The notes under the pieces: generated by a model | What the model was told of the DNA's origin: nothing | Seen by the model: only the letters and a program-made list of their open reading frames with translations | Databases searched by the model: none | Position numbers and translations under genes: made by a program | Shown here: piece after piece, positions 1 to 64,000 of the stretch | Layout of the letters: every line of letters begins with the position of its first letter | How positions within the stretch are numbered: the stretch's first letter is position 1 | From: Candidatus Oxydemutatoraceae bacterium | GTDB taxonomy: Bacteria; Pseudomonadota; Gammaproteobacteria; Poriferisulfidales; Oxydemutatoraceae | Length of the DNA: 64,000 nt | Reading direction: 5' to 3' | Assembly (NCBI GenBank): GCA_965220085.1 | Contig: CBDCOZ010000001.1 | Coordinates: 32,001 to 96,000, forward strand

Positions 1-7
1 TACCATC

Positions 8-372
8 ACTCCCCCCTCGCATGGGACAAATTTGTTGCGATGCGCGCGACGCCTCGGCGTCTCGCATCACTCCCCCCTCGCATGGGACAAATACACGATT
101 GAAGTGCGTTTAATCCCCGTTTAAATCATTCCCCCCTCTGTGGGACAAATATCACTCTCCTCTTGTGGGTGCTCTGTCGACGCACTGCCGCTCGATTTCC
201 CTCGCGTGGGACAAATATCACTCTCCCCTTGTGGGAGAGTCGGCGTAGCTGTGCTACGCCGGAGAGGGGGAAAGGAAGGTTCGTGCAAGAAGCTCCCCCT
301 CACCGCATCGTCCTTCGCCTTCGGCTCGTCCTCTGCGACTCTCCCACGAGGGGAGAGTGTTTCCCCCTCACC
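8..372. repeat. REP/MITE-like palindromic repeat cluster
   Basis: Repeated ACTCCCCCCTCGCATGGGACAAAT units plus a GGGAGAGTCGGCG...CCCCCTCACC...CTCTCCC element that recurs at ~8031-8241, 10431-10548 and 38423-38575. Confidence 0.75.
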
Positions 373-910
373 AGTGCGCTTGCGAGGATGGTGCGAGGGG
401 AGCGGAGCGGGCAAGCTCTTTGCGATATTTTGCGGCTGCGCCGGGTCGGTTATGCGCTCGGATTTAATTTGCAAAATCGGAATCTTGTCAATAAGCTCCC
501 CGCCGCTAATGGGTGCGATGATGCGTTTTCTTATCCGGCAACGGAGAACCGATCCAGAATGCAAATCGGAGGAACGAGCGCAACAATGGACACCGATCAA
601 AACCGCGATGCACTTCACCATGACCGCGGAATATAAGCACAAAGTGAAGCGCAAGAATGCCTTGCGCAAGTTGGCCGACAATGCGCAGGCCGACCACGAC
701 GACAAGCCAAGCGCTTGGTTCGAACAACGCGGTCACCCATACCACACGCATTGCGAATCCTTCAGCGCGCTGGCCGACACCGAACACGGCGCGAACGGCC
801 GAGCCAAGTCATAAGCATCGAGCAACACAAAGCAACAGCATCGAGCAACGCGAAGTAGCGCGCACCGGTTGCGAGCCGACCGGTTGCGACGGCGAGGGTG
901 ATCTATAATC

Positions 911-982
911 GCCTTCGATCTATGCGGCTTGTGTGTAGACCGGACAAGCCGCACCTTTAATCTGTGTATGCTGTGGCACTTT
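911..982 (+). repeat. Intergenic module A, copy 1 (hairpin TGCGGCTTGT-N11-ACAAGCCGCA followed by TATGCTGTGGC)
   Basis: Near-identical to 2549-2620. The hairpin alone recurs at 3001-3031 and the TCTATGCTGTGG tail at ~3614 and ~6389. Confidence 0.8.
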
Positions 983-1006
983 AAAATAACTTACCGAAGG
1001 AGGCAA

Positions 1007-2449
1007 ATGATGAAAAGAGTAATCTTTTTCATATTCATTGCCCTTCTTTGGGGCAATGGAAAGGCATTGGAGATTAAAATCACCAATGCAACAACTCAAG
1101 ACTATATTTGGGCTAATGATGCAGATTTTGAGGCTTCAACCTGGAGCTCTGTATTACAAGATATCCTCTCTGAGGATGTTTTACAAACATTTTCTTCTAC
1201 TGCAAACACAGTGTCAACTGATACTATTGTGGCAACAACCCCAGATCACTTTGAGGTTGATGAAAATCTTGCATCAGCAGAAACAACAACAAATTCTATT
1301 GAAAAATCTCCGCTATCTGCAGAAGAAATGAGAAAAAGATTTGTTGTATCTGACGGAAATAGTTCCACATTGAGAAATCATCAGTATGCTGTCTTACAAT
1401 CAGCATGCTTGGGATATGAACATTGGGTTGAAAGACCTAATGAGTGTAGAGTAAAGGAAAATTTTCTTAACGAGAATGGAACCGCACCATACACATTCCT
1501 TCATATCCAAAGTGGTGGAACACACCAAGAAACAGATGAGATTGTTGAGTTTGTGAAAGCTTCTAGTAAGACAGATGTTTTAACAAGATCTAGTCAGCCA
1601 AATGCCAATGATATTGTTGCAGCAGGAATGCATCCAAACTTTGTTGTTGTTACCTCTGCTGGAAATACGAAGAAAGATGATATTTTCGGGGAAAGAGTTT
1701 ATCGGAATGAAGACGGACTCTGGATACGTAGTCATAATGATAATCCTGTACAAGATCAGTATCAAGATGATTATAACAATGTCATTAACGCAGTCGAAGA
1801 AGATCGTGCTGCATATGTAGCTGGTTATGTTATCAGGAGAACAATAAATGGACTAACACGCAGCGTTAAAACAAGTGAGTTGGAACAAATTCCAGTTCAT
1901 CAACATATTAATGTTGAGGGTACACTGCAACGAGCATCTGGATCTACATCTTGTTCAAAATACACAGGGAGGAACTGTTTTTGGCTTCCATATGGTATTG
2001 AATATCAGAACGTGGAGGGTGAAAAAAAAGTAATTCCGGGAACCTCTTTCGGTTCCCCCAGATTTGGTGCAATCCTTGCTTCCGCCATAGCATTAGATCC
2101 TTCTATGAATGGAACAGATGCTTTGAGGTTGGCGAGGGAATGTGCAATCAAGGTTGAAAGGCTTGGTGGTGCAGGAATCCCAAACTGGCCATGTATGAAG
2201 AGAAAAATAGCGGAGAAAGTCAATAAGGAGTCTTTGAATATAACAATAAACGAAGACTTCTTGAGACTGGAAAAAGTAGTTGTAGATGCAATATCTACAT
2301 CAACTTATGTAACTCTTATCAATCCAAGGATTGAACCAGACATAGTGGTGCCTCCAGAACCGCCGCCGCCGCAGGTAGCATCGACATCGACGGAGTCAAA
2401 CGCTCTGCGCTTGCGCTTGCGCCTATTCCTAGAAGGCCCCCTGCGATGA
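1007..2449 (+). CDS. Secreted subtilisin-like (S8) serine protease with C-terminal LRLRLRLFLEGPLR motif
   Basis: AGGAGG RBS before ATG 1007; signal peptide MMKRVIFFIFIALLWGNGKA; VVVTSAGN oxyanion motif and GTSFGSP catalytic-Ser motif. The Asp and His of the triad are only tentatively VVSDG and HQYAV. Confidence 0.7.
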   Translation: MMKRVIFFIFIALLWGNGKALEIKITNATTQDYIWANDADFEASTWSSVLQDILSEDVLQTFSSTANTVSTDTIVATTPDHFEVDENLASAETTTNSIEKSPLSAEEMRKRFVVSDGNSSTLRNHQYAVLQSACLGYEHWVERPNECRVKENFLNENGTAPYTFLHIQSGGTHQETDEIVEFVKASSKTDVLTRSSQPNANDIVAAGMHPNFVVVTSAGNTKKDDIFGERVYRNEDGLWIRSHNDNPVQDQYQDDYNNVINAVEEDRAAYVAGYVIRRTINGLTRSVKTSELEQIPVHQHINVEGTLQRASGSTSCSKYTGRNCFWLPYGIEYQNVEGEKKVIPGTSFGSPRFGAILASAIALDPSMNGTDALRLARECAIKVERLGGAGIPNWPCMKRKIAEKVNKESLNITINEDFLRLEKVVVDAISTSTYVTLINPRIEPDIVVPPEPPPPQVASTSTESNALRLRLRLFLEGPLR

Positions 2450-2548
2450 GATTCGTCTGCGCCGAGCACACCCATCGAGGTCACGCCTGCGCCGTCCCCA
2501 TGATCACGACCCAACATCGACGCGCTCAAACAACGCAAAGCAGCGCGC

Positions 2549-2620
2549 GCCTTCGAGCTATGCGGCTTGTGAGCAGTCTGCACAAGCCGCACCTTTAATC
2601 TGTCTATGCTGTGGCGCTTT
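2549..2620 (+). repeat. Intergenic module A, copy 2
   Basis: Aligns with 911-982 with few substitutions. Confidence 0.8.
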
Positions 2621-2654
2621 CCAACTTAAGCGCCGCAGTGCCTAATCGCGCTCA

Positions 2655-2719
2655 TTGACAGGCAGCGCCGACCTGTTGTAGCATTGCAAACTTTGAATGC
2701 CAGCAAACAGAACTGGCAA
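2655..2719 (+). promoter_or_regulatory. Promoter/5'UTR module B, copy 1 (TTGACA-N18-TAGCAT, then TGCCAG..CTGGCA hairpin)
   Basis: Homologous to 4275-4339 and 6779-6846; each copy lies just upstream of a secreted-protein gene. Confidence 0.7.
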
Positions 2720-2776
2720 GACTATTACATCAAATTACTTCTATTGGAGTTATGAGTAGAGGAGATAAATTAAATA

Positions 2777-2953
2777 ATGAACAGAAACAACATTTTGATA
2801 ACATTCGTAATGGCTATGTCACTATTCCTTTCAGGATGTGCTAGTACATCAGAACTTCACCCTAAAACTAAAGGATGTATGGATATCTGTGACAAGTGCA
2901 AGTGCAGTGATAACGTGTCTGAGTGTTTTAAAGGATGCAACGCGTTGCCCTAG
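2777..2953 (+). CDS. 58-aa cysteine-rich lipoprotein (absent from the ORF track)
   Basis: Hand translation MNRNNILITFVMAMSLFLSG-CASTSELHPKTKGCMDICDKCKCSDNVSECFKGCNALP*; AGGAG RBS; LSGC lipobox. Confidence 0.75.
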   Translation: MNRNNILITFVMAMSLFLSGCASTSELHPKTKGCMDICDKCKCSDNVSECFKGCNALP

Positions 2954-3055
2954 CCACCCAAGATTTTTCCATTTAAGAACTAATAAACTCAGCAATTATA
3001 TGCGGCTTGTGAGCAGTCTGCACAAGCCGCATCTTTCTTTGAGGGGGAGACCGAT

Positions 3056-3334
3056 ATCAAAAAAGCGCTTTTAATCATCCTGACTTTTGCGCCTGCGCTT
3101 GTTGTTGCGAGTCATGCTGTTGGGTGGGAGGAGCCGATGTATTCGGGCAAGCGCAATGTGTATCGGTATCTCGGTTGCCACGAAGACATGAATTATGTGC
3201 AACTGCAACAGTGCGAGGCAGAGGCCGAGCGCATAATGCGGCAACCGGCTAAACCGGCTGAAGCGGCAAAAGCGTCGACAATGACACGCGGGGCAAGTAT
3301 GCGTATAATGCGGCCATCGAGACCTGGGGGGTGA
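3056..3334 (+). CDS. Small secreted protein with ATC in place of the start codon (possible pseudogene)
   Basis: GGGGAG RBS, then ATC-KKALLIILTFAPALVVASHA signal peptide, in frame with ORF 3137..3334. Confidence 0.45.
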   Translation: MKKALLIILTFAPALVVASHAVGWEEPMYSGKRNVYRYLGCHEDMNYVQLQQCEAEAERIMRQPAKPAEAAKASTMTRGASMRIMRPSRPGG

Positions 3335-3602
3335 TCGGAAAAGTTGCAACTATGCGCCGGAGCAAATGTTTCTCTGGCATCGGTCGCATAGTAAAACTGT
3401 CCGGTGCGTTGACAGAACCGTTACCGTGACAGAGCAGAAGACTCGATAACATTCCTCAGGTATCGAATGGAGTGGGGTGGCATGCGAAAGCATCGCCGCT
3501 CTGCTCCGCTTTTTGCAATGCGAAGCTTGCGCTCCGATCAGTTGATTGGTAACCCGTAGCATCGCGCGAACAACGAGCGACACCGCATAACGAAACTTTT
3601 TA
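3316..3602 (+). ncRNA. Candidate structured ncRNA 1, copy 1
   Basis: Follows ATGACA-N17-TATAAT; multi-helix fold conserved in the diverged copy at 6081-6378 with compensatory changes; no family recognised. Confidence 0.6.
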
Positions 3603-3760
3603 AACGTTCATAGTCTATGCTGTGGCGCTTTTCGAGTTGAGCGCCGCAGCACTCCGTAGCACAAACATGAAGCGCGAGGTGGACGGGCGGCCAAAGTTAC
3701 AACGGTCGCAAGCGACCGATGGAACTTTGCCCCCGCGCCGCCCGTGTGAGGCCGGTGCGC

Positions 3761-3926
3761 GACCCCGGCAGAAACACATCCGAGGCGCAAGCCAACCGCT
3801 TTGCGCAGGGAGTGCGAGCGTGCCGAGCGCGTACTGCGCCGCCAGCGCAAGCCGCCCTGTGCGCCGGAACAACCGCAAGCCCTGCGCCCGCCTCTGTGGC
3901 CGGCGCACAGGGTGGCGCCGAGCGAG
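3761..3926. ncRNA. Candidate structured element 2, copy 1
   Basis: Homologous to 6505-6670; 13-bp stem with a compensatory pair between copies; strand unknown. Confidence 0.5.
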
Positions 3927-4274
3927 AGGGTGGCCGCTGGCACCCGGGCCGAGGCAGCGGCCACTGCCCGCGACAGCCAAGCACAGCGCCGGCGACAACT
4001 GCGGACGCGGGCGGTGGCCGCTTGGTGCAGCGGCGAGCGCGCCGGAGGCGAAGAGTGCCCGCTGCCACCGGTGCGCGACAGGGTGTCCCCGCGGCCGGCG
4101 CGCGGAGGTCATGTGCCGTCGTGCGCGAAGTCATGCCGTCGAGGTGCGCGCACAATGGCCGCCGCTTGCGACAGCGCAAGCGTCGCCTGCGCACACCGGT
4201 GAAGCACCAAGCGACTGCGACGCCGAGGGATGATCCGTAATCATGCCGCAACCACATTACTACGGGTAGCCCAA

Positions 4275-4339
4275 TTGACAGGCAAGCCCTGCCTGTTCTA
4301 TAGTTGCAGACTTTCAATGCCAGCGGACAGAACTGGCAA
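4275..4339 (+). promoter_or_regulatory. Promoter/5'UTR module B, copy 2 (TTGACA-N18-TATAGT)
   Basis: Near-consensus sigma70 boxes; repeat of 2655-2719. Confidence 0.75.
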
Positions 4340-4357
4340 GCCTGCGATGTTTGAGGA

Positions 4358-6001
4358 ATGAAAAAATTACTTTGTATCATCCTGTTACTGGGGGCGGCAT
4401 CAGTGTGGGCAAACCCCATGACTGTGCCCCAAGATGTGTTAACCGTAGCCCAAGCCGACGGCTCCGAACCGAACCCTTTGCGTTTGCGCTTGCGCGTATT
4501 CTTGGAAGGCCCCCTGCGAGGGGGTAGCGGCTGTTCGTCTTCGTTGGGGGCCTACAGGGGTCGCGAAGCGATGTACTCGAAACTAGCAGCAGCCGGGGAG
4601 CCCCCAAAAGCCGAAGCTTCAAAGCCAATGAAATCTCAGGCTGTAGAACCCCAAGTCAAGGAGATCAAAATTGCGGGAGCCGCAACGCACGACAACCCCT
4701 TGCGGTTGCCGCGATTCAGCGAACAGGAAGAGCAAGAAATCCTCAAGTTAATCGAAGACAAAACAAGATTTTATACAAGCATCCCAAGAGAAGCGAATGT
4801 CGGCACAAACCACTGGGAGAACGTCGGACGAGAAGATGGTTTTGACATTTGGCAGTTGCATATCCATTCGCCCGAGGCTTTCGGCTTGCAAGTTGACTTT
4901 TCTGAATTTGCCTTGCAGGAGACTATGTTGGTTAAGGTGTATGGAACAAGCGACAGCGAGATGCCTTTTATCGGGGAGTATACGAGCGCGCGGGGGTACG
5001 AGGGCAATTTCACCTCCATATCCGTTCCCGGCGATACGGCGGTCGTAGAAGCATGGATGCCGATTGGCAGCGGCGCAGCGGCAGACTTCCCCTTCAAGGT
5101 CAGGCGTATCTATCATCAATTCAGAGACCGCGCAAACAATGTCAGAGGAGTGAAAAGTTTTTCACTTAGCGAAAAGCAAAATTATCCTACATGCCCCCTT
5201 CTGGATGGCCGCTGTCATTATCCGGGCGTGCGACTCCAGCCATGGCGAGCCACTGTGCAAATACTGGCCGACGGCAGCGCTTGTAGCGGGACTTTAATTA
5301 ATAGTCAGGATAGCAGCTCTTTCCCTCCGGATAGCGCTCTTCTTTTAACCGCTTACCATTGTATTGACAATATGGCAGACCCGGAAGCGGCAAGAGGCAC
5401 ACGCGTAAATGCCACGTTTAGCATCGGCTCATCGCCTTGCGCAAGTCCGCCGAACAGACCTACTGCCGCTGCCAGTGGCGCCCGATTTATTGCCGCGAAT
5501 CGGCAGGGTGATTACGCACTCTTGCTGGTTGAGAACATTATAGGCGACGGTGTGCTTTTGGGTTGGCGGCCCGGCAGACTGCCGGTGGGAGCAAGCCTTC
5601 AAATATTTCACCACGGAGTGGGGGTATCAACACAACAGTATGCAGAGAGCAAAGTAACGGGTTTTTCACTACACAGCGGAACAGGCGCTTTTCGTGATTG
5701 TGGAAATTCTTCCGGGTGTTCACACTATAGTCTCCACTTAGCAGAGGGCGGCACAAGAGGGGGATCATCCGGCGGGGGATACTTTGTAAGGGGCAGTGAT
5801 GGGGAGTTTTTCCTTAATGCTGTCCTTACGCATGGGAATCGGCGCACTTGCACAAACAAGGCTTCTTTGTTGCAGAAAATTAGCGAAGATGGCAGGGTTC
5901 TGTGCGCTCTTAGTGCGGGAGGGTACGGTTATGCTAGACGCGGTCAGCAATGCGCTGATAGTGCCCGCCCATCATATGGCCTTACAGGCCAGCAATGTTA
6001 A
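4358..6001 (+). CDS. Secreted trypsin-like (S1, lysyl-endopeptidase-like) protease with the LRLRLRVFLEGPLR motif near the N-terminus
   Basis: Signal peptide; CSGTLIN, LLTAYHC (His), GDYALL (Asp), GSSGG (Ser); long prodomain. Confidence 0.85.
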   Translation: MKKLLCIILLLGAASVWANPMTVPQDVLTVAQADGSEPNPLRLRLRVFLEGPLRGGSGCSSSLGAYRGREAMYSKLAAAGEPPKAEASKPMKSQAVEPQVKEIKIAGAATHDNPLRLPRFSEQEEQEILKLIEDKTRFYTSIPREANVGTNHWENVGREDGFDIWQLHIHSPEAFGLQVDFSEFALQETMLVKVYGTSDSEMPFIGEYTSARGYEGNFTSISVPGDTAVVEAWMPIGSGAAADFPFKVRRIYHQFRDRANNVRGVKSFSLSEKQNYPTCPLLDGRCHYPGVRLQPWRATVQILADGSACSGTLINSQDSSSFPPDSALLLTAYHCIDNMADPEAARGTRVNATFSIGSSPCASPPNRPTAAASGARFIAANRQGDYALLLVENIIGDGVLLGWRPGRLPVGASLQIFHHGVGVSTQQYAESKVTGFSLHSGTGAFRDCGNSSGCSHYSLHLAEGGTRGGSSGGGYFVRGSDGEFFLNAVLTHGNRRTCTNKASLLQKISEDGRVLCALSAGGYGYARRGQQCADSARPSYGLTGQQC

Positions 6002-6080
6002 TGGCCGGCGGGGCTCTGGGGCGCAAAACGGCTAAAGCGGCAACTGTTGCCCGTGGGGAAAATATGCATATAATGCCACT

Positions 6081-6378
6081 ATCACGATTTGAGGATTGAT
6101 TAAAAAGGTTGCAACAGTCGCCGGGGGCTCTTCTCCTTTAGCGCCCGACGCGTAGTGAAACTGTCCGGCAAGCATGTAAACTAATCGCCGAGACAGAGCA
6201 AAAGACTCGATATACATCCTCAGATATCGAACGGAGTGGGGTGGCATGCGAAAGCATCGCCACTCCGTTCCACTTTGTGCAATGACGACTGACACAAAAT
6301 TGTTTCTGTCGATGAGTGGAGCGGAACACCGGAGCATCGTACGAACAACGATCGACACGACCGAACGAAACTTTTCAA
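6081..6378 (+). ncRNA. Candidate structured ncRNA 1, copy 2
   Basis: TATAAT at 6069-6074; same helices as 3316-3602. Confidence 0.6.
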
Positions 6379-6504
6379 ACATTTGCAGTCTATGCTGTGG
6401 TGCGTTCCTGATGGGCACCACAGCACCCTATCGATCTTAGAAATGCATCGGCGCATCATCGACCTGCCGGACGACAGCACAAGAAGGAAGCGCCGCCCGC
6501 GTGA

Positions 6505-6670
6505 GACCCCGACAGAAACACATCCGAAGCGCAGGTCAACCGCTTTGCGCAGGGAGTGCGAGCGCGCCGAGAATGTAATGCGTCGCAAGCGCAAGCCGAC
6601 CAGTGCGCCGGAACAACCGCAAGCCCTGCGCCCATCTCTGTGGTCGGCGCACTGGGCGGCGCCGTGCGAG
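6505..6670. ncRNA. Candidate structured element 2, copy 2
   Basis: Homologous to 3761-3926. Confidence 0.5.
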
Positions 6671-6778
6671 GCGGTCCGTCTTCGCCGAGCACAAGCACCG
6701 AGCCTACGCCTGTTGCGCCGAGCATACCCACAGAGGTCCCGCAATAAGAATAAAAATCGCGTTTCGTAGTCATGCCAT

Positions 6779-6846
6779 TTGACACGCAAGCGCTACTTGT
6801 TCTATAGTTGCAGACTTTGTATAATGCCAGCAAACAGAACTGGCAA
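6779..6846 (+). promoter_or_regulatory. Promoter/5'UTR module B, copy 3 (TTGACA-N18-TATAGT)
   Basis: Repeat of 4275-4339. Confidence 0.75.
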
Positions 6847-6897
6847 ATTTAAACATTCGACTCTTGAGGAGACTAACATGAAAAAAAGGAAACTAAC

Positions 6898-7449
6898 ATG
6901 AAAAAATACCTTAATTACTTTTATTGGCCTATGTTAGGCACCGCGGCGCCTATGACTAGGACTGCGCCAATGAAAAAAGTCATTGCAACCGTAATCTTGT
7001 GTATCCTGACAAGCGCCGCTTGCGCCCCAAAAGACTTTCAATCCTCCTTAACACTTGATAGTGATAGGTGCAATGCGCAGTGGCTGCACCGCGCCAATGG
7101 TATAGAATTGACATCTGATAGTGATAGCGGCACCCCCCGGTTAACACTGCGTTCGCGGATGTTTGTTACTATTCAAACCAACACAGTGGGACGACTGGAA
7201 AACAGTTCGGGCAGAGTGTTAATCACTAGCGATGACGATGGATCAGGCAATAATTTCGGCATTAGGGGAGTTCTTGAGCCGGGCACTTACTACATAAGAG
7301 TTGCGGGCTTTCAGAACTTGCCGTCATGCCGTTCATCAACGGGCGAGGGTACTTCCTCCATAAGAGTTGCGGGCCATCAGAACACAACGCTGAACATAGA
7401 CGCCCGTGCTCCCCGTGACGGTGATCCTGTCATTGGCGGCGGAGGCTGA
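6898..7449 (+). CDS. Lipoprotein with a pre-peptidase C-terminal (PPC)-like domain
   Basis: Lipoprotein signal MKKVIATVILCILTSAAC (alternative start 6970); DDDGSGNNF...LEPGTYYIRV motif. Confidence 0.65.
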   Translation: MKKYLNYFYWPMLGTAAPMTRTAPMKKVIATVILCILTSAACAPKDFQSSLTLDSDRCNAQWLHRANGIELTSDSDSGTPRLTLRSRMFVTIQTNTVGRLENSSGRVLITSDDDGSGNNFGIRGVLEPGTYYIRVAGFQNLPSCRSSTGEGTSSIRVAGHQNTTLNIDARAPRDGDPVIGGGG

Positions 7450-7461
7450 GGCGGCGCTCTG

Positions 7462-7995
7462 TCACTGACCGAGTGTCGCCAGCTTGAACTGTAGCAGTTT
7501 GCCGCGCAGCTCTTCGGACAGGCCGCTGATGTTTGCATAGTCAAAATCCTGCGGGATAGCCGTTTGCTCGGTGTCCATCATGCGCTGAATTTCCTGCTCC
7601 TGACGCGGCAGGTAGCCGGCATAAGCGGCGGTCGCTTCAAGTTGCTCGACCGCTTGCTCGTCGTTTAGCGGGTCGGGCAGTTGCGCAAGGGCTACGATGT
7701 CGGCGTAGCGAATGTCCGGCCGGCGCAACAACTCGGTCGCACTGCAAGTGTTTTTCAGACTGATGTCGCGGGTGCTTGCCTCTTGCGGTGTAATCTTCAG
7801 TGCGTCAATCTCACGCACCAGATGGCTCTTGCCAATCCCGCCGATGGCCGGATTGCAACTCATCTGCCCGACAGTCTCTATGCTGTGCGTCAGCAGAAGC
7901 GTGTGCGCGCCGGTACGCGCCGCCGCCAGCGCCGCCTCGGTCCCCGCGTGCCCGCCGCCAACGACAATGACCTCAAATTCTTGCTGGTTAACCAT
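7462..7995 (-). pseudogene. mnmG: Internally deleted mnmG/gidA (tRNA U34 modification enzyme)
   Basis: N-terminus [14 protein letters not shown]...[22 protein letters not shown] fused in frame to C-terminal ELLRRP...YAGYLPRQ...DFDY...GLSEE; 177 aa versus the usual ~630 aa. Confidence 0.85.
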
Positions 7996-8030
7996 GCCGC
8001 ACATTCTATCACTCCCCCCTCGCGGGGGAG

Positions 8031-8241
8031 TCGGCGAGCGCAGCAAGCCGGAGAGGGGGACAGCCTCATACTTGCACTAACCAACACTCCCCCCTCGCGG
8101 GGGAGTCGGCGAGCGTAGCAAGCCGGAGAGGGGGAAAAGGAAAGTTCGTGCAAGAAGCTTCCCCTCACCGCATCGTCCATCGCCTTCGGCTCGGTCTCTG
8201 CACTTGGTGCAAGCCGGAAACTTTCCCGCAAGGGGAGAGTA
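8031..8241. repeat. REP/MITE-like palindromic repeats
   Basis: Two ACTCCCCCCTCGCGGGGGAGTCGGCGAGCG units plus an element homologous to 235-360. Confidence 0.75.
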
Positions 8242-8254
8242 TGCACGGTGCTAA

Positions 8255-10000
8255 TTACGCTTCCGTTTTGGTCGGGATACGAATAGATTTGACAAGGGCT
8301 TGAGTCTTCTGCGGCGGCGCTTGTGTCAATGACGCCACCAGCACACCGACGCCCAAAGCGAGCCACATAAAGACAAAGCCGATTCCTTCGGGAGAAACGC
8401 CGAAAAGCCATTGCGCCTTTGTGCCGCCGAGAAATTTGAAATAGAGGATGTAGGAGAAAGTTGAAACCAGCCCGACGAGCATCGCTGCGATAGCGCCCTG
8501 CTGATTCATGCGTGTCCAGAAGATGCCGAGGAAGAGGACTGGGAAAAGCGAGGCGGCGGCAAGTCCAAAGGCAAAGGCCACCACTTCGGCCACAAAGCCG
8601 AGTTCGGATGCATAGAGGCCGAGCAGACCGGCGGCAATCACGGCAGCAGCCGCTGAGAAGCGGGCGAGCATAAGTTCCGTGCGGTCATGCATATTCGGCA
8701 TGAGCGTGCGGCGGAATAAATCATGGCTTATCGCCGAGGAGATAACCATCAACAAGCCCGCCGCCGTTGATAAGGCCGCGGCCAAGCCGCCGGCGACGAC
8801 CAGTGCAATCACCCAATGCGGCAATTGTGCGATTTCGGGATTGGCGAGCACAAAAATATCGCGATTGGGATTGACCTCATTGGCAAGTCCGTCCGGTGCG
8901 TGCGGCCCGCGATGCTGCATGTGGCCATCGCCGTTCTTGTCGTCGTATCGCACGAGCCCGGTCTTCTCCCATGACTTATACCATTGCGGCACCGGCTTGT
9001 CGCCTGCGGCGAGGATCTCTTCGGCGCGCGCCTCATAATCTTCCTCATCAGTGATATAGACCGCCTCATTGACGGAGTCGATAAAATTGATGCGCGCAAA
9101 AGCCCCGACGGCCGGCGCTGTCGTATAAAGCAGCGCAATAAAGAGCAACGCCCATCCTGCCGAAACGCGCGCGGCGGGCGCTGATTTCACCGTGAAGAAG
9201 CGGATGATTACATGCGGCAGGCCGGCTGTGCCGAACATCAAGGCGGCGGTAATGCAGAAAACATCCATCGTGGACTTGTGGGCGGAAGTGTATTCCAGAA
9301 AGCCCAGATCGCGCAGCACCTGATTGAGCTTTTCAAGGACGGATATTTCCGTTCCTTTGACATCGGAGATGAAGCCGAGTTGGGGAATCGGATTGCCGGT
9401 GATGATGAGCGAGATAAAAATCGCCGGCACGGTATAGGCGAAAATCAGCACGCAATATTGCGCGACCTGCGTGTAGGTAATGCCGTTCATGCCGCCGAGC
9501 ACGGTATAGGCAAAGACGATGACCATGCCGATGAGAATGCCGATGTCAAAGGGAATGCCGAGGAAGCCGGAGAAAGCCACGCCCACGCCCTTCATCTGCC
9601 CGGCGATGTAGGTAAAGGAGACGAACAGCGCACAGAGCACCGCGATTACGCGCGCCGCGTTGGAATAATATCTGTCGCCGACAAAATCCGGCACGGTGAA
9701 TTTTCCAAAATTGCGCAGGAAGGGGGCGAGCAGCAGGGCGAGCAATACATAGCCGCCCGTCCAGCCCATCAGATAGATTGAGCCGCCGTAGCCGAGAAAA
9801 GCGATGAGCCCCGCCATGGACAAGAAGGACGCCGCCGACATCCAGTCCGCCGCGGTGGCCATGCCGTTCATCACCGGATGGACATCGTGGCCCGCCACAT
9901 AGAAATCCTCTGTGGAGCGCGCGCGCGCCCAGATTGCAATCGCGACATACAGCGTGAAAGTGAGGCCGACAAAAAGAAAAGTCCAAAGCTGCTGATCCAT
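8255..10000 (-). CDS. actP: Cation/acetate symporter (sodium:solute symporter family)
   Basis: NGMATAADWMSAASF, GWTGGY, GTAGLPHVIIRFFTV motifs; multi-TM. Confidence 0.9.
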   Translation of the reverse strand: MDQQLWTFLFVGLTFTLYVAIAIWARARSTEDFYVAGHDVHPVMNGMATAADWMSAASFLSMAGLIAFLGYGGSIYLMGWTGGYVLLALLLAPFLRNFGKFTVPDFVGDRYYSNAARVIAVLCALFVSFTYIAGQMKGVGVAFSGFLGIPFDIGILIGMVIVFAYTVLGGMNGITYTQVAQYCVLIFAYTVPAIFISLIITGNPIPQLGFISDVKGTEISVLEKLNQVLRDLGFLEYTSAHKSTMDVFCITAALMFGTAGLPHVIIRFFTVKSAPAARVSAGWALLFIALLYTTAPAVGAFARINFIDSVNEAVYITDEEDYEARAEEILAAGDKPVPQWYKSWEKTGLVRYDDKNGDGHMQHRGPHAPDGLANEVNPNRDIFVLANPEIAQLPHWVIALVVAGGLAAALSTAAGLLMVISSAISHDLFRRTLMPNMHDRTELMLARFSAAAAVIAAGLLGLYASELGFVAEVVAFAFGLAAASLFPVLFLGIFWTRMNQQGAIAAMLVGLVSTFSYILYFKFLGGTKAQWLFGVSPEGIGFVFMWLALGVGVLVASLTQAPPQKTQALVKSIRIPTKTEA

Positions 10001-10002
10001 CG

Positions 10003-10293
10003 CTAAGACTGTGCCCCCTGTTCTTCAAGGCCGAACTTTTTTTCAATGCGCCGCATCGCATGGCAATAATAAAATATCAGCGCGACAAAAATATAGATGG
10101 AACCGTTTTGCGCAAACCAGAAGCCGAGCGGTGCGCCGCCCAAACTGAAATGATCCAAAAAGTCGCGAAACAATATGCCGGCCCCGTAAGAAGCAAGAAA
10201 CCACAGCACGAGCAACCCTCCCGTAAGACGCAACACCGCGCGCCAATAGGCTTTGGTGTCAATGACGCGCCGAGATGGTGATTTTTCCGACAT
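10003..10293 (-). CDS. DUF4212 small membrane partner of ActP
   Basis: YW...LGGAPLGFWFAQNGSIYIF motif; directly upstream of actP. Confidence 0.85.
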   Translation of the reverse strand: MSEKSPSRRVIDTKAYWRAVLRLTGGLLVLWFLASYGAGILFRDFLDHFSLGGAPLGFWFAQNGSIYIFVALIFYYCHAMRRIEKKFGLEEQGAQS

Positions 10294-10545
10294 CCTTCTT
10301 TCTGATAAAAACTTTCCCTGTCGAATGGCAGGGAGGCTTATATGATAAATCATCGTGTTGCATTTGGTGGCTGTGGAGACGCATCCGAGACACGTTGCGA
10401 TTCGGCTAAGGAGGAGTGCGCATAATGCGACCATCGTTCCCCCTTCGCACGGGACAAATAAGGTAACTTTGCTCAAAGGACGCTCAAATTACCATCGTTC
10501 CCCCTCGCGGGGGAGAGTCGGCGTAGCTGTGCTACGCCGGGGAGA

Positions 10546-10623
10546 GGGAAGTTTGTTGGAGCTTGCAAGGGGAGTGGAGCGATGCAGTGGGGGACAAGCC
10601 CCTGCCAGATGAACTCAACTCTT
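10546..10623 (+). repeat. 78-bp imperfect direct repeat, left copy
   Basis: Aligns to 26523-26600. Confidence 0.7.
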
Positions 10624-10671
10624 ATTATTTGCAAACGGCAGTTGGGCTGATTTGCCGGATGGAGAGTCTTG

Positions 10672-12795
10672 TCACGGTAAGTCCAATTGTTTTTTCATGC
10701 TTGCACATAAATCGTAGGTGGACATACCGACGATTAAGTCACTTTCCCCTCCTTCGTTGATATTAGGATACCAATACAGTCCGCAACGAGCCAATATCCG
10801 TTCCAGTGATTGCATCAAAGCATAGTATTTGGATTCTTCTGAGTCCGAGTCGCATAAATTTGCCAAAGTATTCCACTCACCTTCAATAAAAAACCTGAAT
10901 ATGTCATAGGATTTAAGTCTCTTAAAAAAGTCATCCCTTTCTTCAACTGAAGATATAGCGAAATAATCTGCAAGGGAGATTCCCAGTTGATTAATCAGTG
11001 TCTGCGATATGTTCGCTAACTGTTGCAAATCTTCATCTGTCCCAGTGTTTTTATAACGTTCAATAGCCGGAAGGAAATCTGTCTGAAAACTCCCTACGGA
11101 ATTCAGCGCTTGTGATTCCACATGTTCCAGAATAATACGGTGAATGAGGCCGTCCTGTTCAACCCCATTTTGTTCTGCATCAAGCTTCCCATATGTATTA
11201 AATAAGACATGACATATTTGGGTGGGTTTTTTCCAGCGTGTCATCACGGTCGCAGTGGTTCTGAATACATCAGAGTAAGTATTCTCTCCACAAACCTTTA
11301 TTTGGTTGTAATGTGTAATCATAGCAAGGCTGAAGAGCTTACGGAGGAACTTGAACATAAGGCTTATTCTTTCTTCATTGCCTTGACTTTTGAACATGGC
11401 TGTATTTACGACAAGTGTATTCTTGAACTTATTGCGCGGTGATGAGACAACATCTATCCAGCATATGTTTGCGTCTAGATTACCCCCTTCGGCAGTGTTT
11501 GTATCTTCACTTGTAATTTCTTTCACAGTTGCAACTACATCATCGGTGAATATACAGGTTGCACGAAATGGCTCTGCAAGAGACAAGTAATTTCTTGATG
11601 TCTCAAATAGCCTTGCAAGCCTTGAAAATGTTTCCTTGCTGCTTTCATCCAGCGAACAATCGTTTTTGAATTCCAGACTAACAGAGATACCCGAAGGGCT
11701 TTCTGTATTCATGTACCATTTTTCTTCTTCTAAAACGCCACCCTCATCAAACATCTCAGTAGAAAATTGATCATGGTCTATTCCTATCTTCGATTGCAGG
11801 GTTTGGAATCTGCAAGATTCTTGAGATGAAATGAAAGATGACCAACTCGCAGAAGCAATTCCTGCATTTATATTCTTTGTGCTCTTAACCTCCGGTTGTT
11901 CCTTGGCATTCGGGTGTTTGCCTAAAAGCCCGACTTCAGGAGATAGCGGGAGAAATACATACCTTAAATCTTTATTGGAAACATAAGCAGAATGTTTCCA
12001 GCAGTTATCAGCCTCCGAGTAGCTGATAGCTCCTGTATCCCCTAGCAAGAATGGTTCTTCATCTGGTTCCAACAAATCCCACTTAAAACTTTCGAATATC
12101 CCGAGTGTCACTTGATTTATGGCCTCAGGCAAATTTTCCAAATGAATCTTTTCATGGTCAATTGATGATAGTCCCTGTTCAAGGAATGGAATCATTTCGT
12201 GCATTCCTCGTTTAAGCATATCTGGCCCAAGCAATTCTATTATTTTTTTAATTTGCGCCTCCCATGTTTGCACGAGGGTCACATGTGTAAGCGGGTCTCT
12301 TATGTGCTTGGCATGAGTATAACTAATTGTCCGTGCCTGAGCTCTCGCTTCTTCATCTGATGTGGATGAGAGACGGTTATGTACATAGCCAGGGTGTTCC
12401 CCGGCAAGAACTTTGCTTAAAGGGGTGTGAATTTTCTTCACCAAATCATGCATTTGGTCTCTGATATGACCGCGGGAATGAAGGTTATGAATAAAATCTA
12501 TAAGCGTAGTTATGTCAGTTGGTTCTAACTCTCTGGTTTCCAGTACTTGAGCGACTGTTCTGGCGTAAGAGTTTTCTTTTTCGCTCAATTGCTGTTCAAT
12601 ATCAATACTCTCATCAGGCCCCGTATAAAAATTATTCTGTGCAAACACATTTTTGGTATTCGTTTTGTGCGGTTGTTCTTTCCCTTTTATGTAGTGCCAA
12701 ACTTGTTTAGTAGAGCTCTCGGAATCTATTGCAAAATTCCGAATAAGGAAATCTGGAATCAAATGATGCCTTTTCGGTTTTGAACCTGTCCCCAC
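10672..12795 (-). CDS. DUF4238 domain protein with long C-terminal extension
   Basis: N-terminal HHLIPDFLIRNF...FAQNNFY and FLLGD...FLPLSP motifs. Confidence 0.7.
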   Translation of the reverse strand: MGTGSKPKRHHLIPDFLIRNFAIDSESSTKQVWHYIKGKEQPHKTNTKNVFAQNNFYTGPDESIDIEQQLSEKENSYARTVAQVLETRELEPTDITTLIDFIHNLHSRGHIRDQMHDLVKKIHTPLSKVLAGEHPGYVHNRLSSTSDEEARAQARTISYTHAKHIRDPLTHVTLVQTWEAQIKKIIELLGPDMLKRGMHEMIPFLEQGLSSIDHEKIHLENLPEAINQVTLGIFESFKWDLLEPDEEPFLLGDTGAISYSEADNCWKHSAYVSNKDLRYVFLPLSPEVGLLGKHPNAKEQPEVKSTKNINAGIASASWSSFISSQESCRFQTLQSKIGIDHDQFSTEMFDEGGVLEEEKWYMNTESPSGISVSLEFKNDCSLDESSKETFSRLARLFETSRNYLSLAEPFRATCIFTDDVVATVKEITSEDTNTAEGGNLDANICWIDVVSSPRNKFKNTLVVNTAMFKSQGNEERISLMFKFLRKLFSLAMITHYNQIKVCGENTYSDVFRTTATVMTRWKKPTQICHVLFNTYGKLDAEQNGVEQDGLIHRIILEHVESQALNSVGSFQTDFLPAIERYKNTGTDEDLQQLANISQTLINQLGISLADYFAISSVEERDDFFKRLKSYDIFRFFIEGEWNTLANLCDSDSEESKYYALMQSLERILARCGLYWYPNINEGGESDLIVGMSTYDLCASMKKQLDLP

Positions 12796-13295
12796 CGGGT
12801 TGTCCTCCTTTTTGCTTGGTTGTACTTAGGTGCTATGGAATGACACCTACATTATTCTATGCCAGAGATTGTGCCCATGCTTAGAATTATGTCAGTTGTC
12901 AGCAGAGCGGCTTGTCGGCATGGAGCGGCAAGCCCAGATGCCGCACATCGCGGCGGCAACGATAGCGCTAAGAGGCACAGGGATATTCCAACAGTCAGTT
13001 ACGATAAACGAGTCTTGCAAAACAAACAAAAGCGGGAATGCTTCGGGAGCGAATAAAGCGACACCGTTTGTGATAATATGAGGCTTTCCAAACGAGTCCG
13101 CTTTAGGAGAGCATGGCAAAATGCAGATGAAAACAGATTTGCAAACCCAAGACCCGAAGAAAAAAAGGCCAGCAGAGATGGTTTCCGGCGAGTCTGTCAA
13201 CCCGACACAAGGCTATGCCCGTTGCACAGCGGTTCCAGCGTATCAGTCCGTGAGAAAAATAGGCAATAACTCCTAAGGAGCACACGGTTAGTCGT

Positions 13296-14282
13296 ATGCC
13301 ATCTAACATGACTCGTAAGAGGAACAAAAAGCATAACAAAGTCAAAGCTGTTTCTTTGTTCAGCGGTTGCGGCGGGTCAGATAGCGGAGCGCTCGCTGCG
13401 GGCTTTGATGTAATTTTTGCTAATGACATCATGCCTTATTCCAGAGATGTCTATCTGGCTAACTTGCCGGAAACAGACTATCAATGCAAAAACATTGAAG
13501 AGATTGCTTCATTCCCTAAAGCGGATCTGCTCATTGGCTGTTATCCATGCCAAGGGTTTAGCCAAGGCGGGGCGAGAAAATCTGATAGAGCGGTTAACTA
13601 TCTTTACAGACAATTTCGTCGATCATTGTGCGCAATAAAACCTAAAGCATTTATTGTCGAAAATGTGGCTGGCATGTACAGAAGTAATTTTAGCCGTCTA
13701 TTAAATAATCAATTGGTATGCTTCCGCACAGCCGGTTATTCAGTCACTCACAAGATGCTTAATGCGGCAGACTATGGCGTTGCTCAAGAGCGCCGCCGCA
13801 TTTTTATTGTAGGCATCCGTTCAGATTTGGGAGAAAAATATACATTCCCTTGCCCTACTCATGGCCCTGCGGGAAGGAAACCGATTAAGACTATAGCCAA
13901 AGCTCTGGATGGCTTGCCAGAGTGGCCAAAAGGAAAGTTTCTAGAACAAGATTTTCATTGGTACTATATGTCTCGTAATAGACGAAGAGATTGGTCTGAA
14001 CCCAGCAAAACGATTGTTAGCAATGCTCGCCATATGCCATTGCATCCGATTACTCCCGCGCCTGTTCGCATAGGAAACGATGAGTGGAGGTGGCTGGATA
14101 AGGATAAAAATTTGCCGAAGAGGAGATTCTCTTATGAAGAAGCTGCGTGTCTCCAAGGGTTCGAGAAAAAATTTGTGTTTCCGGAAAACGGGAACCTTAT
14201 GGCTAAATATAAGGTCATTGGCAATGCTGTGCCGCCGCCGCTATTTGAAGCTGTGGCCAATGCATTGCCAGATATTTGGTAG
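13296..14282 (+). CDS. C5 DNA cytosine methyltransferase
   Basis: LFSGCGG, YPCQGFS, ENV, QERRR, GNAVPP motifs. Confidence 0.95.
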   Translation: MPSNMTRKRNKKHNKVKAVSLFSGCGGSDSGALAAGFDVIFANDIMPYSRDVYLANLPETDYQCKNIEEIASFPKADLLIGCYPCQGFSQGGARKSDRAVNYLYRQFRRSLCAIKPKAFIVENVAGMYRSNFSRLLNNQLVCFRTAGYSVTHKMLNAADYGVAQERRRIFIVGIRSDLGEKYTFPCPTHGPAGRKPIKTIAKALDGLPEWPKGKFLEQDFHWYYMSRNRRRDWSEPSKTIVSNARHMPLHPITPAPVRIGNDEWRWLDKDKNLPKRRFSYEEAACLQGFEKKFVFPENGNLMAKYKVIGNAVPPPLFEAVANALPDIW

Positions 14283-14296
14283 GAGGATATAGCAAT

Positions 14297-15469
14297 ATGG
14301 AAAAAACAGAGAAGCATAACATACGAGAGATAGATGTGAAGGACATTCTTTTAGATGCAGAAAACCCGCGGTTTGGAGATGACCGTTCCGGATTGCAAGA
14401 ACAGAGTAATGTTTTGGATCGCATTGTAGATAAGTTCGGTGTTGACGACATATTAAGCTCTATTGCAGTGAATGGATACTTTCATTCAGAGCCGCTGGTT
14501 TGTCAGAAAAGAGAACAAAACAAATATATAGTCAAAGAAGGCAACCGAAGACTAACTGCTTGCTTAATACTGTTGCGTGATAAGAGGGCATCCAAGCATG
14601 AAGTCAGAGCAAATAAGTATGGAAAACTATGGGAGGAAAACGGTCAGAAATCGATAAACCCAGTGCCTGTTATTGTTTTTGGCGCCGATGAGGAAGACAA
14701 CAAAAGTATTTTATCGTATCTGGGCGTAAGGCATATAGCATCTACTCAGCCCTGGGATTCTTATGCAAAAGCATCTTGGGTTGCCGAGGTTGTAAAGGAA
14801 AGTGAGCTGGGCATAAAGGAAATTGCACGAATGATTGGCGTAGAACCTAACACTATAACTAAGCAACTTGAAGGATATTACTTGGTCAATCAGTTGGAAA
14901 AAGAAAAGCTTTTTCAGCCTGCAAACAGCATGCGCAGGGGCAGAGGCAGCCAATCTCAGTTCCCATTCTCTTGGGTATATACAATCGTGGGCTACGCAAA
15001 TGTCAGGGAGTTTTTGCGGTTAGGCGATGCTACCCCGCCGCAAGAGGATATTCTCGACAAAGAACGTCTGGACAATGGAGCTTTGGTACTAAACTCCATG
15101 TTTGGAGACTCCAGCAAGGGGCGCGATGCCTCTATAGAGGAGTCGAGAGAATTGAAAAGACTCGCCAAGGTTTTTGATAGCGAAGAAAAAATTTCCTTGT
15201 TGAGAAGCGGAAAGCGTGTCGATGAAATAGAGAGAGTCACACGACCAATCGAGCAGAGAATCAATGAAGATCTTAATCTCACCAGAGATACTATGCGCGC
15301 CCTTATAGGTCAATTAGCCGAGTATGGCGGCGTTGAGAAAGATATTTCCGAAAGAGACATTGAACATATGCTTGATTCTGCCGAAAAGAATGAAACGCTG
15401 GCAAAACGACTGTATCAAAGGGTAATAGAGTTTTGTGACAAACAGAGGTCGAGCATTGATGGCAGTTGA
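14297..15469 (+). CDS. ParB/sulfiredoxin-like N-terminal domain protein
   Basis: LDAENPRF, EPLV, YIVKEGNRRL motifs; AGGAGG RBS. Confidence 0.7.
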   Translation: MEKTEKHNIREIDVKDILLDAENPRFGDDRSGLQEQSNVLDRIVDKFGVDDILSSIAVNGYFHSEPLVCQKREQNKYIVKEGNRRLTACLILLRDKRASKHEVRANKYGKLWEENGQKSINPVPVIVFGADEEDNKSILSYLGVRHIASTQPWDSYAKASWVAEVVKESELGIKEIARMIGVEPNTITKQLEGYYLVNQLEKEKLFQPANSMRRGRGSQSQFPFSWVYTIVGYANVREFLRLGDATPPQEDILDKERLDNGALVLNSMFGDSSKGRDASIEESRELKRLAKVFDSEEKISLLRSGKRVDEIERVTRPIEQRINEDLNLTRDTMRALIGQLAEYGGVEKDISERDIEHMLDSAEKNETLAKRLYQRVIEFCDKQRSSIDGS

Positions 15470-16391
15470 TGTGACCAAAGGCGTAGACCAAGTGGAATGG
15501 CAAGCCATGAAATTCGGGTCGGCATCTTGTGATGATGGCACATGGGATGATCGGGTCGCTGAGTCTGCCGAATTACATGATTTTTCAGACCCTCATACGG
15601 AGGGAAATATTGACATAGTAGATGACGATTTAGTAAATGAAAGTTTTGCCGGGAGAATACAAGAAAAAATACAAGAAAGAAAAAAGATGATGGGGGATGC
15701 CTATCCATTTAATTTGGATGGCAACAAATTGTCGTATGAAAATGAATCGGGCAGGCACCTGTTATATGAGTTTCTGCTTTTAGCATCCATAGCCAATGAT
15801 GCAACAGGAACAACAAGGCGTGATATATCAAAATGCTTTGAGCGCATAGCCGCGATGATCGTATCTGAGTATTTTGGAAGTTATGCAGAGTGTCACCATG
15901 TCGGCTTTCCCAGAGATGATAGCAGTAATTTTGAAGATGCAATGATCAAGGTGAATAAGTTGACCGGAGAATTTTCATGGAACCCTGATAAGGATGCTGT
16001 GAATCATCAGGATGTAAAAGATGAAGGGTTGGATTTTATTATTCGCATGAAGCATGCTGATAACAGATTGGCGGCACAACTTTTTATCTTAGGGCAATGT
16101 GCCTGCGGGCAAAATTGGGATAGCAAAACCGGCGATTTGAAGTTAGGCACGTTAGAAAAATGGTTTCACCCTATGTCATATGTGCCTCCTGTAAAAGCAT
16201 TTGCAGTGCCTCATTATATTGAGAAGCAGAAAATAATAAACAGCAGCAGGGAGTGTGGTCTCCTATTTGACAGGGTGCGAATAGTCAATATTGCTTTTGC
16301 TGCCGAATGTCAAAATGCAATCGCAGAATTCTTTTCTGAAAATAGCTGGACAGAACCAATCCTGTCTCTCATCGAAGAGCGCCGGAGTTGA
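15459..16391 (+). CDS. Hypothetical protein, probable PD-(D/E)xK-like endonuclease
   Basis: FERIAA...KDEGLDFI...GQCACG..W..K arrangement resembles a restriction-endonuclease core; overlaps the upstream stop. Confidence 0.55.
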   Translation: MAVDVTKGVDQVEWQAMKFGSASCDDGTWDDRVAESAELHDFSDPHTEGNIDIVDDDLVNESFAGRIQEKIQERKKMMGDAYPFNLDGNKLSYENESGRHLLYEFLLLASIANDATGTTRRDISKCFERIAAMIVSEYFGSYAECHHVGFPRDDSSNFEDAMIKVNKLTGEFSWNPDKDAVNHQDVKDEGLDFIIRMKHADNRLAAQLFILGQCACGQNWDSKTGDLKLGTLEKWFHPMSYVPPVKAFAVPHYIEKQKIINSSRECGLLFDRVRIVNIAFAAECQNAIAEFFSENSWTEPILSLIEERRS

Positions 16392-16597
16392 TTCTTAGCG
16401 ATATGGAAAAGGTGTTCCGGATGCCCCTGCTCATGGCATGGGCGTTTGTTCGGAGGTCACCCTGATTTGTTTGCCTGACAAGTTTAATCAGATTATTATG
16501 AATAGCTTGGATGGGATATAACTACTGTCTACAATGTACTCTTTTAAGACATGCTCATGGTGCCTGCCTTCTCATTTAATCAGACCGGAAAAGTAAC

Positions 16598-18193
16598 ATG
16601 GCCAAAGCAAAAAAAAGCAAAAAAAGCGAAGTAAAAAAGACCAAAGAACAAGAACGCGCAGAACTGCATCGCACGATATGGAAGATTGCAAATGATTTGC
16701 GCGGGAGCGTGGACGGCTGGGATTTCAAGCAGTATGTGCTTGGCATGCTCTTCTACCGCTTTATTAGTGAGAATCTGGTTGACTATATCAACGCCGGAGA
16801 ACGAAAAACAGATAACAAGACTTTTGACTATACGGAACTGTCGGACAAGGATGCGAAGTTTGGCCGAGCCGACACAGTTAAGGAAAAGGGATTCTTTATC
16901 TTGCCGAGCGAACTGTTTGCCAATGTGCGGAAAAATGCACATGACAATTCTAATTTGAACGAGGCACTGACTATCGCCTTCCGAAACATTGAGAACTCTG
17001 CAAAAAACACAGAGAGTGAAGATGATTTGAAAGGTTTGTTTGATGACATTGATGTGAATTCAAACAAACTTGGAGGCACCGTAATAGAAAGAAACAAGAA
17101 GCTCGCCAAGCTTCTGGATGCGATTGGCGATCTTGCGCTCGGCAACTACTCCGACAACAACATAGACGCTTTCGGCGATGCCTATGAGTACCTGATGGCT
17201 ATGTACGCTTCCGATGCAGGTAAATCCGGCGGCGAATACTTCACGCCGCAGGAAGTCAGCGAACTCTTAGCTGAGATTGCGACAGTGGGCAAGAAGCGTG
17301 TTAACAAAGTGTATGACCCGGCGTGCGGATCCGGTTCGCTGTTACTCAAGTTTTCCAAAGTGTTGGGGCCGGATAAAGTCGGGCTGGGGTTCTTCGGTCA
17401 GGAAAACAACATCACCACATATAACTTGTGTCGAATCAATATGTTTTTGCACAATATCAATTACGACCATTTTGACATTGCTTGCGGCGATACCCTGACT
17501 GATCCGCAGCATTGGGACGATGAACCGTTTGACGCCATCGTTTCCAATCCGCCGTACTCTATCAAATGGGAAGGTGCCGACAACCAGATATTAATAGATG
17601 ACCCGCGCTTCTCACCGGCGGGGGTGCTCGCGCCGAAGAGCAAGGCCGACCTTGCATTCACAATGCACATGCTTTCGTGGCTTTCAACGATTGGAACGGC
17701 AGCAATCGTTTCCTTTCCCGGCGTTCTTTACCGGGGCGGGGCTGAACAAAAGATTCGCAAATACCTGATTGATAACAACTACATTGATGCGGTTATCCAA
17801 CTGCCGCCCGACCTCTTTTTCGGGACTGGCATCGCGACCTGCATTATGGTGCTCAAGAAGAGCAAGAGGGATAACAAGACACTTTTTATAGACGCTTCTG
17901 CCGAATGCGTTCGCGGCGGCAATAAGAACAAGCTGAGTGATGCGAACAGAACCAAGATAGTCAAAGCATTTATCGGGCGCAAGAACAAGAAACATTTTGC
18001 AAAACTGGTGGCAAATAAGACGATTGCCCGAAATGACTACAACATCACGGTGTCAAGTTACGTTGAGCAGAAAGATACGAGGGAAGTTGTGGATATAGGA
18101 CAACTCAACAAAGAGATTTCTGAGATTGTGGCAAGACAAAGCAAATTGAGAAAGTCCATTGACAAGATTGTGAAGGACATTGAAGGAAAGTAA
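16598..18193 (+). CDS. hsdM: Type I RM methyltransferase subunit
   Basis: GEYFTP, YDPACGSGSLL, NPPY motifs. Confidence 0.97.
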   Translation: MAKAKKSKKSEVKKTKEQERAELHRTIWKIANDLRGSVDGWDFKQYVLGMLFYRFISENLVDYINAGERKTDNKTFDYTELSDKDAKFGRADTVKEKGFFILPSELFANVRKNAHDNSNLNEALTIAFRNIENSAKNTESEDDLKGLFDDIDVNSNKLGGTVIERNKKLAKLLDAIGDLALGNYSDNNIDAFGDAYEYLMAMYASDAGKSGGEYFTPQEVSELLAEIATVGKKRVNKVYDPACGSGSLLLKFSKVLGPDKVGLGFFGQENNITTYNLCRINMFLHNINYDHFDIACGDTLTDPQHWDDEPFDAIVSNPPYSIKWEGADNQILIDDPRFSPAGVLAPKSKADLAFTMHMLSWLSTIGTAAIVSFPGVLYRGGAEQKIRKYLIDNNYIDAVIQLPPDLFFGTGIATCIMVLKKSKRDNKTLFIDASAECVRGGNKNKLSDANRTKIVKAFIGRKNKKHFAKLVANKTIARNDYNITVSSYVEQKDTREVVDIGQLNKEISEIVARQSKLRKSIDKIVKDIEGK

Positions 18194-18228
18194 TATCGGG
18201 AGCCTCAGTCCCTCAAAGGGCGAGAGAA

Positions 18229-19422
18229 ATGGCAATGGTAAAACGTAAGATCAGACTTGAAAAATTGCTTGAGAAGCATTGCCCGAAAGGGGTTGAGTTC
18301 AAAGAATTAGAAGAAGTCTTAGCTTATGAGCAACCCAGTAAGTATATTGTTTCTTCAACAAGATATAACGACGGATATAAAACACCTGTTCTAACTGCGG
18401 GTCAGGGTTTTATTCTAGGATACACAGATGAAATGAACGGAATATGCGAAGCAGACAAAGAAAGCCCCACAATTATATTTGATGATTTTACTACCTCGTT
18501 CCACTGGGTAGATTTTGACTTCAAAGTAAAGTCTTCAGCTATGAAGATACTGCGCCTTAAAGGAGATAGTAATGTTAATCTTCGTTTTATTTTTTATGCG
18601 ATGAAGTGTATTAGCTACACTCCTAGCAGCCATTCTCGACAATGGATTTCGAAATACTCAAAACTGAGAATTCCGATTCCGCCTCTGAGTGTTCAAAAAG
18701 AAATTGTCAAGATTCTTGACAGTTTCACGGAATTAAAAGCGGAATTAAAAGCGGAATTAAAAGCGGAATTAAAAGCGAGAAAGAAGCAATATGAATATTA
18801 TCGGAATAATCTTCTGACTTTTGATGGGGAAGCGGAATATAAACAAATAGGTGAGATATGTAAAAGGGTTGCCTCGGGTGGTACCCCTTTAACATCCCAA
18901 AGGGATTTTTATACGGGTGATATACCATGGCTTAGAACTCAAGAAATTGATTACTCTGATGTTTATGATACAGGCTTAAAGATTACGGCTGAGGGTTTAA
19001 AGCATTCATCAGCAAAGTGGATACCTCCTAACTGTGTGATTGTTGCCATGTATGGTGCTACTGCTGCGAAAGTGGCTATAAATAGAGTGCCTCTTACCAC
19101 TAATCAAGCTTGTTGTAACTTAGAAATTGATGAGAAAAAGGCAGAATATCGCTATGTATTTCATTACCTTTCAAAAGAATATCAAAAACTCAAATCATTA
19201 GGGGTTGGAACGCAGTCAAATCTGAATGCGCAAAAAGTTAAGAGTTTTGAAATTCCAATCCCACCGCTCTCAGTACAAAAGAAGATTGTCAAGACGCTTG
19301 ATAAGTTTGACTCGCTTATCAATGACATCTCCATAGGTTTGCCGGCAGAGATTGATGCTCGGCGAAAGCAGTACGAACACTACCGAAACAAGCTACTCAC
19401 ATTTAAGGAATATGCCAGATAA
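18229..19422 (+). CDS. hsdS: Type I RM specificity subunit (type IC-like)
   Basis: Two TRDs, IPIPPLSVQ conserved regions, (KAEL)n spacer, ARKKQYEYYR. Confidence 0.95.
   Translation: MAMVKRKIRLEKLLEKHCPKGVEFKELEEVLAYEQPSKYIVSSTRYNDGYKTPVLTAGQGFILGYTDEMNGICEADKESPTIIFDDFTTSFHWVDFDFKVKSSAMKILRLKGDSNVNLRFIFYAMKCISYTPSSHSRQWISKYSKLRIPIPPLSVQKEIVKILDSFTELKAELKAELKAELKARKKQYEYYRNNLLTFDGEAEYKQIGEICKRVASGGTPLTSQRDFYTGDIPWLRTQEIDYSDVYDTGLKITAEGLKHSSAKWIPPNCVIVAMYGATAAKVAINRVPLTTNQACCNLEIDEKKAEYRYVFHYLSKEYQKLKSLGVGTQSNLNAQKVKSFEIPIPPLSVQKKIVKTLDKFDSLINDISIGLPAEIDARRKQYEHYRNKLLTFKEYAR
18728..18775 (+). repeat. 12-bp tandem repeat CGGAATTAAAAG x4 inside hsdS
   Basis: Read directly from the sequence. Confidence 0.95.
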
Positions 19423-22400
19423 GAAAGGCTATTATTTGGTTGCGGAAAATTCGCACAGCACCGTCGTTGCAGAGTACGATCCGAAGTACCCTCGTGATAC
19501 GGATTACCAAAGTGAGGCAGATCTTGAAGAAGCATTTGTTAGGCAGTTAACAATGCAGGGGTATGAGTATGTGAATATTACATCCGAAGACAGCCTGAAA
19601 CAGAACCTTCGTGATCGACTAGAAAAGCTGAACGACTTTTCATTTACTGACAGTGAGTGGGGACAGTTCTTTGATAACGAGATAGCTAATCAAAACCAGA
19701 GTATTAAAGAAAAAACAAAAACCATACAGGAAGACCACATAAAGAGTCTAAAGCGTGATGACGGCACTACAAAGAATATATACCTCCTGAAAAAGGGTAA
19801 TGATGTCCATGACAATCACTTGCAGGTAATCAACCAATACACCACCGATGATGGCAAACGGTCTAATCGCTACGATGTGACAGTGCTTGTAAATGGTTTG
19901 CCATTAGTGCATGTGGAGCTCAAACGGCGTGGCGTGGCTATTCAAGAAGCATTTAATCAGATTAACCGTTACCAGCGTGAGAGTTTCTGGGCATCGGCCG
20001 GGCTTTTTGAGTATGTGCAGATTTTTGTTATCTCAAACGGAACCCATACCAAGTATTACAGCAATACAACTCGCAGACAGCATGTTGATGAGGCCAAAGC
20101 GCGTCCGGCAAAGACGGGTAAACGTGCAAGCAATAGTTTTGAGTTCACAAACTGGTGGGCAGATCATCAGAACAAACCGATAACGGATTTGCTCGGGTTT
20201 ACCGAGACATTTCTTTATAAACATACCCTGTTGAATATCCTTACCCGCTATTGCGTATTCACAACTGATGAGCAATTGTTGGTGATGCGCCCGTATCAGA
20301 TTGCGGCGACAGAGGAGATATTGCAAAAAATTGCCATGAGCGCAAACCATAAACAATTTGGCACAATGAAAGCGGGCGGATACATATGGCATACCACCGG
20401 TTCAGGAAAAACCCTAACTAGTTTCAAGATTGCACAGCTTGCCAGTCAATTGCCCGAAGTGAAGAAGGTGCTGTTTGTAGTTGACCGCAAGGACTTGGAT
20501 GTCCAGACAATGCGTGAGTATGACCGCTTTAAGGAAGGTGCTGCTAACAGCAATGTCAGCACACGTATTCTGCAACAGCAGATGGGGGATTCAGATGCGA
20601 ATATCATCATTACAACCATCCAGAAACTCTCCCGCTTTATAGGCAAGAATTCAGGCCATACGATATTTGATGACCAAATCGTGATTATTTTTGACGAGTG
20701 CCACCGTTCGCAGTTCGGCAGCATGCATACTGCCATCACGAAAGCATTCAAAAAATATCATCTGTTTGGCTTCACTGGCACCCCGATCTTTGCAAAGAAT
20801 GCATCTTCCAGTGGAAAGATAAACCTGAAAACCACGGAGCAGGCGTTCGGTGAGAAGCTACACACTTATAGTATTGTGGATGCAATTGCCGACAAGAATG
20901 TTCTGCCGTTTAAGGTGGATTATGTTTCTACAATGCGGGAAGAGGAGGATATTGAGGACAAGAAAGTAAGCGATATTAATCGCGATGCCGCACTTGCCTC
21001 ACCGGAGCGTCTTGGCAATATTGTGCAGTATATTCTTGAGCATTTTGACCAGAAGACCAAGCGGAATACATCTTACAAACTGAAAGAACGGAGGTTGCGA
21101 GGATTCAATTCTATTTTTGCTGTTCCCTCAATTGAGGTGGCAACAAAGTATTACGCCGAATTTAAAAGACAACTTGAAGCTGTGCCAAGTGACAAGCAAC
21201 TGAAGGTGGCATTGATTTACAGTTTTTGTGTAAATGATGACGAAGCGGGCGGTGACGGGGTACCTGATGAGAACTCTGAAGGCACAGAGGGTTTGGATCA
21301 GACTTCGCGAGATTTTCTGGATGGAGCCATTGCCGATTACAACAAGATGTTTGGAACATCCTACGACACTTCATCTGACAAATTCCAAAACTATTACAAA
21401 GACGTCAGCTTACGCGTTAAAAATCGTGAAGTAGATATTCTCATCGTGGTCAATATGTTCCTGACTGGCTTTGATGCAACGACTCTCAACACATTGTGGG
21501 TAGACAAGAATCTGCGGTTACACGGACTGCTTCAGGCGTATTCGCGTACCAATCGGATTCTGAACAGCGTGAAAACTTTCGGGAACATTGTCTGTTTCCG
21601 CAATCTGGAGAAAGCAACCAATGAGTCAATCGCTCTTTTCGGTGATAGAGACGCCACCGGTATTGTGCTACTGAAAAGCTATGAGGAGTATTACACAGGC
21701 TATAACGAAGGCGGGAAAAATGTGCCCGGTTATGAAAGTCTGGTGAATGAGCTGTTAGAGAAGTTTCCTGTCGGGGAGCGCATTGAGGGAGAGCAAAGTC
21801 AAAAAGATTTCATAAAGCTTTACGGTTCAATCTTGCGTGTGCGTAACATACTGGAGACCTTTGATCAGTTCGCCGGTAACGAAATTCTGTCTGAGCGTGA
21901 TGTTCAGGATTATCACAGTATGTATATTGACTTATATAAGGAGTTGCGGACACAGGCAAAGGGGGATAAGGAAAACATCAATGATGACATCGTGTTTGAA
22001 ATGGAGCTTATCAAGCAGGTGGAGATTAATATTGATTACATATTGGAACTTGTCAAAAAATATCACGAGACCCAGAGCAAAGATAAAGAGGTTACTCTGG
22101 AGAGTATCAACAAGGCCATTGACTCAAGTATTGAATTGCGCAACAAGAAGGAGCTGATTAACAAATTTATTGCCTCACTTGATGTGAAGTCTGTAGTTGA
22201 TGATGACTGGCAGAAGTTTGTTGATGAGGAAAAGAAAGCGGAACTGGATCAGATTATTAAAGACCAGAAGCTCAACCGGGAAGAAACATACCAATTTATT
22301 GATAAAGCCTTTCAAGAAGGTGTCATCACCACAACAGGCACTAACCTTGCTCATATTTTACCGCCTGTGTCGCGCTTTGACCCCGAAGGCAAGCGCACAC

Positions 22401-22477
22401 AAATTCGCGAAAGCGTCATTGAAAAACTGGAGGAATTCTTCGAGAAATTCTTTGGCATCTCAAAAAGAGAACGATAG
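19412..22477 (+). CDS. hsdR: Type I RM restriction subunit (EcoR124I-like)
   Basis: RYDVTVLVNGLPLVHVELK nuclease motif, HTTGSGKT, DECHR, QAYSRTNR. Confidence 0.97.
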   Translation: MPDKKGYYLVAENSHSTVVAEYDPKYPRDTDYQSEADLEEAFVRQLTMQGYEYVNITSEDSLKQNLRDRLEKLNDFSFTDSEWGQFFDNEIANQNQSIKEKTKTIQEDHIKSLKRDDGTTKNIYLLKKGNDVHDNHLQVINQYTTDDGKRSNRYDVTVLVNGLPLVHVELKRRGVAIQEAFNQINRYQRESFWASAGLFEYVQIFVISNGTHTKYYSNTTRRQHVDEAKARPAKTGKRASNSFEFTNWWADHQNKPITDLLGFTETFLYKHTLLNILTRYCVFTTDEQLLVMRPYQIAATEEILQKIAMSANHKQFGTMKAGGYIWHTTGSGKTLTSFKIAQLASQLPEVKKVLFVVDRKDLDVQTMREYDRFKEGAANSNVSTRILQQQMGDSDANIIITTIQKLSRFIGKNSGHTIFDDQIVIIFDECHRSQFGSMHTAITKAFKKYHLFGFTGTPIFAKNASSSGKINLKTTEQAFGEKLHTYSIVDAIADKNVLPFKVDYVSTMREEEDIEDKKVSDINRDAALASPERLGNIVQYILEHFDQKTKRNTSYKLKERRLRGFNSIFAVPSIEVATKYYAEFKRQLEAVPSDKQLKVALIYSFCVNDDEAGGDGVPDENSEGTEGLDQTSRDFLDGAIADYNKMFGTSYDTSSDKFQNYYKDVSLRVKNREVDILIVVNMFLTGFDATTLNTLWVDKNLRLHGLLQAYSRTNRILNSVKTFGNIVCFRNLEKATNESIALFGDRDATGIVLLKSYEEYYTGYNEGGKNVPGYESLVNELLEKFPVGERIEGEQSQKDFIKLYGSILRVRNILETFDQFAGNEILSERDVQDYHSMYIDLYKELRTQAKGDKENINDDIVFEMELIKQVEINIDYILELVKKYHETQSKDKEVTLESINKAIDSSIELRNKKELINKFIASLDVKSVVDDDWQKFVDEEKKAELDQIIKDQKLNREETYQFIDKAFQEGVITTTGTNLAHILPPVSRFDPEGKRTQIRESVIEKLEEFFEKFFGISKRER

Positions 22478-22662
22478 CTTTAGCCGATTTTCCTGACAGA
22501 GACTGCGGATATCTCATTCTAGGCTAGCTATGAGAGAAACCTGCAAGATTGACTGAATATACTTAAATCTATTGAGAGTTGTTATACTTATCGCGGTGTG
22601 ATGGGGAGAACGAAGTGTAGTTGACCGTTAGGAACCATGCACGAAATTAAAGGCGTACTACA

Positions 22663-23721
22663 ATGAAAAATAGGCAGTGCAATAAAACCAAACTTACTGC
22701 AATTGATCTCTTCTGCGGGGCGGGAGGACTGACGCTTGGCCTGAAACGAGCAGGGTTTACTGTGCTGGCAGGTGTTGAATTAGAAGAGGTGCCTGCGAAT
22801 ACTTACCGGATGAACCATCCGAATACGCTTTGTATACAAAAAGATATTCGTGATTTGGATGCTATTGATCTGTTAAAGCCTCTCGGATTAAAACGAGGTC
22901 AACTTGACCTTTTAGCAGGGTGCCCACCCTGTCAGGGGTTTTCAACACTACGCACTCGGAAAAAGGTGGCGGCGGTTCCTGACAAGCGGAATAACCTGCT
23001 TTTTGAGTTTTTGCGAATAGTTAAAATGCTTTCACCTCGCGCTATTATGATAGAGAACGTGCCAGCACTTGCAACAGACCAGCGTATGAACAAATTTATC
23101 AAAGAAATTGCACACTTGGGCTACTATGCAGATTGTGACAGTGTAAAGATTCTGGATGCGGCAGAGTTTGGTGTTCCTCAAAGACGACAGCGCATGATTC
23201 TTGCTACGTCAAAAACAAGTCAAGTTAAAGATGCTAGACGCTCTAAAATGATAACTGTTCGCCAATATCTGGAAAGAGTTGGACTCAAGTCAGTGGGTAC
23301 CGCAGGAGACCCATTGCATGACTATAAACCTACAAGGACACAACGAGTGCAAGAAATTATCAGAAATATACCTAAAGATGGTGGCTCTCGTAGCGCCTTG
23401 CCGAATCATCTCGTTCTGGCTTGCCATAGAAAGCACCCATTCTGTTTCAGAGATGTGTATGGACGTATGGCGTGGGACAAGGTTGCACCAACTATCACTG
23501 GTGGATGTGGGAACCCATCCAAGGGACGTTATCTCCATCCCGATGAAAACAGAGCAATCACTCTACGTGAAGCAGCGTTACTACAAACTTTTCCTGCCAA
23601 CTACAAATTTGATTTGTCCAGAGGGCGTGACAAAGTTGCGTTAATGATAGGCAATGCGCTCCCCCCTGAATTCATTAAGCGGCACGCTAAGATGATAGCA
23701 AAAGCACTTTTAGCAGAGTAG
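22663..23721 (+). CDS. Second C5 DNA cytosine methyltransferase
   Basis: LFCGAGG, PPCQGFS, ENV, PQRRQR, GNALPP motifs. Confidence 0.95.
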   Translation: MKNRQCNKTKLTAIDLFCGAGGLTLGLKRAGFTVLAGVELEEVPANTYRMNHPNTLCIQKDIRDLDAIDLLKPLGLKRGQLDLLAGCPPCQGFSTLRTRKKVAAVPDKRNNLLFEFLRIVKMLSPRAIMIENVPALATDQRMNKFIKEIAHLGYYADCDSVKILDAAEFGVPQRRQRMILATSKTSQVKDARRSKMITVRQYLERVGLKSVGTAGDPLHDYKPTRTQRVQEIIRNIPKDGGSRSALPNHLVLACHRKHPFCFRDVYGRMAWDKVAPTITGGCGNPSKGRYLHPDENRAITLREAALLQTFPANYKFDLSRGRDKVALMIGNALPPEFIKRHAKMIAKALLAE

Positions 23722-25677
23722 ATGACAGACACGAAACTCCATTTAAGTTTCCATGGTCGGATAATTGACCATATTGGTATCCAGATGTACCAAAGCCCAA
23801 CTGCAGCTCTTGCAGAGATTGTTGCCAATTCATGGGATGCTGATGCTACTGAAGTGAATATCTTTTTCGACTTTAGTTCCGACGAAAAGTCAGATTGGAC
23901 GATTACTGTTTCGGATAATGGTAATGGAATGACAAAAGATGAGTGTCAGGAAAAATTCCTGAATGTTGGTTTCAATAGGCGAGAACAGGATGGCCCTAAG
24001 GCCACATCGCTTCAAAGGGGACGCCCGCTGATGGGGCGAAAGGGCATCGGGAAGTTTGCTGGGTTTGGAATTGCTCGTTTTATTGAAATTGATACAGTTA
24101 GTCAGGAGACAAAAGAGCGGACTATGTTCGAGCTTGATCAAGAGATTATTCGGCAAGGCGACAGCTATGTTTCTACCGATCAACTAAAAATTGATGCGAC
24201 ACATGACAAAAATGTAGCAGGTAAGAATTGTGGCACTAAGGTTACCCTTCGCAACTTGGAGTTGAGTCGACGAATACCTGAGGGACAGTTTAGGGCATCG
24301 TTAGCAAGACGGTTTCTTATTAACAGCACAGCTGATGAGTTCTCGGTCAAGGTCAACGGTCAAATCATGTCTGACGATGTGGATGCATCTTCAATAGAGA
24401 TGAGCTTTCCACGCGATTTACCGGATGATGACAAGGAAAGCCGCAATGTCAATATTGATGATGACGGTTGGGGTACAGAAGACATTGACGAAGGCAAGCG
24501 CGTTCGCTGGCGTGTTCAATTCTTTAAGGAACTTGTCAAAGACGAAGAACTATCAGGAGTTACAATTTTTGCCCACAAGAAATTGGCTCAGCGTCCATTC
24601 ATGTTCAATGTGTCTGGGGGGTTGGGCAGTCAGGCTGGACCGGAGTATATGTCGGGACAAGTAGTGGCTGATTGGGTGGATGAGCTCACAACAGAAATGA
24701 TTTCCACAGAACGCCAACGACTTCGCTGGGAGCACCCAGAACTCAAAAAGCTTGAGGGCTGGGGACAGAACCTTATAAGGCGGCTATTGTCAATTTGGAA
24801 AAGTAAACGTACCGAAGAAAAAATGAACTACCTGAAAGAAAAAGTTGGCACTTTTTCAGACCGTCTTGAAAGCCTCGGTTCAGAAGGCAAACCAGTGCGT
24901 AAGGCCATAAAGAAACTAGCAGAAATAGAAAAACTATCTAAAGCTCAATTTGAGGACATGGGCGATGCGGTTCTTCTAGCATGGGAGGGAGGGAGGCTCA
25001 AAGAGTTAATTAAGGAAATTGCGCAAGCAGACAAGATGGATGAAAAAGAATTTATGAAAATTCTTGTGGAAGCAAATGTTATCACAGCACTTCATACTGC
25101 TGAAACTATCAGTGCCAAACTGCAGGCTATTAAGACCCTTGAGCAGAAAATAAAACAAAAAGACTATGAACATGTTGTTCGTGATCACATTTCGGAGAAC
25201 CCATGGCTAATCTCACCAAAATGGGAAACTTTTGCAAAAGAGAAAAGACTTGCAAGTGTATGTGAGAAAGCAGGAAGTACCATCTATGGAGAAGATTCAG
25301 CATTTAGTCAACGTATAGATTTGGTTCTTTCCTCCGGTAATCAACTGCTTGTTCTGGAGTTCATGCGCCCTGGCATTACAATAGACCGAGACCACCTTCA
25401 GAGGTTTGATGCTTATATGGATTTTTTGCAGGGTCATATTACCAATAATACCGGTCTCCCATTCAATCAACTGAGTGGGTATATCATTGCTGACAATCAA
25501 GCGGCAAAGCGTGATATTGATGTGTACATAGGAAGGATAGAATCTAACAAGCGTTATGTAATGACTTGGGAGGATTTAATCGCAAAAGCCAAATATGAAT
25601 GGAGAGAATTTCTAAATCACGTGAAACAACGCTCACCTGATGATGAGCGCCTCAAATCAATCCGAGAAGAAACCTAA
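23722..25677 (+). CDS. GHKL/MORC-type ATPase with probable C-terminal restriction-endonuclease-like domain
   Basis: EIVANSWDADA, DNGNGM, GRKGIGK motifs; C-terminal RIDLVL...VLEFMRP. Confidence 0.8.
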   Translation: MTDTKLHLSFHGRIIDHIGIQMYQSPTAALAEIVANSWDADATEVNIFFDFSSDEKSDWTITVSDNGNGMTKDECQEKFLNVGFNRREQDGPKATSLQRGRPLMGRKGIGKFAGFGIARFIEIDTVSQETKERTMFELDQEIIRQGDSYVSTDQLKIDATHDKNVAGKNCGTKVTLRNLELSRRIPEGQFRASLARRFLINSTADEFSVKVNGQIMSDDVDASSIEMSFPRDLPDDDKESRNVNIDDDGWGTEDIDEGKRVRWRVQFFKELVKDEELSGVTIFAHKKLAQRPFMFNVSGGLGSQAGPEYMSGQVVADWVDELTTEMISTERQRLRWEHPELKKLEGWGQNLIRRLLSIWKSKRTEEKMNYLKEKVGTFSDRLESLGSEGKPVRKAIKKLAEIEKLSKAQFEDMGDAVLLAWEGGRLKELIKEIAQADKMDEKEFMKILVEANVITALHTAETISAKLQAIKTLEQKIKQKDYEHVVRDHISENPWLISPKWETFAKEKRLASVCEKAGSTIYGEDSAFSQRIDLVLSSGNQLLVLEFMRPGITIDRDHLQRFDAYMDFLQGHITNNTGLPFNQLSGYIIADNQAAKRDIDVYIGRIESNKRYVMTWEDLIAKAKYEWREFLNHVKQRSPDDERLKSIREET

Positions 25678-25920
25678 AATCAAACTATCCTTGATAGTGA
25701 ATGCGACCAGAAACATTCTAAACTCTTAGAATTAACAAATCGGCTAACAGGTATTTGAGTGCTATGTTGACGGCAGGCGATGCCCCTCACCGGTGCGCCT
25801 GCGGGGATGGTGCGATTCGTGTAGCCCTATAATTCACAGGTGTTTTCTTATTATATTGCAAACGGCAGTTGGGCTGAGATTCGATACGACTTTCTTCACT
25901 CTGATACAATACCCCGTGCT

Positions 25921-26121
25921 ATGATTAATGTTCAGAACATCATTAATTTCCTACGGGCCGCCCGCTCCTCTACCAGGGTGCTCATTGCCATTGCCACTGT
26001 GCTCAGTGTGCTCATATTGTGCCTCACGATTATGTCTATCTTTGCTCCAGATCAATTCAATTATCTTGTCCAAATACTTTTTCGTGTATTTCACAGTATT
26101 TATTCGGAGGGTTCGGAGTAG
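25921..26121 (+). CDS. Small hypothetical membrane protein
   Basis: One long hydrophobic helix; no other support. Confidence 0.35.
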   Translation: MINVQNIINFLRAARSSTRVLIAIATVLSVLILCLTIMSIFAPDQFNYLVQILFRVFHSIYSEGSE

Positions 26122-26522
26122 TCGCCGCCAGACTACCTGCTAGTCAGCCCCCTTAGCTTACCTCCTCTTCCGCGAGGGGAGGGTAATGCACAGTGCTCAC
26201 TACTGCAACGCCCCCAAGGAAGAGGCGCAGGGTAAAAGCTTCCCCGCATCGGTGCGTTTGCGAGGTTTCGCCTTTAGTGCCCGGCTACCACATGCATTTC
26301 CAAACATAATAAGAATCTCGCTGTAAATCATACATATAGAAAGGAGAGGGATTTCCAAATATAATAAAATAAATCCCGCGCAGACGGAGATATCCGTCAC
26401 ACTCAAAGGTCTAAAACAACCGGCGCTTTTCCGGCATGCGGTTTGGCTTATGCCTTTGCTTGTTTCTCCTAAAAAACTTGATAGCAGAGGCTGAGCTGCC
26501 GGCGAAGGGCGATGCGGCGAGG

Positions 26523-26600
26523 GGGAAGTTTGTCGGGGTTTGCGAGGGGAACGGAGCGATGCGGCGGGGGACAAGTCTCTGCCGGACGAGTTCAATTCCT
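26523..26600 (+). repeat. 78-bp imperfect direct repeat, right copy
   Basis: Aligns to 10546-10623. Confidence 0.7.
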
Positions 26601-26608
26601 GCCCAATC

Positions 26609-28006
26609 CTAACCGCCCGCCTCGCAAGCCGCCGCCAAATCCACCGGCAACAGATGCAGGCGCAGCGGCTTCTCCCCGCTCGGCTCGCGCAACACTTGCG
26701 GCTCGGCAAAGCGTTCGCTCCTGGGGTACAGCAACGCCAGTTCCACCGGGCATCCCTTGTCGCGGCAATAGCGCATGCCGTAGGAATACATCTGGTAGAT
26801 GTCGGCCTGACTTATGCCGTGCTTATCCTGCTCTTTGCCTATCCGCTTCCACTTGGTGTCCATGATAATCCAGTGGCCGCCGTCCGTCCGCGGCGCCGCC
26901 ACTATGTCCGGGCGCATTGCAAAATTCAGCTTGCCTCCGGATGCATCCTCCATCACTCTTGCCACCTCGCGGCTCTGGGTGTGTATGCGCCAGTCGCCGC
27001 TCTGCAAAACTTCTTGCAGTTCTGGCGGGCAAAGCAACCAGCGGGCGCAGTCCGGCCGCCGTTCGTGCCGGCGCAAGTGCGCCGCCACAAACTTCTCAAA
27101 CACTTGCTCCATGGGGAACAGCAGGGAATAGGCCAGAGTATCGGCGCGCCAACTGGCCGGATTGAGCCGCTCCAATATGGTGCGCGCCCACAGCAGCGGC
27201 ATCCTGTAGTGGTCGGCGGCCTCGCGCCGCAAATGCACCTTGTCATCCTCAACGCGCCAGTCGCCGGGCAGGGACACGCCGTCAAAATGCGGCGACAACT
27301 GGTGCGCAATCCTGTAGTTGTCAACATTGCTAATCAGTGGCCGCACCCGCTCCAGAGCGCATTTCATGACGCGATTGGCCGGCCGGTCTGGCGTCCATTC
27401 ATCGTAGCGCACATAAAACCGTTCCTTGCGCACCAGATTGTGACGCAACTGCCCGCCAAAATCCAACCGCCCGCGCAAAAACGGCAGGTTGCCCTCTCTG
27501 GGGCTGTACGCATGGGCCAGCCCGCGCCGCACCAGCCCCCGCACCGACTCCAAGAACAATGCGATCAACTGCTCCAACAACGGCATGTCCCCGTGCCGTT
27601 GCACTGACACATCATCAAAACGCCGGGGCTCCTTGCCGCCATCCAACCACGCGGGCAACATCCGCATAAAAATTGTGCGCGTTTGCTTGTCGGCATCAAC
27701 GCTTGACCCCAAATCAATCTTCGGCAAAATCTCCAACGCCGGCCCATCCCGCGCCTGCAAAGCCCCGCAGTAGTTGCGCGCCTGCATATGCTCATGCCCA
27801 AAGCGCATCAACTCCGGCGGCTTGCCGCCATCCTGCCTGCCGCGCCATTCATCCACGCCAGCCGCCAGCGCATCGTAGCACTTGCGACACAACTTTATAT
27901 CCCCGCCGGGCCCGGCGCCCGCGCACCAATGGCAAGATTCATCCGCGCTCAATCTTATACTGTCATATTCACGCAGAACCAGCGGCGGCCTGTCAGCCAT
28001 TGTCAT
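26609..28006 (-). CDS. mcrC: McrC-family restriction endonuclease
   Basis: LEILPKI, FPMEQVFEKFV, RPDIV...DTKWK, ADIYQMYSY. Confidence 0.92.
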   Translation of the reverse strand: MTMADRPPLVLREYDSIRLSADESCHWCAGAGPGGDIKLCRKCYDALAAGVDEWRGRQDGGKPPELMRFGHEHMQARNYCGALQARDGPALEILPKIDLGSSVDADKQTRTIFMRMLPAWLDGGKEPRRFDDVSVQRHGDMPLLEQLIALFLESVRGLVRRGLAHAYSPREGNLPFLRGRLDFGGQLRHNLVRKERFYVRYDEWTPDRPANRVMKCALERVRPLISNVDNYRIAHQLSPHFDGVSLPGDWRVEDDKVHLRREAADHYRMPLLWARTILERLNPASWRADTLAYSLLFPMEQVFEKFVAAHLRRHERRPDCARWLLCPPELQEVLQSGDWRIHTQSREVARVMEDASGGKLNFAMRPDIVAAPRTDGGHWIIMDTKWKRIGKEQDKHGISQADIYQMYSYGMRYCRDKGCPVELALLYPRSERFAEPQVLREPSGEKPLRLHLLPVDLAAACEAGG

Positions 28007-30095
28007 CGCCGTAAATTTTCCGGTACTGCTCCGGTTGTTTCAAAGCCTCGCTCAGCGCCTTGCCCTCCAACAACTCCTGTCTCTCGCAAAACGCGTCGTT
28101 AAGCGCCTTGGCGATGCTCTTCATGTCATCAAAAAAGTACTCCCGTAGCAGCGGGATGATGCTGTGCTCAAACGCCTCCGCCAAAGCGTCCATGCCATCC
28201 GCCTCCATCAAATAGGAATGGCCTATGCAGTGATTGCGGTTGTGCAACTTCGTGATGCGCTCGTTCATCTTATCCAGCAACGCGGGCAAGTTCACGCCCG
28301 CCACCTCCCGCAACAAGTTCGACTTCGGCATCATCTCTATAAACCGGAAGCGGCGGCGCAAGGCGGTATCCAACAACGCAATGGAGCGGTCGGCGGTGTT
28401 CATGGTGCCAATGATATGCACATTGGCAGGCACCGAAAACTTCTCGCCGGAGTATGGCAACTTCGCCGAAAGTTCATCGCTGCCGCCCTTGCGCTTGTTC
28501 TCTTCGATCAGCGTAATCAACTCCCCGAATATCTTGGAGATGTTCCCCCGATTGATCTCATCAATGATTAGCACATATGGCTTGCTCGAATTATCGTCAC
28601 GCCTGTCTTCCAGCCCGCATTCTTGCTTCATAAAGTTCAGCAATCCGGGGGTGTATGACTCAAGGCCACTGGCGGGTACTCCCGTTTCATAAGACTTTCT
28701 CAGGGTACGCCTTGTCAAATTGTATTTCTCGTGGCGAAAGCGCTTAGCAGCAAACCCTATGCAATCAAACCTATCCCCACGAACCACATTGTAATCCAGC
28801 CCTCTCGCAGTTTTTAGTGGTATGCCATCCTCCCGCCCGTCAATCTCATCCAGCAACTTATCGTACGCTTCGTCAAAGTTATCTGTGGACGGGGCTACGG
28901 CACGAGCGCACAACTCCTTGAAAAGGCCATCCCTTATCTCGTAACTCATTTCGCCATCGGCGCTGTCCAAGTCCGGGCGTATGCCCTCAATGAATTCCTC
29001 ATAGCCGTAACTCTGATGGAATGTGATGAAGACAATCTGCCCCTCCGATAGCAGCTCTTGGTAGCGAGCCTTTATCTCGTCATCACCGGCAGGCGCATCC
29101 TCGCCATCAATAATCCGCACTGCCATCTCGGCGGTGTTGTGGGTTTTGCCGGTGCCGGGCGGCCCGTAAAGTATCTGGTTGAGTGGTTGCATGGTGCCGT
29201 TGCCTCCCGTGTCGGAATCGGTTTGTGGGCCTTTGAGATCCTTCCATGGCGAATCAAAGTGATCAAGTTCATGCGTCCCCCGCTTTTGTTCCTCCGCTTT
29301 GCGGAACGCATACAAGGCCTTGTCTATCTCGTATATGGGAGCGCTTTGCCCTCCGGAAAATCCGGCTCTTTCCACAGCATATTTTCGCTTCTTTTCCTGA
29401 GCAAAAATGCGCTCAAAGTAATCCGGGAACAACAGGTAGACAAGTGTGTTGCGCATGGTCTTGTCATAGCCATTCCAATCGTGTAGCATTTTTGCAAATT
29501 GCCAAGCGTTGTTTTCAGATTCTGCTTGCCGTAGCAGAGTGTGATTCTGCCGATACCCGCCTTCTGTTTTCCAGAAAAGAATAAACTCTATCAAATACTT
29601 GGTTGCGCGGTGGGAGCCCTGCTGGACCAAGCCTCGTCCGGCACTGCCAATGCCTTTTTGCAATTCTTCCGATGACATGTTGGCAGGAGGCTCTTCCCCC
29701 GACCATTCCCATACGGTTCTCGGATAGTTTATGCGATTATTCTGGTTGTTTCGGGAGCAGTCGGCCAGATAAACCAGACAAATTACTTCGGCCATAAGCT
29801 TGTACAAACTGGCAGGTGCCCGCTCTGTTTGCCGATGATTATTGACTTCCGTATCTTTGCATGCCTCGCCACTGAACTGTATCCGCAACTTGCGCATGAA
29901 TTTGTTGTCTTCTTCCGCTTCCATGGCGCCCAACATGCGGCCTATGTAGTACTTCTGCAGCCCCTTGCAATTCTCCTCTGTCCATAGTCTTTCGTCGGTG
30001 AACAGGGAGCCATCGCCCAGCAGGCATTGTTCGCGCCATCTATCGGCTAATTCCAGTATTTTGGTAATGTCAAAGTGGGCGTTGTAGCGACTCAT
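27993..30095 (-). CDS. mcrB: McrB-family AAA+ GTPase
   Basis: GPPGTGKT, FHQSYGYEEF, IDEINRGN, MNTADRS; start taken at MSRYNAHF. Confidence 0.92.
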   Translation of the reverse strand: MSRYNAHFDITKILELADRWREQCLLGDGSLFTDERLWTEENCKGLQKYYIGRMLGAMEAEEDNKFMRKLRIQFSGEACKDTEVNNHRQTERAPASLYKLMAEVICLVYLADCSRNNQNNRINYPRTVWEWSGEEPPANMSSEELQKGIGSAGRGLVQQGSHRATKYLIEFILFWKTEGGYRQNHTLLRQAESENNAWQFAKMLHDWNGYDKTMRNTLVYLLFPDYFERIFAQEKKRKYAVERAGFSGGQSAPIYEIDKALYAFRKAEEQKRGTHELDHFDSPWKDLKGPQTDSDTGGNGTMQPLNQILYGPPGTGKTHNTAEMAVRIIDGEDAPAGDDEIKARYQELLSEGQIVFITFHQSYGYEEFIEGIRPDLDSADGEMSYEIRDGLFKELCARAVAPSTDNFDEAYDKLLDEIDGREDGIPLKTARGLDYNVVRGDRFDCIGFAAKRFRHEKYNLTRRTLRKSYETGVPASGLESYTPGLLNFMKQECGLEDRRDDNSSKPYVLIIDEINRGNISKIFGELITLIEENKRKGGSDELSAKLPYSGEKFSVPANVHIIGTMNTADRSIALLDTALRRRFRFIEMMPKSNLLREVAGVNLPALLDKMNERITKLHNRNHCIGHSYLMEADGMDALAEAFEHSIIPLLREYFFDDMKSIAKALNDAFCERQELLEGKALSEALKQPEQYRKIYGDDNG

Positions 30096-30398
30096 TGCGT
30101 GGGGATTCTGGTTGCGTGTCTGGACATTATGCCATATAAGTGGTGGGTGTGGTGGTTTGCTAGGCCAGAGTGTCTGGTTGGCATTGCGAGGCGGTGCGGG
30201 TCGCGTTGCAAGGTTTCGGCGGGGTCGCCTCGCAGGGCGTTGCGGTCGGCGTCGCAGGATTTCGGCGCGGGCGTGGGTAGCGGCGACTGCATCGGCGGCA
30301 AATAATGCCATCACATAATAGTGTTATACTTTGTCGCACGGTACCTTTCTCCGGGTCAAACCCGAAAAGATTGACGAACCGAACTTAACTATTACGTC

Positions 30399-30495
30399 GT
30401 ATCAGGGCGGTATGATAATGCACTCTCATTGTTTCGGACGCTTGGATGACAACGGAGAACGCATCAGGGCGGTATGATAATGCGCCCTCATTGTT
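30399..30495 (+). repeat. 35-bp direct repeat (62-bp period) containing a TATGATAAT promoter-like box
   Basis: ATCAGGGCGGTATGATAATGC..CTCATTGTT twice. Confidence 0.75.
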
Positions 30496-30535
30496 GCAAC
30501 CTCGCTACAATGCGCAAAGATATTTATTAAAACCT

Positions 30536-31933
30536 ATGGGAACAGATAATACCAATCCGCCGCCTTCCAAAAAGGCGCCCAAAATCCTGATCATTGACTG
30601 CCATTCCGGCCTCGCTTTGTGCACCTATTCCATGCTGAAAGAACTGGGGGCGGACGCGGAAGCGTTCGGCGACATAGTTATTTACGGTTGCCCCTCGCAA
30701 TCGGTATTTCCCAAGCGATTCCTACGCCATGACTATCCGCCCCGCCCTTCGCGCATAGGAAGACTCCTGTCTCTGTTCCGGTTCATCATCCAAAACCCGG
30801 CCACCGCCGTCAGACACACTCGCGATTATTATCGGGCGGGCCTCAGAAGCGACGGGATAAAGTGGAGGGAATGTGTCCGCCCCTCCCCGCTCCGTTGCAT
30901 AATCAGCGGCTTCACGGGGCGGGGCGTGAATCGTTCGGCGATTCAAAAACTGCTGCGCCTTCCTTGCTATCGCTCCTACTTCTCACAGTTTGATACTTTG
31001 GTTTGTTGCTTCCCGCCGATTACGTTTCAGTTCGCAAAACTGATATCGGAAATGTACGGACAACGCATCATCCTCACCATGGGGCACCGGTTCAACATAC
31101 GCATTCCCCGGAACAAAGACTATAACGAGCGCCTGAAAGAGGAGTTGCTGGAACTCATGAGAGATGACAAGCACGCGGTCGGCGCGATGACACATTACGA
31201 CCGGCTGTATGCGCAACACTATCTGTCCAAAATAGACAAACAACTGATGCCGGAAGCCATTCCGGTATTCGGCGTGGAAGCGTTCCACATTAAACTCAGT
31301 CCGAAAGCAAAACCCGCGTGTAACACGATATTGATCACTCCGGTGCACGTCGTTGGTGATGGCAGGTTGCCGCTGGATGTGTCTCATATAAACCGCGACT
31401 ACGAAGCGTTTTGCGAGAAAAACGGTTTGCAAACGGATTATGTTTTCAAAACCATAAGACAGCATTGGAACTTCAAACCGTATTCTTATGACGACCTCAG
31501 TTCGTTTGCCGGAATCGCGATAGTGAATTTTCCATACAGCTCTTTTTCCACATCCCAAGTGGAGACCTATGGTTGTTGTCTGCCTTACTTTTACCCCGAC
31601 GAAGAGTTTTTTGTGCGCCACGACTATGACAATGACTATCGGCTACACCCGATATATATGAGCGAAGCGGAGTATCGGCGGGTCGAGGAGGATATAGACA
31701 GCCTTGACTCGCCAAACAGCCTCTTGCCGGAAGCGCGCAGAAAGTGGGTGCGGCATGGCTATAACCGCCACACGCAAAACGCAGTCGCGTTCTCCGACTG
31801 GGATGACCTGTTTCAGAAAATACACGAGGCGTTGCCGCGATACGCCGAAATATCACGGGCAATATATGAAGAGAATGTGGCTCGCCGCAAAAAGCATCTG
31901 GAACTTTGGCGGCGGTTGCTCAACATGCCATGA
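30536..31933 (+). CDS. Hypothetical protein, possibly glycosyltransferase-like
   Basis: Long ORF; C-terminal IVNFPYS.FS.SQVETY...LPYFYP resembles a GT-B nucleotide-sugar binding segment; start uncertain (30446 or 30536). Confidence 0.55.
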   Translation: MGTDNTNPPPSKKAPKILIIDCHSGLALCTYSMLKELGADAEAFGDIVIYGCPSQSVFPKRFLRHDYPPRPSRIGRLLSLFRFIIQNPATAVRHTRDYYRAGLRSDGIKWRECVRPSPLRCIISGFTGRGVNRSAIQKLLRLPCYRSYFSQFDTLVCCFPPITFQFAKLISEMYGQRIILTMGHRFNIRIPRNKDYNERLKEELLELMRDDKHAVGAMTHYDRLYAQHYLSKIDKQLMPEAIPVFGVEAFHIKLSPKAKPACNTILITPVHVVGDGRLPLDVSHINRDYEAFCEKNGLQTDYVFKTIRQHWNFKPYSYDDLSSFAGIAIVNFPYSSFSTSQVETYGCCLPYFYPDEEFFVRHDYDNDYRLHPIYMSEAEYRRVEEDIDSLDSPNSLLPEARRKWVRHGYNRHTQNAVAFSDWDDLFQKIHEALPRYAEISRAIYEENVARRKKHLELWRRLLNMP

Positions 31934-32334
31934 TCCAAGCCGTCTCCTTGAATGAAAAAGTGCGCTCTTAACGTCACAGCGTTGCCTGCAACAAGGTATG
32001 CCACTGCTACTCGCGCGCGCCCCGCCGCAGGTATTCGCTTTCAAACAGCGCTGCCTGCAACGGGGTATCCGCCACTGCTACGCCTATCCCCAATGCCCGA
32101 AGATGAAGGCTCAAGGAACGCTTCCGCCGCGCGCCTTGAGAAGCGTTTGCGGAGTTTGAAGCGGGTTTGTTGACGACCGAATGTGCGCACATTCAATGAG
32201 CGTCGGATAAAGTATCTGGGATGGTTTAACGCCAAAACACCACGAAGGGATTACACTATGGGCTGGAACTTCAAGCGCTTATGACACCCACAATATTTGC
32301 CCCAGATGTCCGCTATGTCTTGGTATCAAACAAG

Positions 32335-32499
32335 GTTTTGACTCCTCAATCAAGTCTGATATAATCCCGCACGATTTCTTCATAAGGGGGGTTTCAATAG
32401 TTTTTGACGCCCCCCGATCAAGTCTGATATAATCACAATCACGGTTGATAAATATCGCCTAGAGTTTTGACCTCTCCTCGATCCTAGTCTGGTTCAATC
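32335..32499 (+). CRISPR. Degenerate type II-C mini-array: 3 repeats, 2 spacers
   Basis: Repeats GTTTTGACTCCTCAATCAAGTCTGATATAATC (32335-32366), GTTTTTGACGCCCCCCGATCAAGTCTGATATAATC (32400-32434), GTTTTGACCTCTCCTCGATCCTAGTCTGGTTCAATC (32464-32499); spacers of 33 and 29 bp; adjacent to the cas genes. Confidence 0.85.
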
Positions 32500-32550
32500 C
32501 AGTGAATGCGGTTCATAGCGCTAATGAGTTGCGGGGAAGTCTTAACTAAC

Positions 32551-32601
32551 AAACCACCCAGGCGCTCCCTGCGAAAGCACATTGTCTCGGGTGGTTTTTT
32601 T
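32551..32601 (+). terminator. Hairpin plus T-run downstream of the array (terminator, or 3' end of a tracr-like RNA)
   Basis: AAACCACCC...GGGTGGTTT followed by Ts; internal TGC-GAAA-GCA hairpin. Confidence 0.6.
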
Positions 32602-32615
32602 ATTAACTCGGGATT

Positions 32616-32813
32616 TTATTCCCCAAAGATTGTCTGTCTGGGCACGATGAGTTTAGTCCGCTCGCTTCCGCAATCATAATCAGAACCCGTAACAGTTATT
32701 CATCTAACAAAGCGTTCCGGAATTTTGTTGCTTGCTGTCGTTGCTTCTTGGTTAGCGCCGGCCAGTCAAACCATTCCGAGCGCCCATCCTGCTTTGAGGC
32801 GTTTTAGTTCTTC
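32616..32813 (-). pseudogene. cas2: cas2 remnant (frameshifted, internally deleted)
   Basis: Hand translation across frames: LKAGWALGM/FDWPALTKKQRQQATKFRNALLDE* then ...TVTGSDYDCGSERTKLIVPRQTIFGE*; matches the type II Cas2 W..vMFDLP..TK..R..AT.FR..LL.DG N-terminus. Confidence 0.75.
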
Positions 32814-32914
32814 GCGCTTTTTCTGCCCATCGGGCGATCCGCAAACCAAGAACCCTTTCTTTGCGGATGAGGGAATTGTGTCGGAGGATATGAACAGTGT
32901 TGTGACTCGTTCAT
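32814..32914 (-). pseudogene. cas1: cas1 N-terminal remnant
   Basis: ATG overlaps the cas9 stop (ATGA); SHNTVHILRHNSLIRKER/FLVCGSPDGQKKR with frameshifts resembles the first ~35 aa of type II Cas1; expected position between cas9 and cas2. Confidence 0.55.
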
Positions 32915-35900
32915 GCTTTCGTCTTTCTTAGAACAAACCTCTTCTCTTTCCTATAGGGCTCTTCTTTCAGAAAGTGTTTCAAAGCGATTCTGCGCTTCTC
33001 ACCTTTCGCGGATGTCATTTCTATCTTGCCGGCAAATTCAATCGTGTTAAGCGTGTATATGCCGGCGCTTATTTCTTTCTGCTTTTCCATCAGTATGGTC
33101 TCCGTCACCTCTATGAGACACTTTGAATGGAAAAAGCCCAATACTTTTTGTATGCCCGGGTTGCTCTCTAATTCTTTTCCGATCGCATATCTTGACTCAA
33201 ACACCCTTACCGGTTTCACCCGCACTTTGTTTTTGCTGTCCAGATAAAGAAACTGTCCTTGGTCCGACTCTTTCCGAGTTTTAAATTGTCCGAATTGACC
33301 TCTGGAAATGTCTTTATAATTAGTGATATCTCCGTCTGCCACTCGGACTTTTTTCACTGCGGGGGTATCTTTGCTTAATTGGAAATTCTTGCAATATTTC
33401 CTCCATTGTTGCTCGGTCATTTTTTTCCGCCGATTAACCCATTTTTCCACTTTCTTGCGAATATCGGCATCGTATATCCTTGTAACATCCTTTTTTGTTT
33501 TCGCCAACCCGTCCCATTGGCCCTTTGAGGTGTCCCCCAAAGAGTCAAGAGGCACTCGATAAGTCGCTTGCTCTTCGCCGTTGGCAATGTTTCTCTTCCC
33601 GTAGACTGTCTCCCTGAAGATAGGCTTGTTAAAGCATATTTGGCGCGGCATGACGCGCTCAAGAACCGCGCCAAAGAATTTTTGCGGATCAGCCCTGAGC
33701 GCCTCCGCGGGAAGAGAAAAACAAAGCCGCCTGTCAGAACCTCTTGCCCAGTTTGGGATAAAAGACAATATCATCGCATCCAGCGCATGGCGCCGATTAT
33801 CATTTATGTTCTTTTCCGCATTCGCTCCTTCGTGCAGTAACTCAAGCAATTTATATTTTTGCGCAACCGCATTTGTCGCGCCCCTGCCGAGCACAGCGAC
33901 CTTTCTCTCCTCTCCGTCAAAATCCGCGTTCCAACCAAAATGTAAGCGCACGATCGCCTGCGTTAATTTTGCAATCCAAGCCGTTTGCCGGAGTCCGACG
34001 CGATGATTAACGGCCTTTGCGGCATCTTCCATGTTTGTCGCCGATAGCAGCGCGGCTTTAAATTTGGGGAATTTCTTTCCTCTCCCTTTCACCATCTCAT
34101 GGAGGCGCTCTATAAAGGCGCCCCATTTGCCTTCCCGCTTTAGCCAATCAGATGGCAAGCGGTCGCCTTGTTTGCGCTTACACTCTTTGCTGGCAAGCAC
34201 GAGATTCATGTAGGCGCACGGGCCGCCGTTGGAATCCGGAACGATAGGGGTTATCTCTGCCTCTTCAAAAAGTATCGCATCGGGCAAATCGTATGATTCG
34301 GACAGAGTGATCGGACGATCACAAAATATACAACGCTCCTCTTGCTCTTTCCAAAGTTGCCATTTCAGTAAGTTTTTCTGAGAAGGAGATATCCATTTTT
34401 CTTCCAGTTCTTTTTGCGCTTCCTTATCTCTTTGTTCGCGCTCCTCTTTATGTTTCTCGTAGTCGTTTTTTCTTTGTTCCGGTAACCAATCTTCTCTGAC
34501 AAACTCAATCGCCACTCTGTCGGGTGTGCCAAATTCCCTTTGCATATTTTTTATCTGCGAATAAAAAACCCCCAATCTATGGCGAACTATGGGGTCATTC
34601 TGGTCGGCAATCAGTTTTTGAATGGCCTTGGCTTGCTCGCCTTCTCCGCCTGCGGTTTTATATTCCGACAGCGTTTGATTGGGGATGTAAAGCCCGTCCC
34701 AACTATTGCCCATATGCTCCATAAAGGCCAAATCTTCTTTGACGAGCCCCTTTCTCTTATCAAAGTTTCCGGCAATCAGCCTCATTTCATTTTCCCTCAA
34801 GAAGTCTTGGGGCGATTTTCCGGAAAGAATCAGGTCTTTGACTATTCTCAGAGCCGGGCGCGAAAAGCGAGACCTTCCGAAAATTTTCGGAGCATCCACT
34901 TTGCCATTGTTCGGAGCCACACAATCTCCGCCATATTTATGAATATATTTTTCTAAGTCTTTTTTTGTCAGGCTTAGTTTCTTCGTAATCTTTTTTTCTA
35001 ATCTGTCTCGGACATTGGCATGAACCGCGTCCATGCGCTCATTGAATATGGCTCTGATCTCCTCGTATGCAAATGGTTTTGTCTCTTCGCCGGCTATAAA
35101 CCGGATGTTCTTTAGTTTCATCAAAAATGTTACCTGTGCGGAAAGGAGCGAGTCTTCCGAGATGTTGCCATGTGTGCCTTTGGGGGCGGCGCGGCACGCA
35201 TTGAAGCGAGGGATAAGAGCGCATTTATTCGGAGAGCGGTTATCAAATGTCGGTATCTTTTGTGCCAAAATTCCTTGCCAGTCGGTTTCCTTGCCTCTGA
35301 GCAACGCTTTCCTGCCCCCCGCTTTTTCGTATAGTTCGGGGTTGCCGCGCTCGGCATGATATGATGCATAGGCTTCGCCTGTGGGTCCATACAGCAGATA
35401 GTCTTCTTTTCCCGTGAGGGCGGGGTATTGCTTTTCCGCTTGCTTGAACATGCAACGCAGTTGCTTCTCTATCATGTGCCTGGGATACACGGCCATTGTG
35501 GGAGGCAACCACTTTGCGTCCTCTTTTGTTTTGCCTCCTTCTTTGTCTAATCTTTCTCTTGCTATCGGATCTTTCGTCTTGCCGACATGGGTGCTTTTGG
35601 CAGTATGGTCAATACGCAGTTTGCATGAGTCGGGTGATTTCGGATTCCATAAGCCCATGCGATACGCTTCCCAATAACACGGGTGGCGATGATTCGCATT
35701 TTTGCTTATTTTGCTTATGTTTTCTATTTCTTTCTGAATGCAGGCTGCGCGTTTGGCAGTCTCAGTTTTCTCCTTGTTTTCTTCTTTGCTCTTTGCATCA
35801 TCTTTATCGGCGAACAGCAGAGCGCTTTTCCATGGGGCATCCTTGTCAAACCCGCGTTTTTGAATCGCCGAATGAAACGCTTTGTACAATTGCCACTCTT

Positions 35901-36297
35901 CCAGTTTTTTGCCTTGCAAGAGCATAATCTGCAATAACGTCCCGCAGTACACTGTGTCATCGTCCTTTGCGGGAAATTCTCTTTCCAGTCTCTCGTCGCC
36001 GCTCTTAAGTTTTTCTTTTCCTTCGCTACTGACAATCTTCGCGCCGTTCAGCGTTTCCAGCCCCGCTTCTCGGAAAACTTTCCGCAGCCATTCCTCTCGT
36101 TTTTTGTGTGCCAATCTGCTTCTATAAGCGCGTCGCCGCTCCGCCGCAGACTTCGTTGACGCAAACTTATCGGGAATCAACAAAGAGTCAACTTTGTTAA
36201 ATTCAAACGGGTCGCCTTTGGCTCCGCGAACTGCGTATCCCAGTGAGCCGGTTCCAATATCAAATGACCAAATATGTTTTTGTTGATTGTTCGTCAT
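32911..36297 (-). CDS. cas9: Cas9 (type II-C-like, 1128 aa), RuvC intact, HNH catalytic residues substituted
   Basis: RuvC-I WSFDIGTGSLGYAV, Arg-rich bridge helix ERRRAYRSRLAHKKRE, RuvC-II VAIEFVRE, HNH fold QEERCIFCD...EITPIVPDSNGG...NLVLASKECKRKQG, RuvC-III RRHALDAM. Confidence 0.95.
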   Translation of the reverse strand: MTNNQQKHIWSFDIGTGSLGYAVRGAKGDPFEFNKVDSLLIPDKFASTKSAAERRRAYRSRLAHKKREEWLRKVFREAGLETLNGAKIVSSEGKEKLKSGDERLEREFPAKDDDTVYCGTLLQIMLLQGKKLEEWQLYKAFHSAIQKRGFDKDAPWKSALLFADKDDAKSKEENKEKTETAKRAACIQKEIENISKISKNANHRHPCYWEAYRMGLWNPKSPDSCKLRIDHTAKSTHVGKTKDPIARERLDKEGGKTKEDAKWLPPTMAVYPRHMIEKQLRCMFKQAEKQYPALTGKEDYLLYGPTGEAYASYHAERGNPELYEKAGGRKALLRGKETDWQGILAQKIPTFDNRSPNKCALIPRFNACRAAPKGTHGNISEDSLLSAQVTFLMKLKNIRFIAGEETKPFAYEEIRAIFNERMDAVHANVRDRLEKKITKKLSLTKKDLEKYIHKYGGDCVAPNNGKVDAPKIFGRSRFSRPALRIVKDLILSGKSPQDFLRENEMRLIAGNFDKRKGLVKEDLAFMEHMGNSWDGLYIPNQTLSEYKTAGGEGEQAKAIQKLIADQNDPIVRHRLGVFYSQIKNMQREFGTPDRVAIEFVREDWLPEQRKNDYEKHKEEREQRDKEAQKELEEKWISPSQKNLLKWQLWKEQEERCIFCDRPITLSESYDLPDAILFEEAEITPIVPDSNGGPCAYMNLVLASKECKRKQGDRLPSDWLKREGKWGAFIERLHEMVKGRGKKFPKFKAALLSATNMEDAAKAVNHRVGLRQTAWIAKLTQAIVRLHFGWNADFDGEERKVAVLGRGATNAVAQKYKLLELLHEGANAEKNINDNRRHALDAMILSFIPNWARGSDRRLCFSLPAEALRADPQKFFGAVLERVMPRQICFNKPIFRETVYGKRNIANGEEQATYRVPLDSLGDTSKGQWDGLAKTKKDVTRIYDADIRKKVEKWVNRRKKMTEQQWRKYCKNFQLSKDTPAVKKVRVADGDITNYKDISRGQFGQFKTRKESDQGQFLYLDSKNKVRVKPVRVFESRYAIGKELESNPGIQKVLGFFHSKCLIEVTETILMEKQKEISAGIYTLNTIEFAGKIEMTSAKGEKRRIALKHFLKEEPYRKEKRFVLRKTKA

Positions 36298-36381
36298 GTT
36301 GTTTCTCCTGTTATTTTATAAGCATTATAGTATGAGGCGCCTGCGGAAGGCAGGGGTGTTGAATACTCAACCAATCTATAT

Positions 36382-36481
36382 CGCAACTCAAATTATACCC
36401 GCAGAATGTCAAAGTAACCTAGCCATTGATGAATCTTGGGTTGCTACGCAATTCAGATTATGCCCGCGGAAGGTCAAAGTA
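36382..36481. repeat. Two 35-bp imperfect repeats separated by 30 bp, upstream of cas9
   Basis: CGCAACTCAAATTATACCCGCAGAATGTCAAAGTA (36382-36416) and CGCAATTCAGATTATGCCCGCGGAAGGTCAAAGTA (36447-36481). Confidence 0.8.
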
Positions 36482-36535
36482 GGGTATTGGATACCGCAAA
36501 TGCATATGCTGCCTTGTCCCGCGCCGGCGGGCGAA
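36456..36535 (+). ncRNA. tracrRNA candidate
   Basis: GATTAT...GGAAGGTCAAAGT is complementary to both ends of the array repeat (GTTTTGACCT..., ...ATAATC) and is followed by a nexus-like GGTAT-TGG-ATACC hairpin; boundaries approximate. Confidence 0.5.
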
Positions 36536-36639
36536 CCGTTGTCTGACTATGTATAATCCCCTAAATAGTGATCCTTTTCGCACGGTGTATAGCCCATGAA
36601 TGGCACAGTCGAATCCTTCTGCAACAATAAAAAGCTAAA

Positions 36640-37893
36640 GTGGGGCCACACAAAATCCGGAGAGTCTCATGCTATGCGCTTTATGATGATGTTATGACCG
36701 CCTGCAACATAGATGATATAAGGCAATTGCTGGACGATGCATCCGGTCTGGATTTGAGTGCGCCGCAGTACAATCCCACATTCATGCAAATAGCGGGGCG
36801 CCCGCACCTTGAGGATGTTATCAGCAACACGCTGCGATTCTTTATGGACCCGAAGGAGCCCCATGAACTGGGAACCTTGTTCTTGGAAGCATTGTTGGAT
36901 GCGCGGAGCGAATCGGCAAAACAGAATTGCCCCGACATATCTTCCTCCCGCGATATAAAAGTTGAGCGTGAGCATAGCACAAAGGAGAGCGGGAGTGCGC
37001 CCAGGATAGATCTATGGGTTGAAAGCGACACACATATAATCGCCATAGAGAACAAGATATACGCCGCTTCTCACAATCCATTAAAAGATTATTACGCGCA
37101 TGCTAAAGACCAATCTAAAGGGGAGCCAATCTGTTGCTACTTATGCCTGAACAGACCTAAGTTGAGCAATCAGGAATTACACAACTTTGAGGCGATTGAG
37201 TACCGAAAATTTTTGGACAAGATAGAAGGAAGGCTGGGTAACCGACTTGCTCATTCGGATCAGCAACATTACACTCCCTTTGTCTTGGACTTTCTCAGAC
37301 AATTGAAATATCTATCGGAGGGCTGCCCCATGAATGAAAGTTTGATAAACCTGTTCAAGGAACACAAAGAGCACAAGGAAGTCGCTCCAAGCTTAGTGAA
37401 CAGCATTCGTGAAGACAGCGCGCGTGTGAAAGGCGAAGTGAAAAAGGTGAAAGGCGAAGTGGAAAAGGTGGCCAAGGGGCTAACAGGTGACGGAGGCGAA
37501 GAATGGAATATATGGGCATGGGATGTTTTGCTATTACATTGTGTCTTGGTTTGTGACTATGTAAAGAAGTTTAGTGGGTCAGAAACAAAAGACATGAAAA
37601 TAGCAATAGATGCCGTGTATTCCATAACGGGTGAATGGGACATTTTCGTTTTCTCTCGTCAAGAACGGGTCTCAGATAAGCACAAGGAATTTTGGGATTC
37701 ATTAAAGTTGAAAGATGGAGATACCAAAGGTACAGATATCCCGAGCGAATATAAAGAAAAGTGGGAAGATTGGGAGAAGGAAGAGAAAGGCGCCCCGCGT
37801 GTACGGGTAGCGCACTTTGAAGGTGGCACAGGTTCCGAGGTTGTTGTTGAGTGTCTAAAGAAAGTTTTAGAACAGATCACATCGCCCGGCTAA
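36640..37893 (+). CDS. PD-(D/E)xK nuclease superfamily protein (PDDEXK_4-like)
   Basis: E...SNTLRFFMDP...HELG, RIDLWV...IAIENKI; start may be 36694. Confidence 0.8.
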   Translation: MGPHKIRRVSCYALYDDVMTACNIDDIRQLLDDASGLDLSAPQYNPTFMQIAGRPHLEDVISNTLRFFMDPKEPHELGTLFLEALLDARSESAKQNCPDISSSRDIKVEREHSTKESGSAPRIDLWVESDTHIIAIENKIYAASHNPLKDYYAHAKDQSKGEPICCYLCLNRPKLSNQELHNFEAIEYRKFLDKIEGRLGNRLAHSDQQHYTPFVLDFLRQLKYLSEGCPMNESLINLFKEHKEHKEVAPSLVNSIREDSARVKGEVKKVKGEVEKVAKGLTGDGGEEWNIWAWDVLLLHCVLVCDYVKKFSGSETKDMKIAIDAVYSITGEWDIFVFSRQERVSDKHKEFWDSLKLKDGDTKGTDIPSEYKEKWEDWEKEEKGAPRVRVAHFEGGTGSEVVVECLKKVLEQITSPG

Positions 37894-38063
37894 AAATATT
37901 CGTTAAGCAGTTTTATGTTTCGCCGTTTGGAGTGCGGTAATGTCATACATCGTACTTTTTGAACCGTTCATCGGGATTTTGTAATTTTATCGATCACAAT
38001 TTTTAGTTGTCGATAGAAATCTATCTTCGCTTGTTCATTTTTATCTGCTATGGTAGGAGCCTT

Positions 38064-38411
38064 ATGTCGCAGATAACATTTGACAGTCATCGTTTTGTAA
38101 AGGGCGCGGTTGAAACGGGCTTTAGCGAAAAGCAAGCCGAGTTTCTGGCAGCTGCTCACAGATTTTTCACCGGGCATATTGCTACGAAGGAAGATATCTT
38201 TGGCTTGGGGAAAAGAATAGATGGCTTGGAGCAAAGAATAGATAGGTTAGAGCAAAGAGTAGATGGCTTGGAGCAAAGAATGGACAGGCTAGAACAGAGA
38301 ATGGATAGCTTGGAGCAGAGAGTGGATAGTCTAGAAAAAACGATGTGGCGTATTGCTGTTATGCAAATGGGTTTTATTTCTATCTTGTTTGCTTTAATAA
38401 AGATCCTCTAG
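38064..38411 (+). CDS. DUF1640/CCDC90-like coiled-coil membrane-anchored protein
   Basis: FDSHRFVK...GFSEKQAE...ATKEDI, five LEQRxDx heptads, C-terminal TM; GGAG RBS. Confidence 0.8.
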   Translation: MSQITFDSHRFVKGAVETGFSEKQAEFLAAAHRFFTGHIATKEDIFGLGKRIDGLEQRIDRLEQRVDGLEQRMDRLEQRMDSLEQRVDSLEKTMWRIAVMQMGFISILFALIKIL

Positions 38412-38422
38412 TTAAAACCCGT

Positions 38423-38575
38423 ATCCCCCTCACCGGCTCGCTGCGTTTGCCGACTCTCCCGCGCAGGGAGAATGTTCCCCCTCACCGCTCGCTACGCTTG
38501 CCAGCTCTCCCGCGAGGGGAGAATGTTTCCCCTCACCGGCTCGCTACATCTGCCGACTCTCCCGCGCAGGGAGAG
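38423..38575. repeat. Three tandem REP-like hairpins
   Basis: CCCCTCACCGGCTCGCT...GCCGACTCTCCCGCG.AGGGAGA x3. Confidence 0.8.
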
Positions 38576-38646
38576 CGTCAGGAGTTGGTGCAGTTATAAT
38601 CTGCATGTGCGCGATAGAGCCGCCCCTTAATTAATCTGGAAACTAT

Positions 38647-40221
38647 ATGCAGTCAGAATCATCAAACCCGCTATTCCGCTCGGCTTTAGTATTTTCAGTT
38701 TTCACCACTTTCTCACGCGTGCTCGGTTACGCTCGCGACGCGGCTATCTTTATCGTCTTTGGCGCCGGTGTCGCAACCGATGCATTTCTGGTCGCTTTCA
38801 GGTTGCCGAATTTTCTCCGCCGCCTGTTTGGCGAAGGGGCGTTGTCGCAGGCTTTCGTGCCGGTGTTTCAGGAGTACCGCGACAAGAAAGGCCAAGCCGA
38901 AGCGCACGAGTTGGCAAACCGCACTGCCGGTACGCTGGGGGTTGCGGTGTCTGTCATCACTGTGGCGGGCATTCTCGCCGCGCCGATATTGATTGCTGTC
39001 TTCGCGCCGGGCTTCGTCGGCAAGGAAGAGTCTTTTGACTTGTCCGCCTACATGTTGCGGATCACTTTCCCGTATCTTTTATTCGTTTCACTGACCGCAT
39101 TGATTTCGGGCGTGGTCAATAGCTACGGCCGGTTCGGCCCGTCGGCTTTCGCGCCAGTGTTGCTCAACATCTCCCTCATCGCGGCGGCTTTGTGGCTCGC
39201 GCCATTGACTGACGAGCCGATTACCGCATTGGCGTGGGGCGTTTTGTTCGGGGGCATTATCCAACTCGCATTTCAATATGCTTTTCTCCGCCGCTTGGGC
39301 TTTAAGGCGCGCTTGCGCTTGGGCTTTGATCACCCCGGCGTGCGCCGCATCGCGCGGCTGATGACGCCGGCGGCGCTGAGCTCCGCGGTGATGCAAGTCA
39401 ATCTTCTCTTTGACACGATGATCGCCTCGTTTCTGGTCGCCGGCAGCATCAGTTGGTTGTACATTTCCGACCGCTTCGTTGAGCTTCCGCTGGCGCTGTT
39501 TGGCATTGCCATCAGCACCGTCATCCTGCCGCGCCTGTCGACTCATTATGTGCAAGAGGCGAGGAAGGAATTTCACGGCACGCTGGAGTGGGGCGTGCGC
39601 GCTTCGCTGCTGTTGGCATTGCCGTGCGTTGCCGGATTGGTGTTGCTGGCCGGGCCTATTTTCACATCGCTGGTGCAGTACCGCGAGTTCGGCGCGCACG
39701 ACACATCGATGGCAAGCATGAGCCTGATCGCATACTCGGCGGGTCTGCCCGCGTTCATGCTGGTCAAGATTCTGGCGGTCGGGTTCTACGCCTGTCAGAA
39801 CCCGGCACGCCCGATGAAGATCGCCGTCATTGCGATGCTGGCCAATGTTGTTCTGAATATCGCGCTGGTGCTCACGTGGACATATTTTGAGCGCCCGGGC
39901 GCACACGCAAGCCTGGCATTGGCGACGAGCATCGCCTCGTGGCTCAACTGTGCGTTGCTGTACCGCGCCCTCAAGCGCGAAGGGGTGTTTGTCGTGTCGC
40001 CCGACACACCGCTATTCCTCGCCAAAGTCATCGTTGCGACGCTTGTGATGAGCGCTGCGCTCTGGTGGTCGGCGCCGCCGTTGCAAGAGTGGGTCGCGCT
40101 CGGGGAATGGTGGCAGCGGATTTTGATGCTCGCAGGTTTTGTTATCTTCGGCGCGCTGATCTATCTCGCTACGCTGATACTCATGCGTGTTCGCCTGAGT
40201 GCGTTTTTGCAAACAGGCTAG
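38647..40221 (+). CDS. murJ: Lipid II flippase MurJ (MviN)
   Basis: SRVLGYARD, AFRLPNFLRRLFGEGA, DRFVELP motifs. Confidence 0.96.
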   Translation: MQSESSNPLFRSALVFSVFTTFSRVLGYARDAAIFIVFGAGVATDAFLVAFRLPNFLRRLFGEGALSQAFVPVFQEYRDKKGQAEAHELANRTAGTLGVAVSVITVAGILAAPILIAVFAPGFVGKEESFDLSAYMLRITFPYLLFVSLTALISGVVNSYGRFGPSAFAPVLLNISLIAAALWLAPLTDEPITALAWGVLFGGIIQLAFQYAFLRRLGFKARLRLGFDHPGVRRIARLMTPAALSSAVMQVNLLFDTMIASFLVAGSISWLYISDRFVELPLALFGIAISTVILPRLSTHYVQEARKEFHGTLEWGVRASLLLALPCVAGLVLLAGPIFTSLVQYREFGAHDTSMASMSLIAYSAGLPAFMLVKILAVGFYACQNPARPMKIAVIAMLANVVLNIALVLTWTYFERPGAHASLALATSIASWLNCALLYRALKREGVFVVSPDTPLFLAKVIVATLVMSAALWWSAPPLQEWVALGEWWQRILMLAGFVIFGALIYLATLILMRVRLSAFLQTG

Positions 40222-40245
40222 GCACAAACAACGGCATAGCGCCGC

Positions 40246-40443
40246 TTAACGAAACAGGTTGAAGACGATTGTCAGAATAATGCTGATGATGATGCAAGTC
40301 ACGATGGGAAAGACAAACGAGACATTTTCCGACTGGTGGAAAATGTCTCCTGGCAAGCGCCCGAACGGAAGTTTGCCGAGGCAGGGGTAGAGGATTCCGA
40401 TCAGGACGAGGACGATACCGGCGATGATGATGGCTTTTTGCAT
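40246..40443 (-). CDS. DUF2905 small membrane protein
   Basis: GRLPGDI...FPIVTCIIISIILT motif. Confidence 0.85.
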   Translation of the reverse strand: MQKAIIIAGIVLVLIGILYPCLGKLPFGRLPGDIFHQSENVSFVFPIVTCIIISIILTIVFNLFR

Positions 40444-40447
40444 CGTA

Positions 40448-40639
40448 TCAAGCGGACGAGCGGGCAAGCAGTTCCTCGACCATGTTTCTAAACGCATCAT
40501 CCACTGTGAAGCAGCGCCCGTTTTCTTCGTGTAGCGAGGAGCCGTCGGCATGGAATCGCAGGATATGCCGATGGAAGGATCGCACATCCCTCACTTCGTA
40601 GTCAACACCGTTATTGTCTTTTATCGTTAATGGCTTCAT
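40448..40639 (-). CDS. Small hypothetical protein
   Basis: 63-aa ORF fitting between tRNA-Arg and DUF2905. Confidence 0.5.
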   Translation of the reverse strand: MKPLTIKDNNGVDYEVRDVRSFHRHILRFHADGSSLHEENGRCFTVDDAFRNMVEELLARSSA

Positions 40640-40657
40640 CCGCACCCCCTTGCAATA

Positions 40658-40734
40658 TGGCGCGCCCGAGAGGATTCGAACCCCTGACTTCTGCCTCCGG
40701 AGGGCAGCGCTCTATCCGGCTGAGCTACGGGCGC
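40658..40734 (-). tRNA. tRNA-Arg(CCG)
   Basis: 77 nt, CCA end, GGTTCGAATCC T-arm, anticodon arm CTGCC-CTCCGGA-GGCAG. Confidence 0.97.
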
Positions 40735-40743
40735 ACGATGTGC

Positions 40744-40819
<76 letters not shown>

Positions 40820-40859
40820 CGACGCACAGGGTATCACTTTACTTCACCTGAGCCCTTTG

Positions 40860-41057
40860 CTCAATATGTCGCCCAATATGCCGCCTATATCCGGCATGCG
40901 GTGTGCGCTTGGAGCGCTTGTCGCAACGCAACTCCTCAATATGTCGCTCAATATGCCGCCCAATATGCGCCTATATCCGGCATGCGGTGTGCGCTCGGAG
41001 CGCTTGTCGCAGCGCAACTCCTCAATATGCCGCCTATATCCGATGTGCGGTGTGCGT
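40860..41057. repeat. Imperfect tandem repeat that includes the 3' end of coq7
   Basis: CTCAATATG..GCCTATATCCG..ATGCGGTGTGCG units, about 2.5 copies. Confidence 0.8.
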
Positions 41058-41672
41058 CATGATTTTGGCGGCAGAGCGCATCAGCAATTTAAGCGGCGGC
41101 GGCAGTTCCTGCGCGCTGTTGCGCCTCGCGCTCTCGGCGTGTCCCGCCTCGTCAACCTGTATCTGTTTGATAATCGCGATGGTGGCGACATCGTTTTGCG
41201 AAATCCTATCGATATGCGACTGCAAGTGCTCAACGACTTGCTCCTCGGTTTCCCGAACAAAGGCGTGGTTCCAACGATTGCCGAAGGCGCCGGCGACGAT
41301 CCCGATCAAAACCGAGTTGATGTACCAGAACGGGGAGAGCAGGCTTACGTGTCCGCCGAGTTGGTCTATGCGCGCGAGGCACCAGCGCAGGTGGTCGGAT
41401 TCTTCGTGCGCGTTTTGCAACATGTAATCGCGCGTTTTCTCATCGCGGGCGACGAAGGCCTGACCGTGGTAGAGCCCCTGTGCCGCTATCTCGCCGGCGT
41501 GATTGACCCGCATCAGGCGCGCCGAGTATGTTTTTTCCTCATCGCTGAGCCGCCCTTCTCGGATACCCGCAGCGGGATATTCGCGCCCGCTGCCCGCGGC
41601 GGCGCCGCTTAAGGTGCGCAAGACGGTATCCGCCTTTGCGATCAATCCGTCCAAAGGGCTGTGGCGAATCAT
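41034..41672 (-). CDS. coq7: Demethoxyubiquinone hydroxylase (di-iron)
   Basis: LMRVNHAGEIAAQGLYHGQ, EESDHL, ETEEQVVEHL, DEAGH. Confidence 0.95.
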   Translation of the reverse strand: MIRHSPLDGLIAKADTVLRTLSGAAAGSGREYPAAGIREGRLSDEEKTYSARLMRVNHAGEIAAQGLYHGQAFVARDEKTRDYMLQNAHEESDHLRWCLARIDQLGGHVSLLSPFWYINSVLIGIVAGAFGNRWNHAFVRETEEQVVEHLQSHIDRISQNDVATIAIIKQIQVDEAGHAESARRNSAQELPPPLKLLMRSAAKIMTHTAHRI

Positions 41673-42904
41673 GGCGTCGCCTCGCGCTCCGGCTTGTGTT
41701 GCTGGCAGAGCAGCACGATAGGGTGCATCACGGGAATGTCTGTGTCTTGCGCGCGCAACGCGCGGCGAAAGTGCATCGCACAACCGGTGTTAGACGTCAG
41801 CAGCATACGCGCGCCGCTTGCGCGCAAGTCCGCGACCTTTTCTCGTATCAGCATCTCGCCGGTCTCCAACGATTTCAGAACATGCGCGCCGCCGGCGCCG
41901 CAACAGCCGGTCTTATCGGGCAGCGCCGTGACTTTAAGCCGCGGAATCTGTCGCAGCAGGCGCAACGGCGCATCGGCTTGCTCAAGCGCCGCGCACGCGG
42001 TGCACGGAGTGTGCAAGGCGACGGTCGCATCGAGCGGCGCGAACGTCAAGCCGTCCTGTTGCAGCAGAAAATCGTGAATGTCACAGTGGCGGGCGCCCGC
42101 TTGTTGCCAATGCGCGCCGCAACCGGTTGCGACCGAGACGATGGTGTCATGACCGAATGCCGCAAAGTTCTTGCGCATGCATTGTTGTGCCGTCTCCGTA
42201 TCGCCGTTGTGCTGATAGAGCGCGCCGCAACAAGCCTGCCGCGAGGGTGTCTTGACGGCAAAGCCGCTGGCGCGAATGAGGCAGCGGGCGGCGGCCAAAG
42301 TCGGGCCTTCGCTGAGCCTGCCAACGCAACCGGCAAACAGGGACACTTCGCCCTTGTCGGCATTGCCGGACGCGCGATAGCGGCGTCGCGGCAGCGTTTG
42401 CGGGAGCATAGACTCAAGCGCTGCGAGACGGGTGTTGCGCCCGAGCAACCGCAACTTGCGCGCCGCTTTTTGCTTATGGCTGTATTGCCACAGCCAAACG
42501 CACCAACCGAGAAACTTCATCGCCCATGTATGTCGCACCGGATAATCCAGCCAGCGCGGCAAGGGCGGCAACGCTTGTTGCCGCCGCAACAACGCCTTGG
42601 CATCGTCTATCATCTGCGTATACGGAACATTGCTCGGGCACGCGCGTTCGCAACGACCGCAGTGAAGACACCGTTCAAGGTGCATGGTCAGCGTTTGATC
42701 CGCCGCAAGTTTGGCGGAGGCCAATGCCTGCATCAGCATGACCCGTCCGCGCGGCGAGTCGGTCTCGTTGCGGGTGACCGCATAGGTGGGGCATTCCTTC
42801 AGGCACAGGCCGCAAGCCACACAGCGGTCGGCGCCGAGGGTTAATCGCTGCGCGGTATCCGCGGGGATAGCGCTCTGGCTTGCATCGTTTGCAATACTCA
42901 TCAT
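41669..42904 (-). CDS. GlcF-like Fe-S protein with CCG domains
   Basis: Two CxxCxxCxxxCP motifs, SPRGR, two CCG motifs. Confidence 0.85.
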   Translation of the reverse strand: MMSIANDASQSAIPADTAQRLTLGADRCVACGLCLKECPTYAVTRNETDSPRGRVMLMQALASAKLAADQTLTMHLERCLHCGRCERACPSNVPYTQMIDDAKALLRRQQALPPLPRWLDYPVRHTWAMKFLGWCVWLWQYSHKQKAARKLRLLGRNTRLAALESMLPQTLPRRRYRASGNADKGEVSLFAGCVGRLSEGPTLAAARCLIRASGFAVKTPSRQACCGALYQHNGDTETAQQCMRKNFAAFGHDTIVSVATGCGAHWQQAGARHCDIHDFLLQQDGLTFAPLDATVALHTPCTACAALEQADAPLRLLRQIPRLKVTALPDKTGCCGAGGAHVLKSLETGEMLIREKVADLRASGARMLLTSNTGCAMHFRRALRAQDTDIPVMHPIVLLCQQHKPEREATP

Positions 42905-42942
42905 AATGTCAGGATAGCACTTTTATGGGGATTTGTGATGCA

Positions 42943-43434
42943 ATGATAAAAATTACTGTACTGGCGACCGGCGGCACATTTGACAAAAACTACTGCGACG
43001 ATCTGAGCGATTATCGTATCGGAAAACCGCAGGTAACGGAAATCTTGCAACAGGCGAATGTCGGCTTTGAGACGGTTGTGGAGGCCATCATCGGCAAAGA
43101 CAGCCTTGATATGACCGCCGAAGATCGGCGTCTTTTGTATCAGCGGGTGGCCGAGGATACGAACTCAAGAGTCGTGATCACGCACGGCACCGACACCATG
43201 GTTGAAACGGCACAGGCGCTTGCGCCCATCAAAGACAAGACGATCGTGATCACCGGCGCTATGCAACCGGCGCGGTTTAGGAATACCGATGCGCACTTCA
43301 ACGCTGGCTTTGCCTTTGCCGCCGTGCGCCTGCTCCCAGCGGGGGTTTATATTGCCATGAACGGCCTGATTCTAAACCCAGAAGAGGCGGTCAAAAACCG
43401 CGCCCAAGCGCGCTTTGAACGGCGCAAGCCCTGA
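42943..43434 (+). CDS. Asparaginase N-terminal domain protein
   Basis: ATGGTFDK and THGTDTM motifs. Confidence 0.9.
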   Translation: MIKITVLATGGTFDKNYCDDLSDYRIGKPQVTEILQQANVGFETVVEAIIGKDSLDMTAEDRRLLYQRVAEDTNSRVVITHGTDTMVETAQALAPIKDKTIVITGAMQPARFRNTDAHFNAGFAFAAVRLLPAGVYIAMNGLILNPEEAVKNRAQARFERRKP

Positions 43435-43465
43435 TGCGCGGCTTGCGCGCGGCGCTTGTCTCGCC

Positions 43466-43491
43466 CTTGAAATTTTTCCGGCTGTCCCCAT
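43466..43491 (+). promoter_or_regulatory. Sigma32 (RpoH) promoter
   Basis: CTTGAAA-N13-CCCCAT upstream of hsp20-degQ. Confidence 0.8.
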
Positions 43492-43544
43492 CTGTATGCC
43501 TGTCAGCAGAGTTTAGACTGACAATCTGAAACGGAGGAAAAGCA

Positions 43545-43970
43545 ATGTATATGACAAACTACGATCCATTTTTCGGAGATGCGCTGAGAAAATTCTTTCT
43601 CAATCCGGTGTCAGCGGAAGCCGGCGAAGGCAATTACCTGACGCCTGCGGTTGACATCAAGGAAGACGAGTCAAAGTGGACTTTTCTGATCAATGTGCCG
43701 GGCGTCAAACCCGCCGACATCAATGTACACGTTGAAGACGGCGACCTTTTGGTGGAAGCACATCGCGAGGAAGAGCACAAAGAAGAAAAGGGCAAATACA
43801 CCCATGTTGAGCGCTGCGAGGGCGGCTATAAAAGACGCTTCTCCCTGCCGACTTCCGCCGATGCCAACGGCATTTCCGCCAAGGCGGACAACGGTGTCTT
43901 GAGCATCACAGTGCGGAAGAAAGAAGAAGTGCAACCGAAGAAGATAGCGGTGGACGTCGCCAACGGCTAA
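43545..43970 (+). CDS. Hsp20/alpha-crystallin small heat-shock protein
   Basis: PAVDIKE, VPGV, ER..G.YKRRFSLP, NGVLSI. Confidence 0.95.
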   Translation: MYMTNYDPFFGDALRKFFLNPVSAEAGEGNYLTPAVDIKEDESKWTFLINVPGVKPADINVHVEDGDLLVEAHREEEHKEEKGKYTHVERCEGGYKRRFSLPTSADANGISAKADNGVLSITVRKKEEVQPKKIAVDVANG

Positions 43971-43983
43971 ACCGCCAAACTAT

Positions 43984-44022
43984 AAAGCGCCATGTCTTGT
44001 CCGAGGCGTGGCGCTTTTGTTT
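43984..44022 (+). terminator. Rho-independent terminator
   Basis: AAAGCGCCATG...CGTGGCGCTTTTGTTT. Confidence 0.7.
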
Positions 44023-44072
44023 TATACTTTCCGAACCATTTCACCATCGCTTGCAAGCAAACTGATTAGACT

Positions 44073-45455
<1,383 letters not shown>

Positions 45456-45889
45456 GCGCCGCCCGCGGCAGGCAAGCGCCCGTCGCCTGTAACGCCCGCA
45501 AAGCCGACATCATCCTGTCGGTCAACCGCCGCCCGGTTTCCGACTTTGACGAAATGGAGACCGTCATAGAGCGCGACAAAGCGCTGTTGTTGCGCCTGCA
45601 ACGCGACGGCAAGGTCATCTTTTACGCCCTGCGCCCGTAGGCGCCGCCCGCGGCAGGCAAGCGCCCGTCGCCTGTAACGCCCGCAAAGACGACATCATCC
45701 TGTCGGTCAACCGCCGCCCGGTTTCCGACTTTGACGAAATGGAGGCCGTCATAGAGCGCGACAAAGCGCTGTTGTTGCGCCTGCAACGCGACGGCAAGGT
45801 CATCTTTTACGCCCTGCGCCCGTAGGCGCCGCCCGCGGCAGGCAAGCGCCCGTCGCCCGCTCAGCGCAACGATCTGCGCAAAGACGCGC

Positions 45890-46342
45890 CTATGCGGAGT
45901 ACGGCTTGGACGAATGGTGCGCCGCTATCCTGAGCCCGTCGCCGCTTTTCTCATACATAATGGTGTATTCCATCACCGCCATGTCGCCGTCGTTCGGCTG
46001 AAAATAGTACACCCCTCCGGCGATGGCGATGTCGTCTTTCAAAATGATAGCGGTATTGTCAAAACGTATATCGCGAAAACCGACCAGCGCAAAACCGGTG
46101 TCCTCGGGGTAGTCCGGATTGCCGCCGATGAAATACGAGACGAACCCGGCCTCGCTGTTGCGAAACGGAATCTTGGCCGCTCGCGTCGGTTTGAAAGACA
46201 ACTCATCGTTGTTATAAAGCGTCCTAAAAAACTCTTTTGCTTTTGCTTCCAGCGCGGCGCGGTCGTCTTTTAAGGGGCTCAAAGCCATTATAAATTCCTT
46301 CCACGCATTCTGCGCCGCCAAAACTTCTTCTGTTTGAATCAT
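45890..46342 (-). CDS. NTF2-like protein, probable COG4337/iota-class carbonic anhydrase
   Basis: FKPT, SYFIGG, DTGFAL, G.YYF, EYT and C-terminal HHSS.PY motifs. Confidence 0.65.
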   Translation of the reverse strand: MIQTEEVLAAQNAWKEFIMALSPLKDDRAALEAKAKEFFRTLYNNDELSFKPTRAAKIPFRNSEAGFVSYFIGGNPDYPEDTGFALVGFRDIRFDNTAIILKDDIAIAGGVYYFQPNDGDMAVMEYTIMYEKSGDGLRIAAHHSSKPYSA

Positions 46343-46497
46343 GATGCTCTCCTTAATCTCGCTTGTAATAAGAAGCCCGAATGTCATCGGGGCGAATCGC
46401 CATTATAAAAGAATCCGCGCCTTCGGCTTCCCCGCGCACTCCGAACGGTGTCCGCGTCCGCCGTCCGCACCCGCCGCCGTCCGCAAACATCCTTGCA

Positions 46498-46731
46498 TTA
46501 TCCGCCGGTCACTGGCGGGAAGAATGCGACTTCATCGCCGTCGCGCACGGCTGTTTCGTCTTTGGCGTACTCATAGTTGACCGCGCACAGCGCGTCTTTG
46601 AAGGCGTCGCTGTCGATGCCCAGCGCGCGCCGGACATCGGCGACGGTTGCGATGCCGCCGTCATCCAGCGCGCATCCGTCGCACTTGAGTTCCTCGCGCA
46701 ACGATGCAAAGTATTTGATTGTTATTGCCAT
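46498..46731 (-). CDS. moaD: Molybdopterin synthase sulfur carrier
   Basis: YFASLRE...GDEVAFFPPVTGG. Confidence 0.95.
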   Translation of the reverse strand: MAITIKYFASLREELKCDGCALDDGGIATVADVRRALGIDSDAFKDALCAVNYEYAKDETAVRDGDEVAFFPPVTGG

Positions 46732-46843
46732 ATCTTTTGACTGTGAATCGGCCGCATGATGCATCCATATTATGATTTTACCGCTTCATATCATAATATG
46801 GGTTTCCCTGCCGGCGCAGGGGCGATACATACAGAGAAAGAAG

Positions 46844-47338
46844 ATGACCGATTTCACTCATTTTGACAAGGGCGGCAAGGCGCGGATGGTCAATGTCGGG
46901 GCGAAGGACTTGACGCAACGTAGCGCGATTGCCGAGGGCCGCATCGCGATGGCGCAAAAGACGCTGGACGGCATTCGCGCGGGCGCGCACGGCAAGGGCG
47001 ATGTGCTCGCTGTCGCGCGGCTGGCGGGTATCATGGGCGCGAAGAAGACCGCCGATTTGATACCGCTGTGTCATCCGCTGAGCCTGAGCGGCATCACCGT
47101 TGATTTTGCAACGAGCGATGCGCCGCCGGCGGTGATGTGCCGGGCGCGTGTTGAGACCTGCGACCGCACGGGGGTCGAGATGGAAGCGCTGACCGCGGTG
47201 CAAGCGGCGCTGCTGACGATTTATGATATGTGCAAGTCGGCCGACCGCGGCATGACGATGGGCGGCATCGCGCTGATAGAAAAGCGCGGCGGCAAGTCGG
47301 GCACCTGGCGGCGCGGCGACGACGATACGCCGGCATGA
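46844..47338 (+). CDS. moaC: Cyclic pyranopterin monophosphate synthase
   Basis: [22 protein letters not shown]. Confidence 0.96.
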
Positions 47339-47384
47339 CGGGCTCGTTTTGCTGTTCGGCAAACAACAGACAGACTTTTTAACT

Positions 47385-48626
47385 ATGGCGATAGCGGGAA
47401 AACATATTTTGCTGGGTGTGTGCGGCAGTGTCGCGGCATACAAGGCGGCGCTCTTGTTGCGCGAGTTGCGGCGTCACGGCGCCGATGTGCGCGTTGTGAT
47501 GACGGCGGGTGCGAAAGAGTTTGTCACGCCGCTTACGTTTCAGGCCCTGTCGGGGCATCCGGTTGAGGAACACGCGTTTGACGGCGCCGGCGACGACGGG
47601 ATGAAGCACATCGCGCTGGCGCGCTGGGCGGATATGGTGTTGCTGGCGCCGGCGACTGCGAATGTGCTGGCGAAGCTGGCGCACGGCTTGGCGGATGATT
47701 TGCTGACGATGGTGTGTGTGGCGCAAGACACGCCGTTGGCGATAGCGCCGGCGATGAACCGGCAGATGTGGGAGCATCCGGCGACGCGCGACAATGCGAA
47801 GATATTGCAACAACGCGGGGCGAGGCTGTTAGGCCCGGCGCGCGGCGAGCAAGCGTGCGGCGATACCGGCGCCGGCAGGATGATGGAGCCCGCTGCGATA
47901 GCAGATGCGTTGATGAACTCGCCCGCCAGGGGGCGGCTTGCCGGACGGCGGCTTGTCATCACGGCCGGGCCTACGCACGAGGCGATCGATCCGGTTCGTT
48001 ACATCACGAACCGCAGTTCGGGCAAGATGGGTTTTGCGCTGGCGCGCGCTGCGGTCGCGCTGGATGCCGAGGTGGTGTTGGTGGCCGGGCCGGTGCGGTT
48101 GGCAACGCCCGCAAACGTGCGGCGCGCGGATGTGACGAGCGCCGATGAGATGGCGCGGGCGGCGTTGCGCGAGGCGCCGGGCGCCGATATTTTTATCGGT
48201 TGTGCCGCAGTCGGCGATTATCGCCCGGCACAGGTCAGTGACAAGAAGTTTAAGCGCGGCGACAGCGCCCTGTCCCTTGAGTTGGTTCCCGTCGCGGACA
48301 TACTCAAGGCGGTCGCCGCGCAGTCGCCGCATCCGTTTGTGGTCGGCTTTGCCGCCGAGACCGAGCGCCTTGCGGCGAATGCCAAACAGAAATTATTGGA
48401 GAAAAATCTGGATATCATCTTTGCCAATCGTGTCGGTTCGCGCCTTGACACCGGCTTTGACGGCGAGGACAACGAAGTGACGGCGTATTGGCGCGGCGGC
48501 GAGGCGGCGTTTGGCAAGGCGAGCAAGTCGGCGCTCGCCGGGCAGTTGATGGACTTGGTGGCCGAACATTTTTTGGCCCGGGTTGCGGACAATGGAGAAA
48601 CAAAAGGTACAACTCAAAATTCTTGA
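47385..48626 (+). CDS. coaBC: Phosphopantothenoylcysteine decarboxylase/ligase
   Basis: [36 protein letters not shown]. Confidence 0.96.
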
Positions 48627-49053
48627 CCCGCGCATCGGCAGCGAATTCCCGTTGCCGAGTTATGCGACCGACGGTTCCGCCGGTCTTGATTTGCGCGCGC
48701 TGCTTGACGATGCGCTGACCGTCGCGCCGGGCAAGACCGAGTTGATACCGACCGGCTTGGCCATTCATATCGGGACGCCGGCGCTGGCCGCGGTAATCCT
48801 GCCGCGCTCCGGACTCGGGCACAAACACGGGATCGTGCTCGGCAACCTGACCGGTTTGATCGACTCGGACTATCAGGGGCAGTTGTTTGTGTCGTGCTGG
48901 AATCGCGGCGACAAGGCGTATGCGGTGGAGCCCGGCGAGCGCATCGCGCAGATGATTTTCACTCCGATCGTCCGCGCCGACTTCGAAGTCGTCAAGGAAT
49001 TTAAGCAAAGCGCGCGCGGGGCGGGCGGTTTCGGACACTCCGGTCGCCGATGA
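48592..49053 (+). CDS. dut: dUTPase
   Basis: [32 protein letters not shown]. Confidence 0.97.
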
Positions 49054-50426
49054 ACGCCGCGATTGATCCCGCCATCTTCCGCGCCTACGACATTCGCGGC
49101 GTAGTTGACTCCCAGTTGAACGAGACGGTCATGCGCCTCATCGGCGCCGCGCTTGCGACGCGCTATCCGCAAGTCAAGCAAGTGGCGCTCGGTCGCGACG
49201 GGCGCTTATCCGGCGAGCGGCTGATGTGCGCGCTGAGCGAAGGCTTGCGGCAGTGCGGCGCGGATGTGCTGGATGTCGGCGAAGTGCCGACGCCGGCGCT
49301 CTATTACGCGGCGGCGGAACATTGCGACGGCTCCGGTTTGATGGTCACCGGCAGCCACAATCCGGCGCAATACAACGGCGTGAAGATGATGATGGCCGGG
49401 CATACGCTGGCGGGCGACGATGTGCGCGCCGTCTATGAGACGATGCGCGCCGGCGCATTCGCTGACGGCGACGGCTCGGCGCATACGCTGGATGTGCGCG
49501 ATGGCTATGTCGGGCGGATTGCCGCCGACATTACCGTTGCCCGCCCGTTGCGCATCGTGATCGATTGCGGCAACGGAGTCGCCGGGCCGGTTGCGATGCG
49601 GTTGTTCAAGGCGCTCGGTTGCGAGGCAGTCGGTTTGTATTGCGATGTGGACGGGCGTTTTCCCAACCATCACCCGAACCCGAGCGAGGTCAAAAATCTG
49701 CGCGACTTAATCGCCGCCGTGGCGGCGCAAGGCGCTGCGATCGGTTTTGCTTTTGACGGCGACGGCGACCGCCTCGGTGTGGTGGATGACAGCGGCAATG
49801 TCATCTGGGCCGACCGCCAGATGATGATCTATGCGCGTCACCTCCTGCGCGATCATGCCGGCGCGGGGGTGGTCTATGACGTCAAGTCGTCGTCCCGCCT
49901 GACCCGATTGATCAAGGCATGCGGCGGCAAACCGTATATGAGCCGCACCGGGCATTCCTACATCAAGGCGATGTTAAAAGAGACCGGCGCCAAACTCGCC
50001 GGCGAGATGAGCGGGCACATATTTTTCAGCGACCGCTGGTATGGTTTTGACGATGCGCTGTATGCGGCGGCGCGGATGCTTGAGATCATCGCCGCCGACG
50101 GGCGCGCGAGCAGCGATATATTTTCCGAGTTGCCGTCGTCTTGCAGCACGCCGGAGCTGACGATCGACTTTAGCGAGGAAGGGATGCAACACGATTTTAT
50201 CGAGCGCTTTGTCGCGCGCGCGAGTTTTGACGGCGCCGTGATCAACAAGACCGACGGCTTGCGCGCCGAGTTTGACAACGGCTGGGGTCTGGCGCGGGCG
50301 TCCAACACGACGCCGTGTTTGGTGTTGCGCTTTGAGGGCGATGACGAACAGGCGCTGTCGGCCATTCGCGACAAGTTTCGCGCGCAACTGCTCGCGACCG
50401 ACCCGTCGCTGGCGCTAGATTTCTGA
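49050..50426 (+). CDS. algC: Phosphomannomutase/phosphoglucomutase
   Basis: [32 protein letters not shown]. Confidence 0.93.
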
Positions 50427-50626
50427 GCGATACGATGGACAGTCCGCGCCAAAGAGTCAAGTTTTTAAGCGAAGCCCTGCCGCACATACAGAAGTTTCGC
50501 GACAAGTTTCGCGCGCAACTGCTTGCGACCGACCCGTCGCTGGCGCTGAATTTCTAAGATACGATGGACAGTCCGCACCAAAGAGTCAAGTTTTTAAGCG
50601 AGGCGTTGCCGTACATACAGAAGTTT
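50366..50626 (+). repeat. 129-bp tandem duplication of the algC/argB junction
   Basis: ATGGACAGTCCGC at 50435 and 50564; the copies differ by several substitutions. Confidence 0.9.
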
Positions 50627-51430
50627 CGCGACAAGGTCATCGTCGTCAAATACGGCGGCAGCGCGATGACAGATGACGCGCTCAAGCAACAATTCGCGCG
50701 CGATATCGTGTTGCTCAAAGCGGTCGGCATGCATCCGGTTGTGGCGCACGGCGGCGGCCCGCATATTTCAAAGAACCTCGCGCAGGCCGGCATAGAGGCG
50801 CGGTTTGTCAACGGCTTGCGCGTCACCTGTGCCGAGACGATGAAGGTCGTGGAGCGCACTTTGTCCGAAGTGAACCGCGGCATCGTTGCCGGAATCAATG
50901 CCGCCGGCGGCGAGGCGCTCGGCGTGACCGACCACATGATTCGCGCGCGGAAGTTGCCGCCGGTCGAAGAGAACGGCAAGCCGGTCGACCTCGGCTATGT
51001 CGGCGAAGTAGTCGGCATCGTGCCGCGGCTGCGGGAGATCGTCGCGCATCAAACACAGGTTGCGGTTATCTCGCCGGTTGCAAAAGGCTCCGACGGCGGC
51101 AGCTATAACGTCAACGGCGATATCGCGGCGAGCCATATCGCGATCAGCCTCGGCGCGGAGAAACTGATCATGCTGACGGATACCGCCGGCCTGTTGGACG
51201 AGCAAGGCCGCCTGATCAGCGAGGCAAGCCGGAACGAAGTCGCCGCCATGATCGGCAAAGGCATCATTCACGGCGGCATGCTGCCGAAAGTGCAATGTAT
51301 GTTTGACAGCGTGGATCAGGGAGTGCGCTTAGCGCACATCATAGACGGCCGCGTCGCACACGCCTTGTTGCTTGAATTGCTGACCGACGAGGGTGTCGGC
51401 ACCCTGATTCACAACCATCGCGCAACCTAA
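50564..51430 (+). CDS. argB: Acetylglutamate kinase
   Basis: VKYGG, HGGGP, GLRVT, NVNGD, GGMLPK. Confidence 0.96.
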   Translation: MDSPHQRVKFLSEALPYIQKFRDKVIVVKYGGSAMTDDALKQQFARDIVLLKAVGMHPVVAHGGGPHISKNLAQAGIEARFVNGLRVTCAETMKVVERTLSEVNRGIVAGINAAGGEALGVTDHMIRARKLPPVEENGKPVDLGYVGEVVGIVPRLREIVAHQTQVAVISPVAKGSDGGSYNVNGDIAASHIAISLGAEKLIMLTDTAGLLDEQGRLISEASRNEVAAMIGKGIIHGGMLPKVQCMFDSVDQGVRLAHIIDGRVAHALLLELLTDEGVGTLIHNHRAT

Positions 51431-51548
51431 GCGCGGCATTCATCGCAAGCGACACATCGCTCGCCGCAACGTCTTTGGTCAGGCTACCGAGTGAGACAAA
51501 GTTGGCACCGTAGCGGGCAATATCCGCCGGGTTTGTAAAGTAAGCCTT

Positions 51549-51850
51549 TTAAATTCCCCGTGCGTCATCGTAGAGCGAGCTAAATTCAAGTTTGCGTACG
51601 CGGAATTTTGTCCCGTGATTGCGGACGCTGCCAGTGGGATTCGTCCTCGCGTCAAAGTCCACAAGCACGGCCCCGCGCACAATCCCCTCAAACAATTCGG
51701 ACGGGAGAAAATCCTTCAGAATCTTCATCTCCATGAATCGGACAATGTCGCCCTCCTTTTCGCCGCGCACATAAATGCAGTTCGGCAGTTTTTTGCTTGC
51801 TGTGCGGGACAGTTCATCTTTTGTCCAAACAATCGGATACTTCAATTGTC
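51549..51850 (-). pseudogene. C-terminal fragment of an MvaI/BcnI-family restriction endonuclease
   Basis: W....L.....KKL...IYV...VDFDART...RNHGTKFRV; the upstream part of the ORF is only translated tandem repeat. Confidence 0.6.
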
Positions 51851-51865
51851 CGCCGCAACGCTCCC

Positions 51866-52047
51866 GCACTTCCCGCGACCAAGCGGCGTGTTTCGGCGCG
51901 ACATTTTCGTGACTAACAGTCACCCGCGCCGCCGCCGCCGTCGCCAACGCCCGCGCTTCCCGCGACCAAGCGGCGCGTTTCGGCGTGACATCTTCGCGGC
52001 TAACAGTCACCCGCGCCGCCGCCGCCGTCGCCAACGCCCGCGCTTCC
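51866..52047. repeat. 87-bp tandem duplication
   Basis: CGCGACCAAGCGGCG at 51874 and 51961. Confidence 0.9.
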
Positions 52048-52097
52048 CCCAACCAAGCGCGTGTTCGACGCCTTCCGGATTGAAAGTGACTTCCGCC

Positions 52098-52949
52098 TTA
52101 TTGCCCGTCGCCGTCACCCGCAATCCGCGCACGGTCGGTGCGCCGCCGATCGTTTTTCCAAGCGCGGATTCGGTCTCGCGCCATCCGGCAGTATTCGGCG
52201 GAGTTGTCAATGCCGACGTAATCGCGTCCCAATTCCAGCGCCGCCAGCGCGGTTGTCCCGCTTCCCACAAACGGGTCCAAAACGATTTGGGCGGCGGTCG
52301 CCTGTACGCAACGCCGCGCCAGCGCGAGCGGAAACGGCGCGGGGTGCGGGTTGTCGCCACTTTCCTGTCGCAAGTCCCAAACATCGCCCAGCGCGTTTGC
52401 TTTCGGCGCGAGGTTGAATTTCGGCTTGGCGATGAGATACACGCACTCGTAAGTCGGCAAGAAATAGCCGGGATTGAAATTGATTCCGCCCTTGCGCCGC
52501 CAGATAATCACCTGTCGCAGCGGAAACTCCGGCACGATGATTTCCATCGGGTCTTCTGCTAGCCCGGCTTGCGCTCTGGGCTTGTGATTGTAGAAGAGCG
52601 CGCCGGTAGGCTTGAGGACGCGCAGAATCGCCGCGATGCATTGCTGTTGCCAACGGACATACTCGGCGCGCGGCATACAATCGTTGTGGGCGTGATAGCC
52701 GTTGATGAGTTCGGTGCGCGGCCATTTGCCGCCGCTTCCGTTCTTCAGTCCGTTGCCGGTAGAGTTCTTAATATTGTAAGGCGGCGAGGTGACCGCGATG
52801 TCCGCCGACTCCGGCGGCATTTTCTCCAACACGCGGAGGCAATCGCCACAATGAATTTTGTTCAGCCAGCGAGAAAGATTTGCACACTCCGCCGCAACGG
52901 CAGGATTCACGGCGGAAAAAAATTCCATGCTGGAGTTTATCGCGCTCAT
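52098..52949 (-). CDS. Beta-class N4-C/N6-A DNA methyltransferase
   Basis: TSPPY before HPAPFP and DPFVGSGTT. Confidence 0.93.
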   Translation of the reverse strand: MSAINSSMEFFSAVNPAVAAECANLSRWLNKIHCGDCLRVLEKMPPESADIAVTSPPYNIKNSTGNGLKNGSGGKWPRTELINGYHAHNDCMPRAEYVRWQQQCIAAILRVLKPTGALFYNHKPRAQAGLAEDPMEIIVPEFPLRQVIIWRRKGGINFNPGYFLPTYECVYLIAKPKFNLAPKANALGDVWDLRQESGDNPHPAPFPLALARRCVQATAAQIVLDPFVGSGTTALAALELGRDYVGIDNSAEYCRMARDRIRAWKNDRRRTDRARIAGDGDGQ

Positions 52950-52984
52950 GGCTTTGCCATTCTCACATATCTCGTTGGAAAGTC

Positions 52985-53078
52985 AAACTTCAGAAGGTCA
53001 AACTTCACTACAGCGGACACTAGAGAGGGCAATCTGCCTGTGCGCTTGCGCCTTTTCCTGAAAGGCCCATTGCGGTAG
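52985..53078 (+). pseudogene. Orphan 3' end of a motif-bearing gene (...NFTTADTREGNLPVRLRLFLKGPLR*)
   Basis: Motif and stop at 53034-53078, followed by the same intergenic module as at 54670; left boundary approximate. Confidence 0.6.
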
Positions 53079-53093
53079 TGCGCGTGACTGCGG

Positions 53094-53177
53094 CGGAGCA
53101 GGGGAGTATTATGGGGCGCACACGGGAGCGAGGCAGGATATGCAGGCATTTGCATGATTTGCATTTTGTGGTATAGT
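53094..53177 (+). promoter_or_regulatory. Intergenic module C, copy 1 (34-bp core plus extended -10 TGGTATAGT)
   Basis: CGGAGCAGGGGAGTATTATGGGGCGCACACGGGA identical at 54670. Confidence 0.7.
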
Positions 53178-53373
53178 GCGACAGTTAACTAATTCACAAA
53201 CAGTTTATGGAACATAAACAATACTCAATTGTTTGTGCCTCATTAAAATGTTGTTTGTGTACATGATAAAAATCAGGAGGCATACTATGATTTGTAGCAG
53301 AGCACATAGCATTGAGGGCGCCAACACTCATGGCACAGCCGTGTTCACCGAACAATCCATGAGGAGTAATAGC

Positions 53374-54657
53374 ATGAAACGACAAGTTTTTAATACCCCC
53401 CCCCCCCCCCCCGCACAGTGGCGGGTAACACGAACCCGGCGTAGCCTTTGGGCGCTGTTTGTTGTCTGCGCTCAAGCGCAGGCGCCGACCAACACGACCG
53501 CTACCGGCGAACCGGCGGTGACGGCGGCGGACGGCGCCGACCTGACCATGGCGGGGCCGAATGCGAACAGCACGACCCTCGCACAGCGGGGAGCGACGAT
53601 GATACGGCGTAGCCTCTGGGCGCTGATGTTGCTCGCCTTGATTACCGTACGCGCTCAAGCACAAGCGCAGGACACCGCGCCGGACTTTGGCGATGCGTCG
53701 GTCACCGGTTCGGACCTGATTTGGCTGACCGACCGGGACCTCAATCTGGTCTTGCCCGCGGCCACCGGCGGCAATGGCACCATCACCTACAGCCTGTCGC
53801 CGACTCTGACGTCTGCCACAAGACTCAGATTTGATGCGGCCACCCGCACCATCAGTGGCCGACCGGCTTTTTCTGTCGGCACCAACAACTTCACGCTGAC
53901 GGCCACCGATGCCGATGGCGATACCGATACGCTGACATTCCGCACCAAAGCCGCCGCAGATGCAGTACCGGCCTTTGCCGCTGATGCGAACATAGCCGAC
54001 CAGATGCTGGTGCGCGACAATGCCGTCACCCTGACCCTGCCCGGGGGATCCGGGGGGAATACCCTCCGCACTTCCGATTTCTTGGCATTCTTGGTTCCGC
54101 TCACTTACACGCTGACCCCGGCGTTGCCTGCGGGGCTGACCTTTGATGCGGACGCTCGCACCATCAGCGGTACGCCGACAGCGGCTGCTGCCGAGGCGCA
54201 GTACACCTACAGGGTTGCCGATGGTGACAGCAATACCCTGTCCAGCGATGAATCTACCCTGACTTTCACCATCACCGTAACTTGCGCCAGCGGCGAAACA
54301 CACACCGCCACGGATCTGGCACCGGACTTTGGCAGCGCATCTGTTGAGGATCAGGCCTGGGAAGTGGGCACGGCCATCACCGACCTGACCCTGCCTGCGG
54401 CCTGCGGCGGCAATGGCACTCTCTCGTATGCACTGTCCCCGGCCCTGCCCGCCGGTCTGACCTTTGATGCCGCCAGTCGCACCATCAGCGGCACACCCAC
54501 GGCCGCCGCCCCTGCCGCCACTTACACATATACAGCGGGGGATGGCGACAGCAACACCGCAAGCGGCGATGCGGACACCCTGACCTTTAGCGTAACAGTG
54601 GCAAGTGTGGACATACGCCTGCGCCTGCGCCTGTTTCTTGAAGGCCCGCTGCGATAG
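53374..54657 (+). CDS. Secreted protein with three putative Ig (He_PIG/cadherin-like) repeats and C-terminal IRLRLRLFLEGPLR
   Basis: LP.A.GGNG...Y.L.P.LPAGLTFDA..RTISGTPT repeats; GAGGAG RBS/ATG 53374 and a second RBS/ATG with signal peptide at 53599. Confidence 0.85.
   Translation: MKRQVFNTPPPPPAQWRVTRTRRSLWALFVVCAQAQAPTNTTATGEPAVTAADGADLTMAGPNANSTTLAQRGATMIRRSLWALMLLALITVRAQAQAQDTAPDFGDASVTGSDLIWLTDRDLNLVLPAATGGNGTITYSLSPTLTSATRLRFDAATRTISGRPAFSVGTNNFTLTATDADGDTDTLTFRTKAAADAVPAFAADANIADQMLVRDNAVTLTLPGGSGGNTLRTSDFLAFLVPLTYTLTPALPAGLTFDADARTISGTPTAAAAEAQYTYRVADGDSNTLSSDESTLTFTITVTCASGETHTATDLAPDFGSASVEDQAWEVGTAITDLTLPAACGGNGTLSYALSPALPAGLTFDAASRTISGTPTAAAPAATYTYTAGDGDSNTASGDADTLTFSVTVASVDIRLRLRLFLEGPLR
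53396..53412 (+). repeat. C17 homopolymer at the 5' end of the Ig-repeat gene
   Basis: Counted directly. Confidence 0.9.
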
Positions 54658-54669
54658 CGCGAGCCACCA

Positions 54670-54751
54670 CGGAGCAGGGGAGTATTATGGGGCGCACACG
54701 GGATGCGGCAAGATACAAAGACATTGCGGGATTCGCGTTTTGTGGTAGAGT
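54670..54751 (+). promoter_or_regulatory. Intergenic module C, copy 2
   Basis: Homologous to 53094-53177. Confidence 0.7.
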
Positions 54752-54851
54752 ATGTACTTACTTACAGAGTTTCTCCGGATACAGACTGTCAAGAGACATT
54801 AGTATGGATTGCAAAACTTACGATACGACCCCCGCGCGGCGGGGAGCAACG

Positions 54852-55929
54852 ATGATACGGCGCAACCTCTGCTCGCTGATGCTACCAGCGCTGTTTGTTG
54901 TCTGCGCTCAGGCGCAAGAGCAGATCAACACTGCCGCTGCTACCGGCGAACCGGCGGTGACGGCGGCGGACGGCGGCGGACGGCGCTAATCTGGCTACGG
55001 CGGGCCCCAATGTGAGCAGCACACTGACCGCAACCCGCGGCACCATAGCCGATGCCGATGGCATCACCGCTTTCACCGCCAGCTGGCAGTGGCAGGAGCT
55101 TGAAATTGCGACCGTCTCCACCGCCACTTTCACGGGCAGGACGAAGCGGCTGGACGATTATCTCCTGACCGTTAACTACGCGCCAGCCCCGGCCTATCCC
55201 GCCGCCTTGCGCTCGGCTTTGCACCGCTGGATTGGCGGCGACCCCGATTATTACGCCAACACCGACTTTGCCGGTTCCGAATCGGAAATAGTCAGCTTCT
55301 CCCCGCGCTTTCTGAGCGCGTTGCATCTGAACCCGGTCCTCTTTCCGGAGGATGCCGTTTTCCAATGCCAGCGAAACGCCGCCACAAACAGGGCGGTGCT
55401 TCACTGCTTTTATTCCGAAATTCCGCAGATGCCCAATGTCACCAATATCACCGGCGCCACCTCTGCGACTTTCACTCCCATGCAGGCGCAGGTGGGCAAA
55501 TTCCTCCGCGTCTGCGGCACCTTTGATGATGATGCCGGCAACAGCGAGACGCGTTGCTGGACTTCCGTTGCGAAGGTCAACGTTGCCGCCACCGGCGAAC
55601 CGGCGGTGAACGGCGTCCCAAGAGAGGACAGCCCACTGACCGCAGACATCGGCACGATAGAAGATGACAATGGCATCACTGACATCGCCCCCGCCTGGCA
55701 GTGGCAACAGGGCGACACAGCCGATGGCTCCTTCGCGAACATAGCAGGCGCTACCGCCGCCACCTTCACGCCCATGCAGGCGCATGTGGGCAAATTCCTC
55801 CGCGTCTGCGGCACCTTTGATGATGATGCCGGCAACAGCGAGACGCGTTGCTGGACTTCCGTTGCGGCGGTGCTCCAAGCCGACATACGCTTGCGCTTGC
55901 GCCTCTTCCTGGAAGGCCCGCTGCGATAG
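54852..55929 (+). pseudogene. Secreted Ig-like repeat protein with C-terminal IRLRLRLFLEGPLR, frameshifted after the signal peptide
   Basis: MIRRNLCSLMLPALFVVCAQA signal peptide; extra 10-bp unit at 54961-54980 shifts the frame; two ATGEPAV...WQWQ...GAT.ATFTP...DDAGNSET repeats. Confidence 0.75.
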
Positions 55930-56070
55930 CGCGAGCAACCCGTAGCACTTGCGCGACACACCTCTTCTTGAAGGCTCGCTGCGATAGCGGGCGCCGACCT
56001 GCGTTTCTTTCTCGCGCCATTGCGGGACTCCCGCGCGGGTGTCGGCGCCGATTCGCAGCCATCGCGCGCC

Positions 56071-56997
56071 CTAAGCGCGGCGCTCGATCTCAAGCGACAT
56101 GTCGATCGCTGTGACATCTTTGGTCAGGCTGCCGAGCGAGACAAAGTCGGCGCCGCAGCGTGCGATATCCGCTAAATCGTGTTGCGCTAAGATTTTTTCC
56201 GTGCCCGATATTTCGGTCAAACAGCGCCCGTCAATCAAGGCGATGGCTTGCCGGACTTGCGGCAGGGAAAAGTTGTCAAGCATGATGATGTCCGCGCCGC
56301 TGTCACAGGCTTCGGCGACTTCTTCAAGCGTCTCGGTCTCCGCTTCAACGATGGCGTCGGGGCAGCGCGCGCGCGCCCGCGCGACCGCTTCTGTGATCGA
56401 GCCGCAGGCGCGGATGTGGTTGTCTTTGATCAGTATCATCTCGGACAGGTCAAAGCGGTGGTTGTGCCCGCCGCCGCAAGCGACCGCGTATTTCTGCGCG
56501 ATGCGAAGCCCGGGCAAGGTTTTGCGCGTGTCCAGCAGCAGCGCGGTCGCATCGTCGCCGTGCTCCAAGGCGGCTTTGGCGTCGCGGGTTTTGCTTGCGA
56601 CTCCCGACAAGGTTTGCAGGAAGTTCAGCGCACAGCGCTCGCCGCCGAGGATGGCGCGCAAGGGGCCGCTGATTACGCACAGCGCCTCGCCGGCGCGAAA
56701 TGCCTGTCCGTCTTTGCGGCGCCATGCCACGTCAACCGCCGGGTCGAGCTTGGCAAAGACGGCGTCCGCCCAGAAACATCCGGCGAGCACGCCGGCGGCG
56801 GAACCGGCAACGACGGAGGCGCGACCGATGCGGTCGGCGGCAATCAATGCCGAACTGATGTCGTCGCCTGCGGTATCTTCCGCCAGCGCCGCATCGACGT
56901 TGGCACGGACGGCGTGTGCCAGCCGGTCGGTGATGATGCCGGGTGCGAAGGTGCGGCTGATGATGTCGTGTTTGGCGGGCGGCGCGGGGCGTGTCAT
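56071..56997 (-). CDS. nadC: Quinolinate phosphoribosyltransferase
   Basis: ER.ALNFLQ.LSG, DTRKTLPG, NHR..L...ILIKDNH, IMLDNF. Confidence 0.95.
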   Translation of the reverse strand: MTRPAPPAKHDIISRTFAPGIITDRLAHAVRANVDAALAEDTAGDDISSALIAADRIGRASVVAGSAAGVLAGCFWADAVFAKLDPAVDVAWRRKDGQAFRAGEALCVISGPLRAILGGERCALNFLQTLSGVASKTRDAKAALEHGDDATALLLDTRKTLPGLRIAQKYAVACGGGHNHRFDLSEMILIKDNHIRACGSITEAVARARARCPDAIVEAETETLEEVAEACDSGADIIMLDNFSLPQVRQAIALIDGRCLTEISGTEKILAQHDLADIARCGADFVSLGSLTKDVTAIDMSLEIERRA

Positions 56998-57665
56998 CGG
57001 TTGTTTTCTCTTGCGAGTTGTTGCCTGAGCATGTTGAGCCGTTCAAGGGTGCCGACATCCATCCAGACGCCGCTGTGGAGTTCGCCGGTGACTACGTTCT
57101 GCGGTATTTTTTCTTTGAGCAGTTCGACCAGCGGCGCGCGCCCGGGCGAGGCGTTGTCAAAGAACGACGGCTTGTAGTAACTGATGCCGGAGAAGGTCAG
57201 CAACTTGCCGCTGTCGGCGGTGATGTGCTTGTCGTCCAAGTAGAAGTCGCCGCCGGGGTTGTGCTCGGGGTTGTCGACCATGACCAGATGCGCTTGGGCG
57301 TTTTCCAGTTGCAACGGGCGGATTGCATAGTCGGTGAAGATGTCGCCGTTGATGACGACGAACGGTTCGCCGCCGAGCCACTCCAAGGCGTTGATGATGC
57401 CGCCGCCGGTTTCCAGCGCGCCCGCCATCTCGTCCGAGTAGGTAATCTTTGCGTTGTAGTCGGAACCTTTGCCGAGTTTCTTGCGAATCATCTCGCCGAG
57501 ATGGCCGAGGTTGATGACGATGTCTTTGATGCCGGCCGCGCGCAGCCGTTTGAGGTGGTATTCGATCAGACACCGGGCGCCGGCCTTGAGCAATACTTTC
57601 GGCGTGTCGTTGGTCAGGGGCCTGAGTCGGGCGCCGCGTCCGGCTGCTAGGATCATCGCTTTCAT
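56994..57665 (-). CDS. murU: MurNAc-1-phosphate uridylyltransferase
   Basis: MKAMILAAGRGARLRPLT, LETGGG, VDNPEHN..GDF; coupled to amgK. Confidence 0.88.
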   Translation of the reverse strand: MKAMILAAGRGARLRPLTNDTPKVLLKAGARCLIEYHLKRLRAAGIKDIVINLGHLGEMIRKKLGKGSDYNAKITYSDEMAGALETGGGIINALEWLGGEPFVVINGDIFTDYAIRPLQLENAQAHLVMVDNPEHNPGGDFYLDDKHITADSGKLLTFSGISYYKPSFFDNASPGRAPLVELLKEKIPQNVVTGELHSGVWMDVGTLERLNMLRQQLARENNR

Positions 57666-58621
57666 CGTTTCGGCAGGGAGTTTAACAGACGTTGCAGGTT
57701 GCGCAGTATCGGGTCATCGCCGCTGTCCAGTTCGCCGATGTAGGACAAGGTGCGCGGGATGTCTTTGAGGTAGCCGTCTTTGTTGTCGCGGTGATGCAAA
57801 CGGGCGAATATGCCGGCGGCTTTCAGATGCCGTTGCGCGCCCATCAGGTCAAAGTAGCGGATGAATGTGTCGGCGTCCATGTCTGTTTCGGCGCGTTGTA
57901 AGTAGTATGTGACCCAGCCCAGATAGGTCTGCCGCGGCCATTTGACATAGCAGTCTTTGAGCAGGGAGACGAGGTCGTAACTCAGCGGGCCGGCCACCGC
58001 GTCTTGATAGTCTATCGTCGCCATGCGCTGCGCGTCGGCGCATATCAGGTTGCGCGAGTGGTAGTCGCGGTGGACGAAGACGCGCGGTTGCTCCAGAGCG
58101 GTGTCCGCCAGATAGTGATAGGCCTCGCTGAGTTGTCGCAGGTCGCTCTCGCGAAGGTCCGCTTGCAGGTGTTTGATGCAGTACCAGTCGGTGAATAGCT
58201 CGGCCTCTTGTATCAGGGCGCGCTTATCGTACGGCGGCAGTTGTTGCGCGGCGACGGATTGTATCGCGACCAGCATGTCGATCGCTTGGCGGTAGAGGCC
58301 GTCGGCGGTGTCGTCGTTGAGTTGGGTGCCGAGCAGATTATCGCCAAAATCGTCTATCAGCAGAAAGCCGTCGGCGGGCGCGTATGCGCGGATGTGCGGT
58401 ACCGCGATGTGAGCGGCTTCCAGCATCGCGGTGACGGCGACGAAGGCGGCGGGGTTTTCTTTGTCCGGCGGCATGTGTGCTGCGAGCAGGCGACAACCCT
58501 CGCGGGTGATTCTAAAATAGCGGCGGAAACCGGCGTCGCCCGGCAACGCTTGCAACGCGAAATCGTCGTCGCCCCAGGTTTGCCGGAGCCAGTTTTTTAG
58601 TGCATGTGGCGCTGAGTGCAT
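57662..58621 (-). CDS. amgK: Anomeric MurNAc/GlcNAc kinase (APH-like phosphotransferase)
   Basis: GDAGFRRYFR, HRDYHSRNL, IDYQDA, YDLVSLLKD. Confidence 0.88.
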   Translation of the reverse strand: MHSAPHALKNWLRQTWGDDDFALQALPGDAGFRRYFRITREGCRLLAAHMPPDKENPAAFVAVTAMLEAAHIAVPHIRAYAPADGFLLIDDFGDNLLGTQLNDDTADGLYRQAIDMLVAIQSVAAQQLPPYDKRALIQEAELFTDWYCIKHLQADLRESDLRQLSEAYHYLADTALEQPRVFVHRDYHSRNLICADAQRMATIDYQDAVAGPLSYDLVSLLKDCYVKWPRQTYLGWVTYYLQRAETDMDADTFIRYFDLMGAQRHLKAAGIFARLHHRDNKDGYLKDIPRTLSYIGELDSGDDPILRNLQRLLNSLPKR

Positions 58622-58682
58622 GGGTCGTATATGATATTGATATGACAGATTGTATTCACAAACCGGATTTGTAAAACATGCG

Positions 58683-60449
58683 ATGACAGAAGAGCGACAA
58701 AATACGGAGATTCGAGACATCGCCACGTTGTCGGACTTGTTCGTCCGCCGTGTCGCGCTGTCGGGCGGGCGGGTTGCGTATCGGCAGCATGACGGCGGCG
58801 AAAACACTTGGCGCGAGTGGCGCTGGGACGATGTGGCGACCGAAGTCGCCCGCTGGCAGCAGGCGCTGTTGGCCGAGGGGCTGGCGCGCGGCGCGCGGCT
58901 TGCCATCATGCTGCCGAACGGGGTGCCTTGGGTGGTGTGCGATCAGGCGGCGCTCGGTTTGGGACTGGCGGTGGTGCCGATTTTCAGCCACGACAATGCG
59001 GGCAATGTCGAATATATCTTGCGTGACTCCGGCAGTGAAATACTCGTTACCGACCGCGCGCGATTTTCTGTGATTGCCAACTTGGAGATAGTGCCGACAC
59101 TCAAGCGTATCGTAGTAATCGATGAAGCCGACAGTCCGGAGTTGCCTAACGCGGTTGCGTTAGATAGCTGGCTGGCGCATAAGCCCGATTCCGTTTTGAC
59201 CGGTGCCGCACCCGATGATATTGCCACACTGGTTTATACATCGGGGACGACCGGTGCGCCCAAGGGGGTTGTGTTGACGCACCATAACTTGCTGTCTAAT
59301 GCGGTTGCGGTGCAGAAGTCATTTCCGATAGGCGCGGATAATCTGTTTTTGTCTTTCTTGCCGCTATCACATATTTTTGAGCGCACCGCAGGCTATTACA
59401 TGACCATGTTGATTGGAGCGGAGGTGGCGTTTGCGCGTTCTATTCAACACCTCAAGGAGGATATGCTGATAATAAAGCCGACCGTGATGTTTGCGGTGCC
59501 GCGCATATTTGAGGGCATGTTGGAGAAGCTCAATGCATCGCTTAGCGGCGCATTGGCGCCTTTGCGCTGGTTGCTGGCGCGGGCGGCGGCGCGGCCGGCG
59601 CCGCGGCGCGGGCTGTGGTTCGGATTGGCGCGCATCGTCGTCGACAGACTCATCGGGCGGCGGTTTCGCAAGGCGTTCGGCGGGCGCATGCGGCATATGG
59701 TGAGCGGCGGCGCGGCGCTGTCGCCCGATGTGGCGCGGGCGTTTATCGCGCTTGGCGTGCCGGTGTATCAGGGCTATGGTTTGACCGAGACTGCGCCGGT
59801 GATTTCGGTAAACCGCCAGCACAGCAATGTGCCGGAAAGCATAGGCCCGCCGATTCACGGCGTGGAAGTCAAGCTCGGTGACGGCGATGAGTTGTTGACG
59901 CGCAGCGAATGTGTGATGCGGGGATATTGGAATTTGCCTGAGGTAACCGCGCAAGCGATAGATGCCGATGGCTGGTTTCATACCGGTGATAGGGCGCGCA
60001 TAGACGCGTATGGACGGTTGTATATCATCGGGCGGATTAAAGAAATTATCGTGATGTCTAACGGTGAGAAAGTGCCGCCGGTTGATATGGAAAATGCGTT
60101 GCTGGCGGATCCTTTGTTTGATCAGGCGATGGTGTGGGGAGAGGGCAAAGCGTTTCTGGTTGCGATATTGGTTTTGAATCCGGATGAGGCGGCAAGTTGC
60201 CCGGGAGACATGACGCCGCAGGCAGACGGTAGCGTGTTAGCGGATGATGCCTTCGGGAAAGAAGTGATGAAACGGGTTTCTTTGCGGTTGAAGGGTTTTC
60301 CATCCTACGCCAAGGTTCGTCGCGTAATTATTGCGCCCGAGCCGTGGACGGTTGAGAACGGTTTTCTGACGCCGACCTTAAAGCTCAAACGGCATAAGAT
60401 TCTTGAACGGTTGGGCAAGCAGATTGAAAGTGCGTATCTTTCAATCTAG
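58683..60449 (+). CDS. Long-chain fatty acid-CoA ligase (AMP-dependent)
   Basis: YTSGTTGAPKG, GYGLTE, GWFHTGD, LTPTLK. Confidence 0.92.
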   Translation: MTEERQNTEIRDIATLSDLFVRRVALSGGRVAYRQHDGGENTWREWRWDDVATEVARWQQALLAEGLARGARLAIMLPNGVPWVVCDQAALGLGLAVVPIFSHDNAGNVEYILRDSGSEILVTDRARFSVIANLEIVPTLKRIVVIDEADSPELPNAVALDSWLAHKPDSVLTGAAPDDIATLVYTSGTTGAPKGVVLTHHNLLSNAVAVQKSFPIGADNLFLSFLPLSHIFERTAGYYMTMLIGAEVAFARSIQHLKEDMLIIKPTVMFAVPRIFEGMLEKLNASLSGALAPLRWLLARAAARPAPRRGLWFGLARIVVDRLIGRRFRKAFGGRMRHMVSGGAALSPDVARAFIALGVPVYQGYGLTETAPVISVNRQHSNVPESIGPPIHGVEVKLGDGDELLTRSECVMRGYWNLPEVTAQAIDADGWFHTGDRARIDAYGRLYIIGRIKEIIVMSNGEKVPPVDMENALLADPLFDQAMVWGEGKAFLVAILVLNPDEAASCPGDMTPQADGSVLADDAFGKEVMKRVSLRLKGFPSYAKVRRVIIAPEPWTVENGFLTPTLKLKRHKILERLGKQIESAYLSI

Positions 60450-60458
60450 GTATCCCGT

Positions 60459-61268
60459 TTAGAACTTATAGCCCATCAATTCGATTTCATCGGCAAAATT
60501 TGTTGCCACGAGATCCCTCACTTCCGGGGTATATAGGCTACGGTAGTCTTGCTCGCGGGGAGTTTGCGTCGCTTTGGCCTTTGGGTGTGTACGCCATGCG
60601 CTAAAAGGAATACCCAGCTTGTCGCATACTTGCTCAAACTCCTCGTCCAAATTTTCATATCTGATTATTTTATTGACCAGCGAGTTCCCATTGCGATCGC
60701 TATATAGTCGGTAATTATCTGTGTAATAGCTTTCAGTCCGGATATATCTTTCTACGTATTCTTCCCAGCTCAGTTCCAGACCCTTCTCCGCGCGCTTGTG
60801 CTGCGCCCAGAAATAAAAAGATATCAGTCTGTCCCAAGTGTTTCGCGCAACACAGAACACATGGTAGTCATCCCATATGTTCTTGCCGACCATATCCTTG
60901 ACCTCTCTTGCCGGTATATGGGAATAATCGTCTACGAGTTGGTATTTCCACGGCACGGGCTCATCGTTTTTCAGCAGCAACGGAAGGTCGGGGTTAAAAG
61001 TCGACATTCGCAGGCTGTGTTGCAACTGTAAGATGCCGGATTTTATCGCTCTCCTATCGGCTCGCAAAATTTCTCTCATGGCCGAGCGGCAACCGGTGGC
61101 AACTATGAATCGCTTCCAATTGCGCGCGTAATCCCAGTCATCTTCGTCAATCATGGGAATGATGATATCGCGCTTGCCGCAATGCTTGGACAGGTATAGC
61201 TCAATGCTACTACCGGCTGTTTTGTAAGTTTTGATAAAAATGAATTTATATTTGTGGGAAATGATCAC
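60459..61268 (-). CDS. Sulfotransferase family 2 protein
   Basis: ISHKYKFIFIKTYKTAGSSI (5'-PSB), RNTWDRLISFY (3'-PB); GTG start assumed. Confidence 0.85.
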   Translation of the reverse strand: MIISHKYKFIFIKTYKTAGSSIELYLSKHCGKRDIIIPMIDEDDWDYARNWKRFIVATGCRSAMREILRADRRAIKSGILQLQHSLRMSTFNPDLPLLLKNDEPVPWKYQLVDDYSHIPAREVKDMVGKNIWDDYHVFCVARNTWDRLISFYFWAQHKRAEKGLELSWEEYVERYIRTESYYTDNYRLYSDRNGNSLVNKIIRYENLDEEFEQVCDKLGIPFSAWRTHPKAKATQTPREQDYRSLYTPEVRDLVATNFADEIELMGYKF

Positions 61269-61441
61269 GGGCGGTCGGAGTCTCTGCGCTTCGTTATTGT
61301 AGGGGCAAATACGGGGATTGCAATACCGCAGGCTCTTGCGGAGCGGCGGCGGATGGCGGCAGCCGTCGGCTTTGGGCCGCCTGCCGCCTGCGGACAAATA
61401 AAAATGACGCGGCTGTGCGTGTCGTGCTAATATAGAACATC

Positions 61442-63319
61442 ATGAGCGCATCCCGACAGATTCTTGAAAAAGCAAAAGACGCAAGCGCCGGGCTTTATGA
61501 CGAGCTCACTCCCTTTGCCCGCTGGGTCGGCGAACTCAAAAGTCAATCGGTGCTCAAGTGCGATATCATCGCCGGCATTACGGTGGCTCTGGTTTTGATA
61601 CCGCAATCGATGGCCTATGCGCAACTGGCGGATTTGCCGCCCTACTACGGTCTCTACGCTTCGTTTTTGCCTGTCGCTGTGGCGGCGGTTTTCGGATCAT
61701 CCAGGCAACTTGCGACCGGGCCGGTCGCGATCGTGTCTTTGCTGACTGCTTCGGCGGTGGGGCCGCTGGTCGCAACTGCGGGCGGCGAAGCCTTCATCGC
61801 TTATGCGGTTCTGATTGCGTTGATGGTCGGGGTGATTCAGCTTGCGATGGGTCTCATGCGTCTTGGCGTGCTGGTCGATTTCATTTCGCACCCGGTTGTC
61901 ATCGGCTTTACCAACGCCGCGGCGATCATCATAGCGACTTCGCAGCTCGGACCGATTCTCGGAGTATCCGTTGAGAGGGCTCCCTACCATTACGAGACGA
62001 TTTGGAATATTATGCTGGCGACCGCTGATCAGGCGCATTGGCAGAGCCTCGGCATAGCGGCTTTGTCCCTCGCCATCATGCTTGCGGCGCGCCGGTTTGC
62101 GCCGAAGTGGCCGGATGTTTTGTTGGCGGTGGCGGTTGCCACCTTGTTGTCGTGGTGGCTCGGGTTCAAAGAAAATGGCGGCATGGTAGTCGGCGAGATA
62201 CCGCAGGGCTTGCCTGATTTTTCGGCGCCGACGGCCAACTTTGAGATGATTCGCGAGTTGTCGGGGGCGGCGATTGCCATCGCGTTGATCGGTTTTACCG
62301 AAGCGATCTCCGTCGCCAAAGTGATGGCCGCGAGCACCCGCCAGCGGCTCGATGCCAATCAGGAGTTAATCGGGCAGGGGCTCTCTAACATTGCCGCCAG
62401 TTTTTCACAAGGCTATGCGGTGTCGGGTTCTTTCTCCCGTTCGGCGGTTAATTTCTCGGCGCAAGCGGTGACCGGGTTTTCTTCGGTCGTGACCGCTGTC
62501 GTCGTCGGCTTTACGCTGTTGTTCTTAACGCCGCTGTTTTACCATTTGCCGCAGCCGGCCTTGGCGGCGGTCATCATTCTGGCGGTGGCCGGCTTGATAA
62601 AGGTCAAACCGTTTCTGCATATCTGGAAAGTGCAAAGACACGATGCGGTTGTTTCGCTCCTGACGTTTCTTTTGACCTTGGTCTTTGCGCCGCACCTTGA
62701 GAACGGCATCTTGATTGGCGCGGCGCTCTCCCTCGGCTTGTATGTCTATCGCACGATGCGCCCGTCGGTAGTCCTGCTGGCGCGGCACGAAGGCGGCGGC
62801 TTCCGGGATGCGACCAAAGGGATACTCAAGACCTGCCCTAAAATTGCGATATTGCGCTTCGGCGGCCCTTTGTTCTTTGCCAACACGGGTTATTTTGAAC
62901 ACAAGATATTGGATCGCGTGGCGAGCCAGCCGGAACTCCGGTTCATTATCATTGACGCGGTTTCCATGAATGAGATCGATGCCACCGGCGAAGCCATGCT
63001 GCACCAACTTGCGCGCCGGCTGGTGGAATTGCATATAGAGTTTCTCTTCGTTCGGGTGCCGGCGCCGGTGATGGAGACCCTTGAGCGCAGCGGGTTTGCC
63101 AGCGCCGAATGGGCCGATCACTTTTTTATGGATCGCAAAAATGCTTTGGCGTTTGCGTGGCGCAAGCTGGCCGAGCGCAAAGATACCGAGTGTTCGGTAT
63201 CCGCTTGTGATACCCGTGATCTGTCGAGTTGCGTGTTGCATTCCTCGCCGCGCACGGCCAATCCGTTTCTCAATACGGTGGCCGGACGGTTCAAAGGCCC
63301 GACGCATACAAAAGAGTAA
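61442..63319 (+). CDS. SulP family anion transporter with STAS domain
   Basis: PQSMAYA, GSSRQLATGP, ANQEL, GSFSRS, LFFAN. Confidence 0.93.
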   Translation: MSASRQILEKAKDASAGLYDELTPFARWVGELKSQSVLKCDIIAGITVALVLIPQSMAYAQLADLPPYYGLYASFLPVAVAAVFGSSRQLATGPVAIVSLLTASAVGPLVATAGGEAFIAYAVLIALMVGVIQLAMGLMRLGVLVDFISHPVVIGFTNAAAIIIATSQLGPILGVSVERAPYHYETIWNIMLATADQAHWQSLGIAALSLAIMLAARRFAPKWPDVLLAVAVATLLSWWLGFKENGGMVVGEIPQGLPDFSAPTANFEMIRELSGAAIAIALIGFTEAISVAKVMAASTRQRLDANQELIGQGLSNIAASFSQGYAVSGSFSRSAVNFSAQAVTGFSSVVTAVVVGFTLLFLTPLFYHLPQPALAAVIILAVAGLIKVKPFLHIWKVQRHDAVVSLLTFLLTLVFAPHLENGILIGAALSLGLYVYRTMRPSVVLLARHEGGGFRDATKGILKTCPKIAILRFGGPLFFANTGYFEHKILDRVASQPELRFIIIDAVSMNEIDATGEAMLHQLARRLVELHIEFLFVRVPAPVMETLERSGFASAEWADHFFMDRKNALAFAWRKLAERKDTECSVSACDTRDLSSCVLHSSPRTANPFLNTVAGRFKGPTHTKE

Positions 63320-63474
63320 CTGTCGGCCCGGCGGCCGTCTCAAGAGCGCAACTCGCACAAAAGAGTCGCTGTCGGCCCGGCAGCCGTTTCAAGAGCGCGG
63401 CTCGCACAAAAGAGTCGCTATCGGCCCGGCGGCCGTTTCAAGAGCGCAACTCGTACGCGAGAGTCGCTATCGGT
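63319..63474. repeat. 49-bp tandem repeat x3 including the trmB 3' end
   Basis: TCGGCCCGGC.GCCGT.TCAAGAGCGC..CTCG.AC..AAGAGTCGCT units. Confidence 0.85.
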
Positions 63475-64000
63475 CTGCCGGCCAGCAGCGCGCGCTTTTC
63501 AAAAATCGTTTGCGGACGCGCGATGTGTTCGCGCGGACAACGGCGATACCGCTTTGTGCTTTCCACCGCCGCGCGCATCTCTTGCGCATAAGGTTCTGAG
63601 TCGGTCGCCAGGCAGAGCAGGCCGCCGGGTTTCATCTTGGGGAGGAGTGCGGCGATGAACTCCGCTTTGACCAGCCGCCGTTTGTGGTGACGCTTTTTCG
63701 GCCACGGGTCGGGAAACATGATCATGACCCGGCTGAGACTGTCGTTCGGCATGCGCTCAAGGGCTTTGATCGCATCGTCGCAAATGATGCGCAGGTTATC
63801 GAGCGAGAGCGCCGCCGCCTTGCGCAAGAGCGAACCGACGCCGGAGCGGTACACTTCAATGCCGAGGAAGTTTTGTGCGGGATTGCCCGCCGCCATTTGC
63901 GTGATCAGATCGCCGTTGCCGCAGCCGATTTCAAGCACGACGGGCGCGGGTCGGGCAAATATCCGCGCCATGTCAAGGCGCGCGCCGCCGAGGTCTATGC
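63438..64000 (-). CDS. trmB: tRNA (guanine-N7)-methyltransferase, 5' end outside the window
   Basis: LEIGCGNG, FPDPWPKKRHHKRR, ATD...YA. Confidence 0.95.
   Translation of the reverse strand, partial: IDLGGARLDMARIFARPAPVVLEIGCGNGDLITQMAAGNPAQNFLGIEVYRSGVGSLLRKAAALSLDNLRIICDDAIKALERMPNDSLSRVMIMFPDPWPKKRHHKRRLVKAEFIAALLPKMKPGGLLCLATDSEPYAQEMRAAVESTKRYRRCPREHIARPQTIFEKRALLAGRPIATLAYELRS

Follow-up and report, generated by a model that had tools for sequence, protein, structure and literature searches.

Several genes in the 64,000-nucleotide stretch analysed here (the window) carry a 14-residue peptide that looks like a sorting tag of a kind not described before. The tag appears to be the detached first β-strand (β1) of a C-terminal module, and its proposed partner is a soluble adaptor, encoded elsewhere in the genome, that consists of a β-sandwich without the first strand and a dockerin. 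The best reading of the data, which we consider moderately probable, is that tagged cargo is joined through this adaptor (the acceptor) to a lipid-anchored cohesin scaffold; all tagged proteins could then be clipped onto one cohesin-bearing surface anchor. This reading draws on computed results: tag and β1 are homologous, the genes are split, a relative has the module in fused form, gene order is conserved, a dockerin and a cohesin can be assigned, and a co-fold passes its controls.

All tag sites in the window lie on the + strand, and the five reported in the initial annotation, four C-terminal and one internal, are all present at the positions given there. The 506-aa ORF 929–2449 has an N-terminal signal-peptide-like segment and ends in the tag ALRLRLRLFLEGPLR (2405–2449, stop codon included); it has no family match in Pfam or NCBIfam, which leaves its earlier label as an S8 protease unconfirmed. 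The gene at 53233–54657, whose start is likely at the internal MIRRSLWALMLLALITVRAQAQAQ signal peptide, encodes He_PIG repeats (E 2.3e-24) and carries the tag at 54613–54657. An Ig-like repeat gene follows at 55012–55929 (tag at 55885–55929); the signal-peptide ORF 54687–54989 before it is read in a different frame, and the two may be one frameshifted gene. The copy LPVRLRLFLKGPLR at 53034–53078, with Lys replacing Glu, closes the doubtful ORF 52569–53078. This ORF had been taken for an orphan gene tail; it is mostly antisense to ORF 52098–52949 and probably no more than a relic tail. The internal copy, LRLRLRVFLEGPLR at 4478–4519, is one of three in the genome near an N-terminus. It belongs to a 547-aa trypsin-like (S1) protease (4358–6001; Trypsin_2 E 0.019), in which the signal peptide is followed by 22 aa, the tag, a GGSG linker and the protease. 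A decayed copy proposed at about 55961–55987 is also there, 3′ of a stop codon, as a weak DNA-level match only to the tag's 3′ half (55962–55987; nhmmer E 0.0058).

The tag is far more abundant than its copies in the window suggest. Six-frame search of this small marine bacterial genome (2.49 Mb) with the expression [LIVM]R[LIVM]R[LIVM][FLY]L[EKQDR]GP gave 214 matches, 209 of them ending in ...GPLR and a stop codon; of the other five, three follow a signal peptide and two read on beyond the motif. A DNA pattern for the tag core hit 216 sites and its reversed control none, so a chance origin is excluded. Synonymous codons vary (Arg CGG 105, CGC 95, CGT 13; Phe TTC 154, TTT 60; Glu GAA 156, GAG 55; Leu divided between TTG and CTG), as do the stop codons of the terminal copies (TAG 132, TAA 50, TGA 27) and the flanks: the 120-nt stretches 3′ of the 209 terminal tags fall into 76 clusters, and the 30 residues preceding the tag into at least 62 classes at <30% identity. 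Ten residues are nevertheless invariant across the 209 copies, in agreement with the earlier proposal that conservation acts at the protein level. In principle, a repeated DNA element inserted at gene ends, for instance a terminator or mobile repeat, could have produced the motif incidentally, and the sequence after the stop codon does recur in families, with short tandem arrays that hold the tag's 3′ half. This origin is effectively refuted by the codon and stop-codon variation. The number of downstream classes, the constant in-frame position where long ORFs end (at least 100 aa precede the tag in 187 of the 209) and the divergent protein-level variants in other genera also speak against it.

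The carriers are about 200 secreted proteins, in which Pfam recognises He_PIG, cadherin, PPC, Calx-beta, S8 and fn3 domains, consistent with the surface-type character first assigned to them. By a crude heuristic, a signal peptide is present in 109 of 187 tag carriers compared with 272 of 1,174 control ORFs. Some tag-bearing cargo exceeds 10,000 aa. The tag itself has no transmembrane (TM) helix, as had been noted, and no match to any Pfam or NCBIfam model; a literature search found no described counterpart.

We scanned 185,579 species genomes with a pattern and obtained 48 loci. Thirty-two come from gammaproteobacterial records, whose titles often name Ca. Oxydemutatoraceae or Ca. Porisulfidus; a stop codon occurs 1–6 codons past the core in 31 of them, and the remaining one runs off its contig. 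Among the other 16 loci, three form one family in which xRLRVFLEGPF opens a C-terminal module of about 240 aa. This module, a β-sandwich followed by a dockerin, is widespread and lacks an existing model, and the tag core (R/K)-V/L-F-L-E-G-P is the consensus of its first β-strand. Among the best 150 of 17,362 representative module clusters, about 106 are fused (cis) forms with the β1 motif, most commonly VFLEGPF (14), AFLEGPF (7) and VFLEGPY (6). Across genera the tag diverges at the protein level into lineage-specific variants, and in genus g5 a cis β1, VEINVLLGGAVRG, is paired with a corresponding tag variant, VRLKVYLGGAVR, that ends at a stop codon. Confidence in the AF2 model of the cis module is low to middling (pLDDT 63.8; 42–47 in the β1 region), and the shared place of tag and cis β1 is thus only a candidate equivalence at the level of structure. 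Structural searches with the sandwich stayed below significance (best Foldseek E 0.043; best VIA-align Z 4.0).

An HMM built from seven cis modules has a single match among the ORFs of this genome (E 4.8e-19), and a complete module with β1 is absent from the genome. The matching gene (G000:C3:469175-470134) encodes the 320-aa acceptor, a signal peptide and the module minus β1. Its signal peptide (…SAHANA) is followed by QRSMNTGL…, whose alignment to the model begins at position 16, immediately past β1; the β1 of cis forms aligns onto the acceptors' signal peptide (alignment A3). By inspection, all 22 stand-alone homologues in relatives have the same layout. Profile positions 180–254 match solved dockerins (2vn6_B, E 5.8e-7; X-Doc 2b59_B, E 2.4e-5), and against Pfam Dockerin_1 P0005 reaches 25.1 bits and acceptor P0024 reaches 18.1 bits.

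Within the family, tags and a stand-alone acceptor occur together in 15 of 19 genomes; with the two parts present almost throughout, this co-occurrence is weakly discriminating. The exceptions include a genome with tags and no acceptor found (G014, 85% complete), one with an acceptor and a single tag-pattern match (G005), and one with neither tag nor acceptor that keeps the cohesin-like protein described below (G008). In another, G001, only cis forms occur: it has 0 tags and 25 module matches, all inside ORFs of 687–17,496 aa, one of which, read through, has its own β1 (VGARVYLQGAY). No A4-type cohesin match was found there despite the cis modules. In three sister families, neither tag nor acceptor was found in any of 22 genomes. 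Small genomes in the lineage, many decayed copies and junction duplications could indicate that the tags are functionless stumps of modules deleted during genome reduction. We regard this as very unlikely, since the 209 copies hold their invariant residues while codons vary, all stop exactly after LR, and few of the extra nhmmer matches (about 15 of 72) are DNA-level copies of nearly full length that carry amino-acid changes. Moreover, the tag is conserved across genera in lineage-specific variants, and the β1-less acceptor is kept in 16 of the 19 family genomes.

In the co-fold, acceptor residues 29–320 were paired with a tagged C-terminus of 44 aa; the end of ORF 929–2449 (window 2315–2446) served as the first row of this partner chain. 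Three runs gave ipSAE values of 0.80, 0.81 and 0.77, against 0.00 for the best of three controls; when the tool was calibrated, 116 of 157 solved complexes but only 2 of 215 mismatched pairs attained this mark. The runs share 75% or more of their contacts, with a partner pLDDT of only 50–54. The interface on the partner is residues 29–42, i.e. the tag, which sits between acceptor residues 170–173 (AVQF) and 214–217 (AFDF). The result demonstrates structural compatibility rather than binding in vivo, and the model may have recognised the split form of a domain that it had learnt as a single chain.

The initial annotation had proposed β-strand addition to an outer-membrane translocator or a surface anchor. 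The second part is close to the reading favoured here. The first would make the tag a free-standing sorting signal for an outer-membrane translocator, a Bam/Tam-like insertase or a peptidase, with the likeness to β1 reflecting only evolutionary history. The alternating Leu/Arg strand does resemble a β-signal, the carriers are exported, and the tie between tag and acceptor is computational. On the other hand, no dedicated translocator or peptidase was found: the neighbours of tagged genes are housekeeping genes (18 loci in seven relatives), and the searches revealed neither an acidic complementary strand nor, in this genome, an autotransporter barrel. The S1 protease does not track the tag in its distribution and is better seen as cargo with an N-terminal tag than as a tag-linked peptidase. 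Three N-terminal tags misfit a signal that needs a free C-terminus, and the tag ends in Arg, not in an aromatic residue. We consider a free-standing signal an improbable account of the tag.

The gene order around the acceptor points to a scaffold. In 16 cassettes of 14 genomes a large same-strand ORF follows the acceptor; in this genome it begins 11 bp downstream and terminates in a GlyGly-CTERM signal. Of the ten large ORFs whose end was fetched, eight have a GlyGly-CTERM-like tail (poly-Gly, TM helix, basic cluster). Among 12 genomes inspected further downstream, five have a rhombosortase gene as the next one; that of this genome scores 96 bits against TIGR03902 (cut-off 84). The AF2 fold of the conserved N-terminal ~245 aa (pLDDT 61.4) gave 39 Foldseek PDB matches at E ≤ 1e-3; every listed match is a cohesin, with 5lxv_C at the top (E 5.9e-6). 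A Pfam search found no Cohesin domain in the anchor; the domain is predicted to be cohesin-like from its modelled fold. Type II secretion system (T2SS) genes lie just upstream of the acceptor cassette, with gspL and gspM about 4 kb away and a secretin at C3:454279. Known GlyGly-CTERM proteins are lipid-anchored and reach the surface via the T2SS; how this signal and rhombosortase function is reportedly known from work on Vibrio VesB.

These features would also suit a periplasmic chaperone or targeting factor that caps the tag transiently, as in PapD-like donor-strand complementation, and hands cargo over to either the T2SS or the anchored scaffold before the tag is released or cleaved. Such a role rests on the same split-domain evidence and agrees with one acceptor gene for about 200 cargo genes and with the proximity of the gsp genes. 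However, the acceptor retains its dockerin and is always beside the cohesin-like protein, therefore a stable bridge is suggested, and the cis-fused forms elsewhere are permanent by construction. We consider a transient chaperone unlikely.

In the favoured cargo–adaptor–scaffold reading, a two-part module, β-sandwich then dockerin, would have been split in this lineage; in many other bacteria it is whole and fused to the end of secreted proteins. About 200 cargo proteins would have retained the 12–14-residue strand alone, mostly at the extreme C-terminus and in three cases just after the signal peptide, and one acceptor gene would supply the rest, starting where β1 ends. Binding of the parts in vivo, their sequence of assembly, their route of export and any retention of the tag by the mature protein are inferred. 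After Sec export the tag would slot into the open sandwich of the acceptor by strand complementation, and the acceptor dockerin would bind the cohesin-like domain of the downstream large protein, which would be lipid-anchored and surface-exposed through the T2SS by analogy with GlyGly-CTERM proteins. One acceptor and one anchor gene would have to serve all of these cargo genes, and passage of such complexes, some with cargo of >10,000 aa, through the T2SS is hypothetical.

Finally, we compared the arrangement with known systems. One is cohesin–dockerin anchoring, especially the X-module–dockerin (XDoc) dyad of cellulosomal scaffoldins (PDB 2b59, 5k39, 3kcp), also a β-sandwich followed by a Ca-loop dockerin, which binds type II cohesins of cell-surface anchoring proteins. 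Here too, a profile fits solved dockerins, the protein next door has a cohesin-like fold, and many cargoes would be attached to a cell-anchored scaffold. The resemblance between the sandwich and the X-module falls short of significance (Foldseek E 0.043; Z 3.7). In contrast to cohesin–dockerin systems, the cargo here has neither dockerin nor sandwich but one strand only, and comprises adhesin-like repeat proteins and proteases instead of glycoside hydrolases; the host is a Gram-negative gammaproteobacterium, and the scaffold carries GlyGly-CTERM rather than SLH or sortase signals. In donor-strand complementation and exchange (chaperone–usher pili and Bacteroidota type V pili), a foreign strand completes an incomplete Ig-like sandwich, and there too a short strand with alternating hydrophobic residues comes from another polypeptide. 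The cassette, however, has no pilin, chaperone or usher homologues, some 200 unrelated proteins bear the strand as a tag with no polymer implied, and a lone dockerin-bearing adaptor acts as acceptor. In the engineered SpyTag/SpyCatcher and split-GFP strand 11 systems, a strand of 13–16 residues from a β-rich domain, placed at either terminus of a fusion partner, re-associates with the rest of its domain; the tag differs in being natural and proteome-wide and is presumably non-covalent because it has no conserved Lys/Asn/Asp triad. With LPXTG/sortase, PEP-CTERM/exosortase and the T9SS C-terminal domain it has in common that it sits at the C-terminus of numerous unrelated secreted proteins within a single genome. 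It lacks the TM helix and basic tail of the LPXTG and PEP-CTERM signals, is 14 aa long compared to 70–100 aa for the T9SS domain, and differs from these tripartite signals and the T9SS domain in having no NCBIfam match.

The GlyGly-CTERM/rhombosortase system is shared through the anchor tail, the rhombosortase gene after it and the nearby gsp genes. Without a TM helix or basic tail the tag cannot be a usual rhombosortase substrate and would use the system indirectly, via adaptor and scaffold. The two signals alternate on paralogous proteases, pointing to a choice of anchor: a paralogue at G000:C3:1160881-1162548, 72% identical over 481 aa to the N-terminally tagged S1 protease of the window, has no tag and ends in a GlyGly-CTERM signal instead. 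GlyGly-CTERM-like tails also terminate the S1 proteases of G005.

Our six-frame scan of the genome (G000; 2,492,841 bp, 3 contigs) found 214 copies of the pattern [LIVM]R[LIVM]R[LIVM][FLY]L[EKQDR]GP. In 209 of them Leu-Arg and a stop follow the motif directly, three lie just behind a signal peptide, and in two the reading frame continues beyond the motif. The protein-level conservation proposed in the initial annotation was borne out, since ten positions are invariant in this set and the codons are free to vary (Arg CGG 105, CGC 95, CGT 13; Phe TTC 154, TTT 60; Glu GAA 156, GAG 55). The stop codons behind terminal tags also differ (TAG 132, TAA 50, TGA 27). As the regular expression itself requires the invariant residues, the genome was also searched at the DNA level with nhmmer, giving 286 matches at E ≤ 10, 72 of which are not in the regex set. 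About 15 of these 72 are near-full-length and in frame, differing at one or two residues (FLEDPLR, FLEGSLR, FLECPLR and similar), and the bulk of the others are partial copies within short tandem arrays behind tagged genes. A DNA pattern for the tag core found 216 sites against 0 for the reversed control, and the 120 nt past the stop of terminal tags fall into 76 clusters, the largest of 51, 30, 14, 11 and 7. The nhmmer results, the variation in codons and stops, the core count against its control and the number of downstream clusters led us to reject a DNA-repeat origin; the tag is therefore not a DNA repeat.

ORFs of at least 100 aa are closed by 187 of the 209 terminal copies. These carriers sum to 158,615 aa, or 19% of the genome by a longest-ORF measure that overestimates, the set extending to proteins 6,024 to 15,193 aa long. 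By the 100 residues preceding the tag, they form 17 clusters (63, 41, 36, 14, 11, 10 and 2 members, plus ten singletons), and the preceding 30 residues form at least 62 classes below 30% identity. Five window carriers and 14 others gave Pfam matches to He_PIG, cadherin, Cadherin_4, PPC, Calx-beta, Peptidase_S8, fn3 or Trypsin_2, or none; the tag itself had no Pfam or NCBIfam match in the window carriers scanned. Tag sites were located where the initial annotation had placed them, at the ends or starts of window ORFs. A crude signal-peptide heuristic was positive in 109 of 187 carriers versus 272 of 1,174 controls (ORFs of 300 aa or longer). The S8 protease identity given to ORF 929-2449 is unconfirmed, because this ORF has zero family matches in Pfam and NCBIfam. 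The signal-peptide ORF at window 54687-54989 and the tagged Ig-like ORF at 55012-55929 lie in different frames with 22 bp between them, and probably represent a single frameshifted gene or a sequencing error. ORF 53233-54657 has two signal-peptide-like segments, …RRSLWALFVVCAQAQA… and MIRRSLWALMLLALITVRAQAQAQ, which suggests that its 5′ end is duplicated upstream of the true start. Behind some tagged genes there are short tandem arrays of ~56-bp units (G000:C3:1659728-1660524, C3:648598-648908 and window 55962-55987), each unit consisting of the tag's final codons (…LEGPLR, stop) and downstream sequence. A second recurrent sequence, PLRLRLFLQDPCNNAGILR, has the tag's first half, then diverges and has no stop (G000:C3:359904, 734790, 739054, 833976, 1506421 and 773229); it may belong to a different repeated element or gene family.

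We conclude that the tag is genuine, that selection on it at the protein level is strong, and that it resembles no sorting signal described so far. The last point had been made in the initial annotation, and it agrees with the lack of family matches and with comparison to the known systems. Tripartite signals (LPXTG, PEP-CTERM, GlyGly-CTERM) combine a motif with a hydrophobic transmembrane helix and a basic cluster, whereas the tag comprises 14 residues in which every other one is Arg, lacks a hydrophobic stretch, and closes with …EGPLR before the stop. Such signals also depend on a membrane sorting enzyme of their own, which is found together with its substrates. A rhombosortase is present in the genome, and its evident substrates are the GlyGly-CTERM proteins: a 1369-aa anchor protein, one S1 protease paralog and one more. 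The T9SS C-terminal domain is a β-sandwich of 70-100 aa covered by TIGR04183-type models, in contrast to the 14 residues here, and the five window carriers gave no NCBIfam match. In the outer-membrane β-signal, the last strand of a β-barrel finishes with an aromatic residue, whereas the tag ends in Arg on carriers made of soluble repeat domains. An outer-membrane barrel had been put forward as a possible partner; a six-frame search of the genome for Autotransporter PF03797 found none at E ≤ 0.001, which argues against this proposal and led us to reject an autotransporter barrel acting in trans.

To follow the tag in other genomes, a profile of 40 tagged C-termini (A1) was run against 41 relatives. 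Matches were confined to the window's own family, where 12 of 18 genomes were positive; none of the 22 genomes from three sister families was. The relatives' matches are genuine C-terminal tags in variant forms (IRIRVRVFLEGPLQ, IRLRIKVFLEGPLQ, VRLRLRLFLEGALE and …VFLEGAVIP), with a stop after each. A wider DNA pattern, with reversed-pattern controls of 0-2, was counted 217 times in G000, 5 to 26 times in 15 relatives, once in G005, and not at all in G001 and G008. A pattern scan over 185,579 species, each represented by a single genome, gave 48 loci. Gammaproteobacterial genome records, often with Ca. Oxydemutatoraceae or Ca. Porisulfidus as title, account for 32 of them; a stop lies 1-6 codons past the core in 31 of the 32, and one is cut off by the end of its contig. 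The other 16 loci are in other phyla, versus ~17 reckoned by chance. At L102 (Bacteroidales) and L110 (Eudoraea), from unrelated genomes, FRLHVF[FL]EGPL[RQ] is followed by a stop 4-6 codons on, in ORFs of 41 and 32 aa; these motifs may be chance matches or relics of the same strand.

Three of the 16 other-phyla loci (Calditrichia, Flavobacteriales and Chryseobacterium) belong to a single family in which xRLRVFLEGPF is internal and forms the start of a C-terminal module of ~240 aa (…IVDWVVVELR…RHRNHL…, with a pair of Asp-rich loops behind). This module, a β-sandwich followed by a dockerin, closes varied proteins, including choice-of-anchor B, trypsin-like protease and InlB-repeat proteins, and its sandwich part had no Pfam or NCBIfam model in the members scanned. 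It is very common (L143-L148, P0003-P0152), at times with 2-5 tandem copies per protein. A profile from the joint alignment A3, which combines modules carrying their own first strand (β1; the cis form) with stand-alone modules, matched 17,362 representative clusters at E ≤ 1e-3, of which 6,322 also pass the stricter limit of E ≤ 1e-30. Among the best 150 of this list, which is biased to the acceptor-rich profile, ~106 are cis modules with a β1 motif (commonest VFLEGPF, AFLEGPF and VFLEGPY), 31 were classed as stand-alone modules lacking β1, two of them wrongly in our judgement, and 13 are unclear. Given the prevalence of FLEGP in the cis β1 motifs, the core FLEGP of the tag is the family consensus for β1.

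An HMM of seven cis modules found a single ORF among all six-frame ORFs of the genome, G000:C3:469157-470134 (E 4.8e-19). The gene starts at 469175 with a signal peptide, MKIQLKQLVFYFATTMAFVVLLSAHANA, followed by QRSMNTGLSDFIPADDPY…, and the module begins at model position 16, so that this protein, which we call the acceptor, is precisely without the β1 strand. The genome thus carries 209 strands detached from a module and a single module lacking its strand, but none that is complete. Of the 18 relatives within the family, 15 have stand-alone homologs, which are 258-340 aa long; all 22 inspected have a signal peptide, directly followed by 'M..L…P..DPYC', and no β1, and in A3 the cis β1 lines up with the acceptor signal peptide. 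In G001, a 100% complete genome of a tag-bearing genus, there are no tags, and each of its 25 module matches falls within an ORF of 687-17,496 aa; the one module inspected has its own β1, VGARVYLQGAY. A 650-aa protein of G009 carries a cis module with VEINVLLGGAVRG as β1, and an S1 protease of G004, from the same genus, ends in VRLKVYLGGAVR and a stop, so that in this genus the variants of the tag and of cis β1 go together. Neither tags nor acceptor were found in G008 (97% complete) or in any of the 22 sister-family genomes. G005 has the acceptor and just one tag-pattern match, and G014 (85% complete, 230 contigs) has tags with no acceptor found.

Acceptor residues 29-320 (A2, the acceptor alignment) were then co-folded with a 44-aa tagged C-terminus (A1), giving ipSAE values of 0.80, 0.81 and 0.77, compared with 0.00 for the best of three controls. 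In the calibration, the mark was attained by 116 of 157 solved complexes, as opposed to 2 of 215 mismatched pairs, counts that are only rough because our own alignments were supplied. At least 75% of contacts recur between runs, and the pLDDT of the partner is 50-54, so its own fold is uncertain. Only peptide residues 29-42 (NALRLRLRLFLEGP) contact the acceptor. The LRLRLR segment is placed between acceptor residues 170-173 (AVQF) and 214-217 (AFDF), packing against V104, V107, V109 and L111 in the VVDWVLV strand, which is invariant. The prediction supports tag binding by the acceptor, with the caveat that the model may merely rebuild a domain learnt as one chain. In donor-strand complementation, as known from chaperone-usher systems, an acceptor fold short of one strand is given it in trans, and the acceptor is predicted to be such a fold; PapD-like chaperone or usher genes were not seen in the acceptor cassette. 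Across the acceptor family, His194 and His197 of an RHRNH motif and Asp105-Trp106 are invariant (A2), and the co-fold sets His194, Asn196 and His197 at the tag interface; these residues may form a metal site or have a catalytic role.

The last ~70 residues of the module are a dockerin: A3 positions 180-254 match PDB dockerins (2vn6_B, E 5.8e-7; 5k39_B, 2.2e-5; 2b59_B, 2.4e-5). Pfam Dockerin_1 scored 25.1 bits on family member P0005 (cut-off 22.9) and 18.1 bits on acceptor P0024, and G000's own acceptor had no Pfam match. As judged from sequence, the C-terminal part of the acceptor is a dockerin with the duplicated Ca-binding loop-helix. For the sandwich, Foldseek against the PDB found none at E ≤ 1e-3 (best the X-Doc entry 5k39_B, E 0.043), and a wide VIA-align search gave a best Z of 4.0 (5wec_B), with X-Doc entries at 3.7; its nearest structural matches, all non-significant, thus include X-module-dockerin dyads.

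The anchor begins 11 bp past the acceptor and ends …GGGGGGGGAIALNEVIGLLALLGLVAYGIRRQRRYE, and the next gene is the rhombosortase (TIGR03902, 96 bits; cut-off 84). The genes gspL and gspM lie ~4 kb upstream of the acceptor cassette and a secretin ~15 kb upstream. The order acceptor, then large ORF, was found in 16 cassettes of 14 genomes, with a GlyGly-CTERM-like tail in 8 of 10 large ORFs whose end was fetched and a rhombosortase next in 5 of 12 genomes whose downstream DNA was checked. Directly upstream of the cassette in G002 and G017 is a tagged gene (…LLRVKLFLEGPFR, stop). The large ORFs have in common only their C-terminal end and an N-terminal domain of ~245 aa with four invariant Cys, for which the dockerin led us to expect a cohesin fold. 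Pfam Cohesin and other families gave no match on the 1369-aa anchor at E ≤ 0.01. The AF2 model of the domain (A4, its alignment) has pLDDT 61.4 and pTM 0.62, with core blocks at 76-91, and Foldseek returned 39 matches at E ≤ 1e-3, all among those listed being cohesins of types I-III (best 5lxv_C, E 5.9e-6; 1g1k_A, TMt 0.64). The domain is therefore predicted to adopt the nine-stranded jelly-roll fold of cohesins, from a model of middling confidence. There is one anchor and one acceptor in the genome, and an A4 search for the cohesin-like domain among longer proteins found only its own protein.

A partner encoded beside the tagged genes was rejected: across 18 loci, each of 20 kb and taken from seven relatives, the recurrent neighbours are NqrF, PNPase, S15, MsrB, GST, YchF and the like. 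Ten scattered matches in the genome fit the pattern ([hydrophobic][DE])x3 of an acidic complementary strand, none convincing. A co-occurring peptidase, which the initial annotation had proposed to look for, was considered in the S1 protease. The S1 domain does not track the tag, being present in tag-poor genera and absent from several tag-bearing genomes, and its role as a sorting peptidase was rejected. For the S1 protease, only the N-terminal 60 aa (signal peptide and tag) are common to three different proteins. The window S1 protease and its paralog at C3:1160881-1162548 share 72% identity over 481 aa; the former has an N-terminal tag and no C-terminal extension, and the latter is untagged and closes with a GlyGly-CTERM tail. 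GlyGly-CTERM-like ends are also found on the S1 proteases of G005 and on giant ORFs of G008. With GlyGly-CTERM at the tag's place in these paralogs and orthologs, the tag stands where a known surface-anchoring signal stands.

Our analysis thus adds a proposed partner for the tag. Strand complementation with a dockerin-bearing adaptor, plugged into a cohesin-bearing scaffold held by GlyGly-CTERM, is the best-supported explanation; homology, gene architecture, natural fusion and one co-fold passing its controls point to the tag-acceptor link, and conserved gene order and fold assignment to the adaptor-anchor link. The export route and stoichiometry, and what becomes of the tag, are inferred. The sandwich-dockerin module would have been split in a symbiont lineage, leaving ~200 cargo proteins with just a 14-residue strand each, and a single secreted adaptor would restore the domain around the strand and plug the cargo into one lipid-anchored cohesin scaffold. 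Pre-assembled complexes may even take the cargo through the type II secretion system. We put the whole picture of a natural proteome-scale 'tag and catcher', comprising the split module, one adaptor, one scaffold, possible riding of the type II system and a general role of the cis module, at a little under an even chance. By the same logic, the ~17,000-cluster unmodelled cis module found elsewhere, including in Bacteroidota and Calditrichota, would be a general cohesin-directed anchoring module.

If true, the tag would be a new class of bacterial sorting signal, a detached structural strand acting through domain complementation with no membrane sortase or translocator. It would account for the surface retention of about one-fifth of the coding capacity of the genome, including giant adhesins, cadherin- and Ig-like repeats and proteases, and the tagged surface proteins probably mediate host contact. 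It would also extend cohesin-dockerin assembly to Gram-negative symbionts and tie it to rhombosortase/GlyGly-CTERM, give a function to a very large module family without a Pfam model, and offer a natural pair of peptide tag and binder for protein engineering. We found no publication on the tag or on β1 core sequence variants, and none joining dockerin with rhombosortase. The papers listed for cohesin and dockerin in sponge symbionts are apparently unrelated, by their titles and abstract starts, and those listed for Oxydemutatoraceae and Porisulfidus showed nothing on the tag in their listed text. Finally, a 650-aa protein of G009 (G009:C1:652514-654463; L177:3514-5463) has a cohesin-like domain at its N-terminus together with an entire cis module of β1, sandwich and dockerin, a layout like that of an adaptor scaffoldin.

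Follow-up and report, generated by a model that had tools for sequence, protein, structure and literature searches.

A four-copy repeated module with RNA-type conservation of stems and a predicted promoter in a Candidatus Oxydemutatoraceae bacterium genome

The repeated module described as a structured RNA was confirmed beyond chance in the window, that is, the whole 64,000-nt stretch of DNA that was analyzed. Its conservation is of the plus-strand RNA type: stems are kept, loops are free, and G-U pairs occur rather than A-C mismatches. The genome holds four full copies of the RNA module, on contig 1 at 25.6, 35.3, and 38.1 kb and on contig 2 at 90.8 kb. Two lie within the window on the plus strand (copy 1 at 3316–3606 and copy 2 at 6081–6381), and copies 3 and 4 lie outside it. 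The first-pass annotation had described two copies; its description of the element as multi-copy was right, and the number is four. Pairwise identities among the copies are 72.5–85.4% (15–27% divergence), copy 2 being the most diverged with 72.5% identity to copy 1. We tentatively read the module as the gene of a folded non-coding RNA that is confined to this lineage and whose four diverged copies were duplicated together with the promoter, and we give this reading somewhat less than an even chance.

The whole repeat unit is about 650 nt, which is longer than the ~290 nt given by the first-pass annotation, and extends to ~3935 in copy 1. Its downstream part (3650–3935, plus strand) has no conserved frame and in copy 1 enters a stretch of 75–79% G+C that continues to ~4240. 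In copy 2, a conserved downstream segment on the plus strand (6495–6675) is 86% identical to 3751–3931, and the upstream 330 nt of the homology are missing. The 3′ limit of homology to copy 1 fell at ~3867, ~3927, and ~3945 in three comparisons. When the module was considered as a miniature or non-autonomous transposable element, no shared termini were found; both the start and the end of the homology vary from copy to copy, and the RNA module is therefore not a discrete transposon. The proposal of a non-autonomous element is not supported, and TnpB and IS110 genes are absent from the genome as well. The contigs of one DNA run cover the window stretch in full.

A near-consensus sigma-70 promoter is predicted ahead of each of the four copies, which bears out the proposal that the RNA has its own promoter with a TATAAT box. 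In copy 1, the sigma-70-type promoter (3281–3309, plus strand) reads ATGACA-N17-TATAAT and matches 11 of 12 consensus positions, and in copy 2 (6047–6074, plus strand) it reads TTGCCC-N16-TATAAT and matches 10 of 12. Copies 3 and 4 have the same promoter as copy 1 ahead of the RNA. Transcription would start at ~3316 in copy 1 and ~6081 in copy 2.

The distribution of changes among the copies follows the predicted helices. In the proposed structures, 93–96% of the cells were paired (93.1% for the proposed fold), compared with 32–46% when the pairing partners were slid by 1–3 columns. Variable columns made up 27 of 36 in the two large hairpin loops and 34 of 116 in the stems (Fisher p = 1.6e-6), in agreement with the earlier remark that the loops diverge freely. 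Between copies 1 and 2, the loops were identical at 12 of 36 positions (33%) and the remainder at 131 of 162 (81%); the two loops are near saturation while the helices persist. Among the variable pairs, G-U (17) exceeded A-C (6; one-sided binomial p = 0.017), and the counts were 16 and 4 (p = 0.006) once one helix was stripped of its inner pairs, which align poorly. This excess fits an RNA transcribed from the plus strand. The plus-strand folding z-scores were −6.0 (copy 1) and −2.4 (copy 2); the minus strand gave −1.5 and −1.6, respectively. Four pairs were altered on both sides among the four copies, a count matched by 95 of 500 shuffles, and the covariation score was reached by 44 of 500 shuffles; neither is significant. 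As no homologue was found outside the one genome, the structure rests on four related sequences. The RNA interior carries 1-nt and 55-nt indels, the downstream indels are not divisible by three, and no frame is conserved, so the statement that no ORF is conserved inside the RNA holds.

It is rather improbable that the module is functionless repeated intergenic DNA, spread by segmental duplication in a recombination-prone gene array, with hairpins that are relics or DNA-level features. Such an origin would suit a genome rich in intergenic repeats (terminator hairpins, the hairpin H2 described below, a promoter family, and a C-terminal tail motif), the lack of a homologue elsewhere, and module ends that vary among the copies, as recombination predicts. 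However, neutral decay is inconsistent with stems at ~81–87% identity beside loops at 33–39% on a scale of 10–20 nt, the preference for G-U over A-C would not be expected, and the near-consensus promoter is kept in all four copies.

Folding predictions favor, in all four copies, a structure in which the 5′ leader pairs with the CCUCAG region and closes a 5′ domain. This leader-closed domain is the minimum-free-energy fold in three of the four copies and lies within 1.5 kcal/mol of it in the fourth. It would span ~155 nt, with the leader CUGRGGR...AUYGR pairing over 14–21 bp with YCCUCAG...UCGAU and enclosing a 4-bp helix and two hairpins, which would give a three-way junction. In copy 1 (plus strand), the predicted closing helix is formed by 3322–3338 with 3443–3461, the 4-bp helix by 3344–3347 with 3434–3437, and the hairpins, each with a variable loop, by 3350–3360 with 3380–3391 and 3397–3405 with 3423–3432. 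A bulged hairpin capped by GAAA would come next (3469–3507 in copy 1, plus strand, predicted fold); its 17 bp are paired in 100% of the cells, and all five variable pairs are still paired, as the earlier proposal of a long GNRA-capped helix would have it. The CTGTCCGG helix is also 100% paired across the copies. The helix CTGTCCGGT/ACCG-T-GACAG of copy 1 corresponds to CTGTCCGGC/GCCG-A-GACAG in copy 2, where the first-pass annotation had noted a swap from T-A to C-G; the corresponding pair (94–112 of alignment A3) is U-A, C-G, U-G, and U-A across the four copies and keeps pairing in all of them. All motifs listed in that annotation were present in the sequence at the places given.

The 3′ region of the RNA is less structured, with invariant CGAACAACGA and AACGAAACTTTT, and the 3′ third has no consistent fold among the copies. 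It would tolerate inserts of 0, 44, or 55 nt while keeping these two invariant stretches. Selection on such an RNA would keep the helices and the junction sequences and leave the hairpin loops free.

The annotation had instead closed the RNA with AAA(A/G)GTT/AACTTTT and GCA/TGC and placed a TCGATA/TATCGA hairpin inside, and every copy retains the complementarity of these segments. Two conserved arrangements, the leader pairing on the one hand and the TCGATA hairpin with AAAAGTT/AACTTTT on the other, are mutually exclusive, so the leader-closed fold is a provisional model. That the annotated pairings form the active fold, in which case the RNA could be a compact junction of several helices, for instance a ribozyme, appears distinctly improbable to us. 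The three pairings are intact in four of four copies, and the closing-helix strands are invariant amid variable flanks. Their helices show no covariation because they never vary, except for one A-U to G-U change, and the closing-helix model is 6–15 kcal/mol worse than the leader-closed fold in every copy. The longer leader pairing, which would form first during transcription, thus outcompetes the annotated closing helix and TCGATA hairpin in the predictions, and Rfam gave no ribozyme family match. On these predictions, the annotated secondary structure needs correction in its closing helices.

No intrinsic terminator was found after the RNA in any of the four copies. The 10-bp hairpin H2 (CTGTGGCGCT...AGCGCCGCAG; 3620–3649 in copy 1 and 6395–6423 in copy 2, both plus strand) may mark the 3′ end of the RNA, and the transcript would probably end at or near it. 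H2 is a generic element that is placed after gene-terminator hairpins elsewhere in the genome, and its stem in copy 2 carries a fully compensated change from C-G to U-A.

The RNA was compared with the 4227 models of Rfam 15 by covariance-model search. At the gathering thresholds, the window yielded only two tRNAs. Up to an E-value of 10, copy 1 gave two chance matches on H2 (13.7–14.4 bits versus cut-offs of 34 and 90), and copies 2–4 gave no matches up to an E-value of 1. The view that the RNA belongs to no known family thus agrees with the Rfam search for all four copies. Copy 1 found no blastn match in its relatives (0 of 60). A covariance model of the 127-nt core of the RNA, R1, found only two weak matches in 18 other genomes of the family, and both were rejected: one (E = 0.067) falls within an ORF of 410 aa whose product is PilC/GspF-like by eye, and the other (E = 0.93) lacks most of the helices. 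Two matches of R1 among 150 genomes of the class were likewise rejected, both lying within long ORFs (431 and 807 aa). In the species-wide genome collection, a junction 20-mer pattern gave no match, and the 10 matches of a helix pattern (~16 expected by chance) were discarded, R1 confirming none. A pattern scan of metagenomes gave one chance match, which was unconfirmed, and two pattern scans of viral contigs gave zero and one, the single match being only the 21-nt hairpin itself. The call for further copies made with the annotation was therefore answered by two more in the same genome and by none in the other collections searched. In the part of the literature covered, nothing relevant was found on structured or repeat RNAs of sponge symbionts.

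Matches of at least 16 nt to the RNA proper were sought genome-wide in either orientation, and none was found besides a stray 30-nt piece, described below, which also matches the other copies over shorter lengths. The complements of the invariant single-stranded stretches were not enriched, with at most seven occurrences outside the copies and no pattern. The idea that the loops or the invariant stretches act as antisense or guide sequences was rejected, as no target for either was found in the genome. For this reason, the RNA would most likely owe its function to its fold, which would bind a protein or a small ligand, rather than to antisense guiding. An Hfq-type trans-acting small RNA was rejected on the lack of a terminator-like site after any copy and of targets for the invariant stretches. 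A type II tracrRNA was also rejected: the four modules aligned to both CRISPR repeats of the genome, in both orientations, with local-alignment scores of 5–8, and shuffled repeats averaged 6.5–6.9 with maxima of 9–12. The only two reverse transcriptase genes lie on contig 1 at ~170.1–170.7 kb and on contig 3 at ~1.926 Mb (retron types IX and VI); no RNA copy is adjacent to either, and a retron msr-msd was dismissed. A TnpB omega RNA or IS110 bridge RNA was dismissed on zero matches to each of PF07282 and PF01548 in this genome, whose completeness is 99%; the Rfam models include HEARO RNA.

These results bear on the idea that the module yields the RNA component of something mobile or programmable, be it a non-autonomous element or a guide scaffold with two hypervariable loops that specify the target. 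A conserved scaffold present in multiple copies, with two hairpin loops of 17–19 nt that differ between copies, is what such a system might look like, and part of copy 1 seems to have been taken up in the manner of a CRISPR spacer. We regard this idea as very improbable: the homology ends vary and no termini are defined, TnpB-type and IS110-type genes gave zero matches each, the retron reverse transcriptases lie at a distance of over 130 kb or on a different contig, the loop matches in the genome do not exceed chance, and none of 126 array spacers matches the module.

The genes around the copies allow another reading. A same-strand gene follows every copy, and the four genes are mutually unrelated, encoding a secreted protein of 547 aa, a PPC-domain protein of 183 aa, a membrane protein that matches Cache weakly, and a protein that is TPR-like by eye. 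The module could be a portable cassette of promoter and leader, in which the RNA forms the folded 5′ portion of a long untranslated leader. It would govern in cis whether transcription or transcript stability extends into the next gene, for example through modulated Rho-dependent termination, processive antitermination, or a riboswitch-like sensor. We consider this possible, if doubtful. Given that no intrinsic terminator separates the RNA from the next gene, a leader fits at least as well as a stand-alone RNA. In a simple scan, copies 3 and 4 had no further promoter matching at least 10 of 12 positions up to the next gene, and the two mutually exclusive conserved pairings could be the states of a switch. 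However, the next genes after copies 1 and 2 have their own promoters (11 of 12) directly upstream, the start codons are ~750–1050 nt from the RNA start across untranslated sequence of 75–79% G+C, the conserved part of the module stops well short of the genes, and the alternative state is 6–15 kcal/mol less stable.

A leader of this kind has a precedent in putative mobile promoters, which are highly similar, promoter-bearing non-coding sequences before unrelated genes of one genome (PMC3575422). Some families carry RNA motifs, among them riboswitches (Nijveen, Matus-Garcia and van Passel 2012, PMC3575422), and the families were defined at −150 to −50 from the start codon with at least 80% identity (PMC3575422). 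With four promoter-bearing copies before four unrelated genes, the RNA module belongs to this descriptive class; it differs in that the conserved unit is a structured RNA of 290–350 nt located 750–1050 nt from the start codon and that two of the four downstream genes have a promoter of their own.

The untranslated sequence was also checked for coding potential. Coding in the G+C-rich part was rejected, as the downstream ORFs have no Pfam match. Coding from an ATG after H2 was rejected because copies 1 and 2 are open in different frames there and a stop interrupts the frame of copy 1 in copy 2, and a short ORF at the 5′ end of the RNA was rejected because its length and frame vary among copies. 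A small ORF just upstream of the RNA, ORF X (3035–3334, plus strand), which reads as a small secreted-protein gene and was overlooked in the first-pass annotation, is conserved ahead of copies 1, 3, and 4 and absent at copy 2; the claim that no ORF is conserved therefore applies to the RNA itself but not to this neighbor. The N-terminus of its product resembles a signal peptide, and the mature part of ~55 aa contains two Cys; translation probably begins at a non-canonical ATC preceded by a GGGGGAG Shine-Dalgarno sequence. The three copies are 81–86% identical at the protein level, and between copies 1 and 3 the NVYRYLGCHEDMNYVQL..CEAEA core shows six third-position changes, all synonymous; a 9-nt deletion that keeps the frame also separates them. 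The last codons of ORF X overlap the RNA promoter and the 5′ stem of the RNA. No homologue of ORF X was found outside the source genome. The end of ORF X weakly resembles the downstream segment, but this was set aside (score of 26; shuffles averaged 19.8, with a maximum of 26).

Comparative genomics has revealed large structured orphan RNAs in bacteria, such as OLE, GOLLD, ROOL, raiA, and HEARO. These resemble the RNA described here in being several hundred nucleotides long and multi-helix, with a GNRA-capped hairpin, conserved junctions, and no obvious coding; unlike them, our RNA is ~300 nt, occurs in one genome only, has no Rfam match, and shows covariation that is not significant. Protein-binding regulatory RNAs such as those of the CsrB/RsmZ type, 6S RNA, and bacterial Y RNA have their own promoters and act through their fold, sometimes from several paralogous copies. 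A predicted promoter and paralogous copies are found here as well. GGA motifs number 3–5 per copy (by eye), which is about chance level, so there is no CsrA-type enrichment; a 6S-like rod and an intrinsic terminator are absent, and Rfam shows no match to Y RNA.

If transcribed and functional, the folded non-coding RNA that we favor would be a new family of bacterial RNAs in which selection on the fold is unusually plain within a single genome, as well as a natural case of a promoter and a structured RNA copied together before unrelated genes. A bolder version, which we judge unlikely, is a new class of ~300-nt folded RNA with a partner-binding junction domain, a GNRA hairpin, and a pairing switch that would gate the run-on of polymerase into the next gene. 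If true, it would make the module a self-contained, portable promoter plus sensor, used to rewire secreted-protein genes.

A 30-nt stretch of copy 1 (3463–3492, plus strand) occurs a second time in the genome, on the minus strand of contig 3 (707931–707960), between exact direct repeats of 36 nt. The repeats of the type II array of this genome are also 36 nt long, equal to the duplication beside the stray piece. Judged by this arrangement, the piece looks like a stray CRISPR spacer integration, and the spacers of the two large CRISPR arrays gave no match to the module (0 of 126). Cas1-Cas2 has been described as also integrating spacers off-target, at 'non-canonical' sites (Nivala et al. 2018, as cited in PMC7054753). 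The cases are alike in a spacer-sized insert (30 nt) flanked by a repeat-length duplication (36 nt) and unlike in that the event here is natural and fixed and lies inside an ORF-like stretch. The duplicated sequence resembles neither CRISPR repeat of the genome. The stray copy would be a tidy natural case of a CRISPR integrase placing a self-derived spacer outside an array.

A whole-genome search (2.49 Mb in three contigs, 55.8% G+C) identified four full copies of the RNA. In the window (contig 1, 32001-96000), the first-pass annotation had reported two copies of about 290 nt, here delimited as 3316-3606 (copy 1) and 6081-6381 (copy 2); the two stretches it named align over about 650 nt. Two further full copies (copies 3 and 4) were found, one on the plus strand of contig 1 (25642-26037), 6 kb ahead of the window, and the other on the minus strand of contig 2 (90753-91148). 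With a covariance model built on the 127-nt core, all four copies scored 147-153 bits, and nothing else in the whole genome exceeded 20 bits. The pairwise identity of the RNA copies was 72.5-85.4%. An insertion following TTGCAATG measures 55 nt in copies 3 and 4, and 44 nt of it is present in copy 2. The best-supported reading of these sequences is a real, promoter-driven, plus-strand folded RNA whose helices and junctions appear to be under selection, and which was duplicated along with its promoter inside secreted-protein gene arrays.

The promoter of copies 1, 3, and 4 is ATGACA-N17-TATAAT (11 of 12 consensus positions) and that of copy 2 is TTGCCC-N16-TATAAT (10 of 12), and their positions agree with the transcript starts previously placed near 3316 and 6081. 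No intrinsic-terminator-like site lies 3' of the RNA at any of the four copies. A 10-bp hairpin, H2, stands behind the RNA and belongs to a family (GTCTATGCTGTGGCGC...GCGCCGCAG) observed at window 964-982, 2602-2640, 3613-3649, and 6388-6423 and at no fewer than six more genome sites, with variable loops and a stem retained through compensatory changes. The family members sit after terminator-type hairpins or after the RNA and may serve in 3'-end definition or in processing; as the G+C-rich terminator-type hairpins directly precede H2 elsewhere in the genome, there is a hint that H2 marks transcript 3' ends.

Three helices were shared across all models of the fold, at columns 39-49/69-80, 86-94/112-121 (the CTGTCCGG helix), and 158-174/179-196 (a bulged, GAAA-capped hairpin) of the four-copy alignment A3. 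The latter two were paired in 100% of the cells over the four copies, and a T-A to C-G swap proposed earlier is genuine; copy 3 has the intermediate U-G pair. No consistent fold was obtained among the four copies for the 3' third (columns 197-349). The closing helix AAAAGTT/AACTTTT, the GCA/TGC pairing, and the TCGATA/TATCGA hairpin of the first-pass annotation are intact in all copies and invariant save one A-U to G-U change, but they compete with a different closure, in which the first ~22 transcript nucleotides (CUGRGGR...AUYGR) form base pairs with YCCUCAG...UCGAU, as does UUGC with GCAR. This leader closure varies yet stays paired (pair 12-149 is C-G, U-A, U-G, and U-A, and several pairs switch between G-U and A-U), and it gives the minimum-free-energy fold in three of the four copies, being at most 1.5 kcal/mol off in copy 2. 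The exact architecture annotated at first, which lies 6-15 kcal/mol above the leader-closed fold in each copy, is thus less likely.

For the four related sequences, the covariation score (matched by 44 of 500 shuffles) and the count of doubly changed pairs (95 of 500) were not significant. Three signatures were significant but indirect: loop-concentrated variation, an excess of G-U over A-C, and folding energy. Variable columns made up 27 of 36 in the two large hairpin loops versus 34 of 116 in the stems (Fisher p = 1.6e-6), and copies 1 and 2 were 33% identical in the loops, which is near random, and 81% identical in the remainder; this alternation at a 10-20-nt scale would be unlike gene-conversion tracts. 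The variable pairs included 17 G-U types versus 6 A-C types (p = 0.017), or 16 versus 4 (p = 0.006) when one helix is counted without its poorly aligned inner pairs, and such an excess is expected only if the plus strand is the one read as RNA. Folding z-scores against dinucleotide shuffles were -6.0 (copy 1) and -2.4 (copy 2) on the plus strand, versus -1.5 and -1.6 on the minus strand. Neutral repeat DNA is a less likely reading than an RNA under selection for its fold.

The RNA matched no Rfam family, permissive thresholds included. A type II tracrRNA was rejected, as an anti-repeat to either CRISPR repeat was absent, and a TnpB-type or IS110-type guide RNA was rejected, as neither gene type was found in the genome. 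A retron RNA was likewise rejected; the genome's two retron-type reverse transcriptases, one of type IX with HEPN and HTH partners (contig 1, about 168.6-170.9 kb; locus L025) and one on contig 3 (about 1925.6-1926.5 kb; locus L024) of type VI, with a gene for a type III restriction enzyme next to it, are far from every copy. Because the homology ends vary among the copies, the RNA is not a discrete transposable element, and the non-autonomous element suggested at first is not supported, given the same unequal ends. A mobile or guide RNA is a less likely identity. No conserved frame runs through the RNA, as annotated, and none was found in the G+C-rich stretch behind it when the copies were compared. 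As the loops are the unconstrained parts and no complementary target of the RNA was found in the genome, action through the fold, by binding of a protein or ligand, is favored, with somewhat less than even probability. The main alternative, which is rather unlikely, is a portable promoter-leader cassette that has this RNA as its sensor and works in cis on the gene that follows; both the missing terminator and the competition between two conserved pairings agree well with such a cassette. A different gene lies 3' of each module on the same strand, and a strong promoter of its own was found at two of these genes and none, by simple scan, at the other two.

Homology among copies 1, 3, and 4 extends ~330 nt further upstream, encoding ORF X, a small secreted-looking protein (window 3035-3334; locus L008, 11386-11733; locus L009, 10115-10413, minus strand) with a signal-peptide-like start and the core NVYRYLGCHEDMNYVQL.QCEAEA. 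The cores of copies 1 and 3 differ by an in-frame deletion of 9 nt and by six third-position changes, all synonymous, and thus, ORF X is probably a real gene. It has no canonical start codon, and its start seems to be ATC behind GGGGGAG. The RNA promoter overlaps its last, unconserved codons, and its stop lies inside the 5' stem of the RNA. Neither a large protein collection nor 52 further genomes from the order yielded a relative. Upstream of ORF X, a 58-aa Cys-rich ORF (window 2777-2953) with a lipoprotein-type signal (LFLSGC) sits between a terminator hairpin and a member of a promoter family. The promoters of this family (TTGACA-N18-TATAGT or TAGCAT; window 2655-2684, 4275-4304, and 6779-6808) are strong and nearly identical, share a common 5' leader, and precede unrelated secreted-protein genes.

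A non-coding stretch of 75-79% G+C (56% in the genome) stands 3' of H2 (window 3700-4240), and a partial fifth copy of it, without the RNA, is at contig 2, 180302-180469. A 547-aa ORF begins, at window 4358-4527, with a signal peptide and, 38 residues in, NPLRLRLRVFLEGPLR, the genome's usual C-terminal tail motif (about 184 genome matches at ≤9/39 mismatches), after which it continues; it looks like a collapsed mini-gene joined to the next ORF through stop loss. The window also contains tandem repeats of three 185-nt copies (45312-45866), six copies of 21-nt period (38184-38330), and 49-nt units (63287-63482).

The RNA was found by blastn in 0 of 60 relatives, and the covariance model gave no credible match in 18 family and 150 class genomes. 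Pattern scans of a species-wide genome collection gave 0 and 10 matches, the latter at chance level; metagenomes gave one chance match only, and viral contigs matched only a 21-nt hairpin. The stretch is present in one public DNA run, whose contigs cover it fully.

Part of copy 1 recurs on the minus strand of contig 3, where 707931-707960 is a stray 30-nt copy, without mismatch, of window 3463-3492, which comprises the 5' strand of the GNRA hairpin together with its loop. Two exact direct repeats of 36 nt enclose it, and a third unit, which is degenerate, follows 65 nt beyond (whole region 707825-707996, minus strand; locus L010, about 9825-9996). The type II CRISPR locus (Cas9 of 1145 aa matching the NCBIfam Cas9d model, Cas1, and Cas2) has 36-nt repeats and 30-nt spacers (56 of 63), and the geometry of the stray copy is thus what spacer insertion by a CRISPR integrase produces. 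The site is a non-CRISPR one, and the sequence duplicated around the stray copy is unlike either CRISPR repeat; a passage of PMC7054753, citing Nivala et al. 2018, reports off-target integration of such kind by E. coli Cas1-Cas2. The 66-nt insertion leaves intact the frame of an ORF-like stretch ending in the common RLRLFLEGPLR tail. We read the stray copy as a fossil of self-spacer capture, which presumably survives because no guide RNA arises outside the real array. It shows that the adaptation machinery sampled the DNA of copy 1 and says nothing on the role of the RNA. Two large CRISPR arrays, each of 64 repeats, are located on contig 2 (218560-222873, together with about 223.0-227.7 kb; locus L041, 11008-15685) and on contig 3 (1907098-1911070). 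One is the type II locus; the other adjoins a second Cas1, and its repeats end in a Cas12a-type motif. A candidate tracrRNA anti-repeat is a repeat-like stretch of 26-27 nt on contig 3 (42689-42716).

Follow-up and report, generated by a model that had tools for sequence, protein, structure and literature searches.

The stretch analysed, 64,000 nucleotides long and here called the window, contains a cas9 gene and, beside it, the remains of the rest of a CRISPR locus; the gene is chromosomal and lies inside a defence island. It encodes a protein of 1128 amino acids with no stop codon within the frame. This protein, here called the orphan Cas9, matches curated Cas9 models over its full length (RuvC-I/II/III, bridge helix, REC and HNH), at 790 bits for NCBIfam NF049971 over residues 9-1110 (cut-off 375) and 169.2 bits for TIGR01865 (cut-off 100). 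In the following list of features "paralog" means the intact Cas9 on contig C2 of the same genome, which is 73% identical to the orphan, and "outgroup" the 138 sequences that, together with the orphan and its close sisters P0002 and P0003, make up our family alignment of 141 sequences.

32335..32499, plus strand: mini-array of three repeats, R1 (32335-32366), R2 (32400-32434) and R3 (32464-32499)
32367-32399 and 32435-32463, plus strand: the mini-array spacers
32500..32602, plus strand: tracr-like RNA that retains its terminator hairpin and the anti-repeat of the lower stem
32607..32797, minus strand: what is left of cas2, one piece at 32700-32797 (1-nt insertion) and another at 32607-32701
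32801..32910, minus strand: cas1 stump, first ~36 codons only, ATG start changed to ACG, 2-nt deletion
32911..36297, minus strand: orphan cas9, open frame of 1128 codons
33778..33789, minus strand: RuvC-III catalytic H837 (33787-33789) and D840 (33778-33780), both kept
33790..33792, minus strand: codon of R836, immediately preceding catalytic His837; His in 138/138 outgroup sequences (H836R)
33805..33807, minus strand: codon of I831, RuvC-III; Arg in 138/138 outgroup sequences (R831I)
33883..33885, minus strand: codon of R805, RuvC-III; Gly in 138/138 outgroup sequences (G805R)
34177..34179, minus strand: K707 codon AAG (AAT in the paralog), Lys at the metal-binding catalytic Asn
34189..34191, minus strand: S703 codon AGC, replacing the first Cys of the second HNH CxxC pair; TGT in the paralog
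34246..34251, minus strand: T683-P684 codons ACC CCT, Pro at the HNH catalytic His; CCT against CAT in the paralog
34504..34506, minus strand: RuvC-II catalytic E598, kept
36259..36261, minus strand: RuvC-I catalytic D13, kept
36309-36304, minus strand: AGGAGA ribosome-binding site, read from the sequence, before the cas9 ATG at 36297
36329-36324, minus strand: TATAAT -10 box, read from the sequence, before the same ATG

The promoter scan found no -35 match upstream of the orphan gene, and the search of sequencing runs listed no RNA run containing this stretch. A pair of 35-nt sequences further upstream (36382-36481) is not a second mini-array but the cas9 promoter region repeated in tandem; the canonical locus on contig C2 has that region once. 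Among the neighbouring genes, one of the PD-(D/E)XK kind matches the PADLOC single-gene candidate PDC-S26; we rejected it as a partner nuclease, since it is not found in the canonical locus and we saw no ground for tying it to cas9.

The canonical locus consists of cas9, a type II cas1 (TIGR03639) and cas2, with no other gene, together with a tracr and a 66-repeat array in which each 36-nt repeat carries a -35 box and an extended -10 box. Its cas9 and the orphan gene share 78.8% nucleotide identity over 3619 nt. At the orphan locus about 800 nt of cas1 are missing, as are about 150 nt between the two pieces of cas2, and the 306 aligned nucleotides that remain of both genes, which differ from their canonical counterparts by 11-19%, have lost a start codon and acquired two small indels, a deletion of 2 nt and an insertion of 1 nt. 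The loss of cas1 and cas2 proposed by an earlier, sequence-only reading of this DNA is thus real, just frameshifted stumps being left at 32607-32910, and the window locus is a decayed copy of a complete cas9-cas1-cas2-tracr-array system like that on C2. Among the loci of 80 relatives, a cas1-like sequence follows cas9 in 69 and a cas2-like one does so in 64. Third-position GC content is 0.41 in the canonical cas9 system, 0.51 in the orphan and 0.555 in the genome overall.

Only P0002, whose gene lies on a Logan contig, and P0003, which adjoins a uniform 66-repeat array, are more than 45% identical to the orphan, and both have the catalytic His and Asn of HNH. No closer relative was found among 5.8 billion proteins or 1.84 billion representatives, nor any match in the 18 other genomes of the bacterial family. 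In these genomes and protein collections the orphan is a singleton and its substitutions mark no clade, so that the age of its substitutions cannot be measured and long-term retention has no clade to support it.

In the HNH domain, the earlier reading of T-P-I-V-P (codons ACC CCT at 34251-34246) and of Lys in place of the second catalytic Asn (AAG at 34179-34177) proved right, the residues concerned being T683-P684 and K707. Their equivalence to the catalytic residues of other Cas9s holds on three counts. In the family alignment, columns 684 and 707 are H and N in 138 of the 138 outgroup sequences as well as in P0002 and P0003; among all fetched relatives covering the domain, the His is kept in 242 of 243 and the Asn in 239 of 243; and in phmmer alignments to solved Cas9 chains, P684 stands opposite the His of 8hnt and the engineered Ala of 8hnw and 8hnv. 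That several hits fell in this one active site is true of P684 and K707, and the domain has also lost one Cys of a CxxC pair (C703S); T683 is not particular to the orphan, since the Asp of the D-H motif is missing across the whole three-member subclade (T in P0003, A in P0002). Each of the key substitutions lies one nucleotide away from the paralog codon. Pfam HNH models match both sisters and, even at E = 1, not the orphan, which lacks the catalytic His and the metal-binding Asn expected in a type II effector. Away from the catalytic residues, change in the domain shows no acceleration (odds ratio 0.58, p = 0.17), an outcome equally compatible with a hit of recent date and with a structural role that has been retained. 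Since both the general base and the metal ligand are replaced, HNH activity has, by analogy with SpCas9 mutants, presumably been lost, and the target strand would no longer be cut. In SpCas9, N863A abolishes HNH cleavage and D839A cuts it sharply (PMC8112549).

The same reading called RuvC intact. The tetrad of D13, E598, H837 and D840 is indeed complete, but its surroundings are not: G805R, R831I and H836R all lie in RuvC-III, the Pfam RuvC_III model matches P0002 and P0003 and not the orphan, and the score of the domain against the family is down by about 30 bits. The excess of changes in it is marginal (p = 0.023, six tests). Because RuvC-III is the most eroded domain, the description of the orphan as a RuvC-intact nickase is not secure.

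These substitutions are unlikely to be read errors. Logan contigs of run X1 span 32300-34166 and 34141-35269 with no differences, at a word depth of about 64-66, and are identical over the HNH substitution codons; X1 is probably the source sample of this DNA, so that this amounts to an independent assembly and not an independent sample. Another run of that study, X2, reaches 17 of 30 bins, most pieces without differences, the His-to-Pro codon lying outside its coverage, and run X3 gave seven partial reads of 90-95% likeness that are probably unrelated.

The erosion of the orphan is specific to its nuclease domains. Scored with a profile built from the 138 outgroup sequences, the orphan (P0001), P0002 and P0003 reach 549.5, 543.8 and 538.0 bits in REC and 64.4, 66.8 and 66.9 in RuvC-I, compared with 71.5, 82.5 and 84.4 in HNH and 138.6, 169.0 and 172.7 in RuvC-III; the RNA- and DNA-binding lobes fit the family as well as those of the sister proteins. 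The orphan alone departs from 6 of the 49 conserved columns in residues 641-900 and from 1 of the 131 outside them (Fisher p = 0.0018, the region having been picked after the data had been seen). The frame has been preserved: all nine indels relative to the canonical cas9 are in frame and there is no frameshift in 3384 nt, where the density of small frameshifts in the stumps would predict about 22. Compared pairwise, orphan and paralog give a dN/dS of 0.25 for the whole gene, the value for HNH by itself being 0.33. Synonymous difference between the two genes rises from 0.22 at the 5' end to 0.57 at the 3' end, a mosaic indicating recombination between the loci that blurs any dating.

The RNA parts of the locus look different. 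The tracr-like RNA shares 89.6% identity with its canonical counterpart over 67 nt, which makes it no better preserved than the cas2 stumps (87-89%); its upper-stem anti-repeat has been lost through a 5-nt deletion, and its local fold is weak (z = -2.0, versus -6.4 in the canonical copy). R1 and R2 each contain a near-consensus promoter, and that of R3 is degraded. Judged by their sequences, these parts look neutral, which counts against a retained binder. What had been taken for a leader to the left of R1 is one copy of a dispersed repeat of about 285 nt, with 73 further matches in the genome, which abuts the mini-array. The "fixed degenerate guides" of the sequence-only reading are correct insofar as three degenerate repeats remain; as guides they fare less well, for their pairing with the local tracr-like RNA (-17.1, -17.4 and -21.2) is inside the shuffle range and no credible target was found. 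Searched with blastn-short against the whole genome, the two spacers returned, apart from self-matches, a single match of 17 nt that includes one mismatch (E = 0.62) and resembles the chance matches of the 65 canonical spacers; no self-match above chance was found in the genome, short seeds without a PAM being indistinguishable from chance. Matches of the mini-array to phage were limited to five records (best E = 2) and to plasmids to three (E = 2). The canonical repeat, in contrast, pairs strongly with the orphan's tracr-like RNA, the energy being -26.4 kcal/mol where shuffled sequences give -16.7 (sd 3.1), close to its -28.1 with the canonical tracr, and on this computed pairing guide sharing between the two systems is plausible.

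The orphan may thus be a natural non-cutting Cas9, or else a relic just short of breaking. The chances are about even, in our view, that it has been kept as an RNA-guided binder or a weak nickase, probably working with the guides of the canonical locus. It derives from a locus in which cas9, cas1, cas2, tracr and array were all present; the adaptation genes and the array decayed afterwards, the HNH general base and metal ligand have been replaced, and the RuvC tetrad is kept in altered surroundings. On this account selection would have retained the protein for RNA-guided DNA binding. Its main load would be crRNA:tracrRNA from the intact C2 system, not its own two spacers; it would bind the protospacer by a PAM read through its diverged C-terminal domain, and block or nick the target without making a double-strand break, its activity being at most that of a weak or imprecise non-target-strand nickase. 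Exaptation for gene regulation rather than immunity, as first proposed, may have occurred: the HNH hits, the loss of cas1/cas2 and the degenerate repeats agree with it, and the picture on which it was based is altered by the intact paralog, the visible decay of the locus, the erosion of RuvC-III, the poor pairing of the local repeats and the want of targets.

One may also consider that loss of function was itself selected and was followed by drift, a history that we regard as rather unlikely. Self-targeting, or a clash with an incoming paralogous system, would have been survived by cells with missense hits at the nuclease sites, and the gene would now be useless and not yet broken. Every other part of the locus has decayed, as this would predict; a newer, intact and lower-GC paralogous system is present; and the hits, the key ones single-nucleotide steps, cluster in both nuclease domains, as escape from self-cutting would select. 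However, H684P, N707K, the lost Cys and three or four RuvC-III hits would need several successive selected steps, although a second HNH hit adds no escape beyond the first. If the extra hits were neutral they would have needed time, enough for a 3.4-kb frame under no selection to be disrupted in the way of the stumps, and no self-matching spacer is left.

Plain decay, with the entire locus under no selection from the loss of the adaptation genes onward and the open cas9 frame a matter of chance, appears improbable. The cas1/cas2 stumps, the degenerate repeats, the degraded tracr-like RNA, the dispersed repeat abutting the array and the singleton status of the gene all agree with it. It sits poorly with a cas9 free of frameshifts next to stumps with two and a lost start codon in 306 nt, with conserved columns almost untouched outside the nuclease lobe, with a REC that fits the family as well as that of the sisters, and with the dN/dS of 0.25. 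That both strands are still cut, other HNH residues substituting, or that the substitutions are assembly errors, is very improbable: the subclade as a whole lacks the Asp, yet P0003 stands beside a uniform array, so the HNH site tolerates some change, but Pro cannot serve as a general base, the His and Asn are nearly invariant among relatives, the Pfam HNH models match the sisters and pass over the orphan, and the independent assembly has the same codons at a depth of about 64.

The retained-binder reading can be set beside a second protein, P0241, a distant singleton that carries D13T, H684P, N707C, R831L, H836R and D840N. Its REC and C-terminal scores equal those of its sister, with all four nuclease segments scoring lower, and to judge by these residues both of its nucleases are dead, the pattern of the orphan being taken further. 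Replacement of the catalytic His by Pro, H836R and loss of the Arg six residues before the RuvC His are common to both proteins, and may mark a shared route to a non-cutting clamp. We suggest, tentatively and with some doubt, that this Cas9 family has turned more than once into a nuclease-dead RNA-guided binder. The orphan would be an early stage, its HNH dead and the surroundings of RuvC altered; sharing the guides of the intact paralog, it might act as a competitor of that protein, modulate it, or widen its range to further PAMs. P0241 would be the end stage, having lost both active sites and kept the binding lobes.

Nuclease-dead and nickase Cas9s are central laboratory tools. Should the orphan be expressed and bind DNA, it would show how a cell uses a non-cutting Cas9 beside a cutting one, be it to dampen immunity, mark DNA, nick it or regulate genes, and as a natural scaffold it could be informative about compensating changes around RuvC. 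Should it be a relic, it would offer a clean snapshot of a type II locus decaying step by step: adaptation genes and array first, then nuclease sites, the frame last.

Among known systems, type II-C, to which those of Neisseria and Campylobacter belong, has cas9-cas1-cas2, promoters inside the repeats, which are a II-C trait, and a tracrRNA next to the array. The C2 locus, like the family at large, belongs to this subtype (cas9-cas1-cas2 only, no csn2 or cas4), and the best solved matches of the family profile are Cas9 chains of 1055-1154 aa, e.g. 6jdq, 8hnt and 8d2k, which we take to be II-C enzymes. The window locus departs from II-C in having no cas1/cas2, three degenerate repeats, and an HNH without catalytic His and Asn. 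Cas9s that repress genes through a fixed, partly matching guide, as with the Francisella scaRNA or the long tracrRNA of S. pyogenes, are nuclease-active; the spacers of the orphan, unlike those guides, have no supported partial self-target (best E = 0.62). The best-matching NCBIfam model, NF049971, is named Cas9d, and II-D (Cas9d) is described as having an adaptation module with cas4 and a compact, deep-branching Cas9 (PMC12669027, PMC9755519). We rejected II-D, given the gene content of the canonical locus and the size of the best solved matches; the orphan and sister proteins have 1128-1145 aa, versus the 600-1050 aa quoted for Cas9d and Cas9c2. Genome-wide PF01930 searches are weak evidence here, as one missed a type V Cas4 that is present on contig C3.

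The orphan cas9 of Campylobacter coli and the Cas9 of CampyICE1 are likewise second Cas9s with no adaptation genes and only short arrays, in genomes that may hold a full system, from which parts have been proposed to act in trans; for CampyICE1, conserved RuvC and HNH motifs and spacers that match plasmids are reported (bioRxiv 10.1101/2021.06.01.446523), whereas the window Cas9 has a dead HNH and spacers for which no target was found. The II-C2 phage variant, for which a role outside immunity, as an anti-CRISPR, is proposed, resembles the orphan in being a natural Cas9 with one nuclease domain inactivated; there it is RuvC that is inactivated and HNH apparently active (PMC12669027), and that variant is phage-encoded and recognised, while the orphan is chromosomal, in a defence island and a singleton. 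Class 2 effectors with dead nucleases, the binding-only Cas12 of V-M and V-C, can still interfere through binding alone (PMC12669027). In the searchable article text, these Cas12 effectors and the phage Cas9 with a dead RuvC are the natural cases described, and no natural Cas9 with a dead HNH was found there. V-M and V-C belong to another protein family, and the SpCas9 nickases and dCas9 are engineered; the residue classes replaced in the orphan are those mutated to make the H840A and N863A nickases (PMC8112549).

The orphan cas9 is matched by the NCBI curated model NF049971 at 790 bits (cut-off 375) and by TIGR01865 at 169 bits (cut-off 100), and a Pfam search of its product gave zero matches, even at E = 1. 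The sequence-only reading had taken the protein for a Cas9 with a naturally dead HNH domain, and the codons on which it relied were confirmed:

32911-36297, minus strand: orphan cas9, 1128 open codons
34251-34246, minus strand: codons ACC CCT of T683-P684, with Pro at the position of the HNH catalytic His
34179-34177, minus strand: codon AAG of K707, with Lys at the position of the HNH catalytic Asn

Residue equivalence holds as well: in a 141-sequence family alignment, columns 684 and 707 are His and Asn, respectively, in 138 of 138 outgroup sequences and in both close sisters of the orphan protein, namely P0003 (the paralog encoded on contig C2 of the same genome, 73% identical) and P0002, and among 243 fetched relatives covering the HNH domain the His is conserved in 242 and the Asn in 239. 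In the alignment to solved Cas9 chains, the counterpart of P684 is His in 8hnt and the engineered Ala in 8hnw and 8hnv. T683 is no distinguishing mark of the orphan, since the sisters are likewise altered (Thr in P0003, Ala in P0002); one Cys of the sisters' second CxxC pair is replaced (C703S). SpCas9 H840A is a nickase. According to passages of PMC8112549, HNH cutting by SpCas9 is abolished by N863A and sharply reduced by D839A. Read error is an unlikely origin of the substitutions, given that Logan contigs of a sequencing run that is probably the source sample of this genome (X1) are identical to the window over 32300-35269, at a word depth of about 64. The substitutions mark no clade, the orphan gene being a singleton.

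The RuvC domain had been called intact, which is true of its tetrad (D13, E598, H837 and D840 are present) but not of RuvC-III, the most changed domain of the protein. Against the family profile this domain reaches 138.6 bits, versus 169.0 and 172.7 for the sisters, and its Pfam RuvC_III match is lost, whereas the Pfam HNH and RuvC_III models both match P0003. Three substitutions (G805R, R831I and H836R) fall on residues shared by all 138 outgroup sequences and both sisters, and changes on the split between the orphan and its sisters are in excess in RuvC-III (35 to 8, versus 155 to 90 elsewhere; p = 0.023, uncorrected, six tests). By motif position, from an alignment to an Nme-like chain and the SpCas9 motif, we take R831 and H836 to be the counterparts of R976 and H982 of SpCas9. 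The position of SpCas9 H985 is a Leu in the orphan's family. In published work on these SpCas9 residues, the site at which the non-target strand is nicked becomes less fixed with R976A and H982A (PMC12571883), K974A and R976A impair non-target-strand cutting alone (PMC5680257), and H982A is active by itself but dead when combined with H985A (PMC8112549). It is therefore not assured that the orphan works as a clean "RuvC nickase"; its nicking may be weak or absent.

Of the 243 relatives, a single one also lacks the HNH catalytic His. This protein, P0241 (1152 aa, from a Logan contig), is about 30% identical to the orphan, also a singleton, and altered in both active sites, with Pro again at the catalytic His (H684P) and N707C, D13T, D840N, H836R and R831L elsewhere. 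Compared with its nearest relative, the intact P0227 (44% identity), it has reduced scores in each of the four nuclease segments and equivalent ones in REC (258 versus 271) and the C-terminal part (90 versus 77). P0241 is a candidate natural dead Cas9, and the two cases suggest that nuclease-dead forms with preserved binding lobes arise repeatedly in this family. Single hits were seen in two further relatives, P0195 (N707R) and P0258 (D13N).

The paralogous (canonical) locus on C2 is a complete type II system, with cas9, type II Cas1, Cas2, a tracrRNA-like stretch and an array; the positions below refer to the excised stretch L006 (C2:214000-230214):

10249-13686, minus strand: canonical cas9, encoding P0003 (C2:224257-227685)
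9347-10252, minus strand: type II cas1
9009-9404, minus strand: cas2
about 4559-8887: array of 66 uniform 36-nt repeats

The last repeat of this array continues directly into the tracrRNA-like stretch; as a result, last spacer, last repeat and tracr form a fold (-69.3 kcal/mol, z = -6.4) resembling that of a natural single-guide RNA. The window locus aligns piecewise with all of this: cas9 at 78.8% over 3619 nt; cas1 as its first ~36 codons only, with the start ATG changed to ACG, a 2-nt deletion and about 800 nt missing; cas2 as two pieces with a gap of ~150 nt between them, one carrying a 1-nt insertion; and the tracr-like RNA and three degenerate repeats (R1, R2 and R3). The orphan is therefore what remains of a full system rather than a lone arrival, and the loss of cas1 and cas2 is borne out, only frameshifted stumps being left in the window. 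Its GC3 (0.51) is closer than that of the paralog (0.41) to the overall GC of the genome (0.555), which suggests that, of the two, the orphan has been in the genome longer.

Every canonical repeat, and likewise R1 and R2, carries a promoter in which 16-18 nt separate a -35 box from an extended -10 box (11 of 12 positions matched); a scan of R3 found no such promoter. Transcription is therefore expected to begin within each spacer, and the promoter of R2 would give a single RNA that joins spacer 2 to R3 and the tracr-like part. Pairing between the orphan repeats and the tracr-like RNA (-17.1, -17.4 and -21.2 kcal/mol) is no better than that of shuffles; the canonical repeat reaches -26.4 kcal/mol with the orphan tracr-like RNA and -28.1 with its own tracr. 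Any guides that the orphan protein carries are more likely to come from the canonical array. For the two orphan spacers, no credible match turned up in the genome, phages or plasmids.

A dispersed repeat of ~285 nt lies at about 32049-32334 of the window and at 73 further places on contigs C1, C2 and C3 (66-89% identical to the window copy); it matches no Rfam family at gathering score, and one copy abuts R1. Another copy (C3:42690-42904; about 4690-4905 of stretch L007, minus strand) has behind it the final 25 nt of the CRISPR repeat (96% identical), which contain the extended -10 box and directly precede a gene with weak, sub-threshold DNA-methyltransferase matches (31 and 34 bits). Transcription of the gene may now depend on this promoter, which the repeat brought along.

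Four lines of evidence speak for the orphan protein having stayed under selection. All nine indels between the two cas9 genes are in frame and the orphan contains no stop, whereas the 306 nt of cas1/cas2 stumps carry two frameshifts and have lost a start codon. Orphan-only departures from conserved columns are clustered (6 of 49 in residues 641-900 versus 1 of 131 outside them; p = 0.0018 by Fisher's test, with the region picked after the fact), and REC, RuvC-I and RuvC-II match the family profile as well as those of the sisters do. The dN/dS against the paralog is 0.25 (the pN/pS of the stumps is 0.60, from small counts), and TATAAT and AGGAGA motifs precede the start codon. Upstream of the gene, a region present once in the canonical locus forms a 65-nt tandem duplication (36382-36481), whose two 35-nt copies are 86% similar and both have a -10-like box. 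We give about an even chance to a retained RNA-guided binder, non-cutting or weakly nicking, which would probably share the guides of the intact paralog. The domesticated regulator or nickase proposed earlier is partly supported: the lost HNH residues, the missing cas1 and cas2 and the degenerate repeats agree with it, and it is weakened by the altered RuvC-III, the poor pairing of the orphan's own repeats and the lack of a spacer target.

Counted against retention are the singleton status of the gene, the tracr tail (89.6% identical to the canonical one, similar to the cas2 stumps at 87-89%), the deleted upper anti-repeat stem, the degraded R3 promoter, the poorer z-score of the tracr-like fold (-2.0 versus -6.4), the absence of acceleration in HNH outside the catalytic residues, the mosaic divergence given below and the GC3 values given above; the RNA parts of the locus look neutral. 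Alternatively, loss of function may have been selected as an escape from self-cutting, with the orphan now drifting, which we consider possible but rather unlikely. Plain decay of the locus is quite improbable, since uniform decay is expected to hit conserved columns throughout, and over the time needed to break the stumps would also have broken the cas9 frame. Divergence is mosaic, with a synonymous difference of 0.22 at the 5' end of cas9 and 0.57 at the 3' end, and 11-19% difference between the stumps and their counterparts; this points to recombination between the two loci, which would spoil dating.

The orphan cas9 lies within a defence island whose GC is low (0.40-0.46 over 10-26 kb):

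10672-31933 and 36640-37893: defence island

It contains type I and type II restriction-modification genes, two cytosine methylases, a GHKL-ATPase restriction-like protein, McrBC, a PD-(D/E)XK protein matching PADLOC PDC-S26 (a candidate) and an unannotated 495-aa ORF without family match (30446-31933). One pair of direct repeats of 36 nt (spacing 62, 30398-30495), which overlaps the start of this ORF, and another of 24 nt (spacing 69, 31976-32068) do not resemble the CRISPR repeat in sequence. The window also holds tRNA-Arg and tRNA-Thr (40658-40819) and, in its high-GC part, a 185-nt tandem repeat (45312-45857; three copies 98% alike, score 1078). A type V-A system (Cas12a C-terminus, type V Cas4, Cas1 and Cas2) lies on C3 of the same genome (C3:1910165-1913944, stretch L001). 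Orphan-type Cas9 is absent from 18 of 18 other genomes of the bacterial family; relatives at 29-45% identity come mostly from Verrucomicrobiota and allied phyla, and directly after their cas9 are found cas1 (69 of 80 loci) and cas2 (64 of 80).

The matching NCBIfam model carries the name Cas9d. Subtype II-C nevertheless fits better than II-D, as the latter is defined in PMC12669027, because the loci are cas9-cas1-cas2 without cas4, the proteins exceed 1100 aa and the best solved matches of the family are chains of 1055-1154 aa; genome-wide PF01930 scans are weak evidence on cas4, since one missed the type V Cas4 present on C3. Full-text literature searches turned up no naturally occurring Cas9 whose HNH domain is dead. 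The nearest parallels described differ from the orphan: the orphan cas9 genes described in Campylobacter have intact motifs, and in PMC12669027 a phage Cas9 variant is RuvC-dead and it is Cas12 effectors that are limited to binding.
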